The notes under the pieces: model-generated
Databases searched by the model: none
The model's input: the letters and a program-made list of their open reading frames with translations, nothing else
What the model was told of the DNA's origin: nothing
Assembly (NCBI GenBank): GCA_965237905.1
Contig: OZ250172.1
Coordinates: forward strand, 3,008,001-3,072,000
Origin: Nitrospinaceae bacterium
Lineage (GTDB): Bacteria > Nitrospinota > Nitrospinia > Nitrospinales > Nitrospinaceae
Direction of reading: 5' to 3'
DNA length: 64,000 bases
Made by a program: the position numbers and the translations under genes
In this document: positions 1-64,000 of the stretch, in pieces
Layout of the letters: the number at the start of each line of letters is the position of its first letter
Numbering within the stretch: the stretch's first letter is position 1

Positions 1-1
1 G

Positions 2-1285
2 CATTTTTCGGAAGGCAGTTGGACTATTTTCCGTGTGTACGACAAGCCGAACAAGAATCTGAGGCCTCTGGAAGGTACCCGCGGCATTCTACCCAACAAG
101 CCGGTTTGTTCTGCTGGCGCGCCGGTGAAAAACTTCAGCGTGGTAGCGATTGACAAAGCGCTGAAGTTCAATCCGAACACTGAAGATTTCATCGAGGTGG
201 ATTTTGAGCGCAAGCTCATGCTCCACAATCCGAATGGCAAGGTGTTCGTACTGGAAAACGAGGTCAGTAAAGTAGCGGATGATAAGGTTATGCCGCATCC
301 GTTGACCTTGCATGTGAACATCGGCGACTGTGTCAAAGTAAAATTGACCAACCGTCTGAAGAAAGGCAAAACGTCCCTGCATGTGAACAACATGGCGTTT
401 GATCCCAGGGATTCCCAGGGGATCAATGTTGGGTACAACAAGGGCGATCAGACGGTTAAACCAGGTGCGTCGAAAACCTATACGTTCTTCGCGCATCCGG
501 GATTCAAGATCAACGGTGGTTTGATCTGGGATTTCGGTGATCTGGTGACCAACGTCCGCGATGGATTGTACGGCGGTATCATCATCGGTCCACGTGGTTC
601 GGTGTATCGCGATCCGGAGACCGGGAAAGACGTCTCCCTGGGCAACTCCTGGAAAGCGGATGTTATAGTTGACAAGTCTTATCCTGAAAATGCGAACCTC
701 GAGAACTATCGTGACTTCGCATTGTACTTCCAGGATGAGGATAATATTCTGGGAACGTCGTTCATGCCTTACCTGCAGAATGTGGCAGGTCTGACGGGCG
801 TGAACTATCGTCTGGAGCCGTGGACTTACCGCGAAGATGAGGGTTGTGAGCTGGGAAATATGTTCATGCCTTGTGTCGCGGCCGGATCGGACCCTGCAAC
901 GCCGGTATTGAAGGCCCATGCCGGTGACAAGGTGATGATCAACGTGTTCGGGGCTCACAACGAGCAGAACCATATGTTCAACCTGGACGGCCACCAATGG
1001 CGGCGTCATATGGACCAGAATGGTTCCGATATGATCGACGTTCAGCAGTTTGGTGCGGGTGAATATCTCCAGGCGTTTCTCAGAAGCGGTGCGGGCGGGA
1101 CGTATCACAATCCCGGCACGTACCTGTGGCTGAACGCCCGGACGCCTTATCAGCAGGCTGGCCAGTGGGGTTATTTCAAGGTCCTGCCAGCGGGCGACCG
1201 GTCCATTCTACCCTTGGGCGGTGCGACTCCGGGCAACCTGAAGTCGGCCTCCAAGCCACAGGATGAACGGCTGTCGATGAAATAA
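2..1285 (+). CDS. Large multicopper-oxidase-family protein, C-terminal part (5' end lies outside the window)
   Basis: Frame is open from base 2 (HFSEGSWTIFRVYD...). Successive cupredoxin-type repeats: 'PLTLHVNIGDCVKVKLTN', 'GLYGGIIIGP', 'PVLKAHAGDKVMINV', 'HNEQNHMFNLDGHQW', 'PGTYLW...AGQWGYFKV'. Confidence 0.8.
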   Translation, partial: HFSEGSWTIFRVYDKPNKNLRPLEGTRGILPNKPVCSAGAPVKNFSVVAIDKALKFNPNTEDFIEVDFERKLMLHNPNGKVFVLENEVSKVADDKVMPHPLTLHVNIGDCVKVKLTNRLKKGKTSLHVNNMAFDPRDSQGINVGYNKGDQTVKPGASKTYTFFAHPGFKINGGLIWDFGDLVTNVRDGLYGGIIIGPRGSVYRDPETGKDVSLGNSWKADVIVDKSYPENANLENYRDFALYFQDEDNILGTSFMPYLQNVAGLTGVNYRLEPWTYREDEGCELGNMFMPCVAAGSDPATPVLKAHAGDKVMINVFGAHNEQNHMFNLDGHQWRRHMDQNGSDMIDVQQFGAGEYLQAFLRSGAGGTYHNPGTYLWLNARTPYQQAGQWGYFKVLPAGDRSILPLGGATPGNLKSASKPQDERLSMK

Positions 1286-1325
1286 TTGAAAATAATTGTT
1301 GATCGGCAGGACTAAAATGTTTTAT

Positions 1326-1358
1326 AAGGGGCCTCTATTATAGGGGCCCCTTTGTTTT
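1326..1358 (+). terminator. Intrinsic terminator after the MCO gene
   Basis: Hairpin aaggggcctcta-tta-taggggcccctt followed by a T-rich tract. Confidence 0.75.
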
Positions 1359-1458
1359 CATTTTGGACCTTTTTGTGCTAAACTCCGGGGCTTCAAATTC
1401 AAAAAAGCGCTTGCTCTCAATCAGTTGAGTTGATTTATTTAATTTTTGTTATAAGGAG

Positions 1459-2283
1459 ATGACAGGAATGATTAGAAAAACCTTAATTGGATTATTGGTA
1501 ATCAGTGTGGCCTTGGCTTTTGGCACGGCGGCTTTCGCCAAAAAGTACAAGTATGAAGAAGGCGCCGTCAACGGTGGCGGTTCTATCAGCGGTTCGGTTT
1601 CCCTGAAGGGGAATCCTCCCCCTCCCATCATGGAAGACCTCAACAAAGGTAAAAACGTTGAGTTTTGTGTGACCCATCCGGATACCCAGAAGGGCGGAAT
1701 GCGTCCCCGTACCAAGGTTGTTGCCAAAGGCGGCAAGCTGAGCGGCGCGGTGGTATTCATCGAGAATCTCACCAAGGGCAAAGCCTGGAATTGGAAAAAC
1801 ACGAACTTCGATTTCAAAACCTGCGACATTTTCCCGAAAGTGGCTGTGGTTAAAAAGGCTTCCAAAGCGGAGAAAAAAGCCGGTGGCGTTGCGACTATCA
1901 CCAACAACGACCCGGATATTCTGCATAACCCGCATGGCTATTCCGTGGTGGGCGCCAGCCGCAAAACCCTGTTCAACAAGCCTCTGCCCAGCAAAGGCGA
2001 TGTTGCGGAAGTGAGCAAAAACCTGGCGCGGTTCAAAAAGAAGAAAGACAAACATTTCTTCCTGCAGTGCGACCAGCATAACTTCATGGAAGCCGATGCC
2101 CGCATCGTATGGAATCCTTACTTTGCCGTAACCGGCGCAGACGGATCCTTCAAAATTGCAGATATTCCTGCCGGTAAATACAAAGTCACCGCGTGGCATC
2201 CCTATGTCGGTGAAGTGACTTCGGAAGTGACTGTAGGTGGCGGCGCAGATGCGAAACAGAATTTCACGCTGACCGCCAAGTAG
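1459..2283 (+). CDS. Secreted carboxypeptidase-regulatory-like / cupredoxin-like protein
   Basis: SD aaggag; signal peptide ending AAFA; 'HNPH' and 'CDQHNFM' motifs; C-terminal 'DGSFKIADIPAGKYKVTAWHP' beta-sandwich signature. Confidence 0.8.
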   Translation: MTGMIRKTLIGLLVISVALAFGTAAFAKKYKYEEGAVNGGGSISGSVSLKGNPPPPIMEDLNKGKNVEFCVTHPDTQKGGMRPRTKVVAKGGKLSGAVVFIENLTKGKAWNWKNTNFDFKTCDIFPKVAVVKKASKAEKKAGGVATITNNDPDILHNPHGYSVVGASRKTLFNKPLPSKGDVAEVSKNLARFKKKKDKHFFLQCDQHNFMEADARIVWNPYFAVTGADGSFKIADIPAGKYKVTAWHPYVGEVTSEVTVGGGADAKQNFTLTAK

Positions 2284-2314
2284 TTTTTTAAAGTAAATTA
2301 AGAAGGAAGTTATT

Positions 2315-2346
2315 AAAACGCCGGGACTTTGGTTCCGGCGTTTTTT
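2315..2346 (+). terminator. Intrinsic terminator, possibly bidirectional
   Basis: aaaacgccggga-ctttgg-ttccggcg-tttttt. Confidence 0.75.
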
Positions 2347-2358
2347 ATTGTCCGGAGG

Positions 2359-2507
2359 TTACTTTTGGAGTTTGTTTTTGATCGCGATGACTTCTTTGAT
2401 GTGATCTCTTTCCGCCTTTTCTAATAGGAGGAGAGCGGTTTTGGCTTCGAGGTTGTCGCAGAAATCACCCAGCAGGGAATAAAACTCCGCCGAGACCATT
2501 TCCGCTT
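2359..2507 (-). pseudogene. 3' remnant of a ferritin/rubrerythrin-like gene
   Basis: Minus strand reads EAEMVSAEFYSLLGDFCDNLEAKTALLLLEKAERDHIKEVIAIKNKLQK*, an E...FY...ExxH helix pair, abruptly joined to the MCO duplicate at about 2508. Confidence 0.55.
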
Positions 2508-2865
2508 CAAGGTGATGATCAACGTGTTCGGGGCTCACAACGAGCAGAACCAGATGTTCAACCTGGACGGCCACCAATGGCGGCGGCATCTGAACCAGGA
2601 AGGTTCGGATATGATTGACGTCGAGGAATTTGGTAGTGGTGAATGAATCCAGGCGTTTCTCAGAAGCGGTGCGGGCGGGACGTATCACAATCCCGGCACG
2701 TACCTGTGGCTGAACGCCCGGACGCCTTATCAGCAGGCAGGCCAGTGGGGTTATTTCAAGGTCATGCCGCAAGGCGACCGGTCCATTCTACCCTTGGGCG
2801 GTGCGACTCCGGGCAATTTGAAGTCCGCTTCCAAGCCGCAGGATGAACGGCTGTCGATGAAATAA
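2508..2865 (+). pseudogene. Diverged duplicate of the MCO 3' end (copy of 928-1285) with an in-frame stop
   Basis: 358-nt gap-free alignment with 29 mismatches by manual count (about 92%); TAT is replaced by TGA at 2644-2646; no 5' part of the gene. Confidence 0.92.
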
Positions 2866-2897
2866 AAACTATTTCATCACTTCATCTTGAATTAAGG

Positions 2898-2931
2898 GCA
2901 AGGGAACCTTCGGGTTCCCTTGCTTTTTTTT
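2898..2931 (+). terminator. Intrinsic terminator after the MCO remnant
   Basis: gcaagggaacc-ttcg-ggttcccttgc-tttttttt: perfect stem with a UUCG loop. Confidence 0.9.
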
Positions 2932-3073
2932 GAATGACCGTTTTATCCTTGGAAGGAATTGGGGATTTCTCCAGGTATTCTGTTGATGCAACTTCAACCA
3001 TTTTAAGTTATTCTTTTCCTATAAAGTCGAGCTGTTTTCCCTCCTGTAGATCATCTTGGAAATTTCAAAAGCC

Positions 3074-4303
3074 ATGCGGAGAGCATTAGTAAATTTATTA
3101 ATTTTCTTAGTATTGTCCTGGTTCTGGGTAGTCGCTGGGGTTGACGCTTCCTCGCAGAATGAGAATATAAGCCCCCTGGCCAGTCAGGGGCGGCCCTTGT
3201 TCCTGCATTACTGTGCCGCCTGCCATGGGGTATCCGGGGATGGAGATGGATACAATGCGGAGCAGTTGGAGAAGGAACCGGCGGAGCTCTCCAATAAAAA
3301 ATTCATTGCCAAGAAGAAGGACAGCCAAATTTACCGGGTGATTAAATTCGGAGGCGAGGGGGTTAAGAAGTCACATTTAATGCCTGTATTCGGCCACACA
3401 TTGTCTGAGGAGGAGATATGGTCCTTGGTTGCGTATGTCCGGCATCTGGCCGGGGATGAGGATCACCCGGTTACCCTTCCCGATAATACTTCCAAAACCC
3501 GACCCGCAAACACACCTATATCACATGCTTCTTTGCAGGTTTTCAGGAACTGGTTTTCAAAGAAGGGCAAGGATCCATCCCTGATTGATCAGGGAGAAAA
3601 GCTATTCCGAAAAAAGAAGAGCTGTTTTGCCTGCCATCAACTGGAGGACGAAGGCGGGCTTGTGGGGCCGGATCTTTCCCGCGCGGGTTTTTCATATACC
3701 CCTGAATGGATTTTTACCTGGATCGGCAATCCACAGAGCGTCAAACCGGAATCCAAAATGCCCAACCTCGGATTGGATGATGAAGAGTGTCGGGCGATCA
3801 CGGCTTTTCTGGCCAGTCTCAAAGGCGCGGGAATCAAGAAAAAATGGGATGCTTATCTGACCCCTTCCGGTGATCCCGCCAAGGGGAAAAAACTGTTTTT
3901 CGATTCAGAAGGAAAGGCCAACTGTGGGAAATGCCATACGGTGAGTGGTCAGGGAGGCAAGGTCGGCCCTCACTTAAGCTTTGTAGGGACCAGCCGGATG
4001 AAGGCCTTTTTGTTGGAATCCATTTTGAATCCCAAGGCGGTGATCACCTCGGGATATTCTTCCATATTGATCCTGACCAAAAAGGGGAAGTTTGTTACGG
4101 GCGTGAAGATGAATGAAGATGATTCCTCGATTGACCTGATGGATAAGGAAGGAAACGCACTGCATATTTCCAAGGATGAGATTAAGAAATATAAAACTCA
4201 AAAAATTTCAATCATGCCTGGGAATTTCAAAGATATCCTCACCCAAGATGAAGTCCGCCACCTGCTGGCTTACCTGGGCACCCTCAAAATCTCCAACGAC
4301 TGA
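3074..4303 (+). CDS. Periplasmic triheme c-type cytochrome with C-terminal Pirellula/Verrucomicrobium-type heme-binding domain
   Basis: Signal peptide; three CxxCH (CAACH, CFACH, CGKCH); distal Met motifs 'HLMP', 'KMPN', 'SIMP'; 'LLESILNPKAVI'. Start could be TTG 3056. Confidence 0.88.
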   Translation: MRRALVNLLIFLVLSWFWVVAGVDASSQNENISPLASQGRPLFLHYCAACHGVSGDGDGYNAEQLEKEPAELSNKKFIAKKKDSQIYRVIKFGGEGVKKSHLMPVFGHTLSEEEIWSLVAYVRHLAGDEDHPVTLPDNTSKTRPANTPISHASLQVFRNWFSKKGKDPSLIDQGEKLFRKKKSCFACHQLEDEGGLVGPDLSRAGFSYTPEWIFTWIGNPQSVKPESKMPNLGLDDEECRAITAFLASLKGAGIKKKWDAYLTPSGDPAKGKKLFFDSEGKANCGKCHTVSGQGGKVGPHLSFVGTSRMKAFLLESILNPKAVITSGYSSILILTKKGKFVTGVKMNEDDSSIDLMDKEGNALHISKDEIKKYKTQKISIMPGNFKDILTQDEVRHLLAYLGTLKISND

Positions 4304-4324
4304 ACCCAGCCTCAAACAGTTATC

Positions 4325-6277
4325 TTATTCCAGTGTCATTTGGACCCAGGTTGAAATGGATTTTTGGGTTCCGGTCTCTTTTACATTTCCGTCCCAGGCA
4401 TTGATCGCGATGGGGATCGTTGCGCCAGCCTCAAACTGAACATCATTACTTTTATCAGAGGTGGTCAATTTCCGCTTCATGACCAACTGGTATTGTCCAT
4501 ACCTGAAAATAACTTTGGATTGTACAAGTTGGCTGGCAGGCCGATGTTCACCCTGATGCTGGAGACCTTGAGCATACATTTCGGTGGTTTTGTTGGGACC
4601 GCTGAGCCATTGCCATAAATTGACCGGGTGGTCTTTATCTCCATTCAGGAAGTAGGGCAATGAACCATCGTCCGATTTGCCAGCTGGAAATTGAATGGCG
4701 ATGGAGTCGGGATACTTCTGCGGCTTTGGAGCCTCAACGGGATATTTGGCTTCCTCGTCACCCAGCTCCGACTGGAATTCGGGGGGCAACGGCGGCGGCG
4801 GTGATTCCTGGACTTCTGCGATCGTTTTTAAAATGGGGTCGAAGGTGGGATCATCCCACCGCAGTTTGAACGCAATTTTATCTCCGTTGTAAATCGCTTG
4901 TACCCAGACGCTGTCTACGGTTGGGTAAAAATTTTTTTCCGCCGATAAAATTTGACCTCCCAGGGGAATATAGAAAGAAGGGACACCTTTCCAGGCGACA
5001 TCCTCCGGATTCAGAGGCAATGGGGTCTCTATCCTGGTGGCTTTTATTTCTCTGGCCATCCTGGGTTTTTTTGAATTGGACAAAGTGGTGACGTAGTAGG
5101 CTATATCCCAAATGTCCCTGTCTTTATAAATGCGTTTGGAATGTTGCGGCATCGCCGTCGTAGACAGCCCCGTCCGGATGGTGAGAAAGAGATCTTTGAG
5201 CGTACTGCCTCTCCGGAACGCCCAGAATTTGGTCAGGTTTCTAGGACGAATCGCGTCCGATTCAATATCAACATTCCGGTTAGTCGATTCTCCATCGCTT
5301 CGACCCTTTAGGCCATGACAGCCTGAGCAGGTTGCGTCAAAAAACGTTTTTCCACGGTCGAGACTTTGTTGATTAAATGACGGGGGAGGTTCGACCCTTG
5401 TCAGCTTATGAGTCTTCCCCTTTTTTTTAAATTTGGCAAACTTTTTGGAAAGCGTTTTCAAATATAACACGAGGCTTTTTAAGTCGACCTCAGGGAAATG
5501 TTTCCAGGAAGGCATGGTGGTACCGGGCATGCCTCGAACCAGCATTTGATACAAATCGTCATCGGTCGGAATTTTCCCAAAGGGAGTGGTTCGGAATTTA
5601 TACTGGCCCTTGATAAAATTTCGCGGGCGCGGGCTGGAGTAAAACGCTGAAACGCCTTTGCCGCTCCCATCCTCCGCATGGCAGAAGACGCATTTTTCCA
5701 TATAAACGAGTTTGCCCCGTTCTACCGAGGCCTCGGCAGGAGGGTTGGGAACCGTGGAGTGCTTCATGTTTTCGAAGATAAATAAGATGACTTGCCACGC
5801 CTCGTCAGCAGAAAGGGTTTTCTCCCACGCAGGCATGGCGGATTCCCAGGGATGGAACTGCTTGGGCAAACCTCTGCCCCCCTTCATGATTCTCCAGAAA
5901 AAATAGTTCTCTGATTTTCCCTGAGCAATGGCTTTATGAAAATCGGCGGGCGGCGGAGCAAAACGATCTCCAAATAAGCCTTGACCATTCATCAAATCTC
6001 CATGACATAAAAAGCAGTGTTTAAAGTAAGTTTCACCACCACTCTTAATGTGTTTCTTTATGTTTTTTGAATCCTGACGGAGGGGATTGATGAGATTTTT
6101 AAGCGGGACTTCCTGGCTTTTAATGTTGATGGCATCCGGCAGGTCGGAAGCCTTGGGTGGATTAAATGCAAGAGGGGAGGATAGAGGCAACGCACCCCAA
6201 ACCAAGCCCGCGATGAGGCCGGTCTGAATCGTTTTTCGGATGAGTTTCCCTGTGATGAATTTTTCTATGATCCGCAC
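4325..6277 (-). CDS. Triheme cytochrome c fused to a C-terminal ethylbenzene-dehydrogenase-gamma-like (DOMON) heme domain
   Basis: CFLCH, CVFCH, CSGCH; C-terminal 'IAFKLRWDDPT', 'YPDSIAIQFP', 'GDKDHPVNLWQW', 'IAINAWDG...TGTQKSISTW'. Confidence 0.85.
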   Translation of the reverse strand: MRIIEKFITGKLIRKTIQTGLIAGLVWGALPLSSPLAFNPPKASDLPDAINIKSQEVPLKNLINPLRQDSKNIKKHIKSGGETYFKHCFLCHGDLMNGQGLFGDRFAPPPADFHKAIAQGKSENYFFWRIMKGGRGLPKQFHPWESAMPAWEKTLSADEAWQVILFIFENMKHSTVPNPPAEASVERGKLVYMEKCVFCHAEDGSGKGVSAFYSSPRPRNFIKGQYKFRTTPFGKIPTDDDLYQMLVRGMPGTTMPSWKHFPEVDLKSLVLYLKTLSKKFAKFKKKGKTHKLTRVEPPPSFNQQSLDRGKTFFDATCSGCHGLKGRSDGESTNRNVDIESDAIRPRNLTKFWAFRRGSTLKDLFLTIRTGLSTTAMPQHSKRIYKDRDIWDIAYYVTTLSNSKKPRMAREIKATRIETPLPLNPEDVAWKGVPSFYIPLGGQILSAEKNFYPTVDSVWVQAIYNGDKIAFKLRWDDPTFDPILKTIAEVQESPPPPLPPEFQSELGDEEAKYPVEAPKPQKYPDSIAIQFPAGKSDDGSLPYFLNGDKDHPVNLWQWLSGPNKTTEMYAQGLQHQGEHRPASQLVQSKVIFRYGQYQLVMKRKLTTSDKSNDVQFEAGATIPIAINAWDGNVKETGTQKSISTWVQMTLE

Positions 6278-6292
6278 GAGGACAAATTATGA

Positions 6293-7132
6293 TTAATGGA
6301 TACTTCCCGGAACCCGGGCATCCTTTTTGATCCGTCCGGATTTGATAGTTTCATAAAAGGGGCGGATGACTTTATCTCCATCGAACTCAAAGTCCAGATT
6401 AATCGTTTCGCCTTCGGAAACTTTGATTTTTTTGGATTGCTTTTTCATCAGATAATGCCAGGCGTTGACTTTGTATTCTCCGGGAGGGATATTGTCGATT
6501 TTATAATTGCCGTCGACCTGGGTTTGATAGTAATAAGGATTTTGGACCCGGTAGCCCCAGGTTTGCATAAACTCGTGCATTCCGCAGATCATCTGAAAAA
6601 CTTTATAGTGTTTTTGGAACTTTACTTTGCCATCGGATATCTCTTCGGCGGGGATGGGGATGTTCAGGATGATTTTGCCCCGCTCACTTTGGTAAACCTG
6701 GCTGTTGTGCATGACCGCATCCTGGTTGTCTACAAAGAACGTTCCTCCCTGCGGGATGACGTTGACTTCCGGCAGGAATTTGCAATTTTCGGAGAGAATA
6801 TTGATCGGCTTATTAGGGAAGGACTTACCGGCATCCACGTGTTGCAGGGTAATCACGACGTCTTTCATGCCTCGTTGCTCATCCGTGATGAAATCAAAGA
6901 GGAGACGGTTCATTTCGTCGTCCGTATCCACTTCGGCGCACATGTCGAGGTTGGGGTACAAAACGAGATGAAACACCCGAGGCGGTGGAGTTTTCCCCTT
7001 CATAGTAGCTTTTCCCTGCAGGGTTCCCCCATTTTTAACTTCAATCTCCTGATAGGCCCAAACCTGTGTGCTTAGGATGCACGCGGATAAGAAAGTCAGG
7101 GCTAATTGGATAAACAGTTTGGGCTTTTTCAT
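6293..7132 (-). CDS. Secreted carboxypeptidase-regulatory-like / cupredoxin-like protein
   Basis: Signal peptide; 'MHNSQ' and 'CGMHEFM'; 'DGNYKIDNIPPGEYKVNAWH'. Confidence 0.8.
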   Translation of the reverse strand: MKKPKLFIQLALTFLSACILSTQVWAYQEIEVKNGGTLQGKATMKGKTPPPRVFHLVLYPNLDMCAEVDTDDEMNRLLFDFITDEQRGMKDVVITLQHVDAGKSFPNKPINILSENCKFLPEVNVIPQGGTFFVDNQDAVMHNSQVYQSERGKIILNIPIPAEEISDGKVKFQKHYKVFQMICGMHEFMQTWGYRVQNPYYYQTQVDGNYKIDNIPPGEYKVNAWHYLMKKQSKKIKVSEGETINLDFEFDGDKVIRPFYETIKSGRIKKDARVPGSIH

Positions 7133-7187
7133 GTTATTTGCTCCCTAATCTATAAAACTCTGTCACCTTTAAGAGTGGTACGTCTAT

Positions 7188-7919
7188 CTATTTTTGAGAT
7201 ACCTGAGTCGCCAGTTCTGTGAAATTGAAATTTACCTGCGTCACGTTTTTCCCGATCTCTATTTTCCGCGATTCCTCACCCAGCGACTCGTGCCATACTT
7301 TTAGTATGTATTTCCCCGGTGGCACGTCTTTGATCTCGAAGGCGCCGTCGCTTTGGGTCATTGCGAAATAGGAATGGGGCGTAACCACAATGTAGGCCTC
7401 CATCCAGCCATGAAGATCGCAGGAAACTTTGACGACCTCGGGCTCCTCCATCTCCTGAGTATAATCCTGATTCGGTAAAAACATGATATTAATTGGATCG
7501 TTGTCAAAGGAGTAGGTGTGAATATTGTGGTTGATCGGATCACTGGTCAAAATTTTCAGTTCAGAGCCCTGGGGCATGGCCAGAATATGAGGAGAATAAG
7601 CACATTTCTTCTGGTCGATCGTATAGCTTCCCGGCTTACTTTTTAATTTTTTAGCTTGTTTTCCTTCCAGCCAAACCACCACATTCTTAACTTTTTGATT
7701 TTCAAGGATTAACGACTCTGCCAGAATTTCAGGCCCACACACCTTTTGATATTTTCCCGTTTTGTGTGTGACTGGGGCCGGAACTTTTCCCGAGTATTGG
7801 ATCTCCCCCTTGATGGTCCCCGCATGGATCGGAGAGGCCACAAGCAGAAGCGAAAATGTAGCAAAAATTAGTTTAAACATCTTAAGAATTGAAAGGTTTA
7901 GAGATTTCAGCGGAATCAT
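7188..7919 (-). CDS. Secreted carboxypeptidase-regulatory-like / cupredoxin-like protein
   Basis: Signal peptide; 'NHNIH' and 'CDLHGWM'; 'DGAFEIKDVPPGKYILKVWH'. True start may be slightly downstream (MFKLIF). Confidence 0.8.
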   Translation of the reverse strand: MIPLKSLNLSILKMFKLIFATFSLLLVASPIHAGTIKGEIQYSGKVPAPVTHKTGKYQKVCGPEILAESLILENQKVKNVVVWLEGKQAKKLKSKPGSYTIDQKKCAYSPHILAMPQGSELKILTSDPINHNIHTYSFDNDPINIMFLPNQDYTQEMEEPEVVKVSCDLHGWMEAYIVVTPHSYFAMTQSDGAFEIKDVPPGKYILKVWHESLGEESRKIEIGKNVTQVNFNFTELATQVSQK

Positions 7920-8185
7920 ATATCAAACCGGTTCCAAGTTCAAGTGAGACTTAAGCTGTTAAAATACCCTCTTCAACCTGTGATCTCTACCCTTATTAAA
8001 CAGGTTTAAATAACTTTATAGTAGCCCTCCCTGGTGAATTCCCGATTAACGGGACATGAAAAAAGGTTAATCAATCGATCGGCATATTTAGCTTTCCAAA
8101 CCTATCCGCCTATTTTAAAATAAGCGAGACTTACCATCTTGTAGACCTCAAAAATTGAGGTTTTATTCCCCAAAAGAGGCCCAGA

Positions 8186-8671
8186 ATGAAAAAAATCATC
8201 CCTATTCTCCTGATCGCTATTTTTTTGACTCACCCAGCTTGGGCCGCCGGCCCGAAGGCGGGAGATTCCGCCCCTGATTTCTCTTTAAATGCCATCACCG
8301 GGGGACAACATACCTTGAGCGATTTAAAGGGCAAAGTGATTCTGGTGGGCATGTTTCATATTTGCGTGCCTTGTATGAATCAGGCCATGGAATTCGAAAA
8401 AGTCCGAAAGGCGTTGAACACTGATAAACTGGTTATCCTGGGAATCAATACCAGTGGTGATTCTAAAAAAGCGGTACAGGATTACCTTGCGGGATTTCCC
8501 AAGCCGGTGCATTTCCCATACTTGCTGGATCCCAGCCAGACCGTTCACAAGGCTTATACCCAAAGGGATATGCCCACTGTTTTGATTATCGATTCTAAAG
8601 GGGTCCTCAGGGCCCGAAGTCCTTCGGTCGGAGCCGATCAGCTGGTTCCCTATCTCCAAAAATTACTCTAG
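8186..8671 (+). CDS. TlpA/ResA-like periplasmic thioredoxin (redoxin family)
   Basis: Signal peptide; 'GDSAPDFSL', 'LSDLKGKV', CxxC (CVPC), cis-Pro loop 'MPTVLIID'. Confidence 0.88.
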   Translation: MKKIIPILLIAIFLTHPAWAAGPKAGDSAPDFSLNAITGGQHTLSDLKGKVILVGMFHICVPCMNQAMEFEKVRKALNTDKLVILGINTSGDSKKAVQDYLAGFPKPVHFPYLLDPSQTVHKAYTQRDMPTVLIIDSKGVLRARSPSVGADQLVPYLQKLL

Positions 8672-8764
8672 GCATCATCCCCAAGCCGTTAAAGAAGTAC
8701 AGGGAACGCGGTTTAGAATGCCGTATTCCCTTTTGTCCTTGCCAAAGTTTTTCTTCGGGAATCC

Positions 8765-9937
8765 ATGAAAGTTTTTTATCTCGCCAGGATCAATACGGCC
8801 ACCGAAGACGCCAGCACCCGTCACGTTTTTGAATTTTGCCGGCAATTCGCGCGACTGGGACACGAGGTGGTTCTGTTCGTTCCCAATTTGGGCGAGAGAC
8901 GGGAACTCCCGGGTGTCCGGTTCGTCCATGTGCCGGTGATCTTTAAAAACTCCGGAGTGACCTTCTTCTCCTTTTATCTGAGCCTGTTTTTTATTCTTTC
9001 ATTACATTGTTTGAAATCCCGGCCGGATGTTCTTTATACCCGTCTCCAGACCATGGAATGGATGGCCACTCTACTGAAGTGTGTGTTCCGGTTCAAATAT
9101 GTCGTTGAGGTCAACGGATTGGCCCCCGTGGAAATGAAAATCAATACCGTGTCACAGGGGTGGATTGCCTTTGTCACTTTTATGGAGCGGATCATTTACA
9201 AGCTGTCGGATCAAGTGGTGGTGCCCTCGGCATTGATTCGTGATTATTTGTGCCGGAATTACGGTGTGAAGGAAGACTCCGTATTGGTGGTGAGCAACGG
9301 TGCCAATCCGGAGTTCTCCCGGCCCATGGATAAGACCGAATGCCGGAACCAATTGGGATTGCCGCCGGATGGAAATTATCTGGTGTTCGTGGGTTCCTTA
9401 AAGCAGTGGCATGGGATCGACCGGCTGGTTCCTTTAATGCCTGCTCTGGTTGAAGAGTGTCCCGGCCTTCATCTATTGATCGTCGGTGACGGCGAAAAAA
9501 AGGATGATCTGAAGCAGTGGATTGACGAAAAACAAATGAGCCGGAATATTATTCTGGCAGGGCGGGTTCCTTTTGAGCAAGTTCCCGTCTATATCAATGC
9601 CGGGGATATTTGTCTGGCTCCTTACTTTGAAGAGGGACTGAACGAGACCGGCATTTCTCCTCTCAAGATATTTGAGTACATGGCTTGCGGGCGGCCCATC
9701 ATTACGAACCCCGTGGGTGGACTGGATGCTCTGTTTCACGAGCATGAAATTGGGATGATGATCCATTCCATGAATCCGAGTGATTGGGAAAAGCCTATCA
9801 AGGATTTGCTCGGTGATCCCGAAAAAATGAAAACCCTGGGGGACAACGGTTACCGGGCGGTACAAACGCATTATAGCTGGGAGGCTATTTGCAAAAAAAT
9901 CGAGACCGCTCTCGAACGATTAGTTTCCTCAAGATGA
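8765..9937 (+). CDS. Glycosyltransferase family 4
   Basis: GT-B motifs 'FVGSLKQWHG', 'LLIVGDG', 'SPLKIFEYMACGRPII'. Confidence 0.92.
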   Translation: MKVFYLARINTATEDASTRHVFEFCRQFARLGHEVVLFVPNLGERRELPGVRFVHVPVIFKNSGVTFFSFYLSLFFILSLHCLKSRPDVLYTRLQTMEWMATLLKCVFRFKYVVEVNGLAPVEMKINTVSQGWIAFVTFMERIIYKLSDQVVVPSALIRDYLCRNYGVKEDSVLVVSNGANPEFSRPMDKTECRNQLGLPPDGNYLVFVGSLKQWHGIDRLVPLMPALVEECPGLHLLIVGDGEKKDDLKQWIDEKQMSRNIILAGRVPFEQVPVYINAGDICLAPYFEEGLNETGISPLKIFEYMACGRPIITNPVGGLDALFHEHEIGMMIHSMNPSDWEKPIKDLLGDPEKMKTLGDNGYRAVQTHYSWEAICKKIETALERLVSSR

Positions 9938-11067
9938 AAACGTTCCTCTATCTTTTCAGCTTTTTGCTGGTATGGATGCCGGCTCAGCTATGGGCCTTCA
10001 ACTGGCATTACGAAGGACGCTTCCGCGCCAGTTCGCAGATATTGTTCGACCCTCCTCCTGCTGACCTCTCCCGTTTCGATCATGAAATCGAGTTGAGAAA
10101 CGGTTTGGTCGGTAACTTGTTTGAAAAAGACGGTCACATTTTTGATTATGAAGTGGTCGGCGATCTGCTTTATACCGGAGGCATTCGCGAAGAAATTGGC
10201 GTGGTGGAAGAATACGATGCTGAGTTGTTTCGTGGCTGGATTCGATATGAGAAGGGCAATTTTAAAATCCGGGGCGGCCGCCAACAGATTCTTTTCGGGG
10301 CGAGCACATTGTTTCGTCCCCTCGGTTTCTTTGACACCCGAGTCATTTCCGGAATTATCCCTCTCACGCGGGGGGTCGACGGATTGCGGTCGACTTATTT
10401 CCTGAGCAGTACCTCTTCGGTTCAGGGTTGGGCTATAGCTGCGAAGACCGGAAACCGGGTTATTACTGGATTACGGGGTGAGGCGAACTTTGGCCCGATC
10501 GAAGCCGGCGTTGCCTTACAATACCATCCTAAAACCGATCTTCCCTTTCTAGCCGACTTTAATCTTGAAATGGTTCAGATGGGATATCACCTCAAGGGCG
10601 AGTATGTTGTGGGTTACTGGAACGAAAGCCGGTTGGATATTCAGCAGGACCAGCCTGGCGACCCTTTAAGGTTTGATACGGTCTTCGGTGTCGATTACAC
10701 TTTTGATGTGGGGCAGGGTCTTCATGTCCTTCTGGAATATTTTTTCAGGACGCAGGAGCCGGGTTTTACCAATATCGATTTAAAGCAGGATCGGACCCTC
10801 CAGGTCATGGGCTTGCAACTGGACCAGCCGGTTGGGATTGATGTCGTCTGGCGGGCGTTTTTCTTTTTTGACTTGAGTGACCAGAGCTTTCAATTCGCCC
10901 CGCAAATCGAGTACAACCTATGGGATCAGGTGTATTTGTATGCTCAAGTCCAGGTTGGAGGCAGTATCGACGGGAATAATCGGACTGGCCGTTTGTTCCG
11001 TGAATCCCCAGTAGTTGTTACAGGAACCGAGTCACGTGCCGGCCTGTCGTTAATCGCGTTTTTCTGA
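9934..11067 (+). CDS. Secreted protein, probable outer-membrane beta-barrel
   Basis: ATGA overlap with the GT4 stop; signal peptide; 'KIRGGRQQILFG' and 'RGVDGLR' motifs; amphipathic strands; C-terminal Phe. Confidence 0.65.
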   Translation: MKTFLYLFSFLLVWMPAQLWAFNWHYEGRFRASSQILFDPPPADLSRFDHEIELRNGLVGNLFEKDGHIFDYEVVGDLLYTGGIREEIGVVEEYDAELFRGWIRYEKGNFKIRGGRQQILFGASTLFRPLGFFDTRVISGIIPLTRGVDGLRSTYFLSSTSSVQGWAIAAKTGNRVITGLRGEANFGPIEAGVALQYHPKTDLPFLADFNLEMVQMGYHLKGEYVVGYWNESRLDIQQDQPGDPLRFDTVFGVDYTFDVGQGLHVLLEYFFRTQEPGFTNIDLKQDRTLQVMGLQLDQPVGIDVVWRAFFFFDLSDQSFQFAPQIEYNLWDQVYLYAQVQVGGSIDGNNRTGRLFRESPVVVTGTESRAGLSLIAFF

Positions 11068-11774
11068 TGAGCAATATGGTAACGATCGATCATGTATCCA
11101 AAGTGTACCGGGTGGGCGGCCAGGATTTCACCGCACTCCATGACATCAGCCTCGAAATCTATGAAGGCGCGTTCATGTCGTTTGTCGGTCCGTCGGGATC
11201 TGGAAAAACGACCCTATTGAATTTGATGGGAGGGTTGGATCAACCCACTTCCGGCAAAATTCTCTTCAAAGACCGGCCTTTGAACCAAATGGACCGCGAT
11301 GAATTGGCCGCCTTCCGGAGAGAGAATGTCGGTTTTATTTTTCAATCCTACAATCTGCTTCCGGTCTATACGGTTTACGAAAATGTATTGTTCCCGCTGT
11401 TACTGAACGATGCCAAAGAATCAGCCGTCCGGGAGAAAGTCAAATCCCTGGTCGATCTGGTCGGCCTGACTCCTGAAATCAATAAGCGGCCGACCGAGCT
11501 TTCCGGCGGCCAGTGTCAGCGTGTGGCTATTGCCCGCGCTTTGATCAAAGATCCTGCGCTAGTTCTGGCGGACGAACCCACCGCTAACCTCGATGCCGAG
11601 AACTCTTACCATATCTTGGAACTGATGTTGAAACTCAACCGCGATTTCAAGGCCGCTTTTGTGTTTTGCACGCATGACGAAAAGGTAACCAAATACGTTC
11701 GGCGGGAGGTGCGTTTGGATGACGGTTTTGTGCAATGGGATAAAACCAAGCAACCCGATGGCGAATTGAAATGA
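11067..11774 (+). CDS. ABC ATP-binding protein, LolD/MacB family
   Basis: Walker A GPSGSGKT, signature LSGGQ, 'LADEPTANLD', 'VGFIFQSYNL'. Confidence 0.93.
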   Translation: MSNMVTIDHVSKVYRVGGQDFTALHDISLEIYEGAFMSFVGPSGSGKTTLLNLMGGLDQPTSGKILFKDRPLNQMDRDELAAFRRENVGFIFQSYNLLPVYTVYENVLFPLLLNDAKESAVREKVKSLVDLVGLTPEINKRPTELSGGQCQRVAIARALIKDPALVLADEPTANLDAENSYHILELMLKLNRDFKAAFVFCTHDEKVTKYVRREVRLDDGFVQWDKTKQPDGELK

Positions 11775-12940
11775 TTTTTCAAATTGCACTTAAAAATTTT
11801 CTGAGACAGGGGATGCGGTCCTTTTTGAACGTGCTGGTTACCGCTCTTGCCATGGTGGCGGTGGTCTTCAATCTTTCGTTGTACAACGGATTCCAGGAGC
11901 AGGCGGTACGCAACATGGTGTCTACCGATGTCGCGGGAGGCCATTACCGGACGCCCGATTTCGATATTCTCGCTCCCATGGAATGGGAAGACCAGACCTT
12001 CCAAACTCGCGATGCCCTTTCTGGCCTGCCGTCATCCGATAAGGCCGAGGTGTTGGTTCTGCAGGGACAGATTTTTCCCAACCGCCGTTTGTTTCCGGTG
12101 CAACTGCGCGGTATGGACATGCAACAAACGCTACTGGACCTTCCTTTAAACAAGCTGGAGCAATGGCAAGCACCGGTGGACGATGTCATTCCCATTATTA
12201 TTGGAAAGCAAATGGCCGGAAAATCTCATCTTCACATTGGAGACGGTGTGGTCCTGAGATGGCGGGACCGTTTCGGGGCGGTAGATGCGCTGGATGCCAA
12301 GGTGGTGGATGTGGTGCCTCTGATCAATCCCCGTATTGACGAAGGCGTGGTGTGGATGCGCCTCGATCATCTGCGCCAGATCACCCAGCGCGAAGGTGAA
12401 GTCACCTGGGTGGCGGTGAAAGAATTTCAGGGAACCATCGCCAGTACGGAGTTTCAAGAGCCGGAGATACTTCTCAAAGATATTCTCGAACTCATCCGGC
12501 AGGACCGGAAGTATGCGGTCATCATCTGGGCCATTCTGATTTTCCTCGCGGGCATCAGCGTCTTCAACACGCAATTCCTGAATATCTTCAAGCGCCAGCG
12601 GGAAATCGGCACGCTGATGGCCTTCGGCATGCCACCCAATCGTGTGGTCCGGTTGTTTACTGTGGAAGGAAGCCTGGCGGCATTTTCGGCAGTGATAGTG
12701 GCTTTAGTTCTGGGAACGATCATCTTCGCCTGGTTCCAGAGTGTGGGGCTGGATGTTTCGCATCTCGCGGAATCCCAAATCCCCATTCGTGAAAATATTT
12801 TTTTAAAAATTGAACCGGTTGAAGTGATCATCTCCATGCTGGTCATTGTCGTCATCATGATCCTGGTCGCCTGGGCCCCTGTCCGGAAAATCTCGAGAGT
12901 GAACCCCACCCAGGCGCTAAGAGGGAGGGCGATCACATGA
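11771..12940 (+). CDS. ABC permease, FtsX/LolC/E family
   Basis: N-terminal TM helix, periplasmic domain, 'KRQREIGTLMAFG', C-terminal 'P.QALR'. Confidence 0.88.
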   Translation: MIFQIALKNFLRQGMRSFLNVLVTALAMVAVVFNLSLYNGFQEQAVRNMVSTDVAGGHYRTPDFDILAPMEWEDQTFQTRDALSGLPSSDKAEVLVLQGQIFPNRRLFPVQLRGMDMQQTLLDLPLNKLEQWQAPVDDVIPIIIGKQMAGKSHLHIGDGVVLRWRDRFGAVDALDAKVVDVVPLINPRIDEGVVWMRLDHLRQITQREGEVTWVAVKEFQGTIASTEFQEPEILLKDILELIRQDRKYAVIIWAILIFLAGISVFNTQFLNIFKRQREIGTLMAFGMPPNRVVRLFTVEGSLAAFSAVIVALVLGTIIFAWFQSVGLDVSHLAESQIPIRENIFLKIEPVEVIISMLVIVVIMILVAWAPVRKISRVNPTQALRGRAIT

Positions 12941-14238
12941 TCCGATGGCTCTTGAAAGGAATATGGCGTGACAAAACACGGTCTCTATTTCCTTTTCTGG
13001 TAATCACCGTGGGAGTGACCCTGTTGATTTATTTGCTGGGATTCATGGAGGGTGTCTTTGCCGGAATGATTGATATATCCGCTCATCTGGATACCGGCCA
13101 CCTGCGATTTGTCAACAAACCGTTTTACGATGAGGAGCACCTGGTTCCCCTCGACCGGGCGCTGGCCGGACAAAAGGAGACTCTGCAATGGTTGCAGCAA
13201 AATGGCGACCCGCGGATTGAGTGGTCGCCTCGAATCCGATGGGGGGCCATCATGGATGTTCCCGATGAAAAGGGAGAAACGAAATCACAAACCCCCGTGG
13301 TGGGTATGGCCATTGATCTGTTGGACAAGAATTCTCCCGAGCGAGAACGGTTAGATTTGGAAAAATCCGTGATCGAAGGAGTGACCCCCTCCCGTGCCAA
13401 GGAAATGTTGGTGGGCTACAAACTGGCCGAGGCTTTAGGATTGAGTTTGGGAGACACGGTTACTTTACTAGGACAAAATTTTGATGGCGGGATGGCGACG
13501 GACAATTACCAGGTGGTCGGTTTTGTGCGGTTTGGTCTGGCGGCGATGGACAAGAAAATGGCTTTGATTGATCTGGCCGATGCCCAGCAAACGTTTTATA
13601 TGGAGGATATGGTCACTGATTTCCTGGGGTTTTTGCCAATGAATGTTGGATATAAAAAATATGATCGGCTTAAACAGAATATAATGGATCATCTTCCAGC
13701 ATTGAAGCAAAACCCGCCCAGGGAGTGGGCTTCGGATGATGAACCCCTGATCCTATCTGTCCTTGATCAAAGAAACCTGCGGGAGCTGTCCGTAAAATTT
13801 GAGTTGGTCGATGATGTCGTGATTGGAGTGTTCACCTTTTTGATGGTCCTGGTGCTCTGGAATGCGGGTCTTCTCAACGGGGTGCACCGCTACGGTGAAA
13901 TGGGGTTACTGCTTGCTCTGGGAGAAACCCATAAAAAATTAATAGCGCTCATGACGCTGGAAGCCTTGATGATCGGTTTATTGGGTTCTGCCGCCGGTTG
14001 TCTTATTGGTGGGGGTCTGGTGTACTACCTGCAGGAAGTGGGCATCAGCACGCACGGGATTTTCGAGACATCGGGACTCATGATGAGTGACATCATTCGC
14101 GCCCGGGTCAGCCTGGATGCCTTCGTATTTGCGGTGATCCCAGGAGTTACCGCCAGCGTGTTGGGCAACCTGATCGCCAACCTCGCCATTTTTCAACGCT
14201 CGGAAGCCAACCTGTTCCGCGAACTGGAGGCCGGATGA
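12937..14238 (+). CDS. ABC permease, FtsX/LolC/E family
   Basis: Same architecture; 'HRYGEMGLLLALGE'. Confidence 0.88.
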   Translation: MIRWLLKGIWRDKTRSLFPFLVITVGVTLLIYLLGFMEGVFAGMIDISAHLDTGHLRFVNKPFYDEEHLVPLDRALAGQKETLQWLQQNGDPRIEWSPRIRWGAIMDVPDEKGETKSQTPVVGMAIDLLDKNSPERERLDLEKSVIEGVTPSRAKEMLVGYKLAEALGLSLGDTVTLLGQNFDGGMATDNYQVVGFVRFGLAAMDKKMALIDLADAQQTFYMEDMVTDFLGFLPMNVGYKKYDRLKQNIMDHLPALKQNPPREWASDDEPLILSVLDQRNLRELSVKFELVDDVVIGVFTFLMVLVLWNAGLLNGVHRYGEMGLLLALGETHKKLIALMTLEALMIGLLGSAAGCLIGGGLVYYLQEVGISTHGIFETSGLMMSDIIRARVSLDAFVFAVIPGVTASVLGNLIANLAIFQRSEANLFRELEAG

Positions 14239-15008
14239 CAAAATTTTATTTTAACAGGATGATAGGCGGCTTACTATTCTTCGCCTCAGTCTGGAGTTTA
14301 TTGTTGCCCGTCACGGGCCGGACGGAAGACGATCGGGCGCATCGACTATTGGTGGAAGTGGATAAAAACATATGGGCCACCACCAAGTATATCGACGGAC
14401 GGTTGATCATCGACAACGGCAGACGCGTCAGAACGCTTTCGATGGAAAGCTGGATGGAAGGCGTGGTCAAGTCCTACAGTTATTACAAGGCGCCTGCGCG
14501 AGAGCGTGGAACCAAAATGCTGAAACTGGAAAAAAAGTTATGGATGTACACGCCTCATACCGATCGCAAAATCTTGATTGCCGGGCACCTGTTACGGCAA
14601 TCGATGATGGGGAGTGATCTTTCCTATGAAGATATGATGGAGGATGAAAAAATCAGCGAAGCCTATGTCGGAACCATTGACGGTATGGAAGAGATGGAGG
14701 GTGTGAAAACATTGATGATGACGCTCAAGGCCAAACGAAAAACCAAAACTTACCAGACCCTTAAGGTCTGGATCGATCCGGTTAAGAATATCGTGCTCAA
14801 GGAAGAGGCGTATGCCAAAAGCGGGAAACTGCTCAAGCTCATTTACTTCAAGGAATACCGGAGTATCGGCAAACGCCTGTTTCCCCGGAAGATGATCTTT
14901 CGCGATATGCTCAAAGAAAACACCCAAACCACCTACATGTTCGATAAAATTCAGTTCGACATCGACATCCCCGCCAAATACTTTTCCCAGCGCGTTCTGA
15001 AGCGCTGA
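14235..15008 (+). CDS. Outer-membrane lipoprotein-sorting protein (LolA-like)
   Basis: 'PARERGTKMLK', 'LWMYTP', 'SMMGSDLSYEDM' family motifs; signal peptide. Confidence 0.85.
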   Translation: MTKFYFNRMIGGLLFFASVWSLLLPVTGRTEDDRAHRLLVEVDKNIWATTKYIDGRLIIDNGRRVRTLSMESWMEGVVKSYSYYKAPARERGTKMLKLEKKLWMYTPHTDRKILIAGHLLRQSMMGSDLSYEDMMEDEKISEAYVGTIDGMEEMEGVKTLMMTLKAKRKTKTYQTLKVWIDPVKNIVLKEEAYAKSGKLLKLIYFKEYRSIGKRLFPRKMIFRDMLKENTQTTYMFDKIQFDIDIPAKYFSQRVLKR

Positions 15009-15106
15009 AGCCCCGGTTTTTAATGTGATAAATTTCTTCCAGGTATTTTTTTTGCCTTTATACTGAATGAAGGAATCAATCACTCATTTCAGTGGTAAGG
15101 AGGCGC

Positions 15107-15520
15107 ATGATGTTGAGAGCGTTTCAGTCAGTCAATAATGAGCAAGGTAAAACCGCGGTCATTTTTTTTGTGAGTATGGCCGTTCTCGCGTTTTTACTCC
15201 ATCCCAAGACCAGTCCGTTTGCGGAGCATTATTACAATTTCAAAGCAGAGACCCAGTTAAAACAATTGTACGACAGCTGCAAACTGGTGTGGGCCGCTGG
15301 AGGAGAGGGCAACACATCGGCGGCGAATAAAGGCAAAAAAGGCTCTGCGACGGAATGCGATCTGGCAACGGCGGCTCTATCTCCTTATGATTTTCTGCAT
15401 GACAAAAATGTTGTGATTGAAATCAAGGACGGTACCGAAGGCGGATTCTCCGCCACCGCAAAACATAAAGAGGGAACCCAGGCGGTGGAAATCAACGCGG
15501 AGGGCAAACAAGTCTCCTGA
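15107..15520 (+). CDS. Type IV pilin-like protein (atypical N-terminus)
   Basis: SD aaggagg; 'NEQG|KTAV' followed by a hydrophobic helix and Pro; two Cys; paralog of the next gene. Confidence 0.6.
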   Translation: MMLRAFQSVNNEQGKTAVIFFVSMAVLAFLLHPKTSPFAEHYYNFKAETQLKQLYDSCKLVWAAGGEGNTSAANKGKKGSATECDLATAALSPYDFLHDKNVVIEIKDGTEGGFSATAKHKEGTQAVEINAEGKQVS

Positions 15521-15552
15521 TGAACTCAATTAATTTACGTTAAGGGGTATTT

Positions 15553-15963
15553 ATGAAGATACGGATGAAATCTTTAGAAAATGAAAGCGGAAAAACCGCA
15601 GTGGTGATTATTATTATCGTGGTTGTGATCGCTTACCTGGCTTATCCGGGAACCAGCCCGTTTAAGGCGGATTATTACAATCTCAAGGCCGAAGGAAATT
15701 TGAAGGACTTGCACAGGGCGTGCAACCGTTATTGGGCCGATGGGTACGCGCAAAGACTGGTTTCCAAGGCGACCGGTATACAAAGAGTAGCCGGACCCTG
15801 CGAACTCGATGTGATTCGAAAAGATCCCTATAATTTTAAGATGTTAGAGGGGATGAAAATTGAGATTGTCGATGGCACTAAAACCGGTTTTCAAGCCACC
15901 GGCGAACACGCCGAAGGGGACAAGGAACTCAAGGTCAATGCCGAGGGCAAGATTAAATCCTGA
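15553..15963 (+). CDS. Type IV pilin-like protein (atypical N-terminus)
   Basis: 'NESG|KTAV' followed by a hydrophobic helix and Pro; 'AEGNLKDLHRACNRYW'; two Cys. Confidence 0.6.
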   Translation: MKIRMKSLENESGKTAVVIIIIVVVIAYLAYPGTSPFKADYYNLKAEGNLKDLHRACNRYWADGYAQRLVSKATGIQRVAGPCELDVIRKDPYNFKMLEGMKIEIVDGTKTGFQATGEHAEGDKELKVNAEGKIKS

Positions 15964-16009
15964 AAACGGTATCATCCAATTTAAGTAATAACTTTTACCA
16001 TAGACATCG

Positions 16010-16984
16010 TTATTTCTGGTTTTCGTACCCGACCTTGGCGAGGTATTTCAGAATGTGTTCCAGGTCGGCTTCGGTATTGCCGGAGGGGGTTTGCATCTCG
16101 ATAGTTTTCAAACTCACCTCGTCTCCCCGCCGAATCAGATGATACGCCAGCGAAGCTGTTTCTGTCACCCGGTTTTCGAGTGTTTCCGGTCCGACCATGA
16201 CATTGGTTTGGGGATCGATGATGTTGAGGAACAGCGTGTAGTTGTGAAGCCCGCCTTTGGAGAATTCCTTAACCCGCAAGGTTCCCGTTTTGGCGCTGGA
16301 TTTCCAGTGAACCGCCGCCATGGGGTCGCCGGGCTGATATTCCCGGATCGAATACAAATCGTCCCCGGCAAGGCCTATGGTGCCTTCTCCCTCTTCGGAA
16401 TATTCTGTTGGAGAGGGCAGGGCCACGTTTTTGATAACCGGAAAGATCAGGGTTCCCACGTCTATTTGCAGTGTTTTGGTTTTAACGAAAAAACCAAAAG
16501 GAAAACTGGTTTTCAACTGAACGGTTTTCAAAAGCACCGGCCCCCGCTTGAGACCCACAAACATCAGGCTCTTGTCCTCGGAAGACAGGGGAGGGACCTG
16601 ATACGCATAAGCTGTTTGCTCGATGCGGTAACGTCCCATCGGGTCCAGTGGGAATTCCACATACAGGGAATAGGAGGGAATGGTTTTTTTGGAATTGGAA
16701 ATCTTCAGGTACAACGGATAAGAATCATCCGGGTACACCGTTTTGGGCAGAGATACCTGAACGGATATCCCTTTCAGGGTCTGCTCGGACAATATTCCCG
16801 ACACGACAATAAAACTGCAGCACATGGCGAGAACCAGATACAGCAAGTTGTTGCCGGTGTTGATGGCGCCAATGCCCACCGCGAACAACAGAAATATAAA
16901 TCCACCCCCCTCGCGAGTGACCTGCAAAGTGCGATTGAAATAGGAGAGGGTGAAGATAGGTTTGTAATTGAGTTTCTTTTTCAA
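16010..16984 (-). CDS. DUF58 domain protein
   Basis: 'GAINTGNNLLYL', 'FPFGFF', 'SIREYQPGDP..VHWKSSAK..LRVKEF'. Confidence 0.92.
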   Translation of the reverse strand: MKKKLNYKPIFTLSYFNRTLQVTREGGGFIFLLFAVGIGAINTGNNLLYLVLAMCCSFIVVSGILSEQTLKGISVQVSLPKTVYPDDSYPLYLKISNSKKTIPSYSLYVEFPLDPMGRYRIEQTAYAYQVPPLSSEDKSLMFVGLKRGPVLLKTVQLKTSFPFGFFVKTKTLQIDVGTLIFPVIKNVALPSPTEYSEEGEGTIGLAGDDLYSIREYQPGDPMAAVHWKSSAKTGTLRVKEFSKGGLHNYTLFLNIIDPQTNVMVGPETLENRVTETASLAYHLIRRGDEVSLKTIEMQTPSGNTEADLEHILKYLAKVGYENQK

Positions 16985-17019
16985 GGCGCCCCGGCCGGGT
17001 GAAGGTTGAAAAATTAAAA

Positions 17020-17964
17020 CTAAACGGGGATTTCCATGCGCTCGACAATGTCATTGATAATGGCGGAGGTGTCGGATACGGCTCGCTTGTGAGTGCCGTG
17101 GCGCGATTCCGGGATGACGCGGTGACACAACACGGGCACGGCCAGTTGTTTGATGTCATCTGGGATACAGTAATCGCGGCCGTAGACCAGTGCGCGCGCC
17201 CGCGCCGCCTGTTGCAAAATGATGCCTCCCCGCGGGCTGACGCCCAACGCCAGATGCGATGATTCCCGGGTAGCGGTAACCATGTTCAAAATATAATCGG
17301 TTAGGACGGGTTCGATGGTGACGGCCTCGGCTTTGCGCTGGAGTTCCAGAATATCGTTTTTGTCCAGTACTGCCTTAATGTCTCGAATGTTTTGAATGGG
17401 AGAAGCCTGAGTCAGTAATTTACGCTCATCGTCGGGTTGGGGATAACCCATGGAGATGTACATCATGAAACGGTCGAGTTGCGATTCCGGTAGCGGATGC
17501 GCCCCGTGACTTTCAATCGGGTTCTGTGTGGCGATCACCATAAAGGGATCTTCCAGTTGATAGGTCTGGTTATCCACCGTCACCTGCTTTTCATTCATGG
17601 CTTCCAGCAGGGCGCTCTGGGTGCGTGGCGAGGAACGGTTGATTTCGTCTGCCAGTACCAGATGAGCGAAGATAGGTCCCTTGTTGAAATGGAAGGTGCC
17701 TTCTTTCTGATTGTAAATCGATACCCCGACAATATCCGAAGGCAGGATGTCGTTGGTGAACTGGATGCGCCGGAAATCGAGATTGACGGAATGCGCCAGG
17801 CAATAAGCCAATGAACTTTTACCGACACCCGGAACATCCTCAATAAGCAGATGGCCTTTCGCAATCAAAGCAATAATGGCCTGCTCGATGACCTCCGGTT
17901 TGCCGACGATGGCGGAGCCAATATTGTTTTTAAGCCGCTGGATGGCGTCTTGAGCTTGAGTCAT
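17020..17964 (-). CDS. moxR: MoxR-family AAA+ ATPase
   Basis: 'HLLIEDVPGVGKS', 'RIQFT', 'LADEINR', 'TQSALLEAM', 'QLDRF'. Confidence 0.95.
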   Translation of the reverse strand: MTQAQDAIQRLKNNIGSAIVGKPEVIEQAIIALIAKGHLLIEDVPGVGKSSLAYCLAHSVNLDFRRIQFTNDILPSDIVGVSIYNQKEGTFHFNKGPIFAHLVLADEINRSSPRTQSALLEAMNEKQVTVDNQTYQLEDPFMVIATQNPIESHGAHPLPESQLDRFMMYISMGYPQPDDERKLLTQASPIQNIRDIKAVLDKNDILELQRKAEAVTIEPVLTDYILNMVTATRESSHLALGVSPRGGIILQQAARARALVYGRDYCIPDDIKQLAVPVLCHRVIPESRHGTHKRAVSDTSAIINDIVERMEIPV

Positions 17965-18740
17965 GCTTTCAGGACCGCCAGGACTTTTTGCATATCATCG
18001 TACACCGCTTGCCGGTTTTCCTTGGTGTAGGCGCGGAGAAGGTAGGCCGGGTGATAAGTAAGCATCAGCTTCATTCCCTCGAACTCATGCCAGGTGCCGC
18101 GCTCCTTGGTGATGGGAACGGTCCGGCCCAGCAGGGTGCTGGCGGCGGGCTTGCCCAGGGCGACAATCACTTTGGGACGAATGGCTTTCAGTTGTTTGAT
18201 GAGAAACGGTTTGCAGGCCTCCACTTCATCTTTTTCGGGGTCGCGGTTGCCCGGAGGGCGGCACTTAACGATATTGCAAATATAAGCATCCTTTTCCCGG
18301 TCGAGCAACATTCCCTTTTCGATGATTTCCGTCAGTTTCTTGCCGGCACGACCGACAAAGGGAAGTCCCTGTGCATCCTCGTCGGCTCCGGGGCCTTCAC
18401 CGACAAATACCAGGTCGGCATTGGGATTGCCCGATCCGAATACGATGGTCTGCCGGGTCTCACATAATTTGCAACGCTGGCAGTCGCCCAATTCTTCGCG
18501 AACGGCGGCCAGCCGGGAGGAAGATTCGCCGTTACCCTGCGGTTCTGCGAGAGGTGATTTTGGGGTCATTTCGGATTCCAAAGGTTGGCTGTTGGGAAAA
18601 GTCCCGGAGGGGATGGCCATTACCGGCAATTCACTCAACTCGCTGTTCAGGGGAATATGGGTGTGTCCCGATTCCCGAAGAAACATCAGGTAGTTTTTCA
18701 ACTGCTGCAGTAGAAGTGCGCGTTCTGTATCAGGTACCAT
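17961..18740 (-). CDS. udg: Uracil-DNA glycosylase, family 4 (Fe-S)
   Basis: 'CQRC', 'VGEGPG', 'PFVGRAG', 'KCRPP.NR', 'TYHPAYLLR'. Confidence 0.94.
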
Positions 18741-19002
18741 GCCACCTAGAATAACAGATGATGTTGTTCCGTCAATCCCTTATAACTATTTGAAAATAAA
18801 GGATAAAATGTCAAACTATCCCGTATTCGGAGCATGGCTCCACAGTTGCTCTTAAAAGGGTTCAACGGACCCCAAGTATACCAATCCCGCGTGGAAACGG
18901 AAATGGGGAATTCCGTGGCGGTAAACGGGGAAGCCGTCATATTTTGATTTGTTTGGGTTTAGCGGTTCGTTTATAATCACTTCAAACAAATGGAGAAATA
19001 AG

Positions 19003-19317
19003 ATGTCCGGTTTGAAAAGCGCTTGGGAAATCAGTATGGAAAAATCCGACAAACTGGTTCCTGAGGTGAAAAAACAAAAAAAACTGACCACCAAGCAGAA
19101 AGAACACATCGCCGAGATTCGCAAGGAATTCAAAGCCAAAATCGCGGATAAGGACGTCACCCTTCAGCACACGCTGAACCGCCTTGCCGAACGGACCCGG
19201 CCCGAGGATTTAGAAATAGAATCGGAAAAACTGAAGCAGGAATTTTCGGAAGAAAAAGAGCAGTTGGAAAAAGAGATGGAAACTCAAGTCGAGGCCATCC
19301 GCAAACCATCCCAATAA
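19003..19317 (+). CDS. Hypothetical coiled-coil protein
   Basis: SD ggag; 'MSGLKSAWEISMEK' start; charged helical sequence. Confidence 0.7.
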   Translation: MSGLKSAWEISMEKSDKLVPEVKKQKKLTTKQKEHIAEIRKEFKAKIADKDVTLQHTLNRLAERTRPEDLEIESEKLKQEFSEEKEQLEKEMETQVEAIRKPSQ

Positions 19318-19411
19318 TCCTTTCTTTTCATTTCTCTATTCTCAGCCCCCCACTTGGTTTAAATTTTTTTATAAATACAGATATTGATCTTTTGGATAAT
19401 TGATTAGACCC

Positions 19412-21076
19412 ATGAAGGAAACTGTTAAAAACCAAATCGCCAACGCGTTGACCCGGGCAAAAGAAAGCGGCGACCTGAGTTTGCCGGAGATGCCTGAAAT
19501 CATCATCGAAGAGCCCAAGGATGAAAAGCTGGGGGATTTTGCGACGACTTTGGCGATGCAGTTGGCGCGTTCGGAAAAGAAGAACCCGAAGGCGATCGCC
19601 GAGACGATATGCCGTTTCCTGAAGGATGGGGCGGATTCCATCGAATCGGCCGAGGTGGCGGGGCCGGGTTTTATCAATATAAAGATGTCAGTAGACTTTT
19701 TCCAAAGCCGTTTGAAGGAGGCGATTCTTCAAGGCCGCGAGTTCGGCCAATCAGACGTCGGCCAAAAGAAAAAAGTTCTGCTGGAATTTGTCAGCGCCAA
19801 TCCTACTGGTCCGCTCCATGTTGGGCATGGCCGTGGTGCCGCGGTTGGGCATGCGCTGTCCTGCCTCATGAAAAAGGCAGGCTTCGATGTTTCGACCGAG
19901 TATTACGTCAACGACGTCGGCAATCAGATGAACACGCTGGGCCGTTCGACCTGGCTGCGGTATCAGGAATTATTGAAGAAGAAAGTGGAATTTCCCGAAG
20001 ACGGGTATCAAGGGGAGTACATCAAGGAGATTGCTCAGGCAGTGATTGATAACGACGGTTCCAGTCATTTCGATAAACAGGATGAAGACGCGCTGACCTT
20101 TTTCCGAAAATTTTCCAAGGACTCCATTCTTGAAGGCATACGCAACGATCTCAAAGAATTCCGGGTGGAATTTGACCGCTGGTTCAACGAATCGAGTTTG
20201 GATGACGACGATTCGGTCAACAAGGCGATCGATTGGCTGCGGGAAAAGGGCTTCGTCTATGAAAAAGACGGCGCCACCTGGGTCAAGACCTCCCAGTTCA
20301 AAGACGACGCCGACCGGGTGATTATCAAGCAGGGCGGCGAGAGAACTTATTTTTGCTCGGACATCGCGTATCACAAGAACAAGGTCGACCGGGGATATGA
20401 TCTCATTCTGGATTTGTGGGGGGCGGATCATCACGGTTATGTGCCGCGCATGCAGTCGGTGCTCCAGGCCATGAATTACGACCAGGAAGTTTTCAAGGTT
20501 CTGCTGGTACAGTTTGTGTCCTTGAAACGCGGAGGCCAGAAGGTTTCGATGTCTACCCGGTCAGGTGAGTTTGAAACGCTGGCCAACGTGGTGGCGGAAG
20601 TGGGGGTCGATGCCACCCGGTTCTTTTTCCTGATGCGCAGTTCGGACAGTCATCTCGATTTCGATCTGGATTTGGCCAAGAAGGAGTCGCCGGAAAACCC
20701 CGTGTACTATATCCAGTACGCCCATGCCCGGATATGCAGTGTGTTCCGTACCGCCGGGGAGCAGGAGGTTCCCACGCCGGATTTGGCCTTCACTGACCTT
20801 TCCTTGCTGAAAGAAGAGGAAGAGTTTGCGCTGATCAAGAAGATTCTGGCCTACCCGGCCTGCATTGAAAAAAGCGCCCTGTCGCTGGAGATACACCGTA
20901 TCGCCTTTTATCTGCAGGAACTGGTCTCCATTTTTCACAGCTATTACAAACAGCACCGCGTCGTGACCGAGAATCGGGAGCTGACAATGGCCCGTCTGTT
21001 GCTTTTGGATTGCCTGAGAAATGTGATCGCCAGCGGCCTGGGTATCCTTGGTGTCTCCTCTCCTGAGAAAATGTAA
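19412..21076 (+). CDS. argS: Arginyl-tRNA synthetase
   Basis: 'EFVSANPTGPLHVGHGRGA', 'GADHHGY', 'MSTRSG', 'YYIQYAHAR', C-terminal 'PEKM'. Confidence 0.98.
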   Translation: MKETVKNQIANALTRAKESGDLSLPEMPEIIIEEPKDEKLGDFATTLAMQLARSEKKNPKAIAETICRFLKDGADSIESAEVAGPGFINIKMSVDFFQSRLKEAILQGREFGQSDVGQKKKVLLEFVSANPTGPLHVGHGRGAAVGHALSCLMKKAGFDVSTEYYVNDVGNQMNTLGRSTWLRYQELLKKKVEFPEDGYQGEYIKEIAQAVIDNDGSSHFDKQDEDALTFFRKFSKDSILEGIRNDLKEFRVEFDRWFNESSLDDDDSVNKAIDWLREKGFVYEKDGATWVKTSQFKDDADRVIIKQGGERTYFCSDIAYHKNKVDRGYDLILDLWGADHHGYVPRMQSVLQAMNYDQEVFKVLLVQFVSLKRGGQKVSMSTRSGEFETLANVVAEVGVDATRFFFLMRSSDSHLDFDLDLAKKESPENPVYYIQYAHARICSVFRTAGEQEVPTPDLAFTDLSLLKEEEEFALIKKILAYPACIEKSALSLEIHRIAFYLQELVSIFHSYYKQHRVVTENRELTMARLLLLDCLRNVIASGLGILGVSSPEKM

Positions 21077-21226
21077 GGCATATCCGCCCTTTACCGGATT
21101 TTCCCGGCCCTCTTGACCCCTCAAAAAAAATCTTATAAACTATTGAAAAATTGTGTATAATTTCATTATCAATTTTTCTCTCTGTTGTTTCGAGAGGTCA
21201 CATTTGATTTCAAGTCGGGTGAAGCC

Positions 21227-22030
21227 ATGGGATTTCTGAAAAAAGTATTTTTATTGAGTCTGTTAAGTTTAGCAGGGTGGGGCCTCTATTCTGCCGGTCA
21301 GAACAACCTGTTCTCGTTTCTGAGCAGTGAGTCCGGGGAGCAGGTCCAGGTGGCCAAGAAGGACCGCGCGGTTAAACCCAAATCTTTTTTCAAAAAAGTG
21401 AAAGACGTGATGCCCGCTCCGGTTAAGAAATACGACTACACTTTTTTTGAAACCCTGGAAGACGTGGATCTGGAACGGTATGTCGATCTGGATGGCAAGG
21501 TCAAAGTCATGAAGAAAACCGTTCACTCCTGGGTGGATGAAGTGGGGAAAGTCATCCATGAGCCACGCATACTCCTGGCTTCATACAAGGAGCCGGATGA
21601 GGGGACAGAGGAACCCTCTTCTTCCTACGAGGATATCATCAATAAACTGGACGACCTGATGAAGGAGAAACCGAAGAAAAAAACGGCGTCTCCAACAGCT
21701 CCATCGAGTTCGGTCAAACGTGTGACTCCCCCCATCGCCCCGGCCGGTTCAGCCAAGCGGGCGGTCGCCCCGTCCAGGGTTTCAAGCAAACCCTACCTGG
21801 TTCAAGTCAGTTCTTTCCGCAAATTAAGCCATGCCCGCGCTTTAGAATCCAAACTTCAACAGCAAGGGTATTCCGCTTTTGTAATGAGCGTGGAAGTCTC
21901 TAAAACCAAAGGGGTCTGGTACCGGGTATTTCTCGGAAAATATCAGACCGAAGCGAACGCCCGCGCCGTCGCTCAAAAGGCGCAACAACTCCACAACCTG
22001 AAGGCCATCGTTCTGAAATCTTCCAAGTAA
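21227..22030 (+). CDS. SPOR-domain cell-division protein (FtsN-like)
   Basis: N-terminal TM helix; C-terminal 'YLVQVSSF...WYRVFLG'; typical argS-SPOR synteny. Confidence 0.85.
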   Translation: MGFLKKVFLLSLLSLAGWGLYSAGQNNLFSFLSSESGEQVQVAKKDRAVKPKSFFKKVKDVMPAPVKKYDYTFFETLEDVDLERYVDLDGKVKVMKKTVHSWVDEVGKVIHEPRILLASYKEPDEGTEEPSSSYEDIINKLDDLMKEKPKKKTASPTAPSSSVKRVTPPIAPAGSAKRAVAPSRVSSKPYLVQVSSFRKLSHARALESKLQQQGYSAFVMSVEVSKTKGVWYRVFLGKYQTEANARAVAQKAQQLHNLKAIVLKSSK

Positions 22031-22074
22031 CCTGTTTAAATTATAAAGAGAGTTATTCGATCGTAAGGGAAGGG

Positions 22075-23469
22075 TCAGAAGGGCTTCAAATCCCCGATGT
22101 AGCGTTCTGAATTATCGAAGTGTTGTAGAACTTCCACCGGATCGTCGATCCGGGGCCCGCCGTAAAAATTTTCGTTGCTGTCATACCAGGTGTTGAACCG
22201 GTACCCCTCGGTGTCGTCGTGGTAGAGTTTCCGCCGCGCGTCCTCCCCCTTGAAGGTAAAATCCAACTGCGCAGTTTTTCCGGCTTCAATGGTGACGGTC
22301 CCTGTTTGTATGGGTACGAAAGGGTGCCAGGCAGTCACTTCGTAGGTGCCGGGCGGGATGTTTTCGATATTGAAGTTTCCTTCGGCGTCGCTGATCACAA
22401 AGTAGGGGTTGTCGACGATATAGCCCCGGGTCTGGAGGAAAGGATGCAGGTTGCATTTCAGAATGAACTCTGGCGCGCCGGGTTTGATGAAAGCGGAACG
22501 GACCTGCGAATTGACCGGTAATACGCTTTTGTTGCTGGTCTGGTTCCGGTGCGCTCCGTAGATTTCATAGGTGGCGATTTCGTGTTTGATGGGATCCGTA
22601 TTTTCAATCAGGATATCCTCCCCGTTCTTGATGCCGATCACGTATTTGTTCACGTGACACAGTTTGAGATGCAGGGTTTGCATTTTGCGCGGGAAGGGTT
22701 TTCCTTTTTCGATCCCCTGGATGGCAATGATTGCGTCCTGGAGTCCGCCTTTCTTAGAGACGGTAAAATCGTACAAAATCCGGTGGCCCTTGCCGTCCGA
22801 CATGCGCGAGCAGAATTCGATATTGGGTGCGTGGATTAAATGGAACGCTCGCGCCTTGGGCACCAGGCCAGCCAGATTGACGCGACCCGCCAGTGTTCCT
22901 CCCTGATCGACCGATGTGATTTTGTAATCGAGCGGAATCTGGTCATGGAGTTGCTTTGCCAGCTTGTAATTTCTCTTGTACAGTTTATCGACCTGTTTCC
23001 GCGCCTTTTCGTCCCGGCCCAACTGATGGTAAATCAGTCCCAGATCGTAATCCGCATGGACCATGCGTGAATCTTTTTGGAGAGCCATTTCGATTTCCTG
23101 AGCGGCGTCTTCCAGAAAGTTGAGTTTGGCGAGAGACAGGCCGCGGAAATACCGGAAGTTGGCATTGTCATAACCCATCTCCAGCGCTTTCTGGAAGGCG
23201 AGGAGGGCCTCCTTGTGGCGGTTGACCCGGCTGAGGGCCACTCCCAGATTGGCCTGCGCTATGGAATTGTCGGGTTTTTCCTGCAAGGCCTTTTCGAATT
23301 CGAGAATGGCTCCATTCCAATCTCCCTTTTGGCTTAAAACTTTGGCCTTGTGGAGAGCCTCTTCGGATGTCCCGGCCAAGGAGAGTGCAGTGGCGCTTAT
23401 CGCAAACCATACAGCCCAAAAAACAAGGGCCAAGGTACCGCATTGGGTTTTCCTATAAGAAATGCGCAT
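22075..23469 (-). CDS. TPR protein fused to a carboxypeptidase-regulatory-like / cupredoxin-like domain
   Basis: Signal peptide; TPR repeats ('AQANLGVAL', 'ADYDLGLIY'); 'KHEI' and 'CNLHPFL'; 'GNFNIENIPPGTYEVTAWHP'. Confidence 0.82.
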   Translation of the reverse strand: MRISYRKTQCGTLALVFWAVWFAISATALSLAGTSEEALHKAKVLSQKGDWNGAILEFEKALQEKPDNSIAQANLGVALSRVNRHKEALLAFQKALEMGYDNANFRYFRGLSLAKLNFLEDAAQEIEMALQKDSRMVHADYDLGLIYHQLGRDEKARKQVDKLYKRNYKLAKQLHDQIPLDYKITSVDQGGTLAGRVNLAGLVPKARAFHLIHAPNIEFCSRMSDGKGHRILYDFTVSKKGGLQDAIIAIQGIEKGKPFPRKMQTLHLKLCHVNKYVIGIKNGEDILIENTDPIKHEIATYEIYGAHRNQTSNKSVLPVNSQVRSAFIKPGAPEFILKCNLHPFLQTRGYIVDNPYFVISDAEGNFNIENIPPGTYEVTAWHPFVPIQTGTVTIEAGKTAQLDFTFKGEDARRKLYHDDTEGYRFNTWYDSNENFYGGPRIDDPVEVLQHFDNSERYIGDLKPF

Positions 23470-23707
23470 ACAATTTAAATTCCCTGTTGAACGATGAGGT
23501 CAATCTATCAAGTAGGACCAGACCCGTCAAGGACCTTTAAAATACTGACGAGCAACCCTTTTTATTACCCAATGACCCAAAAATTCGAGTAACCTATAAT
23601 ACATCGAATCACTCTCTCTATAGATACGCTGGATGGACTATTTATTTCAATCCCTGGCGTTTTAAGCTTCATTCTTTAAACCCTAAGGCGGGGTTAGCCT
23701 CGACCGA

Positions 23708-24697
23708 ATGGGAGTTCTTATGGCTGGTTTCGACTATAATTTTGATCCCCATCCCTGGGCTCGCGGACCGATTGCGCAGACCATTACCGGTTCCCAGTTC
23801 ACGGGCAATCCCCAACTTCCACACAGGGTCCAGCATCGGATTCGGCTGGACGAAAAGAATTTGCTGTTGATGTATGAATTAAAAGCGGCAGAGGAATCCG
23901 CTCCCGTCGTGCTCATCGGTCATGGCATGGGCGGGTGCAGTGAATCCGGTTATATGCGTCGAATCGCCGCCAAGCTCTTCCAGGAAGGTTTTAGCGTTTT
24001 TATGATGAATCAACGGGGCAGTGGCCACGGCATCGGGTTGTGCGACCGGCTCTGGAACGGCGGCTCGAGTGAGGATTTGGCGCGGATGATTCAATTTATT
24101 GTGGATATGTATTCCGACCGGAAACTTCTTTTGATAGGGTTTTCCCTGACCGGCAATATTCTTCTGAAATACCTGGGCGAGGGCAGGCAAATCCCCTCTA
24201 ATGTCCATTCCGCTCTGGCGGTGAACCCTCCCATCGATCTTAAAGTAGCCAGCGAGAAAATATCGGAAGGGCCTTGGTCCAACGCCTTCAACAAATATTA
24301 CCTCTCCTTGATGAACCGGCAGGTGGAGGCCATGGTGGAATGCCATCCGGATGCTTTTCGGCCCGCTGTTGCGCCCAAAACGATCTGGGAGTTTGATGTG
24401 GAGTATACCGCCCCCGCTTTCGATTATCCCCGAGTGGGAGCCTATTATGAGGAATGCAGTTCAAAACAATTTTTGGAGCACATTACTATCCCCACCACGA
24501 TTCTCTGTTCTCAGGATGATCCCTTTGTACCCTCGGAAATCTTTCAGAGTGCGCGGATGAGCCAGCAGATAGATTTCATGAATCCGGAGTTCGGCGGTCA
24601 TATGGGCTATATCTCCCGTTCCCGGAACGATTTGGGAGATCGTCGCTGGATGGATTTTATTTGTGTCCAATGGGCGAAAACCCTTTATCCTAAATAG
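23708..24697 (+). CDS. Alpha/beta hydrolase, YheT family
   Basis: 'HGMGGCSESGY', nucleophile elbow 'GFSLTG', 'DDPFV', 'GGHMGY'. Confidence 0.88.
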   Translation: MGVLMAGFDYNFDPHPWARGPIAQTITGSQFTGNPQLPHRVQHRIRLDEKNLLLMYELKAAEESAPVVLIGHGMGGCSESGYMRRIAAKLFQEGFSVFMMNQRGSGHGIGLCDRLWNGGSSEDLARMIQFIVDMYSDRKLLLIGFSLTGNILLKYLGEGRQIPSNVHSALAVNPPIDLKVASEKISEGPWSNAFNKYYLSLMNRQVEAMVECHPDAFRPAVAPKTIWEFDVEYTAPAFDYPRVGAYYEECSSKQFLEHITIPTTILCSQDDPFVPSEIFQSARMSQQIDFMNPEFGGHMGYISRSRNDLGDRRWMDFICVQWAKTLYPK

Positions 24698-24747
24698 ATA
24701 GTCTTAAAGCCCCAAATACCTGTCCACTATTCTTGAGAGTCAATTCT

Positions 24748-26439
24748 ATGTTGGCAATGACCGACACCTACAAGCTTTTCCGGGTCCGATGGTTGTTTTT
24801 GAAAAATCATTTTGTTCATCCCGCCACTGACAAGTGGAGCCGATGGGTATTGATCGGAATCCTCGGGAGTCTTTTCTTCGCTGCCAATTATGCTTTCTTT
24901 TACCGGATGATCCGGTATCTGGATGAACTGCCCTTTAGGGTCGGAGAGGAACTGATCTTTCAACTGCTGAACGTGATATTTCTCACTCTGTTCGTAATGG
25001 TTTTGTTCTCCGCCATCATCGCTTCGTTGTCCATTTACTATATTTCTTCAGATCTGGATTTCCTGCACTCACAGCCGGTAAGCAAAGATTCTATTGTTCG
25101 CGTGCGTTTCGTTCAAACCCTCATCAACGCGTCCTGGGTGGTGCTGATTTTTGCCTTCCCCATTTTTCTGGCCTATGGATATTACTTTGATGTGAATTTG
25201 GGATACTACTTTTATCTTCTGGCAAGCCTGCCGCCTTTTGTGGTGATCCCCACTCTGTTAGGCATTATCGGAATTATGGTATTGATGTGGTTTTTCCCTA
25301 CGGACAAAGCCTATCAGATCTTGTCCTTCATGGGATTGTTCTTTCTGGCATGGATGATTATCTTTTTCCGTTTTTTATCGCCGGAAAAGTTTTTTGACAA
25401 GAAAGTTTCCGACGAAGCGATCATTGCTTTTGTGGAAAGCCTCAAAATGCCGGAATTCGGGTTTCACCCCAGCAGTTGGATGACGATTGGAGTGTCCAGC
25501 TGGTCCGAGCAACAAACGGGCACCGCTTTGTGGCAATTGTTCTACCTGTATGCGGCCGCTGTGGTTTTGAGTGGAGTTTTCTGGTGGATCAGCCGGAAAA
25601 TCTATTTTGCAAGTTGGCGCTCCTATCAAGAGGTCAAAAGCGCTCCACGAGATAAAGTCCAAAAGGGAGGGCCCAAAAAATCATTTTGGTTGAGTGTTTT
25701 GCCTTTCTCGTCCGGACAAAAGGGATTACTCCAAAAAGATCTCATTGTCTTCTCGCGGGATCCATCCTATTGGTCACAGTTGTTTATTCTGGCGGCGTTG
25801 GTGGCGGTTTATATTTTGAATATCGTCAACCTGCCACTGGAAAATATCGTTTTGAAAAATGTGGTTTCCATTTTGAATGTGGGGATGATTGGTTTTGTTC
25901 TTTCGGCCCTTGCGTCCCGGTTTGTATTCTCCACCACCAGCCTGGAAGGGAATAAGATGTGGACCGTCTACACCTCGCCGTTAAAAATGGAAAGCTTTCT
26001 GATCGGTAAATTTTTAATGTACTTTCCCCCACTCTTGCTCATTGGAGAATTTCTGGTGATTGTTTCCAACATTCTGCTTCAGGTCGATGCCTATGTCATG
26101 CGGATTTCCATCCTGGGGATTCTGTTTATAACCGTCGGTGTGGTGGGAATGGCAGTCGGTATGGGAGCCATGTATCCCAAATTTGATTATGAAAACATTT
26201 CGGAAATATCCGGCGGAACCGGCGCCATTCTGTTCGTTATCTCCAGCCTGATTTATGTGGGAGTGGTCATTGTTTTAGGGGCCCGTCCCATGTACGTCCA
26301 CTTTAAGCAGATCTATGTGGGCGGAGTGGCCGATTTCGAGGTCATCGGTTTTTATATCCTCATCATTGCGCTTTCATTTTATGTAGCGATTGTGCCCATG
26401 CGCCGGGGAATCCACGCTCTTAAGGTAAGGGATTTTTAG
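24748..26439 (+). CDS. Multi-pass membrane protein, putative ABC-2-type permease
   Basis: Many TM segments; 'DLDFLHSQPV', 'KDLIVFSRD', 'SLEG...W.V..SP'. Start uncertain (24733-24757). Confidence 0.78.
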   Translation: MLAMTDTYKLFRVRWLFLKNHFVHPATDKWSRWVLIGILGSLFFAANYAFFYRMIRYLDELPFRVGEELIFQLLNVIFLTLFVMVLFSAIIASLSIYYISSDLDFLHSQPVSKDSIVRVRFVQTLINASWVVLIFAFPIFLAYGYYFDVNLGYYFYLLASLPPFVVIPTLLGIIGIMVLMWFFPTDKAYQILSFMGLFFLAWMIIFFRFLSPEKFFDKKVSDEAIIAFVESLKMPEFGFHPSSWMTIGVSSWSEQQTGTALWQLFYLYAAAVVLSGVFWWISRKIYFASWRSYQEVKSAPRDKVQKGGPKKSFWLSVLPFSSGQKGLLQKDLIVFSRDPSYWSQLFILAALVAVYILNIVNLPLENIVLKNVVSILNVGMIGFVLSALASRFVFSTTSLEGNKMWTVYTSPLKMESFLIGKFLMYFPPLLLIGEFLVIVSNILLQVDAYVMRISILGILFITVGVVGMAVGMGAMYPKFDYENISEISGGTGAILFVISSLIYVGVVIVLGARPMYVHFKQIYVGGVADFEVIGFYILIIALSFYVAIVPMRRGIHALKVRDF

Positions 26440-26479
26440 AAGTCTTGGGAATTTCGCCATTCTTTGATATAAAAAAGAG

Positions 26480-27775
26480 ATGATGGAGTTATTCCCGGAA
26501 TATGAAAAACCAACCGATGGGCCCCCGCCTCCCCTGGCCGACCGCATGCGGCCTGAATCCTGGGAAGACCTGCTCGGCCATGAACACCTGATTGGCGAAA
26601 AAAGCCCGCTCCGCCGGTTGATCGAAAAGGATGCCGGACTGTCTTTTATTTTATGGGGACCGCCGGGAGCCGGCAAAACCACCATCGCCCGCATCGTGGC
26701 CCGCATCACCCAAAGCGAGTTTCATGAAATCAGTGCCGTGAATGCCGGTGTCGCGGACATCCGGAAAATCATCGAACGTGCCAAAGGCAGTTGGGCGCAA
26801 TCCAAACGCCGCACGGTTCTGTTCATCGACGAAATTCACCGCTTCAACAAGTCCCAGCAGGACGCCGTTCTGCCTTATGTCGAGAACGGAACCATCCGCC
26901 TGATCGGTTCCACCACCGAAAATCCTTCGTTTGAAGTCATCCCCGCATTGCGTTCCCGGTGCCAGGTGTTCCGTTTGGGATACCTCACCGCCGATCAAAT
27001 TCGCCACATCATTGAACGGGCTTTACAGGACGAAGTTCGCGGCTTGGGGGGTATCCCGGTTACTTTTGATGAGGCGGCGGTGGATTTGATCATCAGCCAT
27101 GCCAATGGCGATGCGCGCCGTGCGTTGAATGTGTTGGAAGCCGCGGTGATGTATCAGAAGGAACGCAATGCAGAACTACCCCCGCCGGTGTCGGCGGCGC
27201 CGGTGGGACAGTCGGTGATTGAGGGCATCATCCAACGGACGGCCGTTTTGTACGACAAGGATGGGACCGAGCATTACGATCACGCGTCCGCTTTTCAGAA
27301 AAGTATGCGGGGGTCGGATGCCGACGCCGCCGTTTACTGGCTGGCCAAGATGATCGCCGGCGGCGAAGACCCAAGATTCATCGCCCGCCGCCTGGTCGTC
27401 ACGGCGGCAGAGGATGTGGGGCTGGCCGATCCCATGGCACTGGTGCTCGCCAATGCGGCCTTCGATGTGGTGGAACGTATCGGCTTGCCCGAAGCGAGAA
27501 TCCCACTGGCGCAGGCGGTCATCTATGTCGCGCGGGCGCCGAAAGACAATACCGCCATCAAAGCCATCGACTCGGCTTTGAGCGACGTTGAGAAAAAAGG
27601 CCAGTCGTTTCCCGTCCCTAACCACCTCAGGGATGCCCATTATAAAGACGCCAAAAAATACGGCTACGGCACCGACTACAAATATCCCCATAATTATCCC
27701 GGTCACACAGTGGAACAGGAATACCTTCCCGCCGAACTGAAAGGCAAAAAATATGTGCCCCGTGACGATAAATAA
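26480..27775 (+). CDS. rarA: Replication-associated recombination protein A (MgsA)
   Basis: 'PLADRMRP', 'LWGPPGAGKTT', 'FIDEIHRFNKSQQD', 'SAFQKSMRGSD', 'YKYPHNYP'. Confidence 0.96.
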   Translation: MMELFPEYEKPTDGPPPPLADRMRPESWEDLLGHEHLIGEKSPLRRLIEKDAGLSFILWGPPGAGKTTIARIVARITQSEFHEISAVNAGVADIRKIIERAKGSWAQSKRRTVLFIDEIHRFNKSQQDAVLPYVENGTIRLIGSTTENPSFEVIPALRSRCQVFRLGYLTADQIRHIIERALQDEVRGLGGIPVTFDEAAVDLIISHANGDARRALNVLEAAVMYQKERNAELPPPVSAAPVGQSVIEGIIQRTAVLYDKDGTEHYDHASAFQKSMRGSDADAAVYWLAKMIAGGEDPRFIARRLVVTAAEDVGLADPMALVLANAAFDVVERIGLPEARIPLAQAVIYVARAPKDNTAIKAIDSALSDVEKKGQSFPVPNHLRDAHYKDAKKYGYGTDYKYPHNYPGHTVEQEYLPAELKGKKYVPRDDK

Positions 27776-27819
27776 TTGATAGTGACCGGAAACGCCTTTT
27801 GCCAGTCGCACCTCGGAGC

Positions 27820-28365
27820 TTAACCATCTGATTTGAGCTGATCATTCGCAAGCCTCCGAGCTGAATCAATCTGCTCTTCTGTCATGTGGGCTTCGAGTCT
27901 TGGGATAGCGCCAGCAGCCTGCAAAAAGCCCTGAGCATTCGCAAGGACAAGCCACATATACGCCTCAACAATCCTACTCTCTTGTTCTTCCAACGGGCGG
28001 TTATCTTGACCAGCCATGAAGTCACCCGCCAGAATAGCGCAGAGAGCATATCGAGCTTGATCTATTCCCTGCTCTGCGGCCTTTCTATACCATTCTTCTG
28101 CGGCTTGATCGTCTGGTGCTACCAAACCGCTACCTGTCTCGTAACATACCCCGAGATTATATTGTGCAACCGCGTTGCCGCGCTTTGCTGCCTCACTAAA
28201 AATCTTAAGTGCGGTGGAAAGGTTTCCATCGTCAAAGGCAACAAATGCTTCTTCCAATCCGTGTTCCTCTATCAGATTATTTCTTACCACATGGTATGGA
28301 TTCGTGAGCGAGCCAAATATTTGGGCCAGCCAGTAGGTAAATTTTCTGCGGAGTTTTAGAAACAT
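27820..28365 (-). CDS. Sel1-repeat protein
   Basis: 'GNAVAQYNLGVCYETGSG', 'WYRKAAEQG', 'EAYMWLVLA'. Start uncertain; the ORF is open to 28500. Confidence 0.82.
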   Translation of the reverse strand: MFLKLRRKFTYWLAQIFGSLTNPYHVVRNNLIEEHGLEEAFVAFDDGNLSTALKIFSEAAKRGNAVAQYNLGVCYETGSGLVAPDDQAAEEWYRKAAEQGIDQARYALCAILAGDFMAGQDNRPLEEQESRIVEAYMWLVLANAQGFLQAAGAIPRLEAHMTEEQIDSARRLANDQLKSDG

Positions 28366-28610
28366 AGATTTCTGCCTTAAAAAATAAAGGGCTGATTTAT
28401 CTTTTTTCGTAACATCACGAGATAAAATATAAATGGTTAGCCTAAACCATACCAAAGAATTGACATTTTCGGCAAGCTGAAATAGAGTGAGTCTATCCAA
28501 ATATCCATAATAGGAGGGCTTACCGTGAAAAGGTTAATCCGTGTTCTTGCTGTTCCGCTTTTGCGCAAGCAACATTATCAACAGATTGATAAAGTGAAGG
28601 GAGAAAGCAA

Positions 28611-28928
28611 ATGGCTGATGACCAGATACTAAGCCAAGAAATAATTGTAAAATCAAATTTGGGTCAGGTACTGAAGATTTGGTGGTGGTTGACTTGGAGA
28701 CTGTTTTTAACTTTATTGGCTATTGTGTTTGTAATGTCATTTATTGGAACGACGTTGTTTCGTTTGTACCAACTTGATTACCAAAATGCCATCAGCACTT
28801 ATGGTGGAGGTTTGTTGTTTCACCTAAGTGCCTTCTATTTTGTAAGGCAATTATTTACTCGTGGAAAGTTTAAAGATTTCTCAATTGTATTGGTAGCGAC
28901 CAAGCGCAAGCCTGAAGAATTGATCTAG
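28611..28928 (+). CDS. Small hypothetical membrane protein (AT-rich)
   Basis: SD ggag; two hydrophobic segments. Confidence 0.65.
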   Translation: MADDQILSQEIIVKSNLGQVLKIWWWLTWRLFLTLLAIVFVMSFIGTTLFRLYQLDYQNAISTYGGGLLFHLSAFYFVRQLFTRGKFKDFSIVLVATKRKPEELI

Positions 28929-29104
28929 AATGTTTATAGAGTCTTCAAGACCATGAATTATGACCCTTTTCATTCCCCTACAGATGCTTAAAATGCTTCT
29001 GGAACATGACGCTGATTCAGCTGCAACTTAAGTCCCACCGTAAATAAAAGTATTACTCCAAAAGATGGAAGATAATTGATACAATTCCCCGTTTCGGAAC
29101 CTTC

Positions 29105-29180
29105 CAAGTTAAAGAAAATTGAAAATGGCGCAGAGAACACAATTTACGGACGTTGAATCCATTTTTGAGGGCCGCCTGCG
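29105..29180 (+). repeat. Direct repeat copy 1: truncated 5' end of the LRR gene (pairs with 29886-29961)
   Basis: 72/76 identical by manual count; encodes MAQRTQFTDVESIFEGRLR then diverges to a stop. Confidence 0.93.
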
Positions 29181-29192
29181 GGAAACCCAGCA

Positions 29193-29221
29193 TTGACAAG
29201 TGACAATTTACGCTTTACAAC
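29193..29221 (+). promoter_or_regulatory. Putative sigma70 promoter of higBA (leaderless transcript)
   Basis: TTGACA-17 nt-TACAAC, 6 nt upstream of the higB ATG; no SD sequence. Confidence 0.6.
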
Positions 29222-29227
29222 TGAAGA

Positions 29228-29506
29228 ATGATAACGGGTTTTAAGGATCGAAGGCTTAAACGTTTCTACGAAACAGGAGCGCGGGGGAAAATACAGCCCA
29301 AGCTTCTCGACCGCGTAGAATTTATCCTTTCTCTTTTAGATGTAGCAGAAACTCTGGAGGATATAAATGTTCATAGCCTTCATTTGCACCCGCTCAAAGG
29401 AGATAAAAAAGGAATTTGGAGCGTAACAGTCAGAGCCAATTGGCGGATACTATTCCGCTTTGAAAATGGAAAAGCTTCTGACGTTGAAATGACCGACTAT
29501 CATTAA
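29228..29506 (+). CDS. higB: HigB toxin (RelE/ParE superfamily)
   Basis: 'MITGFKDRRLKRFY', 'LHPLKGDKKGIWSVTVRANWRILFRF', C-terminal 'DYH'. Confidence 0.95.
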   Translation: MITGFKDRRLKRFYETGARGKIQPKLLDRVEFILSLLDVAETLEDINVHSLHLHPLKGDKKGIWSVTVRANWRILFRFENGKASDVEMTDYH

Positions 29507-29532
29507 GAGGAATTAAGTAAGGAGTTATTACA

Positions 29533-29838
29533 ATGCCTATGAAAAAACCACAGCACCCAGGAAAAGCAATCCGCATTTCTTGTTTGGAGCCAAATAATCT
29601 AACGGTTACAGAAGGGGCTAAGATTTTGGGCGTGACCCGCCAGAACTTGAATAATATCGTCAACGGGAAAAGTGCTGTTTCTCCAGAAATGGCCATTCGG
29701 GTTGCGAAGGCTTTTGGCGGAACCCCAGACGCATGGTACAGAATGCAATCCGCTTATGCCATTGCCCAGGCCAAGAAAAAAGCTGGAAAAATAAAAGTTA
29801 AAACCTATAAATCCGAAAATATGCAGGTTGGAGTTTGA
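29533..29838 (+). CDS. higA: HigA antitoxin (HTH-XRE)
   Basis: 'HPG', 'AKILGVTRQNL..IVNGK..VSPEMAIR..KAFG....W..MQ'. Confidence 0.95.
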   Translation: MPMKKPQHPGKAIRISCLEPNNLTVTEGAKILGVTRQNLNNIVNGKSAVSPEMAIRVAKAFGGTPDAWYRMQSAYAIAQAKKKAGKIKVKTYKSENMQVGV

Positions 29839-29885
29839 AAGTTATTGACTTGACGGTATATGTTCGCTCTATCCGCACACCCATT

Positions 29886-29961
29886 CAAGTTAAAGAAAAT
29901 TGAACATGGCGCAGAGAACACAATTCACGGACGTTGAATCTATTTTTGAGGGCCGTCTGCG
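29886..29961 (+). repeat. Direct repeat copy 2 (leader and start of the intact LRR gene)
   Basis: Matches 29105-29180. Confidence 0.93.
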
Positions 29962-30394
29962 CGGCAATCAGGCCATGTTGAGCGGCCTCGGGCTGACTCC
30001 GGAAGAAGCCCGGCTCCTGTGGCAGGCTCCGCGACTACAAGAGGTGAGCTGGCTGGATCTGGATGACAATTGTCTGGGCGATGCGGGACTCGGGGAATTG
30101 ACGGAGTGCGAACATCTGGAGAATATTCAATATCTCAACCTCAATAAAAATGGAGTGACCGATGCGGGCCTCCAAAAACTCGCGCAGTCGAAGTGCCTGC
30201 CCAAACTGAAACGCCTGCACCTGAAACACAACCCCATCGAAGGACCCGGCGTTATCGCTTTGTTCGAATCGCAAACGCTGGACGGTCTCACCACGTTTCA
30301 GGTCAACGAGGGATGGACCTGCAAAAAGCGCGAGGGTTGGCGTTACAATCCCCAGCTCCGCTCCGCGAGGTCCGATTATGGACGGGGCGAATAA
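29906..30394 (+). CDS. Leucine-rich-repeat protein (RI-like)
   Basis: Repeats 'WLDLDDNCLGDAG', 'YLNLNKNGVTDAG', 'RLHLKHNPIEGPG'. Confidence 0.85.
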   Translation: MAQRTQFTDVESIFEGRLRGNQAMLSGLGLTPEEARLLWQAPRLQEVSWLDLDDNCLGDAGLGELTECEHLENIQYLNLNKNGVTDAGLQKLAQSKCLPKLKRLHLKHNPIEGPGVIALFESQTLDGLTTFQVNEGWTCKKREGWRYNPQLRSARSDYGRGE

Positions 30395-30630
30395 AGCCCC
30401 CTCTTTTTAAAGAGGGCGGGGGGTGATTTAGCTCCCCTTACAGAGGGGAGGACCAGCGTGACGCTGGACCCAAACTGGGCAAGGCCCGGATCTAATTTTC
30501 TCCTCTCCCCTCACAGGAAGCACCTACGGGGTGACGGGCAGGGTGAGGGGCGGTTTTGAATAGGGTCTACAAATGAAGTATTTTATAATTCCCCCTCACC
30601 TTAATCCTCTCCCCCTGGGGAGAGGAGATA
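30394..30630. repeat. Cluster of REP-like GC palindromes
   Basis: cccctcttt-tt-aaagagggcggggggtgattt; ctcccct...aggggag; tctcctctcccc...gggtgaggggcg; and an inverted relative ccccctcaccttaatcctctccccctggggagaggaga. Confidence 0.6.
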
Positions 30631-30704
30631 TCAAGCGCGTCATCCTGATGCTTGAATCGCTGACTTATGCAAAGCTCTCCTTGGTAAGAAGGAACTCCTG
30701 ATTT

Positions 30705-31931
30705 ATGACTTCTCCTCAATCCACCGAACAAATCCATATTCATATTTCCGGCTCGGACCGGCCCGGTATCCTCGCTGAAGCCCTGGAAGCGATTGTGCGC
30801 CACGAATGCCTGGTGGTCGATATCAAGCAGTTCGTTTTTAATGGGATGCTGAACCTGTCCATTTTGCTGGAGAGTAAAAACTCGCAGGCTTTGGCGGATC
30901 TCCGGGGTTCCCTGAATACTTATGGGGCGCAGACTGGCATGAAAGTCGTTGCGCATCCCTGGGATTCCGAGCATCGTCCCGAAGCGCCTTACAAACACCG
31001 TTTGGTCGTCACCATCCTGGGGCAAACGCTCGGTCCCGTTCTATTGCAGGAACTCACCCGCACCCTGGCGGACCTGGATATCAATATTGTGCGCATCGAG
31101 CAGTTGGATTACGGGGATCATCACGTGCTGGAAATTGTGATCGGAGCCCGGCAGGTGATGACCAATGTCGATATTCTGACCGCCCTCCTGCACTTCAAGG
31201 AGCATTTCGATGTGGATATTGCCGTACAGGAGGACACGTTGTTCCGCCGCAACAAGCGGTTGATCGTGTTGGACGCCGATATGACCTTCCTGCAATGCGA
31301 AGTGATCGATGAGATGGGCAAACTGGCGGGGGTGGGGGAGCAGTTGGCGGGCATTACTGAAAAGGTCGTGCATGGCGACATCGACTTCACCATCGCTCTC
31401 AAACAACGGGTAGCACTGTTGAAGGGGCTGGCGGTTTCTCAACTCGAACAACTTTACGAGAACCTGCCGCTGACTCCTGGCGCGGAGGAGTTGGTTCGCA
31501 TTCTGCAACACCTGAATTACAAAATCGCCATCGTCAGCGGCGGGTTTGAGTTCTTCATTTCTAAGCTTGTGGAAAAGTACCAGCTGGATTACGGTTTTGC
31601 CAACCAGTTGCAGATTCAGGAGGGCAAAGTCACCGGTGAGGTGGAAGGAGAAATCATCGACGCGCAGTCCAAGGAAAAGATTCTTGTCTCCCTGGCCGAA
31701 CGGGAAGGGTTTTCCCTGCAACAGGTCGTGGCCGTGGGGGATGGCGCCAACGACATCCACATGCTGGCCAGGGCCGGACTGGGGATCGCCTTCAACGCCA
31801 AACCCATTGTCCAGCAACACGCCCAGGCTTCTATCAGTATCTACAATCTCGAATTAATTCTTTATTTTTTAGGTATTTCAGGTAAAGAACTTAATGAGTT
31901 ACGTAAGGCTATGGAGAAGCCGGGCTCGTAA
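30705..31931 (+). CDS. serB: Phosphoserine phosphatase with ACT domains
   Basis: 'GSDRPGI' ACT start; HAD motifs 'DADMT', 'VSGGF', 'GDGAND', 'AFNAKP'. Confidence 0.95.
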   Translation: MTSPQSTEQIHIHISGSDRPGILAEALEAIVRHECLVVDIKQFVFNGMLNLSILLESKNSQALADLRGSLNTYGAQTGMKVVAHPWDSEHRPEAPYKHRLVVTILGQTLGPVLLQELTRTLADLDINIVRIEQLDYGDHHVLEIVIGARQVMTNVDILTALLHFKEHFDVDIAVQEDTLFRRNKRLIVLDADMTFLQCEVIDEMGKLAGVGEQLAGITEKVVHGDIDFTIALKQRVALLKGLAVSQLEQLYENLPLTPGAEELVRILQHLNYKIAIVSGGFEFFISKLVEKYQLDYGFANQLQIQEGKVTGEVEGEIIDAQSKEKILVSLAEREGFSLQQVVAVGDGANDIHMLARAGLGIAFNAKPIVQQHAQASISIYNLELILYFLGISGKELNELRKAMEKPGS

Positions 31932-31956
31932 CAGTTTCCCGTTTCAGCTCCCATCC
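31872..31956 (+). repeat. Direct repeat copy 1 of the serB / dehydrogenase convergent junction (pairs with 33526-33610)
   Basis: 71/85 identical, gap-free, by manual count. Confidence 0.9.
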
Positions 31957-32039
31957 CCAGCGGCAATTTTCTCGTCAAATACCTCATTACATGCGATCAT
32001 TTTAGGGTACCCATCTGACTCTAAAAAAAGGATTTCCTA

Positions 32040-32774
32040 ATGAAAAGCTCCACCAAGACCAAACTTAACTTGCTTGCTACCTTGTCGTTGACCGTGTGGG
32101 TTTTGCTTATGGCGATGCCAGCCGCTGCCGGGTCGCTTGAGGATGCTGCCCAAGCCTACCAGTCCGGAGATTACAAAAAAGCGTTTAAACTTTTCCAACC
32201 ACTTGCCCGGAAGGGCAATGCGGTTGCCCAATATAACTTGGGAGCCATGTATGACAAGGGTCAGGGAATTGCCCAGAATTATACAGAGGCAATCAAGTGG
32301 TATCGCAAAGCCGCCGACCAAGGTGATATTGAGGCTCAATACAACATGGGTGGGATGTATCAAGTGGGTGTAGGGATCGAGAAGGATTTTAAAGAAGCGA
32401 TCAAGTGGTACCGTAAAGCTGCGGATCAGGGTTTGGCTGAGGCCCAATACAATGTGGGATTTATGTATTACCAGGGCCAGGGGGTCTCCCGGGATTACGT
32501 CACCGCCGCAAAGTGGTACGGCAAGGCCGCCGATCAGGGTTTGGTCCAAGCTCAATTTAATGTGGGATTGATGTATGACCAGGGCCAGGGGGTTTCCAAG
32601 GACCTTGTGCAGGCTTACCAATGGTTCAGTCTTGCCGCTTCCCGTATGCCGTCAGGACCCTCTCGGGATAAGGTTAACAATTATCTGAATACCCTCCGCA
32701 AAAAAATGGCTCCCGCCCAGGTGGGCCAAGCTGAGAAACTCGTTAGGGAGTGGAAACCCAACCGTGGGCATTAA
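32040..32774 (+). CDS. Secreted Sel1-repeat protein
   Basis: Signal peptide; about four 36-aa repeats 'AQYNLG.MY..GQG...WYRKAADQG'. Confidence 0.93.
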   Translation: MKSSTKTKLNLLATLSLTVWVLLMAMPAAAGSLEDAAQAYQSGDYKKAFKLFQPLARKGNAVAQYNLGAMYDKGQGIAQNYTEAIKWYRKAADQGDIEAQYNMGGMYQVGVGIEKDFKEAIKWYRKAADQGLAEAQYNVGFMYYQGQGVSRDYVTAAKWYGKAADQGLVQAQFNVGLMYDQGQGVSKDLVQAYQWFSLAASRMPSGPSRDKVNNYLNTLRKKMAPAQVGQAEKLVREWKPNRGH

Positions 32775-33516
32775 AAGAAAGAAACAGATATTCCGACCGA
32801 TGCGATCCAGTCTTTTTTCGCTGTGGATAGTCTTGTTCGTTCTGGGACTGGCGGTGCCGGCCGTTGCCGATTCATTTGACGATGCTTCCGAGGTCTACCG
32901 ATCCGGCAATTACAAAAAAGCATTTGAGCTTTTCAAGGCTCTTGCCGATCAAGGTTCAGCGAAAGCCCAATATAACTTGGGGGTTTTTTATGAAGAAGGG
33001 AAAGTGGTTCCCAGGGATTACGCCAAGGCAGTGCAGTGGTACCGCAAGGCCGCCGACCAGGGTTATGCCCCGGCCCAACTCAACCTGGGGCTTATGTATG
33101 ACCAGGGCCAGGGTGTTTCTCAGGATTACACCACTGCCGTAAAGTGGTATCGTAAGGCCGCCGATCAGGGTTATCCTCAGGCCCAATACAGTCTGGCTGC
33201 AATGTATCAATCGGGTGACGGGGTTGCGAAGGATTTCAAAAAAACACTTGAGTGGTACCACAAAGCCGCCGACCAGGGTTATGCCGAGGCTCAATACAAC
33301 CTGGGGCTTCTGTATGCACAAGGCGAGGTAATTCGTCAGGATGTTTTCCTGGCTTACAAATGGCTGAGCCTTTCAGTTACTGGATTGCCCCCCGGGAGTG
33401 TTCAGGATGAAACCAAAAAGCTGTTGGAAGTATTCAGAGAAGTTCTCCCCCCTACCGATTTGGCCCAGGCCGAAAACCTTGTCAGGGAATGGAATGCACA
33501 ACATAAAAAGAAGTGA
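32764..33516 (+). CDS. Secreted Sel1-repeat protein (paralog of the preceding gene)
   Basis: Same repeat architecture; start may be ATG 32800. Confidence 0.92.
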   Translation: MGIKRKKQIFRPMRSSLFSLWIVLFVLGLAVPAVADSFDDASEVYRSGNYKKAFELFKALADQGSAKAQYNLGVFYEEGKVVPRDYAKAVQWYRKAADQGYAPAQLNLGLMYDQGQGVSQDYTTAVKWYRKAADQGYPQAQYSLAAMYQSGDGVAKDFKKTLEWYHKAADQGYAEAQYNLGLLYAQGEVIRQDVFLAYKWLSLSVTGLPPGSVQDETKKLLEVFREVLPPTDLAQAENLVREWNAQHKKK

Positions 33517-33525
33517 AAAGTTGAG

Positions 33526-33610
33526 GGTATTTCAGGAAAAGAACTTAAAGAGTTACGTAAAGCTATAGAACGACCGGGCTCGAAAAGATTTCCCGCTTCA
33601 GTTCCCATCC
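33526..33610 (+). repeat. Direct repeat copy 2: serB 3' remnant overlapping the true 3' end of the dehydrogenase gene
   Basis: Reads GISGKELKELRKAIERPGS versus SerB GISGKELNELRKAMEKPGS. Confidence 0.9.
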
Positions 33611-34747
33611 GCGGCGGGTGATTTCCTGGTCGAACATTTTTCCTCTCAGCGCCAACTCTACCGGAACGGCGCCCTTGGGAAGTTTATCCTGAGCCGCAAT
33701 GATGGCGATGATGGATGCGTGCCAGCCGGTGATTTGTTCCATGGCGGTGAACCCGGTTTTTATATCGTAGGTCTCCAAAAAGTCGAGCGTGCAGGATGCG
33801 TGTGATCCGTTGAGTCGGCCGGTGGCCTGGGTACGGATGATGCAGACATCATAGACCGGTGGTTCTGGTGTGATTTTTGGGGCCAGCATGGCATTGAGCA
33901 TTTCTCGCGGTATAAAAGACGTCCCATTAATCTTTGTTTCCTCCAGATCAAACAGCCCCAGACTCTGGAAAGCTTTGAACTGATCCCAGTGGCCCGGGTA
34001 GCGCAGGGTTTTGTTTTCCAATCGGCGGAGTTTACCCTGGAAAGTCCACGGCGCGGTGGAAAGGCCGCCGGAAGTCACTGCCGCTTCCATCAGGCCCAAC
34101 GGCTGGGGGAAATCGAGCGATTCCAATTCCGTCAGGCAGGGAACCTGGACTGGTTGTCCGCCCCGGATAAACCAGGCGTCATCACAATATTCGTTGATGA
34201 GCCCGTTGACGTTAAAAGTGAGATGGTAGTTCCAGGGAGGTTTTGGGCTTTGCGGCAGACCGCCGTCCCAGATATACACATCTTCCGGCTCATCCAGATA
34301 ATCCATGGCACGGATACCCATGTTGATGTTGAGACCGGGTCCCATGCCGCAATCCGGGGTGATGGTGATGCCAGCCGCCTTCGCCTTATCCCCCAAAGCC
34401 AGTTGTTGGCGAACGGTTTCGGTGTGTCCGCCTAAATCGCAAATATTGGAATGCGCTTCGATAGCCGCTTCGGTAATCTTTAGATTGAACTTATAGGGGA
34501 CGGCGCTGATTGTGGAATGAACGCCCCTGAGAGCGGTAACGAGAGCGGAGCGGTTGCTTACATCCAGGGCTTGGCCTTTGACGATTTGAGTCTGGAGGAG
34601 TTTGTTGACCTTCTCCGCACCTCGCATCGCAGCTTCGGCGTCGAGATCGAACAAACGGATCTCATTTGCGTCCCCAAGGCGTGCCAGATCGTATGCGGCG
34701 GCGACGCCCTGTCTTCCTGCACCTAAAACAGCATATTTTAAGCTCAT
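33563..34747 (-). CDS. Saccharopine dehydrogenase / lysine 6-dehydrogenase family
   Basis: Rossmann 'VLGAGRQG', 'DLGG', 'PDCGMGPG', 'GGLPQ.P.PP', 'KTLRYPGH'. Confidence 0.9.
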   Translation of the reverse strand: MSLKYAVLGAGRQGVAAAYDLARLGDANEIRLFDLDAEAAMRGAEKVNKLLQTQIVKGQALDVSNRSALVTALRGVHSTISAVPYKFNLKITEAAIEAHSNICDLGGHTETVRQQLALGDKAKAAGITITPDCGMGPGLNINMGIRAMDYLDEPEDVYIWDGGLPQSPKPPWNYHLTFNVNGLINEYCDDAWFIRGGQPVQVPCLTELESLDFPQPLGLMEAAVTSGGLSTAPWTFQGKLRRLENKTLRYPGHWDQFKAFQSLGLFDLEETKINGTSFIPREMLNAMLAPKITPEPPVYDVCIIRTQATGRLNGSHASCTLDFLETYDIKTGFTAMEQITGWHASIIAIIAAQDKLPKGAVPVELALRGKMFDQEITRRGWELKREIFSSPVVL

Positions 34748-34894
34748 AGTTAATCAGGTTAAAGTATTGCAGGGGGGGAGTAAAGGACTTCCCGGCAAGG
34801 CAATTATTTAGTTGCTAAAAATCAAAGCATTTACTAATGTTTTTTATCAGGAGTACAATGTAAATGTTATGGATAACAAGATAAGTTCAATTGC

Positions 34895-35620
34895 ATGAAT
34901 TTTCCATACAAAGCGGTGTTGTTTGACTGGGCCTATACTCTGGTCGACCTGGTTAATGAAGAAGACCGGACGGCCTTGAGGCGGGTGTACGATCATTTGA
35001 AGGAGACAGGATTCGCGCTTCCCGGTTTTCAACAATGGTATGATACATACCATCGCCTGTTCTTCGGAATGATCGAGGTTTCCCGACCCACCCACCGGGA
35101 AGCCCGATTTGATCATGTGCTCAACTTTCTCTTGATCCAAAACAATATTCATCTGAATGGGAAAGTCCTCTTCGAGGATTTGCTGAAAATTTATTACGAT
35201 GAAATTTATTCCCACCGAAAAGTTTATCCGGAAATGATTGAGACTCTCGTCGCGTTACAGAAAGCCGGGGTACGCATGGGAATTGTCTCCAATACCACCA
35301 ACCCCGGCTTCATGAAAGATTATGAGCAGTCGCTGCTGAAGCTGGATCCTTATTTTGAGTTTTCCATTTATTCCTCCGAAGTGCCTTACCGCAAACCGCA
35401 TCCTTCTATTTTTCAACTGGCCCTGGCACGATTGAATTTGGATCCGTCGGAAGTTTTATTTGTCGGAGATAATTTGAGTGCGGATATTGTCGGCGCTCAA
35501 AGTGTGGGCATGCCCACCGTCTGGTTGAATCGGAACGGGAAGGTTTTGCCCCCGGATGTGATTCTCGATTACGAAATTAAAACCGCGACAGAACTTTTAA
35601 CACTTCCTACCAAATCCTGA
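34895..35620 (+). CDS. HAD-superfamily hydrolase
   Basis: 'VLFDWAYTL', 'IVSN', 'RKPHPSIF', 'FVGDNLSADIVGA'. Confidence 0.9.
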   Translation: MNFPYKAVLFDWAYTLVDLVNEEDRTALRRVYDHLKETGFALPGFQQWYDTYHRLFFGMIEVSRPTHREARFDHVLNFLLIQNNIHLNGKVLFEDLLKIYYDEIYSHRKVYPEMIETLVALQKAGVRMGIVSNTTNPGFMKDYEQSLLKLDPYFEFSIYSSEVPYRKPHPSIFQLALARLNLDPSEVLFVGDNLSADIVGAQSVGMPTVWLNRNGKVLPPDVILDYEIKTATELLTLPTKS

Positions 35621-35626
35621 CCCGCC

Positions 35627-36364
35627 ATGCACCGCTTCTTTGTCCCTCCAGAAGGATTTTCTAAGAAGACAGTGACTATTAAGGGATCCGACGTGAATCA
35701 CATTCGCACGGTTCTCAGAATGAAACCGGGTGACCGGATTGAAGTCATGGACCACCAGGGATTTCAATACGAGATTGTTTTAGCGGAAGTGGAACGGGAT
35801 CATGTCCGAGGCGAAATTCTATCCAAGATTGCCATGCAGACCGAATCCCCCGTCAACATTCGGATGGGACAAGCCCTGATCAAAGGCAATGCATTTGACC
35901 TCCTGGTGAGAAAAGCGACTGAATTGGGGGTTCACTCCATCGTTGCGCTCAGGACCCAGCGTTGCGTGGCCCGTCTGACGAAAGAGTCCGGGCCGTACCG
36001 GACTCAACGCTGGCAACGCATCGCCGAAGAGGCTTCCAAGCAATGCGGACGGTCGCCGGTGCCCGAAGTCCATTCTACGGTGTTGTCGGTTGAGGAATTT
36101 TGTGAGCAATCGTCCGACTGCGACTTGAAACTGGTTTTCTGGGAAGGCGAACAAAAAAACCACTTGCAGGATATTACTGCGCCGGACTCCGTTGCTTCCA
36201 TCGCTTTTCTGGCCGGACCGGAAGGAGGCTGGACGGCAGAGGAGATCAGTTTTCTCATTCAACAGGGGTTTCAAACGGTGACACTGGGTCCCCGGCTTTT
36301 GAAAGCCGATTCCGCATCCCTGGTCATCCTGTCCCTGCTCCAGCACCGCTGGGGCGATTTGTAG
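35627..36364 (+). CDS. rsmE: 16S rRNA m3U1498 methyltransferase
   Basis: 'HIRTVLRM', 'KATELGV', 'EASKQCGR', 'GPEGG', 'LGPRLL'. Confidence 0.95.
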   Translation: MHRFFVPPEGFSKKTVTIKGSDVNHIRTVLRMKPGDRIEVMDHQGFQYEIVLAEVERDHVRGEILSKIAMQTESPVNIRMGQALIKGNAFDLLVRKATELGVHSIVALRTQRCVARLTKESGPYRTQRWQRIAEEASKQCGRSPVPEVHSTVLSVEEFCEQSSDCDLKLVFWEGEQKNHLQDITAPDSVASIAFLAGPEGGWTAEEISFLIQQGFQTVTLGPRLLKADSASLVILSLLQHRWGDL

Positions 36365-36366
36365 TT

Positions 36367-36714
36367 TTATTTGTATATTGGAGGTAGGCTATAAAAAATA
36401 AAAATTGAGAGAAACATGAGTATAGTAATTAAGAGTCGGATAAGTTTTGATGACGTTGAATATTTTTCAATTCCCCTGGTTTTTTTCTCAACCATAATCG
36501 ATAGAAATGAAAAGACCAAAACGATAATCAACATTCCTGCAATGCGATACCATTCTAGCAATGCCACCAGCTCTTGAGCCACTAATACGCCTACACCAAG
36601 AAATAAAGCCAAGCCCAGATAGCTTATTGCCTTCCCAACAGATTTTAATTTTTTGTTTCTTTTTTCTGAGTTCTTCTTAAGCTCTTCAAAAGTATCTTTG
36701 CTGGGATTTTCCAT
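36367..36714 (-). CDS. Small AT-rich hypothetical membrane protein
   Basis: Three hydrophobic segments; markedly lower GC than its neighbours; start 36714 or 36735. Confidence 0.6.
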   Translation of the reverse strand: MENPSKDTFEELKKNSEKRNKKLKSVGKAISYLGLALFLGVGVLVAQELVALLEWYRIAGMLIIVLVFSFLSIMVEKKTRGIEKYSTSSKLIRLLITILMFLSIFIFYSLPPIYK

Positions 36715-36904
36715 AATTTTCCCCTTTTTGATCATATTGTCCGGCCTTCGTCTGTCATAGGACTTGTTTTTATTATAGCGTGCGAGAGGTCACTTTGGGC
36801 GAGGAAGTTTCCGGTAAAGAATTCGTTCCGGGCCTTGCCCGGTTGGAGGATTGATGGTACATTGCTCCCAGTACCGTTTTTAGTACCCCGTCCGGAACCC
36901 ACCT

Positions 36905-37693
36905 ATGACCTATCAACTCAAACTCGACATTTTTGAAGGACCGCTGGATTTGCTTCTGCATCTGATCAAGGAGCAGAAGATGGAGATTCACGACATCTCT
37001 GTGTCGGAAATTTCCCGGCAGTATTTAAAGTATATGGAATTGATGACTGACTTGAACCTGGAAGTCGCCGGCGAATACCTGGTGATGGCCGCCGAACTCA
37101 CCCGGCTCAAGTCGAAAATGCTCCTGCCTTCTCACGGTGACAACGAAGACGACGAAGAGGGCACCGACCCCAGGGCGGAGTTGGCCCGAAGGCTTATGGA
37201 ATACCAGCGATACAAAGGCGCCGCCGGGGACCTCCGTCAACTGGAGTATGACCGGCAACAACTGTTCTCCCGGGGAAGCGAAATTCAAATTGAGGAGGGG
37301 GAAGAGGAGATCGTCGTCGACGCGACGGTGTTCGATTTGTTCAGTGCCTTTAAAGAGGTCCTGAGCCGAAGGACGTTTAAAGAAGATATCGAAATCAAAA
37401 TCACCACGCTTTCTGTTTCGGAGCGCGTCAACCGTGTGTTGGATACCCTGAACGAGCATGAAAGCGTCACGTTTGAATCACTGTTTGCCGAGAACGAGTC
37501 CAAGCTGGAAGTCATTGTGACTTTTCTAGCCCTCCTGGAGTTGATGCGCATGGCGCTCATCCGTGTGCAACAGGGGAATCAATTCGAGACCATCCGTGTC
37601 TACCGCACCGCCGACCGGGAGACGCAGGAAGAAGCTCTCAAAGATTACATCGAATCGGAAGTAGATCCCGAACTGAATACCGAAGCCCTTTGA
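36905..37693 (+). CDS. scpA: Segregation and condensation protein A
   Basis: 'FEGPLDLLLHLI', 'EYLVMAA.L..LKSKMLLP', 'TFLALLEL'. Confidence 0.96.
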   Translation: MTYQLKLDIFEGPLDLLLHLIKEQKMEIHDISVSEISRQYLKYMELMTDLNLEVAGEYLVMAAELTRLKSKMLLPSHGDNEDDEEGTDPRAELARRLMEYQRYKGAAGDLRQLEYDRQQLFSRGSEIQIEEGEEEIVVDATVFDLFSAFKEVLSRRTFKEDIEIKITTLSVSERVNRVLDTLNEHESVTFESLFAENESKLEVIVTFLALLELMRMALIRVQQGNQFETIRVYRTADRETQEEALKDYIESEVDPELNTEAL

Positions 37694-37726
37694 GCGGCCC
37701 CTCCAGGAGCCTATATTCCAGCTGTT

Positions 37727-37756
37727 ACCCCAGGAGAGTGTTTTCTGGGGTTTTTT
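37727..37756 (+). terminator. Putative intrinsic terminator after scpA
   Basis: accccagga...ttctggggt followed by a T run. Confidence 0.6.
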
Positions 37757-37831
37757 ATTGCCCATTGCCCCGGCTGGAGGGATATAATACAGTTCTATAA
37801 GCATTTACCTATTAATTGAGACTTTGAAGCG

Positions 37832-38560
37832 ATGTTTGCGCAACTGAAAGAAGATATTCAAGAAGCCATGAAGAAGGATCCGGCCGCCCGGCATTTCTGG
37901 GAGGTATTGATCTGTTATCCCGGCGTGCACGCCTTGATTGCCTACCGGTTCAATCATTGGCTCTGGAATCACAATATCAAGCTGATCGCCCGCCTGTTTT
38001 CCTATCTGGTGCGATGGCTGACCGGTATTGAAATTCATCCTGCCGCGAAAATCGGCCGAAGGTTTTTCATCGACCACGGCATGGGCGTGGTGATTGGGGA
38101 GACATCGGAAATCGGCGACAACGTTTTCATGTATCATGGCGCCACCCTGGGTGGACTCAGCATGAAAAAAGGCAAACGGCACCCCACCATCGGCGACAAC
38201 GTCGTTATTGGTGCGGGTGCGCAGGTACTGGGCCCGGTGACGGTGGGCAACAACAGTAAAATCGGTTCCGGGTCGGTAGTGGTGCAATCAGTTCCCGAGT
38301 ATTCCACGGTCATCGGGGTTCCGGGACGCGTGGTGTTTTCCGGAATTTCGGCGGACTTTGAAGATTTGGAAGAGACGTTCTCTGATCCCATGGCGCAGGC
38401 CATCGAAGTTGTGCTGGACCGCCTCCCTCAAATGGAAAAAGATATTCGCTCACTCAAGGATGCGATGGAATTGGAATCTACGGAAGAGGAAATGCCCCCA
38501 CCCCCCGAACCGGTTCCTCTCAAAAAGACCGGTATGAAAAAAGCCTCCAACGACAGTTGA
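37832..38560 (+). CDS. cysE: Serine O-acetyltransferase
   Basis: 'DPAAR', '[24 protein letters not shown]', 'KRHPTIG'. Confidence 0.96.
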
Positions 38561-38608
38561 TCTTCATTTCTTTCCGGTTTTTAAATAACCTGTTTTTCGA
38601 AAAGAAAT

Positions 38609-39784
38609 ATGCGGCCAATATATTTGGATCACAATGCTACCACTCCCGTGGATGAGGAAGTTTTGGAAGCCATGCTTCCCAATTATCGGGACGCTTTCGG
38701 TAATCCCTCCAGCGCTCATACTCAGGGCCGGGCGGCTCGCGTTCGTTTGGACCTGGCCAGAGAGCAGGTGGCCGCGTTGATCGGCGCGCATCCCGCAGAA
38801 ATCACCTTCACCAGCGGAGGCACGGAATCGGATAATCTGGCCATCACCGGAACGGCACGTGCTTTCAAAGATAAGGGAAACCACATTATCACCAGCCGGG
38901 TGGAGCATCCGGCAGTTTTGAACACCTGCGAAGAATTGCGGAAAGAGGGCTTTACCATCGGTTACGTTCCAGTCGACTCCTATGGGCGAATCGATTGCGC
39001 CGCTTTGGCGGACATGATTACAGACGACACCATTTTGATCACCCTTCAGCATGGCAACAGTGAAGTGGGAACTCTACAACCCATTGAGGAAATCGGAGAA
39101 CTGGCCCGCGCCCGGGGAGTGTTGTTTCACACCGATGCCGTTCAGACGGTGAGCAAAATTGCAGTGGATACTCAAAATCTGCCTGTGGACCTGCTTTCCC
39201 TTTCTGCCCACAAGATGTATGGCCCCAAGGGAGTGGGAGCCCTTTACATCCGCCGGGGAACACCGCCTTTGGCTCCCCTGATCTCTGGCGGCGGTCAGGA
39301 AAAAAAGAGAAGGGGAGGGACGGAGAATGTTCCGGGGATCGTGGGTTTGGGAAAAGCGGCCAAAATCGCCCAGTTCCGGCTGGAGTCAGATCGATCCCAT
39401 GTTTCCGAACTCCGTAACGGCCTACGCCAGCAAATTGAATCACGTATCCCTAATGTTCGATTTTACGGTCATCCGGAATTTAATTTGCCCAATACCCTTT
39501 ATTTAGGGTTTGACGGTGTGGAAGGCCAGACTTTAATGATTCACCTGGATCTAGCGGGCATTTTTGTTTCCACCGGGACCGCCTGCAGTTCGGGGTCGAT
39601 TCTGCCCTCGGAGGTATTGGGAGCGATGGCTGTCCCGGAAAATGAAATGTTTCAAACCATTAGAATCAGCCTGGGCCGGGAAAACCGTCCAGAGGAAATG
39701 GAACGGGTGGCGGATGTTCTGGAGAAAGCCGTTTTAGAAATTCGTTCAAAAACCGGGTTTTCTGCAGGAGTTGCCCCCAAGTGA
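38609..39784 (+). CDS. iscS: Cysteine desulfurase (IscS/NifS type)
   Basis: 'IYLDHNATTP', 'FTSGGTESDN', 'HTDAVQ', 'SAHKMYGPKG', 'STGTACSSG'. Confidence 0.93.
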   Translation: MRPIYLDHNATTPVDEEVLEAMLPNYRDAFGNPSSAHTQGRAARVRLDLAREQVAALIGAHPAEITFTSGGTESDNLAITGTARAFKDKGNHIITSRVEHPAVLNTCEELRKEGFTIGYVPVDSYGRIDCAALADMITDDTILITLQHGNSEVGTLQPIEEIGELARARGVLFHTDAVQTVSKIAVDTQNLPVDLLSLSAHKMYGPKGVGALYIRRGTPPLAPLISGGGQEKKRRGGTENVPGIVGLGKAAKIAQFRLESDRSHVSELRNGLRQQIESRIPNVRFYGHPEFNLPNTLYLGFDGVEGQTLMIHLDLAGIFVSTGTACSSGSILPSEVLGAMAVPENEMFQTIRISLGRENRPEEMERVADVLEKAVLEIRSKTGFSAGVAPK

Positions 39785-39903
39785 TTGTATAACTCTGCAT
39801 AAATTGTTACAATTTCCAAGAATTTGCCGATAAGGTAAATAAAATTCATTGTTTCGGATGGGGTCCAAAAGAGAAGACCGTTTTCCATTTACTGGGGGAA
39901 GTC

Positions 39904-41040
39904 ATGTCATTCGTTAAGAATAGTTTCAAATTTGTCTCGGTGTCCATTTTCATTGCTTCGCTAGCCCTAACGGGGTGCAGTTCCTTGCCCTGGAGTGATG
40001 ATGAAGACGATGAGGATTTGTTTTTTGAAGAGGATTTCGGAAGCGAATTTGAATCCGAGTTAAAAGATGCGCCTCCCACCAAGAAAGAGGCCAGTAGAGA
40101 AAAAGAAGATGATTTCTTCAATGATGATAAAAAGCTGGCTCAATCCAAGCCGGTAGCGGAACCTAAACCCCGAGCCGTACCCGTTGCCCCGGACGCAGAA
40201 GATTTCTTTTTTGAGGATGAGCCGAAGGCTGAGCCCACTCCCAGACCTGCACCAAAACCCGCACCCAAACCGATGTCACAGCCGGCGGAAAAAATTGAAC
40301 AGGGAAGCGGTGTGATCAGTGCTGGAGGGGGTTTCGTCAGTGTGGATCAAAAAACCGATATGGAAGAATCCAAGGTGGATGTCGCCGCTCTGCACAGTCA
40401 GCAGGAAGAATTGATGTTCAGAGTGCAGGAGCTTCAGAAAATCGTGAACAATTTGGAACCACGGCTGACCGCAACGCAAGAGCGGGTCGATGCCTCGCTG
40501 TCCGCAGGGTCAGGATCTCACACAGTTAATGCGGAAATCCAATCCCTGAAATCGGAAGTGGTCAGGCTGAGAAATGAAATAGCGACTCTTAAAAAGACGC
40601 CGGTTCCTTCCAAACAGGCGAAGTTGATTCGAAAAGTCCGGCCGATGAAACGGTACCCAAAAATTTCCAAGGCACCGAAAAAGTATAATGAGGCATTGGC
40701 CGCGTATAAGGCCGGCAAATATGACAAATCAATTTTATTATTCCAGGAAATGAGTCTGAACAATCCTCCTCAAAACCTCAGAGATAATATTGTTTTCTGG
40801 ATGGGCAGTAATTATTTGAAGCTGGATATGTATGATGATGCCATCAAACAATACCAAACTGTGCTGACTCAGTATCCTGACGGCAACAAAGTCCACGATG
40901 CGCGTTACATGCTGGGGGTTAGCTATCAGAAAAAAGGTGATACCGGAAGAGCATTGGATGCTCTGGAAGTGGCACTGAAAAGCAATCCTCCCTCCGAGGT
41001 CCGTCAGAAGATTGAAAAGCAGTTGATGGAAATCAAGTAG
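39904..41040 (+). CDS. Lipoprotein with coiled coil and C-terminal TPR (CpoB/YbgF-like)
   Basis: Lipobox LTGC; acidic/Pro-rich linker; coiled coil; TPR 'YDDAIKQYQTVLTQYPDGNKVHDARYMLG'. Confidence 0.8.
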   Translation: MSFVKNSFKFVSVSIFIASLALTGCSSLPWSDDEDDEDLFFEEDFGSEFESELKDAPPTKKEASREKEDDFFNDDKKLAQSKPVAEPKPRAVPVAPDAEDFFFEDEPKAEPTPRPAPKPAPKPMSQPAEKIEQGSGVISAGGGFVSVDQKTDMEESKVDVAALHSQQEELMFRVQELQKIVNNLEPRLTATQERVDASLSAGSGSHTVNAEIQSLKSEVVRLRNEIATLKKTPVPSKQAKLIRKVRPMKRYPKISKAPKKYNEALAAYKAGKYDKSILLFQEMSLNNPPQNLRDNIVFWMGSNYLKLDMYDDAIKQYQTVLTQYPDGNKVHDARYMLGVSYQKKGDTGRALDALEVALKSNPPSEVRQKIEKQLMEIK

Positions 41041-41099
41041 CTTCGGTTTCCGATTCCTTTACTTTCCAACCCCAGGCTTGAAAGCCAACAGGTCTCTCC

Positions 41100-42263
41100 A
41101 TGAAAGTGGCGCTGGTTCACGATTGGTTGACCGGTATGCGGGGAGGCGAACGGTGTCTCGAGGTGTTCTGCGAATTGTTCCCGGATGCCGACCTTTTTAC
41201 CCTTGTGCATATTCCCGGCAACGTCTCCCCCCGAATTGAGTCCATGCGGATTCACACCTCTTTTTTGCAAAACCTTCCGGGTATTGAAAAGTATTATCGT
41301 TATTATCTGCCATTGATGCCCTGGGCTATCGGTACTTTTAATCTCAATGGTTATGATTTGATTTTGAGCAGTAGTCACTGTGTTGCCAAGGGAGTTCGCG
41401 TCACCGGCGGGGGCACGCATATTTGTTATTGTTTTACGCCGATGCGATATATTTGGGACCAGTTTGATATTTATTTTTCTGGAAGGGGCCGGTGGATTCA
41501 ATCCTTCTTCATGCGACTTCTGCGTCCGTTCCTGAAAAATTGGGACGTCCGATCCAACCGCGGAGTACATCAGTTGATTGCTATCTCCCGGCATATTCAA
41601 AAAAAGATTGAGAAGTACTATCAAAGAGAGTCTACAGTTATTGCGCCTCCGGTGAATACCCGTTTTTTTTCACCCAACAACGAGCCGCGGGAGGATTTTT
41701 TTCTCATCGTGGGTGCGCTATCCCCCTATAAACGTGTCGATTTAGCAGTTGAAGCCTTTAATGAATTAGGATATCCTCTCAAGATTATTGGGGCGGGTCC
41801 GGAAATGCCCTATCTCCGCACGATTGCCGCCTCTAATATTCAGTTCTTAGGAAGGATTACTGACCAGCAGGTCCGGTCCCATTATGCTCGTTGCCGTGCG
41901 TTGGTATTTCCCGGGGAAGAGGACTTCGGGATTGTCCCTCTGGAGGCTCAAGCCATGGGTTGTCCGGTCATTGCCCTCGGCAAAGGCGGGGCGCTGGAAA
42001 CGGTGATCCCTGAATCCGGTTCATGGAAACCACAGACCGGTATCCCTGAAGAAAAGACCCAGAAGCCCACAGGATTATTTTTTTATCAAACGGAAAAGGA
42101 AAACCTTTGTCAGGCGATTGAACATTTTCATAGCGTTGAAACCGGATTCGATGCCAATGCAATCCGGGAACATGCCCTGAAATTTGATCTGGATCAGTTC
42201 CAATACCGAATTCGAATATTTATTCAAGAGTATTTAAAGAAATCCCATGCTGAAAAAATATAG
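41100..42263 (+). CDS. Glycosyltransferase family 4 (WbaZ-like)
   Basis: 'ALVHDWLTGMRGGE', 'TPMRYIWD', 'EEDFGIVPLEAQA'. Confidence 0.92.
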   Translation: MKVALVHDWLTGMRGGERCLEVFCELFPDADLFTLVHIPGNVSPRIESMRIHTSFLQNLPGIEKYYRYYLPLMPWAIGTFNLNGYDLILSSSHCVAKGVRVTGGGTHICYCFTPMRYIWDQFDIYFSGRGRWIQSFFMRLLRPFLKNWDVRSNRGVHQLIAISRHIQKKIEKYYQRESTVIAPPVNTRFFSPNNEPREDFFLIVGALSPYKRVDLAVEAFNELGYPLKIIGAGPEMPYLRTIAASNIQFLGRITDQQVRSHYARCRALVFPGEEDFGIVPLEAQAMGCPVIALGKGGALETVIPESGSWKPQTGIPEEKTQKPTGLFFYQTEKENLCQAIEHFHSVETGFDANAIREHALKFDLDQFQYRIRIFIQEYLKKSHAEKI

Positions 42264-43649
42264 TCAGCTATTTCTATCCGCCCTCGTCATTTCCGACAGT
42301 CTGGTTATTCTGTCTTCCTGGATCGGTGCCTATTATTTGCGGTTTCACTCCGGTTGGATCTCCTTGCCCAATGAAATTCCCCTCATTGAACAGTATCAGG
42401 TTTTATTGTTACCCGTTTTGATCCTATTTTTATTCAATTTTAAAGTGGTGGGGTTGTATCAACCTTTGCGGGGCAAATCCCTGTGGGTGGATTGTTACAA
42501 TATCATTAAGGCCAACACCATTTCGGTATTGATTCTCTCCGCATTGCTTTTCTTTTATCGGGAGGAAAGCTATTCCCGCATAGTGGTGGGGATATTCTGG
42601 TTGATCGCCACTTTTTTGCTGGTGGCTTCCCATATGTTGATTCGAAATATTTTAGTGGTCCTTCGGCGAAGAGGAGAGAACCTCCGTTTTGTTCTGATTG
42701 CAGGCGCCGGAGAGTTGGGACGGGAAGTGGCGAAGCGAATCGACCTTCATCCGGAAATGGGATTTAAGATAGTCGGGTTTTTGACCCTCCAGGAAAAAAA
42801 GTGGGAACGCTGATAGACGGGTATCCCGTATTGGGACTGCTGGACGATGTTTCAGAGTGCATCAAGGAGCATGGGGTGGATAAATTGTTTATTACCCTGC
42901 CTATGAAATCCCAGGACCATATGGAGAGGGTGTTGTTCAACCTTGGCGAAGAATCGGTGGATATCAAAGTGGTTCCGGATTTATTGCAATATATGAGCCT
43001 GAGCGGAGGTGTGGATAATTTCGACGGCCTGCCCATTGTCAATTTAACTGAATCCCCGCTTTACGGTTGGAACCGGGTTTTCAAACGCGCCACTGATATT
43101 GTGATTTCCTTCTTGGCTATCGTTATTGCCAGCCCGGTGCTGATTTTAATTGCTCTATTAATCAAGTTGGGATCCCGCGGGCCGGTATTTTTTGTCCAGG
43201 AACGTCTCGGTTTGGACCGAAAAGTTTTCAAGATGTACAAATTTCGTTCCATGAGAATGAGGGCGGAGTCCCATTCCGGTCCGGTATGGACGAAAGAAAA
43301 TGATGATCGCCGAACCCGACTGGGAGTTCTGCTTCGTAAAACAAGTCTGGATGAATTGCCGCAGTTTTTTAACGTTTTGACCGGGGACATGAGTCTGGTG
43401 GGTCCCAGGCCGGAGCGGCCGGTTTTTGTCGAGGATTTTAAAAAGTCGGTTCCTCATTACATGTTGCGGTTGAAAATGAAGGCGGGCATTACCGGGTGGG
43501 CACAGGTCAATGGTTGGCGGGGAAACACCAGCCTGGAAAAACGGATCGAACACGATCTATATTATATTAAACACTGGTCCTTGCTTTTTGACATCAAAAT
43601 CTTAATCAAGACCCTCTGGAATGGATTGATCAACCGGCATGCCTACTGA
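42247..43649 (+). CDS. wcaJ: Undecaprenyl-phosphate sugar-1-phosphate transferase (WcaJ/WbaP-like), split by a -1 frameshift at about 42794-42801
   Basis: 5' ORF 42247-42813 has the TM domain and 'VLIAGAGELG'; 3' ORF 42801-43649 has 'KR..DI', 'KFRSM', 'LDELPQ.FNVL.GDMSLVGPRPE', 'GITGWAQVNG'. Confidence 0.85.
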
Positions 43650-44418
43650 GTCCAAGGTGGTCGCCATTATCCCCGCCCGTTGGGCATCGACCCGGTTTCC
43701 GGGCAAGCCTCTGGCTCAAATCAAAAACAAACCCATGATCCAATGGGTGGTGGAGCAGGCCCAAAAGGCTTCCCGGGTGTCGGAAGTTATTGTGGCAACG
43801 GACGATGACCGGATTTTGGATGCAGTGATCGGGTTCGGTGGCAAAGCGGTTATGACCTCTCAAGATCATGCTACCGGATCGGACCGTATTGCGGAGGTGG
43901 CATCCGAGCTGAATTGTGATATTGTAGTCAATATTCAGGGAGATGAGCCTCTTATACCTCCTGAAAATATTGATCAGGTAATCGACTGCCTCGATAAGAA
44001 TCCCACTTTGAACGTAGCGACGTTGATGATGGCTGTTCATGAATCGGATGAAATCATCGATCCCAATGTGGTCAAAGTGGTTACGGATCAAAAGGGGAGA
44101 GCACTCTATTTTTCCCGATCCGCTATTCCCTTTCACCGCGACGAATGGAAGAATGGGTTGCCAGAAAGTATTTCAAGAGTCAAAGAAGAAGGGGTGAACC
44201 GGGTTTTCAAACATATTGGGCTTTACGCGTATACCCGGTCGTTCCTGTTGAAATTTACCCAAATGAATCCCACCCCCATCGAGCAGTTGGAAAAACTGGA
44301 GCAACTTCGAATTCTTGAACATGGATATCCTATCCAGGTGGAGATTACTGATAAAATATCTATAGGTGTTGACCGGATTGAAGATTTGCAAAAAATCGAA
44401 AAGTTTCTCGGAAAATAG
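43639..44418 (+). CDS. kdsB: 3-deoxy-manno-octulosonate cytidylyltransferase
   Basis: 'IIPARWASTRFPGKPL', 'NIQGDEP', 'ALYFSR', 'EKLEQLR'. Confidence 0.97.
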   Translation: MPTESKVVAIIPARWASTRFPGKPLAQIKNKPMIQWVVEQAQKASRVSEVIVATDDDRILDAVIGFGGKAVMTSQDHATGSDRIAEVASELNCDIVVNIQGDEPLIPPENIDQVIDCLDKNPTLNVATLMMAVHESDEIIDPNVVKVVTDQKGRALYFSRSAIPFHRDEWKNGLPESISRVKEEGVNRVFKHIGLYAYTRSFLLKFTQMNPTPIEQLEKLEQLRILEHGYPIQVEITDKISIGVDRIEDLQKIEKFLGK

Positions 44419-44452
44419 AATCCGAACTAATCTTTTCAATAGATACGGATGA

Positions 44453-47196
<2,744 letters not shown>

Positions 47197-47303
47197 GGCG
47201 ACACCTCCTCAGTTTCTTATAGGGAGATTTCTGAAATGCGCCGATAGTTTCCTTATACGGGAGTTTTTTTAAAAATGAAAGCCTAAACTGATTCCTGCGA
47301 GGA

Positions 47304-47756
47304 CTAGCCTTGTGCCAAACCTTTGATGATGTCCAGCTTGCCGATTATTCCAAGTATCTTTTTGCCATCCACCACTGGGATCGAATGGACACTTTTTTCG
47401 GCCATTAGTGAGGCTATCTCATGGACGCCGGCATCTGGCGAAACGGTTACCACATTGGAAGTGTAAATATCTTTAACCTGGGTCGCGTTGTAACGCTTCA
47501 CTTCCGCCTCGAATTTTTTACCGCTCTCCAGATAAATAACGGCATCGAATAAGGCGATCACTGTAGGAATATGAAGGTTTTTGCTTTGCTCGATCAGATT
47601 TTTTTCAGTGACGATACCGATCAGTTGGCCATCCTCGTCCACCACGGGAAAACCATTTACTTTATGTTGGATGAACAGGTCTGATAATCTCTTGATGGCG
47701 GTATCTTGAGTGACTGTAATCACTTCCTCCGTCATAATCTCTTTGGCTGTAATCAT
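47304..47756 (-). CDS. CBS-domain protein
   Basis: 'AKEIMT..VITV', 'GFPVVD...LIGIVTE', 'IPVVD...GII'. Confidence 0.92.
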   Translation of the reverse strand: MITAKEIMTEEVITVTQDTAIKRLSDLFIQHKVNGFPVVDEDGQLIGIVTEKNLIEQSKNLHIPTVIALFDAVIYLESGKKFEAEVKRYNATQVKDIYTSNVVTVSPDAGVHEIASLMAEKSVHSIPVVDGKKILGIIGKLDIIKGLAQG

Positions 47757-47764
47757 TTAAGACC

Positions 47765-48985
47765 TCAATCTGGATTCCTGGAGCGGTTGTTTGTTTCTGA
47801 ATGGATTTCGGTGCGACTGAATTTTTTCAGCAGATATTCCCAAAATAGGGCAATCAGTTCGTTAATTTTATTAAAGGTTCTGAAGGGGATTTCCTTTTGA
47901 GTTTTATAGCTAACGTAAATGGTAAAAATCAACAAGACGATGTTGGGGATCCACACCGAAAAATAAGGATTGATCCTTCCACTGCGGCCAAAGTTCTGCA
48001 GAAGTACCAAGCCTACGTAATACATCAAGATAATGAGGATTGCAAAAATAAATCCTCCGGATTTTCCGGATCGTCGGGAAGTGATGCCAAGCGGAACCCC
48101 CAGGATTCCAAAAAGAATACAGGTGAGCGGGATAGAGAACCGCTTGCTCAATTCAACCTTTTCGATATTGTCCTGCCATTTTATTTTTTCATTTTCTTTG
48201 ATTCGTTGTTGCAGTTCGGAAACAGACATTTCCCTGGGTTTCAGGATTTGTTTTTTCTTGAGTTGGTCGGTTCCGGGGATATCCAGGGTCAAATCGTACC
48301 GATCAAACTTCATAATTTGATAATCTTCGCCTTGCTTGGCCAGGTCATGGATGGATCCGTTTCTCAATTGGAGTTGGATTCTGAAGTTGGCCGGGTCGGT
48401 CAGAATAAAGCCCTGCTCGGAGAGAATGATTTTGGTCGACCCTTTAAAAGAACTGTCGGCAATAAAAACTCCTTTGAAACCATTCTGGCCGTTCTTTTCT
48501 TTGACCATCAATACCATATTGTCAAAGTCTCGGTTGAATACGTTGGGTTTGATGTCAATGTTGGCTCGGGTTTTTACAATATCAAAAATCATCTGCTTCA
48601 AAGCCTGGTTGCCCACGGGAAGCGCATAAAAAATGATCGCATTGGTCGCAATGTAAGCCAGAAAGGAAAACAGAAGGATAGGGCGGAGAAGATACGTAAA
48701 ACTCCAGCCGCAGGATTTCATGACGACTAATTCGTTGTCACCTGAGAACTGGTTGAAAGTCACCACCGCGGCCACCAAAACGCTGATTGGAATGGTGATC
48801 GATAGAAATATCGGTGAAATGTAGAGAACCATTCGGCCCACTTCAAGCATCGTCAGACCCCGGTTGAGGATCAGGTCTGTCATGAACATAGCCTTGTCAA
48901 GAAACATGACCATGGTCAAAAACATGGTGCTCAGGGCGAAAATTTTAAGGGTTTCCGTGAAAATATAGCGGTGGATGATTTTCAT
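47765..48985 (-). CDS. lptF: LPS export ABC permease LptF
   Basis: 'IIHRYIF.E', 'DNELVVMKSCG', 'RFSIPL.C..F..LGVPLG', 'WIPN'. Confidence 0.88.
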   Translation of the reverse strand: MKIIHRYIFTETLKIFALSTMFLTMVMFLDKAMFMTDLILNRGLTMLEVGRMVLYISPIFLSITIPISVLVAAVVTFNQFSGDNELVVMKSCGWSFTYLLRPILLFSFLAYIATNAIIFYALPVGNQALKQMIFDIVKTRANIDIKPNVFNRDFDNMVLMVKEKNGQNGFKGVFIADSSFKGSTKIILSEQGFILTDPANFRIQLQLRNGSIHDLAKQGEDYQIMKFDRYDLTLDIPGTDQLKKKQILKPREMSVSELQQRIKENEKIKWQDNIEKVELSKRFSIPLTCILFGILGVPLGITSRRSGKSGGFIFAILIILMYYVGLVLLQNFGRSGRINPYFSVWIPNIVLLIFTIYVSYKTQKEIPFRTFNKINELIALFWEYLLKKFSRTEIHSETNNRSRNPD

Positions 48986-49110
48986 GAATGCTGGTAGAAT
49001 CCCGGTGGTTAAAACCCCCGCGCTTTTTATTAGGGTGGCAGGTCTTTTGAGTCCCTCGAATCAATTTATCTTATCATTATACTATTTATCCATCGGCTCT
49101 GTTCAGGAAA

Positions 49111-50004
49111 ATGGTGTTGAAGAAACCTCCGCGCTCTCTTAATTCACGCAGTCGGCTCCCCGCCTGGTTGAAAACGTCTTTGCCTTCCGGTGAAAATTTT
49201 TTTCGCCTGCGCTCGTTAGTCCGGAAGCACCAACTGCATACCGTATGCGAATCGGCTTCCTGTCCCAATATCGGCGAATGTTGGGGAAAGGGTACGTTGA
49301 CACTGATGATCCTGGGAGATCATTGCTCTCGCGCCTGCCGGTTTTGCGACGTTGCCACCGGTCAGATGTTGCCTCCCGATGACAAGGAGCCCCGACAGGT
49401 GGCGGAGATGCTTTCCCGTTTGAGCCTGAGTTATGTAGTCATCACTTCCGTGGACCGGGATGATTTGCCCGATGGCGGAGCCAGCCATTGGGCCGAAACT
49501 CTTCAGCAGATTCGTAAACTGTGCCCTGATCTCGGAGTCGAGGCCTTGGTGCCTGATTTCAAAGCGGAAGCATCCCTGATCGAAAAGGTCTGTGCCGCAC
49601 AGCCGGATGTGTTCGCGCACAATATCGAAACGGTGGAATCCTTGCAAAAACGTGTTCGTCCACAATGCCGTTACGATTGGTCCCTGAAGACTCTGACCGT
49701 TGCGGCCCGCCAATTTGGGATGATCACCAAGAGCAGTATGATGCTGGGTCATGGCGAAACCCGGCAGGAAGTGGTTCAAACCATGACGGATCTCCGGAAA
49801 ACGGGATGCCGGATGTTGTCCATCGGCCAATACCTTCAGCCCTCACGATCCCATCTCGAAGTCAGGGAATATGTCCACCCCGATGTGTTTGCCGAGTACA
49901 AACAAATCGGAGAAGATATGGGATTTGATCATGTGGAGTCCGGTCCGCTGGTCCGCAGTTCATTCCGTGCCGATCAACAAGCCAATGCCGCGGGGATTGT
50001 TTAG
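49111..50004 (+). CDS. lipA: Lipoyl synthase
   Basis: CxxxxCxxxxxC ('CESASCPNIGEC'), 'CSRACRFC', 'SGPLVRSS'. Confidence 0.97.
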   Translation: MVLKKPPRSLNSRSRLPAWLKTSLPSGENFFRLRSLVRKHQLHTVCESASCPNIGECWGKGTLTLMILGDHCSRACRFCDVATGQMLPPDDKEPRQVAEMLSRLSLSYVVITSVDRDDLPDGGASHWAETLQQIRKLCPDLGVEALVPDFKAEASLIEKVCAAQPDVFAHNIETVESLQKRVRPQCRYDWSLKTLTVAARQFGMITKSSMMLGHGETRQEVVQTMTDLRKTGCRMLSIGQYLQPSRSHLEVREYVHPDVFAEYKQIGEDMGFDHVESGPLVRSSFRADQQANAAGIV

Positions 50005-51140
50005 ATCTTATGGCTTATCATCTGTTGAATCTGCTCCATCCAACCTGTGCCCCAATCGAAGACATACCGGTTGCCATCCGCTTTGGTTTGTCTTAATAAA
50101 TCGCTGTAATAACTTTCATCCTCGATACACCGGTTTATTTTTTGGATCAGCTCGTGCGTTTCATGGGGACTGAAATGTTGTTCAGGATTGCGGATCACTT
50201 CCATGTTTTCCGGAATGGCGCTCACCAAACAAGGCATTTTGCAGGTGGTCGCTTCCAAAAGAGATTCGGACATACCTTCCCGTAAAGAGGGGAACGCAAA
50301 TAAATCCGATCCCTGGAGCAGACTCCGGGGATCGTCCCGCCACCCGGTGAAAATAACACGTTCCGCAATTCCTAAAGCCCGCGCGACCTTCTTCAGATGG
50401 GAGCGTTGGCCGCCGGCTCCGATCAGCACCAAAACCGCTCGTTCGGAATTCACATGCGAAAATGCGGCGATCAAAAATTCCAGATTTTTATGAGGCTCAA
50501 AAATACTGGTGTTGGCGATGATGAAGGCGTCATCCGCCAGCTGCAACTCTTGGATGACCTTTTGGCGTTGTTCTTCTTTTTTGAATGGTGGCGCATCAAC
50601 GTGATTCGTATGCACCGCAACCTTTTCGTCATCCAACTGGTAGCGCTGAATCCAGGAGTTGCGACAGGACTCGGAGTTGGCGATCATCCGGTCTGACCAT
50701 CGGACACCCCATCGCTCCAGAATATTTTCCAGTTTATTAAGAGATTGGTAGTCTTCATGGCAATCAGTGGTGAACTGGGGTTTGGTCCATAAAAGAGTCA
50801 CCATGGGTGTTCTGCGCAACCATTTAACCGGCCCGCTGATCCAGGCATAGACCGGAGTGGCGGCAGAGATGAGATGGAATTTATGGCGCAATCCCAAAAT
50901 CAGTGCATGCAAGGGTGCCGTTGTGAAAAACCAGGCCCAGAAAAATAATCCCGAATGCTTTTGAAAAGGACAGAGGAGTATATGAGGAATCAAATTTTCG
51001 TCGTGATAGGGATAAGGTTCCACCGCGATGTAATGCACCTGCCAGCCCGCTTTCAGATAAGCCTCGACCTTGAGGCGAAATCGTTTGCAGAATCCACCCC
51101 GCCGGTGTTTGTAGTAAATGGTTAATACTTTGAGTGTCAT
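50001..51140 (-). CDS. Glycosyltransferase family 4
   Basis: 'LVLIGAG', 'FTGWRDD', 'FPSLREGMSESLLEA'. Confidence 0.88.
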   Translation of the reverse strand: MTLKVLTIYYKHRRGGFCKRFRLKVEAYLKAGWQVHYIAVEPYPYHDENLIPHILLCPFQKHSGLFFWAWFFTTAPLHALILGLRHKFHLISAATPVYAWISGPVKWLRRTPMVTLLWTKPQFTTDCHEDYQSLNKLENILERWGVRWSDRMIANSESCRNSWIQRYQLDDEKVAVHTNHVDAPPFKKEEQRQKVIQELQLADDAFIIANTSIFEPHKNLEFLIAAFSHVNSERAVLVLIGAGGQRSHLKKVARALGIAERVIFTGWRDDPRSLLQGSDLFAFPSLREGMSESLLEATTCKMPCLVSAIPENMEVIRNPEQHFSPHETHELIQKINRCIEDESYYSDLLRQTKADGNRYVFDWGTGWMEQIQQMISHKI

Positions 51141-51170
51141 ATGTACGGATGAACGATGGGTGATCGAGGG

Positions 51171-52037
51171 TTATTTGATTTTGCTCAAGCCCAGGGTTTC
51201 CCGGATCAGGTTTTTTACGACAAAAATAATATTCTCTTTTCTTTCCGCCAGCCGTCTCAAGGTATAAGGAAGCCAAGCCTTGCCGTAGGGAACGTATATC
51301 CGAACCTGATATCCCTTATCCAAAAGCACCTGCTGGATATCCCGCCGCACCCCATACAGTAATTCAAAATAGAAGGAATCGCGGGAAATATTTTCCTTTT
51401 CGATGAATGCGCTGATTTGCTCGATCAGGATTTCATCGTGGGTGGCGATGGCGGGCAGGTTTCCTTCTTTGAGAAGACGGAAAGCCTGCTTCAAAAAGTT
51501 TTCTCGGATTTCGTCCATCGATTGATAAGCGATGGTCTGCGGCTCTTTGTATGCCCCCTTGCACAGCCGGGTGGCAACCCCTTGCTCGATGACCGATTGA
51601 ATATCCTGGTCGGTCCGGCGTAAATAGGCCTGCAATACCACTCCCAGGTTCTTATGGGTTTTCTGGAGTTCGAGACCCAACTTCAAGGTTCGCTCGGTTA
51701 AGTCCGAACCTTCCATATCAAACCGGATGGTGTGATGACCCGCCGCGTCAATCAAATCCCCCACATTTTTTTTACAGAGATCGTAGCTGATGTCCATTCC
51801 CAGAGCGCTGACCTTGGCGGAAATGTCAACGGGACGATGAAAGGTTTCGATGTCTTTCAGTAGAGCCAGATACTCGTTTCTCGCCGCGATTGCCTGGTCC
51901 TCGGTATGAACACTTTCACCCAGGACATCCACCGTGCAGAGGAACCCCTGATCGTACAGGGATTTGATGTTCTTGAGCGCCGTTGCCCGGTCGCCCCCGG
52001 CGATAAACCGTTTGGCAAATGGATATAGAATACGCAT
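51171..52037 (-). CDS. Monofunctional proline dehydrogenase
   Basis: 'RFIAG', 'DVLGE', 'FDME', 'LQAYL.R', 'RLCKGAY.E', 'IATHD', 'YVPYG..W.PY..RRLAER'. Confidence 0.93.
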   Translation of the reverse strand: MRILYPFAKRFIAGGDRATALKNIKSLYDQGFLCTVDVLGESVHTEDQAIAARNEYLALLKDIETFHRPVDISAKVSALGMDISYDLCKKNVGDLIDAAGHHTIRFDMEGSDLTERTLKLGLELQKTHKNLGVVLQAYLRRTDQDIQSVIEQGVATRLCKGAYKEPQTIAYQSMDEIRENFLKQAFRLLKEGNLPAIATHDEILIEQISAFIEKENISRDSFYFELLYGVRRDIQQVLLDKGYQVRIYVPYGKAWLPYTLRRLAERKENIIFVVKNLIRETLGLSKIK

Positions 52038-52340
52038 CGTGTGTCATCCCGGACATGGGTGTGAAAGCGACTCATCCCTGAGCTTGAAGGACATGGTACA
52101 ATACTGAAAAACCTAATAGAATTCTGATACTTATATAATATAAACGATCCGGAAGGATGGGGCAAAAGTTTACAATGCTACCGGGTTCTTCCTCTTTGAT
52201 TTTTTCCGTTTGAGGAGTCTTATGAATTTACAGTGTCTTATTTTTATTGCCCTGGGATTTCTCGCCGCTTTTACGTTGCTCTTCCTGATGATCAGCCACA
52301 AGTCCGACTGAACCCTCCTCGAAGTTCTTGCGTCGCTTGC

Positions 52341-54350
52341 CTAATCCACAGCATGGCAGGCCACAAAAGTGTTCCCCTTGAATTTCTTTTCCGGGTACTC
52401 GTTCCGGCATTTTTGGTGTAACGGAGATCCTTCCGGTTCCTTCATTAAAATCGGACAACGCGGATGAAAATGACACCCCGTAGGCGGATTGAGCGGTGAA
52501 GGCACATCTCCCACCACCGTTTCAAACGGTTTGCGTTCGCCCAGCGAAGGCACCGCTTTGAGAAGCGATTGCGTATAAGGGTGCTTCGGTAGCTGGAACA
52601 ACTCTTTCGCCGGCGCATATTCCACGATGCGCCCGAGATACATGATGGCCACTTCATCAGAAATATACTGCACGACATTCAGGTTGTGGGTGATGAACAG
52701 GTAAGTCAGATTCCGTTTGGCCTGCAGTTCCTTCAGCAGGTTGAGCACCTGTGCCTGCACGGAAACATCCAGTGCGCTGGTGGGTTCGTCCAGCACCAGA
52801 AACTCCGGTTCCAGAATCAATGCCCGGGCGATGCTGATGCGCTGCCGTTGACCTCCGGAAAATTCGTGCGGATATCGATCGGCGACAGAAGGGTCCATTC
52901 CCACCTCCCTCAGTACTTTGGAAATTTTGTCATTGGTTTCATCCGGACCCAGTTCCGGAAAATGAACGGTTAAGCCTTCTCCAATAATTTCCCGAACCCG
53001 CAGGCGAGGTGACAGGGAACCGAAAGGATCCTGAAAGATGATTTGCATGTGCCGCCGGATTTGCTTTAGCTCGTTCGTCGGCAGGTTCATCACGTCGGTT
53101 TCTTTAAAGTGCACCGTACCCTGAACCTCCCGGTTAAGGCGCAGAATCGATTCGCCCAAGGTGGTTTTACCACACCCGGACTCGCCTACCAGGGCCACCG
53201 TGGATCCCTTGATCAGTTTCAGGTCCACGTGATCCACTGCCTTGACATAATTGGCTATGCGGCGGAACACGCCTTTGCGTACCGGAAACCAGGTTTTCAG
53301 TCCCTGAACGGTGACCAAAGGTTCGTGCCCCATCGATTTTTTGGGAGCTAGAATCTTGGGTTCTTCCTGCACCGCGGTTTGGGTCATGCCGCCTTCAAAT
53401 AAATGACAGCGGACTGTATGGCCTTGTTCCACTTTATAGATTTTACTATCGTGGGAGCGGCACACGTCCATGGTGTGGGCACACCGGTCGGCGAACAAAC
53501 ACCCTTCTCCGTAATCCGTTGCGGGGGGAACCAGACCGGGAATGGTATTGAGCTCATACGATTCGTCACCGGGTTTGGGAATGGATTCAAATAATCTCCG
53601 GGTGTAAGGGTGCACCATATTTCCGAAAATTTGCTCGCGGCTTCCCTGTTCCACGATGCGTCCGGCGTACATGATGGAGACGTCATCCGCCATCTGGTTG
53701 ACGATACCCATATCGTGCGTGATTAGTAAAATCGCCATGCCCGTTTCTTTTTGCAGGTCCGCCATCAACCGCAAAACCTGGGCTTGGATGGTTACGTCCA
53801 GCGCCGTGGTCGGCTCGTCCGCGATCAATAGTTTGGGTTCACAAGCCAGCGCCATGGCGATCATGACCCTCTGTTTCATCCCGCCGGACAGTTGATGAGG
53901 GTAGTCGTCGATGCGTTTGTCCGGGTCAGGGAGGCCGACATGATCCAGCAACTCGATCGCCCGTTTGCGGGCCGGGCCTTTTTCCAGCATGCGGTGCATA
54001 CGAAGCGGTTCCTCCAACTGGTTGCCGATCCGGTACAGAGGATTGAGTGAGGTCATCGGTTCCTGGAAGATCATGGCGATGTCGTTGCCGCGAATACGGC
54101 GCATGTCTTCCTCAGATTTTTCGGATAGATTTTCCCGGTCAAACAGAATTTTGCCGGAGGGATGGTACCCATTTTCGGCAATGAGCCGGATGATGGAAAA
54201 GGCGGTCTGCGATTTGCCGCATCCGGATTCGCCCACCAGCGCCAGGGTTTTGCCCTGATCCAGTTGGAAGGAGATGCCGTCCACCGCTTGCGCGACCTGA
54301 GTCAGGCCCACCCGGAAATACGTTCGCAGATTGTCGACTTCGAGTAACAT
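52341..54350 (-). CDS. Peptide ABC transporter, fused double ATP-binding protein (YejF/DppDF-like)
   Basis: Two GESGCGK Walker A motifs; LSGGM and FSGGQ signatures; oligopeptide-type C-terminal Cys motifs. Confidence 0.93.
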   Translation of the reverse strand: MLLEVDNLRTYFRVGLTQVAQAVDGISFQLDQGKTLALVGESGCGKSQTAFSIIRLIAENGYHPSGKILFDRENLSEKSEEDMRRIRGNDIAMIFQEPMTSLNPLYRIGNQLEEPLRMHRMLEKGPARKRAIELLDHVGLPDPDKRIDDYPHQLSGGMKQRVMIAMALACEPKLLIADEPTTALDVTIQAQVLRLMADLQKETGMAILLITHDMGIVNQMADDVSIMYAGRIVEQGSREQIFGNMVHPYTRRLFESIPKPGDESYELNTIPGLVPPATDYGEGCLFADRCAHTMDVCRSHDSKIYKVEQGHTVRCHLFEGGMTQTAVQEEPKILAPKKSMGHEPLVTVQGLKTWFPVRKGVFRRIANYVKAVDHVDLKLIKGSTVALVGESGCGKTTLGESILRLNREVQGTVHFKETDVMNLPTNELKQIRRHMQIIFQDPFGSLSPRLRVREIIGEGLTVHFPELGPDETNDKISKVLREVGMDPSVADRYPHEFSGGQRQRISIARALILEPEFLVLDEPTSALDVSVQAQVLNLLKELQAKRNLTYLFITHNLNVVQYISDEVAIMYLGRIVEYAPAKELFQLPKHPYTQSLLKAVPSLGERKPFETVVGDVPSPLNPPTGCHFHPRCPILMKEPEGSPLHQKCRNEYPEKKFKGNTFVACHAVD

Positions 54351-55664
54351 TTAGTTGGATGCCTTTCTAGGATCAAAGGCATTGCGGATGCCGTCGCCGA
54401 CGAAGGTCAATAGGGTCAAGGCTCCGGTCAACACGACAAAGGTGGGGACCAGTATCCAGATCGCCTGCAGATTGGTTTTGCCCTGCGCCAGCAGTTCGCC
54501 GATGCTCGGAGCGGGGCTGGGCACGCCGAGGTTCAGAAAATCGAGACTCACCAGCGCCAGAATGCCTGCCGTCACTTCAAAAGGAAAAAAGGTGATAACC
54601 GGTGTCAGCGAATTCGGCAGGATATGCTTTCCCATGATGCGGAAATTGGAAACGCCCAGCGCTTTGGCGGCTTTGACATATTCGAGGTTGCGTCCCTTTA
54701 AAAATTCAGCACGGATATAGGCGGCCATGCCCATCCATGCCGTCAGGTTCAGAATAACAAATAGGAGCAAGGCAGAGGGAGTCAGTAGAGCGCTCAGAAT
54801 AATCAGAATGTACAGACGCGGGATGGAGCCCCACATCTCGGTCAGGCGTTGCCCGATCAAATCGATCCAGCCTCCGAAAAATCCTTGAATGCCGCCCAGC
54901 AGGCATCCAAGAAGGGTTCCGGTTACCGCCAGCGATAAACCAAAAATCATGGAAATACGGAAGCCGTAAATCAAACGAGCCAGCACGTCACGGCCGCGGT
55001 CGTCGGTGCCCAGATAATGCCCGTCCTGCCAGGACGAGGGGATGATTCTGCTTTTATCGGCGGATTGTGTTTCGTAAGGTGCGGCGAGGGTGACCCGGCC
55101 CGTTACGCTGTGACTGGGGATGTGCCTGTAGTCATACCGTACCAGCGGCCAGAGCATCCAGTAGTCATGAGCCTTCAGTGCGGTGTCAGGGGTCTCTGGA
55201 ACGGTTTCGTTTTTGGTTTCCGGGAGCGGCGCCAGTGAATCGTCTTCTTCAAAATCTTCCAACGTTAAAATCAGGGGTGCGGATGAGACGCTTTCTTCCC
55301 CTTCATCGAAATCTCCCAGGCCCAGTGTCAGGTTGGCATCATCCCCTTCATCAAAATCACTTAAATCCATACTGGTAGAAGCGTCCGGCGATTCGCCCTT
55401 GAGGATCCTTAGAAACCGTTCCGACTTGTAATCGGGTTCCGAGAGAAAGGGACCGCCAAAGTCCTGCTCGCTGTAAGTCCACATGATGGGAAAGTACGGT
55501 TTGCCGTCCACCACTAGAAGAATTGGGCGGACGTTGCATAGAAACTCGGCGGGCAGGGTCAGGAAAAAAACCGCCATCAGGGCGATCAGGCTGTAGCGCG
55601 CCCGTTTGTCGCTATTGAATTTTTGAAATTTGACCTGCAGGTCCTTGTTTAATTTTATTGCCAC
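54351..55664 (-). CDS. yejE: Peptide ABC permease (YejE-like) with acidic insert
   Basis: 'AEFLCN..PI', 'LGTDDRGRDVLARLIYGFRIS', 'QGFFGG..DL.GQR'. Confidence 0.85.
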   Translation of the reverse strand: MAIKLNKDLQVKFQKFNSDKRARYSLIALMAVFFLTLPAEFLCNVRPILLVVDGKPYFPIMWTYSEQDFGGPFLSEPDYKSERFLRILKGESPDASTSMDLSDFDEGDDANLTLGLGDFDEGEESVSSAPLILTLEDFEEDDSLAPLPETKNETVPETPDTALKAHDYWMLWPLVRYDYRHIPSHSVTGRVTLAAPYETQSADKSRIIPSSWQDGHYLGTDDRGRDVLARLIYGFRISMIFGLSLAVTGTLLGCLLGGIQGFFGGWIDLIGQRLTEMWGSIPRLYILIILSALLTPSALLLFVILNLTAWMGMAAYIRAEFLKGRNLEYVKAAKALGVSNFRIMGKHILPNSLTPVITFFPFEVTAGILALVSLDFLNLGVPSPAPSIGELLAQGKTNLQAIWILVPTFVVLTGALTLLTFVGDGIRNAFDPRKASN

Positions 55665-56809
55665 TATCCCTGCGACTCCTCAAATGAAATCCGGCGGTCG
55701 ATGATCACGTAAGAAATATCCGTCAATAATTGTCCGATCAATGCCAGCAAAGCGAAAATAAACAGACTGCCCAATACGATGGGATAATCCCTCTGGATCA
55801 CGGCCTGGTACGACAGCAGACCCAAACCATCCAAGGTAAAAATCTGTTCGATCAACAGCGACCCGGTGAAAAACATGGTCAGAAAGGCGATGGGAAAACC
55901 CGTGATCAGGGGGATCAGGGAATTTTTCAAAATATGCTTGTAGAGGATAGAGTTCTCGGTCAACCCCTTGGCACGCGCCGTCAGCACATATTGCTTGCGC
56001 ATCTCTTCAATGATGGCGTTCTTGGTCAACATGGTGAGCGTGGCGAAACCGCCGATGACGTAACAGGTCAACGGGGCTATAAGATGATGCAGGTAATCGG
56101 TGAACTTCTGCCAATAGGTCCATTCCTCATAACCGGGAATGCCCACCGAGGTGAGCCCGGCGATGGGTATCATATGGGCGATCGCCCGGTCACCCGGCCC
56201 AAAAAGAACGATGAGCAGGAGTCCCAGAACAAAACCCGGTGTGCTGTAACCGATCAACACAAGTACGCTGGAGGTTGTATCGAATCGAGAGCCGCTTCTC
56301 ACGGCCTTGGCAATGCCCAGGGTGATGCAGATGATATAAGTCATGAAAAAACTGATGACTCCGAGAGAAGCCGAGACCGGCAGTTTTTCGACGATCAATT
56401 CCAGAACCGACTTGTTCCGGTAAAATGAATTGCCGAATTTGAACACCAGAAACCCATCCCAGTTGTCCCGGTTGAAAAACCGTTCGGTGAACGGTGGGTT
56501 CATGTCCTTCGGTGAATACCAGATGAAGGTCCGGAGGTAACGTTCCCAAACCGGTCGGTCCAAGTGATATATTTTTTTTAGTTCCTCAAGATATTTCGGG
56601 TCCATCTCTTGGGCTTTGAGACCCTGAATGCCTCCTGGGCTACCACCGCCTCCGGCTTCGTCCATCACACCCGCATGCCCGCGCAGTTGGGATCTCATTT
56701 GATCGATGGGTCCGCCCGGTACAAATTGGACGATGACAAACGTAATCGTGAGAATTCCGATCAGAGTCGGGAGCATCAACATCAGGCGGCGAATTATATA
56801 AGAGGTCAT
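55664..56809 (-). CDS. yejB: Peptide ABC permease (YejB-like)
   Basis: 'YIIRRLMLMLPTL', 'QFVPGGP', 'KQYVLTARAKG', 'FFTGSLLIE.IF.LDGLGLL'. Confidence 0.88.
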   Translation of the reverse strand: MTSYIIRRLMLMLPTLIGILTITFVIVQFVPGGPIDQMRSQLRGHAGVMDEAGGGGSPGGIQGLKAQEMDPKYLEELKKIYHLDRPVWERYLRTFIWYSPKDMNPPFTERFFNRDNWDGFLVFKFGNSFYRNKSVLELIVEKLPVSASLGVISFFMTYIICITLGIAKAVRSGSRFDTTSSVLVLIGYSTPGFVLGLLLIVLFGPGDRAIAHMIPIAGLTSVGIPGYEEWTYWQKFTDYLHHLIAPLTCYVIGGFATLTMLTKNAIIEEMRKQYVLTARAKGLTENSILYKHILKNSLIPLITGFPIAFLTMFFTGSLLIEQIFTLDGLGLLSYQAVIQRDYPIVLGSLFIFALLALIGQLLTDISYVIIDRRISFEESQG

Positions 56810-56829
56810 AATATTTTATGTGAATGGAA

Positions 56830-58713
56830 TTACTTGAGCGATTTGCCGGCGGCACGTGCGGTTTTCAGCTTCTCCGCCTTGTCCTTGTCGTACCACCACC
56901 ACTCCAGAAAATGAGAAAATCGTGAGGATGCCGAAGGAATAACTTTAGGATGTGAGAATTTATTCCAATATACCATGCGGTCATAACCGATGTACCAGTT
57001 GGGTACCATGTAAAACTGGTGGGTCAGTATACGGTCCATCGCTTGGATGGCGTTGACCAGTTCTTTGCGTGTCTTGGCTTTGACGATGATATCGACCAGT
57101 TCGTCGATTGCCGGGTTCTCGATTCGCATGTAGTTGCGGGAGCCTGGAACTTTTGCAGCTTCGCTGGTCCACATGCTACGTTGCTCGTTTCCGGGTGAAC
57201 GCGATTGGCCATACCCGGTGATAATCATGTCATATTTGAATTCGCGCGTCCGCTCCTCGTATTGGGCGGTTTTAACCATCTTTACTTTTAAGTTAATTCC
57301 AATTTTAGCCAGATTACTTTTATAGGGCTCTACAATTCTTTCCCATTGGGGATTGTCAAGAAGGACTTCAAATTCCAACCGTTTTCCATTTTTTTGACGA
57401 ATTCCTCTAGCTCCAGATTTCCATCCCTCCGAATTGAGCAGTTTGTTGGCCAGGGCAATATTTTTTTCGATGGGGATGCCTTGGCCGGGTGCTCCGACGG
57501 GTTTTGTGAACACCGTTTTTGGAACAACCTTCTTACCGTATTTTTTTCTCAGGTTCAGCAACATTTCCTTTACTTCTCCCTGAGGCAGGCCTTTCGCCTT
57601 CATTTCAGGATTGTTGTCAAAGTAACAATCGTTCCGTGTGTATTGATCGTAAAACAGGTTCCGGTTGCTCCAGTCGAAATCCATCATCATGGCAATGGCG
57701 GCGCGCACCTTACGGGATTTGAAAATGGGGTTCCGCAGGTTCATGGCAAAGCCCTGCATACCTGCTACACGGGTATGAGGGAGTTCTTTGCGGAGATAGT
57801 AACCTTTTTTTACAAAATCACCTTTATAGTCCAACGCCCAGTCCCGCGAGTTGCCTATCATGTTGAGATCAAATTCGCCTCCTTTGAAAGCTTCCCGTAT
57901 CGCAACAGAGTCGAGGTAGACTTTGACCGTGATCTCATCGAAGTTGAAGCGGCCTTTGTTGATAGCTAAATCTTTGCCCCACCAGTTGGGGTCGCGCTGG
58001 TAGGTGATGTACTTACCGAATTCGTATTTTTTCACCTTGTAGGGTCCGCTTCCGAGTGCCATGGCATCGAAATCCGAACCGAATTTTTTTCCTTTCTGGC
58101 CATAGACGTGCTTGGGTAGGATTGCCATTTGACCCACAATCAAAGGGAGTTCCTGGTTATAGAACGCGAACGTGTATTTCACCCGATAGGAATCCAATTT
58201 TTCTGCTTTTTTGATATCGGCGAAATAATGTTTGAAAAAGGGATGAAACTCCGGGTCTTTTTTGATCAGATCGAACGAGAACACAAAATCGTCCGCTGTC
58301 ACCGGATGCCCATCTGCAAATTTGGCGTTTTTGCGAATGTGGTAAACCATGCTGAACCGGTCGTCCGCCAGTTCTGCCTTTTCGACCAGGTTGCCGTACT
58401 GCGAGAAATGCTCGTCATCATCCACCGAGCTGTCCATGGGGGTTTGAAATACCAGTGCATCAATCAATCGGGCGGGAACTCCTTTAAGGGAAAAGGGGTT
58501 TAGTTTGGTGAATGACCCAAAGACACTTAAAGTCAGGTACCCGCCCTTGGGAGCGTTGGGATTGCCGTAATCGTAGGTTTGACCTGGCTGGTATTTGAGG
58601 TCTTGGGGGCCATACAGAGAGAGTCCGTGCGAGGTTTTTTCCGCCAAGACGGAAGGAGCATAAAGTAAAACGAACCCTAGCAGGAGGACCAGGAGCAAAA
58701 AGTGTTTTTTCAT
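56830..58713 (-). CDS. yejA: Peptide ABC substrate-binding protein (YejA-like)
   Basis: 'NPNAPKGG', 'LNPFSLKG', 'GSGPY', 'GRFNFD', 'SPGNEQR'. Confidence 0.88.
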   Translation of the reverse strand: MKKHFLLLVLLLGFVLLYAPSVLAEKTSHGLSLYGPQDLKYQPGQTYDYGNPNAPKGGYLTLSVFGSFTKLNPFSLKGVPARLIDALVFQTPMDSSVDDDEHFSQYGNLVEKAELADDRFSMVYHIRKNAKFADGHPVTADDFVFSFDLIKKDPEFHPFFKHYFADIKKAEKLDSYRVKYTFAFYNQELPLIVGQMAILPKHVYGQKGKKFGSDFDAMALGSGPYKVKKYEFGKYITYQRDPNWWGKDLAINKGRFNFDEITVKVYLDSVAIREAFKGGEFDLNMIGNSRDWALDYKGDFVKKGYYLRKELPHTRVAGMQGFAMNLRNPIFKSRKVRAAIAMMMDFDWSNRNLFYDQYTRNDCYFDNNPEMKAKGLPQGEVKEMLLNLRKKYGKKVVPKTVFTKPVGAPGQGIPIEKNIALANKLLNSEGWKSGARGIRQKNGKRLEFEVLLDNPQWERIVEPYKSNLAKIGINLKVKMVKTAQYEERTREFKYDMIITGYGQSRSPGNEQRSMWTSEAAKVPGSRNYMRIENPAIDELVDIIVKAKTRKELVNAIQAMDRILTHQFYMVPNWYIGYDRMVYWNKFSHPKVIPSASSRFSHFLEWWWYDKDKAEKLKTARAAGKSLK

Positions 58714-58939
58714 GAATGTGCCTTTTGGGTGATTCCATCGTCCCGGTGGTTGCCGGGACCCGGTTGACGGATATGCAGGTGATGTCCGGAAAGCAAACTG
58801 CTATTGCTTTTAGTCAACTATAAATCAAAAGCTTGATGATTCCAAGGAAGCAACTTGGAGTAGAATAGTATGAGGGACTTTGGAAACTCAAGGATTCGAT
58901 TGAGAACCCCGCTTGTTTCTGATAACCTTTTGATATTAC

Positions 58940-60142
58940 TTGTCAATCCCACACCAACCCTTTAAAGAAAGAACCCGCGCTGTGAGCTCCCTAATCCAAC
59001 CTCGTAAAACCCGAAAAATCCGTGTCGGCTCCCTGACGATTGGGGGCGATTCTCCGATAGCCGTACAGAGCATGACCGCCACCCGGACTGTGGATATCGA
59101 CGCCACCGCCCGGCAAATCCAGATTCTTGAAAAGGCCGGGGCCGATGTCATTCGCATCGCCGTCGACAGCAAGGAAGACGTCGAGGCCCTGAAGATTCTT
59201 CGAAAGGCTTCCAAAGCGGTCTTTTCCGTGGACCTGCAGGAAAATTACCGGCTGGCACCGTTGGTGGCCCCTTATGTGAATAAAATCCGATATAATCCCG
59301 GCCACTTATATCATCTCGACAAGCAACTGACCATTCCGGAAAAGGTCGAATTCATCGTAAAAGCCGCCCGGGAGAATGATTGTGCCATCCGGATCGGGGT
59401 CAACAGTGGGTCGGTGGACCCGGATTATAAGGCCCAGTATGCGGATGACCCTCTACAGGCCATGGTCCGCTGTGCGGTGGACCATTGCCAATTACTGGAT
59501 GACCTGGGGTTCGAGAATTATTGCGTTTCTCTCAAGAATTCGGATTGCAAGGAAGTGATCGAGGCCAACAAGCGCTTTGCGGCGGAGCGGCCGGATGTGC
59601 CTTTGCATCTGGGAGTCACCGAAGCGGGGATGCCGCCGGAGGGAATCATCAAAACCCGAATCGCATTTGAGCAATTGATTCCGGCGGGAATCGGCGATAC
59701 CATCCGGGTATCCCTGACTGTTCCCGACGACGACAAAGGCGAGGAGATCGCCGTAGGGCGCTCCATACTCCAAGATATTGAGGATGGGAGGTTTAGGTCC
59801 GTTCCCGAGAACTTTCTGGAGGGTCTGAACATCATCGCTTGTCCCAGTTGCTCCCGGGTCGAGAATGGAAAATTTGTGGATTTAGCGCAGGATGTGCGTA
59901 AAATGACCGAATACGCTGAGAAGTACAAGATCACCATCGCGGTCATGGGGTGCCGGGTGAACGGCCCCGGTGAAACGGATGACGCCGATCTCGGTCTCTG
60001 GTGCGGTCCGGCCCACGTCAATCTCAAAAAGGGAACGGAAGCGGTTGGAGCATTCAGCTACGATGAAATTCTGGGGAAGCTCAGAGAAGAACTCGACAAG
60101 CTGATCGAAGAGAAGCATGGAGCGCAGGTGGTTCCTGATTAA
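58940..60142 (+). CDS. ispG: (E)-4-hydroxy-3-methylbut-2-enyl-diphosphate synthase
   Basis: 'IAVQSM', 'IRIGVNSGS', '[10 protein letters not shown]', '[11 protein letters not shown]', 'CPSC', '[10 protein letters not shown]'. Confidence 0.96.
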
Positions 60143-60165
60143 TTTATTTTATCAAGAGACGATTT

Positions 60166-61542
60166 ATGGAATTCAAAGTAGAAGAGTTGGAAGGGGTCCG
60201 GCGCAAGCTGGACATCGAAGTACCGGGGAATGTAGTTGCACAAAGGGTCACTCGCGCCTACAAGGAAATCAACAAGCAGGTCAAAATGCCTGGATTTCGT
60301 CCGGGTAAAATTCCTCAACATGTCCTCGAAAAGCAGGTGCCGCTGGAGTCGATGTCCCAGTTGTGGCAGGGGCTGATGCAGGAGTATTACGACAAGGCGC
60401 TCATGGAAACCGGCATGATCCCCGCCGGGCCGCCGGAAATCGACCATTCCGCGATCAATGAAGTCAAAAAGGATAAACCGTTTTCTTTTTCGGTGATGAT
60501 CGACATCAAACCCGAAGTCAAATTCAAGAATTACAAAGGACTGAAATTCAAGAAAACGTTGTTCGAGGTGACCGATGCCGAGGTTGAAGCCTCCGTTCAA
60601 AGTCACCTGAAACCGTTCGGGACGTTTGTCATTTACCGGGAGGGTCATGAGGTGCAGTTGGATGATCATCTGGTCATGGATTTCGAAGGTTATCTCGACG
60701 GCGAACCTCTGGAAAACGGAAAAGCCAATGATTATCCGGTGCGTGTGGGCGAGAAAAAAATGATCGCCGGGTTTGAAGATCAGTTGATTGGCCACAAGGC
60801 GGGCGAGGATTTGGAGATCAAGGTCACGCTTCCACTCGACTGGAACAAGAAACTGCGGCGGGTGAGCATGCCGATTCCGGGGTCTGCCGCAGAGGAAGCG
60901 GATGATCTGGCAACATTTTATGTGCATATCAAGGAAATTAAAAAATTAAACCTTCCGGAATTGACCGATGAGTTCGTCCAGCAACAGGGGGAAGAGTCGG
61001 TCGAGGCTTTCCGTCGAAAAGTGAAATCCGGCATCCAGGGGATGAAGGAGAATGCCGAGGAGGTCCGCATCAAACAGGACATTTTCAATTACCTGGTGAA
61101 GGAGCACGAAGTCGATTCACCCGAGTCGCTGATCAAGCAGGAGTTGAAATTCATGATCGACGGGATGAAATTTCAGATCCAGCAGTCGGGCATGAAGCTG
61201 GAGGATTCGGGGTTCGATCCGGAACAGGCGGAGAAGGAATGGCGCGAACGCGCGGTGTTCAACACCAAGGGTTACGTTATTCTGGAAGGTATTGCCAAGG
61301 CGGAGAACATCCACGTGGCGCAGTCAGACATGGAGGAAGAGTACAAGCGTCTGGCCGAGGAAACCAAAAAACCGGTGGAAGAGGTGAAGCAATCCCTGTT
61401 CTCCAACCAGGATTATATGACGCAAACCAGTAACCGCATCCTGGGACAGAAAGCACTGAATCTGATTTTCTCGCACTGCGAGTTTGAATTTCTTTCCGAA
61501 GCGGATATGAAGAAGGAATTGGACAAGGAAAAAAAAGCCTAG
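60166..61542 (+). CDS. tig: Trigger factor
   Basis: Ribosome-binding signature 'PGFRPGKIP'; FKBP 'MIAGFEDQLIG'. Confidence 0.94.
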   Translation: MEFKVEELEGVRRKLDIEVPGNVVAQRVTRAYKEINKQVKMPGFRPGKIPQHVLEKQVPLESMSQLWQGLMQEYYDKALMETGMIPAGPPEIDHSAINEVKKDKPFSFSVMIDIKPEVKFKNYKGLKFKKTLFEVTDAEVEASVQSHLKPFGTFVIYREGHEVQLDDHLVMDFEGYLDGEPLENGKANDYPVRVGEKKMIAGFEDQLIGHKAGEDLEIKVTLPLDWNKKLRRVSMPIPGSAAEEADDLATFYVHIKEIKKLNLPELTDEFVQQQGEESVEAFRRKVKSGIQGMKENAEEVRIKQDIFNYLVKEHEVDSPESLIKQELKFMIDGMKFQIQQSGMKLEDSGFDPEQAEKEWRERAVFNTKGYVILEGIAKAENIHVAQSDMEEEYKRLAEETKKPVEEVKQSLFSNQDYMTQTSNRILGQKALNLIFSHCEFEFLSEADMKKELDKEKKA

Positions 61543-61607
61543 GAACCCACTCAATAAAAATGAGACGTCCGATCCCAGGTGGATCGGTGTGTATATAAAA
61601 GGTTGTC

Positions 61608-62033
61608 ATGCTGAAATTCGTCAAGGTCATGGATGAGGAGGAATTGCCGCCCGGCAAATCCGCCATCATCTCCGCAGGAGAGGACGAGATCGCCCTGTTC
61701 AATTACAAGGGCAAGTATTTCGCCATCGCCAACAAGTGCCTGCACAAGGGGTCGCCTTTGGGGGAGGGGCGGATCGAAGAAGGCGTCATCATTTGTCCCA
61801 ACCACGAATGGCGGTATGACCTGGACACCGGGTACTGCCGGCAGAATCCGTTCATGAAAACCAAAATCTACCCGGTGCGCCTGCACAAAGGGAAGATCCG
61901 GATCGGCCTCGAAGTGCTGGAAAAGGATGCGCATCTAAAAGCGGTGGGCAAGGGCGCCCACAACCCCCCCGAAGCCTTAAAATTCAAAATCCATACCATC
62001 CAGAAACCCATCAACCCCGACGAAACGCTTTAA
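61608..62033 (+). CDS. Rieske [2Fe-2S] ferredoxin (NirD-like)
   Basis: 'NKCLHKGSPLGEG', 'ICPNHEWRYDL.TG'. Confidence 0.9.
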   Translation: MLKFVKVMDEEELPPGKSAIISAGEDEIALFNYKGKYFAIANKCLHKGSPLGEGRIEEGVIICPNHEWRYDLDTGYCRQNPFMKTKIYPVRLHKGKIRIGLEVLEKDAHLKAVGKGAHNPPEALKFKIHTIQKPINPDETL

Positions 62034-62040
62034 GCAAATC

Positions 62041-62952
62041 TTAAGACGGTTCTTCCACTTTTAATTTCTTCTTTTTCTTACCCCACGTCCATATCTTCAA
62101 TTGCGAGCCGAAATTATAGGCTTGGTCCATCAGGGTTTCGCCGTCCATGGCTTCCCAGCTTCCCGCTTGCTTGTGAGTCAGCAATTCGTAAATGGGAGTT
62201 TTGATGGACGTGTGAAACAACTCCAGATCGTCATGGCTGACGGGTTTGTGCAGGAGCACCTTGATGGCGACGTCGTCGATCTCATACTCCTCCTTGAGGG
62301 ATTTCAGAGCGTCTTCAAGCGTCTCCCCGCTGTGAGTTTTCTTGTCGATTTCCTCTTCGATGGTTTTGTTGCGCTTGGCAAAGGGATATTGAATTTGATC
62401 CAATGGCATGCCGATATGAAAATCCAGATGCGGAAAGTATAAATAGACCCAATCGCCAAAATCGATTTCTCCGCCTCCTGCAAAGGTGAATTCACGGGCT
62501 TCTTCGGCGGAGTCGCGCACCATTTGATTGTAATGTTTGACGAACCGGTTCATGCAGTCATAAGCCAGGGCGTAGTAATAGGAATTCATCCGGTACCATT
62601 GCTTGCCTTCGTTATGTCCGCCGACCAGTTTTTTCAGCATCAACGTGAGGGTCTTGTCATCCGCGAAGTGATGCGATAACGGAAACGCCTGTTCAAGATA
62701 AGGTTCCGCACTTTCACCATTTTTTCTGAGTTGCTGGAGATTTTCCTGGAGTTCGTTTTTGGCGTGTTTCAGGGAGTGATAGACAATGCGGACGTGGTTC
62801 AGTTTCCGCTGGTAGTTCATGTAATTCTTAAGCTCAGGATTTTTGACCTCATCGCGGTGGTTTGGTTGGCTTTGGGTGACGTCTTTGGCAAACGCTAACA
62901 TGGTGTTTCGGAGGCTTGAGGATTCCTGATGAGGACCCACTCGGTTCCCCAC
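62041..62952 (-). CDS. Hypothetical protein
   Basis: 303-codon ORF with protein-like composition and no competing gene; start may be ATG 62901. Confidence 0.7.
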   Translation of the reverse strand: MGNRVGPHQESSSLRNTMLAFAKDVTQSQPNHRDEVKNPELKNYMNYQRKLNHVRIVYHSLKHAKNELQENLQQLRKNGESAEPYLEQAFPLSHHFADDKTLTLMLKKLVGGHNEGKQWYRMNSYYYALAYDCMNRFVKHYNQMVRDSAEEAREFTFAGGGEIDFGDWVYLYFPHLDFHIGMPLDQIQYPFAKRNKTIEEEIDKKTHSGETLEDALKSLKEEYEIDDVAIKVLLHKPVSHDDLELFHTSIKTPIYELLTHKQAGSWEAMDGETLMDQAYNFGSQLKIWTWGKKKKKLKVEEPS

Positions 62953-63166
62953 AATATAAATGTGTATAGGTGAAATTCAGATCAATTATAGGAGATTTCC
63001 TATATAATGCAAGCCATCGGTACCCCTGTAGAAAGAGCGATTTTACAATCGAGCCGGACCGAGCGGATAGGCTTTTGGCAGGGAAAGCAAAGGTGATCCG
63101 GAAGGTGTCTCGCAGGGCTCATCCTGCATTTTGGTATTGGCCTTGCGCCAATGGAGCTATTGCTCA

Positions 63167-64000
63167 ATGAACCTAATTTTGAATAGTTATTGTAATTTGA
63201 AGTGTAATTACTGCTTCGCTGATGAATACATGGAAGAGACCGTGAAGACCCCCGGGAAATCCATGGATTACGAATTTTTCATTGGGGAAATGTTGCCGCG
63301 GATTAAAAACGTCACCCTCATTAATTTTATGGGCGGGGAGCCGACCCTGCACCCCCAATTCAACGATATTCTTTCCAGCACTTTGAAGACCATGCAACCC
63401 TTCAGTTATCTCGGGGTCTTCACTAATGGATTGATGCCGGAAAAGACTCTGGAGCTATTGCTCAAGACAGTCGGGCCGGAGGGCAGTATCGAGCGTAATA
63501 TCCAATTCTCGATCCTCCTGAACTGGCAGACCATGGAGAACATCAGCGAGCGCAATCATCAACGCTGCCGAGAGGTGGCGGAAGCGATTCTTGGAGAAAA
63601 CGGCTACAGCCTCATGTTCAGCCTCAATTTGTATTCGGTTGAGCAGGACCTTGAAACCCAGTGCCGTGAAATCGACGCCATTTATCAGGACATGGGTTTG
63701 CCGGCAGAGCAGAGTTACAAAATCCGGGTCAGTCCTGCGTTTCCTATTGTGGGGGAAGAGGAGAATGTGACGTTGCCGATCAAGGATTATCCCAGGATGG
63801 GACGCAAGATGATCGACCTTCTCAAGGAGTTTCCGCAGTTGACGTTCCGGTTTGACTGTTCGTTTCCACCCTGTTTGTTAGACAACATCTCGGAGGAAGA
63901 ATATCCCCTGGTGGAGCGGTTTTTTTATCATGCCAACCAACCGGTTCCCAATATCACGGAGTGGAAGGACCAGGATTTATACCTTGGGTGCGCCGATGAC
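63167..64000 (+). CDS. Radical SAM protein (3' end lies outside the window; absent from the ORF track)
   Basis: Translated by hand: MNLILNSYCNLKCNYCFAD...FMGGEPTLHPQF...VFTNG, giving CxxxCxxC and GGEP. Confidence 0.9.
   Translation, partial: MNLILNSYCNLKCNYCFADEYMEETVKTPGKSMDYEFFIGEMLPRIKNVTLINFMGGEPTLHPQFNDILSSTLKTMQPFSYLGVFTNGLMPEKTLELLLKTVGPEGSIERNIQFSILLNWQTMENISERNHQRCREVAEAILGENGYSLMFSLNLYSVEQDLETQCREIDAIYQDMGLPAEQSYKIRVSPAFPIVGEEENVTLPIKDYPRMGRKMIDLLKEFPQLTFRFDCSFPPCLLDNISEEEYPLVERFFYHANQPVPNITEWKDQDLYLGCADD

Follow-up and report, generated by a model that had tools for sequence, protein, structure and literature searches.

In the genome of a Nitrospinaceae bacterium (G000), small sets of accessory genes lie between an intact conserved gene and a diverged, dead copy of that gene's end. 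Two such loci (cases 2 and 3) are insertions, made, as we consider probable, when the DNA of a relative paired at the host gene and was connected through an illegitimate joint inside the gene end; a third locus (case 1) is what remains of a paralogue that was deleted. Judged from the sequence, the dead copy would be the recipient's old gene end, and homology-anchored capture with one illegitimate joint appears to be the best reading of it. Together with cases 2 and 3, about 30 repeat pairs of this genome are likely residual gene ends, each the mark of a small gene insertion. Coordinates refer to the window, the whole 64-kb stretch of DNA that was analyzed, unless they are called genome positions.

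A sequence-only reading of the window had described three direct repeat pairs around presumed cargo genes, and their coordinates, identities, and gap-free alignments were all reproduced: 928-1285/2508-2865 in case 1 (329/358 identical, 91.9%), 29105-29180/29886-29961 in case 2 (72/76, 94.7%), and 31872-31956/33526-33610 in case 3 (71/85, 83.5%; extendable to 92 nt). Pfam agrees with most of the gene identities then proposed (multicopper oxidase, HigB, HTH_3 for HigA, LRR_6, ACT plus HAD for the serB-like gene, two Sel1 genes, and saccharopine dehydrogenase). The "cupredoxin-like" gene of case 1, however, encodes a CarboxypepD_reg-domain protein, and the "ferritin-like remnant," which is indeed a remnant, comes from the 3' end of a rubrerythrin gene, an identity assigned on the intact copy in the relative G002.

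That these repeats arose as assembly chimeras from mixed strains is scarcely credible. The relatives are metagenome-assembled and the repeat copies do resemble alleles of different species; nonetheless, single contigs from the short-read runs X14/X15 (both from one sample, from which the assembly itself may derive) cross cases 2 and 3 (27500-30387 and 30607-35500) with 0 differences and flat depth. The joints of both cases are also present in unrelated samples: a diverged contig of the independent marine run X2 (29061-29842, 46 differences) runs over the left joint of case 2, and one of run X1 (31788-32118, 13 differences) over that of case 3. The same cargo, moreover, occupies the same sites in G004 (case 2) and G009 (case 3). 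The contigs thus contradict a mixed-strain artefact, the objection that the sequence-only reading had raised against itself, and we reject it for cases 2 and 3; at case 1 coverage is short, the contig (1207-2537, 0 differences) reaching only 30 letters beyond the joint. The repeats had also been thought to permit excision or amplification of the cargo; neither this nor any empty or excised form in the matching runs appeared among the joints listed (15 of 26), as seen in contigs, which lose rare variants.

The features of case 2 are as follows.

29105..29180, + strand: dead copy, the ribosome-binding region and LRR codons 1-19, continuous with native upstream DNA
29173..29183, + strand: illegitimate joint, the cassette's upstream DNA being taken from G004
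29228..29506, + strand: higB toxin gene, cargo (Pfam)
29533..29838, + strand: higA antitoxin gene, cargo (Pfam)
29886..29961, + strand: live copy, the start of the LRR gene, with the joint at the same place in G004
29906..30394, + strand: intact LRR gene, the anchor

An empty single-copy site is found in six of the seven congeners that cover this locus. In the remaining one, G004, the same cargo is present; it shares one joint with G000 and differs at the other, so that the repeat is 76 nt in G000 and about 210 nt in G004; the shorter G000 stump could be the later trimming of a longer one. Between these two genomes the higBA region is 91-99% identical and serB 75-90%. At the joint itself, the LRR gene and the cassette DNA (the cassette side from G004) agree at 9 of 11 GC-rich bases. 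In the filled G004 locus the copies can be told apart at 8 informative sites. At every one of them the stump agrees with G007, the closest kin of G004, and the live start agrees with G009, and such sites occur to either side of an identical block. The dead copy in G000 is likely, from such sequence comparisons, the recipient's old LRR start.

Case 3 occupies the junction of serB and a dehydrogenase gene.

30705..31931, + strand: intact serB-like ACT/HAD phosphatase gene (Pfam)
31872..31963, + strand: copy 1, the live serB end and a dead dehydrogenase end
32040..32774, + strand: Sel1-repeat gene 1, cargo (Pfam)
32764..33516, + strand: Sel1-repeat gene 2, cargo (Pfam)
33526..33617, + strand: copy 2, a dead serB tail and the live dehydrogenase end
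33563..34747, - strand: intact saccharopine-dehydrogenase-family gene (Pfam)

Because serB and the dehydrogenase gene overlap tail to tail, each copy comprises one live and one dead gene end; a weak likeness continues for about 20 nt more at copy 1. Seven of eight congeners have the empty single-copy site, and the eighth, G009, again has the same cargo, one common joint, and one different joint (repeats of 92 nt in G000 versus 143 nt in G009); its Sel1 gene with a similar C-terminus stops at the same joint as Sel1-repeat gene 2. One joint in common and one variable around the same cargo, the pattern expected of homology-facilitated illegitimate recombination (HFIR; homologous pairing followed by an illegitimate joint), is found in both the G000/G004 and the G000/G009 comparisons. 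Case 3 requires two illegitimate joints and therefore two events or a circle.

The history of case 1 is of another kind.

1..1285, + strand: multicopper-oxidase paralogue A, the 3' part of an intact gene (Pfam, relatives' layout)
928-1285: repeat copy 1, within paralogue A
1459..2283, + strand: CarboxypepD_reg-domain gene, a native neighbor of the oxidase in relatives and not acquired cargo
2359..2508, - strand: 3' remnant of a rubrerythrin gene (167 aa), truncated by the deletion
2508..2865, + strand: 3' stump of oxidase paralogue B, with B-type residues, a W codon changed to TGA, and a B-type terminator

Paralogue A is a giant of about 1,620-1,630 aa that starts about 3.6 kb upstream of the window, and it is nearer to the G002 paralogue A than to B in 15 of 15 windows. 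A tandem two-paralogue layout exists in four of the six loci examined, the others being one cut by a contig end and one single-copy locus of another genus. The relatives thus hold a full second paralogue and the intervening genes, and the G000 stump bears B-diagnostic residues and the B flank; by these sequence marks case 1 is the stump left by deletion of most of a tandem paralogue. About 6.06 kb was lost, paralogue B's tail was left behind, and the joint at 2508 has a single base common to both sides. The earlier proposal of a cargo insertion here is therefore rejected, since the "cargo" is native to the locus in relatives, and no locus with an empty site came to light. Case 1 stands as a caution that deleted paralogues can imitate the insertion scar; its lineage went from two giant copper oxidases to one and also lost a rubrerythrin and a sigma factor.

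Direct repeats at gene ends, which the sequence-only reading had suggested counting across the genome, proved common. For repeat pairs of 35-600 nt, with identity of at least 78% and a spacing of 0.3-3 kb, G000 has 66 direct versus 3 inverted, more than chance would yield, and for pairs more than 50 kb apart 417 direct versus 367 inverted. A chunked scan for pairs at gene ends gave 33 direct versus 2 inverted in G000, whereas 0.44 Mb of E. coli K-12 contained none. This corresponds to about 10 scars per Mb at ordinary genes. An excess peculiar to this lineage, as had been surmised, is unsupported: each per 0.4 Mb, the other Nitrospinales G020 and G024 have 2 and 3 and the congener G008 has 0, with 4.3 expected at the rate of G000. 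Among 35 pairs, 8 involve 5' ends and 27 involve 3' ends of about 30 unrelated genes, the anchors being housekeeping genes (e.g., glyQ, serB, and an ABC transporter); replication polarity was absent (19 live-first, 15 stump-first, 1 unscored), and no common target motif was seen among the joints. The cargo includes, by Pfam, higBA, Sel1, TPR, Fic, AbiEii, MBOAT, Tsi3-like, and other genes. Of 14 further sites, 13 have two copies that correspond to a single copy in relatives, and the empty sites are clean at genome positions 32,945 (5/5) and 1,097,622 (9/10 loci); genome site 1,561,573 has no clear single-copy counterpart in relatives.

The copies diverge as working genes do. Their pooled dN/dS is 0.13, versus 0.12 in orthologues, and their dS 0.53, versus 0.45 between species (the left-gene segment at site 1,097,622 yielded no codons). 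It is improbable, in consequence, that two staggered illegitimate joints patched foreign DNA into a chromosome break or fork, with the target duplicated in place and diverging later. Such duplication is known for restriction-modification genes without other mobile elements (in the accessible text of PMC2853133), it may explain the origin of the first donor arrangement, and it suits both case 2, whose copies have only 4 differences, and site 32,945, whose copies are 96.5% identical and have genome-specific bases in common. Yet it predicts a dN/dS of at least 0.5 and 63-66% nonsynonymous changes, against 61 of 162 observed (P about 1e-10), and 140 of the 229 differences between copies fall at third codon positions; it also leaves the donor-type relatives and the glyQ polarity, described below, unexplained. 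Because the copies differ like the working alleles of different species, duplication in place followed by neutral decay is rejected for the pooled set, though not for the near-identical pairs; to hold at most sites, it would need recombination to have exchanged both copies afterwards.

Donor-type relatives, which have the same gene and cargo but no stump, exist at three sites: G010 at glyQ; G008 and G001 at a radical-SAM gene; and G002, G005, and G001 at site 613,928 (also G007, in which the anchor gene is unaligned there). At glyQ the live end, its TGA stop, and the downstream DNA match the cargo-bearing G010, and the stump, its TAA stop, and the terminator match G002, G008, and G001, all of them empty. 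At most sites the stump is a few points less similar than the live copy to every relative, which signifies decay and gives no indication of which copy is native; polarizing the copies by overall identity to relatives is hence uninformative. Joint microhomology is clear at case 2 only, the three other donor-type sites being too diverged there to compare. The true donors are not among the sampled genomes. Homology-anchored recombination with the DNA of relatives, as the sequence-only reading had supposed, is the best-fitting account of cases 2 and 3 and the genome-wide set, where empty sites exist, the copies are diverged functional alleles, and recombinase genes are distant; it does not apply to case 1, a deletion.

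In the favored scenario, a congener would already carry accessory genes adjoining a conserved gene X, and a fragment with both would enter the cell, probably by natural transformation. RecA would pair the fragment inside X, and its free end, composed of the donor's X end and the cargo, would be attached within the recipient's X end with scant homology or none (HFIR). X would then be whole, with a donor end followed by the cargo, and the recipient's old end, terminator, and neighbors would be displaced as the dead copy. We propose that the joints cluster at gene ends because selection would keep only those events that leave X whole. The finished islet could spread through ordinary double crossovers. 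Both comEC and dprA are intact in G000; they score in the E. coli control too and are therefore not diagnostic of competence.

A lesser possibility, and an unlikely one in our view, is a Campbell-type single crossover, in which a donor gene end and cargo, circularized by end joining, were integrated by RecA at the gene end and so duplicated it. Such a circle yields the identical map, accounts for case 3 in a single step, and fits the 98% identical middle block that the G004 copies have in common; it was suggested for rhs tip displacement in what could be consulted of PMC2935791. As far as the available part of PMC3240628 goes, E. coli conjugation offers a precedent, 109-950 bp duplications by single crossover of recircularized DNA, which counts against the HFIR reading. 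The crossover would have to fall, at most sites, within 44-145 nt of 79-97% identity, however, and the stump should contain donor sequence by the joint, where that of G004 is G007-like (at 2 adjacent sites only). At glyQ donor-type states occur 60-130 nt upstream of the repeat, at 3 of the 4 last informative sites versus 5 of 28 earlier ones, a weak trend. On these few sites, G004 and glyQ lean toward a linear substrate.

Very improbable is a site-specific integrase, or another dedicated capture machine, that acts in trans to place cassettes at gene ends. The genome does have five tyrosine-recombinase genes, and some cargo is of a mobile type (higBA, AbiEii, Fic, and Tsi3-like genes), but the three cases are 231-262 kb away from the closest tyrosine recombinase (for cases 2 and 3, 259-262 kb). 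The earlier statement that no integrase or transposase accompanies the cassettes therefore holds, the Pfam matches of the cargo including none: tyrosine recombinases were searched genome-wide, and transposase and other families were checked in the cargo ORFs, with 0 such families in the 21 scanned. About 30 unrelated targets at both 5' and 3' ends, repeat lengths that vary at one locus, and diverged copies all argue against this machine; distant recombinases, unrelated targets, and variable repeat ends likewise speak against an integrase island or integron cassette. An IS or transposon is rejected on the 76-92 nt diverged repeats, the lack of a cargo transposase family, and the lack of flanking inverted repeats among those listed.

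The pattern is a known type of scar, matching long target duplication and Rhs/T6SS displacement, and therefore no new mobile element. In the consulted parts of Furuta, Abe and Kobayashi 2010 (PMC2853133; Nobusato et al. 2000 via citation), insertions with long target duplication have direct repeats of >30 bp, variable in length and unique in the genome, lack any other mobile element, and are matched by an empty site in a relative; certain of the repeats extend over gene 3' ends, and the species are mostly naturally competent. Cases 2 and 3 correspond in their repeats (76 nt enclosing 0.7 kb and 92 nt enclosing 1.56 kb, the published limits being >30 bp and inserts <20 kb) and their empty sites, which case 1 lacks, and in having no integrase, transposase, or tRNA target, the targets here being protein-gene ends. 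The published cargo, by the search filter, is restriction-modification genes; here it is miscellaneous, so the structure is alike without being a mobile restriction-modification form. Most copies tabulated there show 93-100% identity, and enzyme-induced breakage is proposed, whereas ours are alleles of different species (dS 0.53) with about 10 scars per Mb at ordinary genes.

HFIR is known from S. pneumoniae, A. baylyi, and P. stutzeri, according to the summaries in PMC3240628 and PMC2884548, and as far as these go it agrees with our scars in its one homologous anchor, its one nonhomologous joint of variable position, and the lack of a recombinase. Published HFIR joints have short or no microhomology (3-10 bp in most cases); here it is clear at the case 2 joint. 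Laboratory HFIR, in the same partial sources, deletes about 1 kb of recipient DNA and leaves no repeat, and usually deletes about as much as is inserted (PMC3240628), which counts against the HFIR reading; here the result is additive with a stranded end, because the donor brings in a gene end of its own. In displacement arrays, namely rhs C-terminal displacement (accessible part of PMC2935791) and the T6SS effector-immunity arrays of V. cholerae (that of PMC5361080), an incoming end captures the live gene, the old end becomes a downstream direct repeat of variable length, and the copies come from other lineages and not from duplication, as here. Those, however, are toxin loci whose swapped tip is the payload; ours have housekeeping anchors, include 5' ends, and hardly alter the protein. 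The seen portion of PMC12359135 (2025) reports small integrase-free gains beside persistent genes, as here, and attributes one-flank cases in passing to illegitimate recombination; unlike here, stranded gene ends are not used there as a marker, and "duplicat" has 0 matches in the paper. In the literature covered, mainly nonsubscription papers without supplements, we found no genome-wide survey of stranded gene ends, and nothing on such scars in work on Nitrospina/Nitrospinaceae recombination or Nitrospinota multicopper oxidase duplication.

How accessory genes first come to lie beside core genes in the absence of an integrase has been an open question; HFIR, so far measured mainly in the laboratory, has been regarded as rare. 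Since the scars preserve both the donor and the recipient gene ends, they provide a genome-only assay, from which one can read the density of scars per Mb, the distance of the donor (dS about 0.5, cross-species), and the direction. The chances seem to us about even that species generally gain genes additively from one another by terminus displacement, a route that would then have been under-counted. If so, stranded ends would allow natural HFIR events to be counted, polarized, and dated from one genome, and about 1 gene in 100 here would have had its start or end swapped for another species' allele, with accessory genes alongside. The scars also show that toxin-antitoxin, Fic, AbiEii, and Sel1 genes pass among species of marine nitrite oxidizers without a mobile element of their own.

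The sequence-only reading had described three small cargo cassettes in the window, each flanked by direct repeats of a gene end, and all three repeat pairs exist, ungapped, where it had placed them:

928-1285 and 2508-2865: multicopper oxidase 3' ends, 358 nt, 91.9% identical (case 1)
29105-29180 and 29886-29961: LRR gene, cargo higBA, 76 nt, 94.7% identical (case 2)
31872-31956 and 33526-33610: serB/dehydrogenase tails, cargo two Sel1 genes, 85 nt, 83.5% identical (case 3)

The genome is a single contig of 3.09 Mb, within which the window lies at 3,008,001-3,072,000. Cases 2 and 3 are spanned by short-read contigs from one sample with zero differences, and their left joints are crossed by diverged contigs in unrelated marine runs. 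Genome contigs yielded 44 relatives of the LRR protein, all under titles of Nitrospinota, Nitrospinales, Nitrospinaceae or Nitrospina. The proposal that these loci record cassette gain stands for cases 2 and 3, which are insertions, and fails for case 1, a deletion at which nothing was gained.

The empty sites anticipated in sister genomes are present: a single LRR start in six of the seven congeners covering case 2 and, at case 3, the overlap of the serB and dehydrogenase tails present once in seven of eight. One relative, G004, holds the same higBA, 91-99% identical to the copy studied here while serB is only 75-90% identical, which points to a recent transfer between species. The higA-LRR joint is identical in both genomes, and the dead LRR start across the cargo measures 76 nt in one and ~210 nt in G004. 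The stumps go with their hosts: the first 58 coding bases of ours are 95% like congener G002 and 78% like the G004 stump. At the joint, LRR and cassette DNA agree at 9 of 11 GC-rich bases. At the 25 positions of the G004 site that separate G007 from G009, the two copies agree at 14 and three are uninformative; at all eight informative ones the stump agrees with G007, the nearest kin of G004 by serB, and the live start with G009. At case 3, G009 has one Sel1 gene (L041:2855-3591, as two short ORFs, which suggests a frameshift), the same right joint and a dead dehydrogenase end of 143 rather than 92 nt. Because both case 3 copies have one live and one dead end, the locus requires two illegitimate joints, made either in separate events or by a single circle. 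In one 60-nt window the live end of the dehydrogenase shows 98% identity to G001, against 67-95% across the rest of the gene, which hints at a foreign tract.

The surroundings are themselves variable. The slot that separates the LRR gene from the gene at 26480-27775 (27776-29104; L036-L041, L052) is hypervariable, being empty in G010 and holding differing genes in G001, G002, G008, G004 and G009; in G004 it contains a second, older 60-nt direct repeat and thus behaves as a stacked array. One contig of a marine run (X2) omits 27781-29905. From the LRR gene to serB, 30358-30700 is a mosaic of short dispersed palindromic repeats, presumably MITE- or REP-like, parts of which have 38 other genome matches; it is missing here in most congeners and interrupts short-read contigs.

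Case 1 had been read as cargo gain, but the two-paralogue layout of relatives reveals the loss. Gene order in G002 is oxidase A (1,632 aa), a CarboxypepD gene, rubrerythrin, a sigma-70 factor, oxidase B and cytochrome c; G010, G001 and G011 also have both oxidases, a G008 contig has oxidase B only, and G020, of another genus, has a single oxidase with that CarboxypepD gene directly after it. The match between window and G002 runs as far as 2508, inside rubrerythrin, where it skips 6,064 nt and resumes in the final 358 nt of oxidase B, with one base in common at the joint; the genes lost are oxidase B, a sigma-70 factor and a rubrerythrin. The stump carries oxidase B residues (HLNQ, VEEFG; a W codon now TGA) and the B terminator, and the live oxidase is nearer A than B in 15 of 15 windows. 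The A and B tails are highly identical in relatives too (91-97%), consistent with gene conversion. Many Nitrospinales have two such ~1,630-aa paralogues, separated by 6.6-8 kb and homogenised at their 3' ends (97% in G011; window 1-2865; L031, L032, L035). Similar secreted-looking proteins lie near cytochrome c genes (1459-2283, 6293-7132, 7188-7919, 22075-23469); the first, the sole one scanned, matches Pfam CarboxypepD_reg. A 48-nt inverted match links 2152-2199 and 6455-6502.

The genome-wide search for close direct repeats that the sequence-only reading had proposed shows them far in excess of inverted ones: 66 against 3 at separations of 0.3-3 kb, compared with 417 against 367 at more than 50 kb. 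A rule-based scan of 3.08 Mb (20-kb chunks; 40-650 nt, at least 77% identity, less than 6 kb apart, one copy at a gene end called by a hexamer model rather than annotation, the other outside genes) returned 33 direct and 2 inverted pairs. Since case 1 and at least two doubtful pairs are among the 33, and case 3 and a site at glyQ are not, about 30 scars is a fair count. Once case 3 and glyQ are counted in (n=35), repeats have a median length of 81 nt and cargoes one of 1,177 nt; 27 scars lie at 3' ends and eight at 5' ends, without replichore bias. Pfam matches were obtained for 17 of the 21 cargo ORFs scanned (TPR, Fic, AbiEii, Tsi3-like, MBOAT, HDOD, peptidases and others), none to a recombinase or transposase family. 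At 13 of 14 further sites both copies map onto one copy in relatives; the sites at 32,945 (5/5), 1,097,622 (9/10 loci), 2,490,288 (3/4) and glyQ (G002) have clean empty counterparts, and others are compound, stacked slots. Probably the youngest clean event is a Tsi3-like T6SS immunity-domain gene (genome 33,180-33,554; L057:5181-5555) flanked on either side by a 115-nt copy of an ABC transporter promoter and start, the two 96.5% identical, at a site empty in 5/5 congeners. Where our genome has AbiEii, G002 (L112, G002:C77:36500-39968) carries separate stumps of the two flanking genes (repeats of 71 and 38 nt, 97% identical). Self-comparison also showed long internal-repeat genes and multi-copy module arrays (~993,000-1,002,500; 2,585,000-2,596,000; 2,888,000-2,893,000; 241,900-248,300).

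Duplication in place followed by neutral decay predicts dN/dS of at least 0.5. In 16 coding segments from 15 sites (excluding case 1, site 1,561,573 and sites lacking relatives' sequence), live against dead copies gave dS 0.53, dN 0.071 and dN/dS 0.13, which rejects it for the pooled set (P ~1e-10, sites taken as independent); live copies against G002/G008 orthologues gave 0.45, 0.054 and 0.12. Judged by substitution pattern, the copies are working alleles. Relatives against stumps gave dN/dS 0.18, which reflects slight decay after the copy's death. Across 26 segments (569 codons), third positions hold 140 of 229 differences, with three stops and six gapped codons. At three sites the gene and its cargo also adjoin one another in relatives, where no repeat is present. 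The glyQ live end, its TGA and the following DNA are closest in kind to G010, which bears the cargo; the stump with its TAA and terminator is like G002, G008 and G001, which are empty. Hence the live end arrived together with the cargo, and the stump belonged to the resident. For most of the other sites, by contrast, overall identity does not distinguish the native copy.

The observations to be explained are insertion, the allelic origin of the copies, donor-type neighbours, one variable joint and the lack of a recombinase nearby. Congener DNA would have been taken up, paired by RecA within the anchor gene, and closed by an illegitimate joint within the recipient's gene end. Homology-facilitated illegitimate recombination (HFIR) in its usual geometry, from a donor with its own copy of the gene end, should give the observed product; laboratory HFIR, as described in PMC3240628, yields mostly deletions. 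The main rival, single crossover of a recircularised fragment, predicts the same map as HFIR. comEC occurs in 9/11 genomes and dprA in 20/21; E. coli has both as well.

Our search of literature on Nitrospinota found no report of the gene-end scar pattern. Elsewhere, PMC2884548 gives 10-18% of variable segments as flanked by repeats, mostly <30 bp, and PMC13617665 suggests that TA islets spread via recombination at flanking core genes. As PMC2853133 describes it, insertion with long target duplication (for which PMC4978471 cites Nobusato) fits the structure here, its RM cargo excepted, and the scars work like the rhs and T6SS displacement outlined in PMC2935791, PMC5361080 and PMC11751169. The same scan found no scars in 0.4 Mb of congener G008, two in G020, and three plus one inverted in G024 of the same order; among 44 LRR-relative loci there were two, at the sites of cases 2 and 3, in genomes that may be those already counted. 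That such repeats are commoner than in an unrelated genome is borne out by E. coli K-12 (none in 0.44 Mb). From these counts, in small samples, scar density is high against E. coli yet ordinary for the order.
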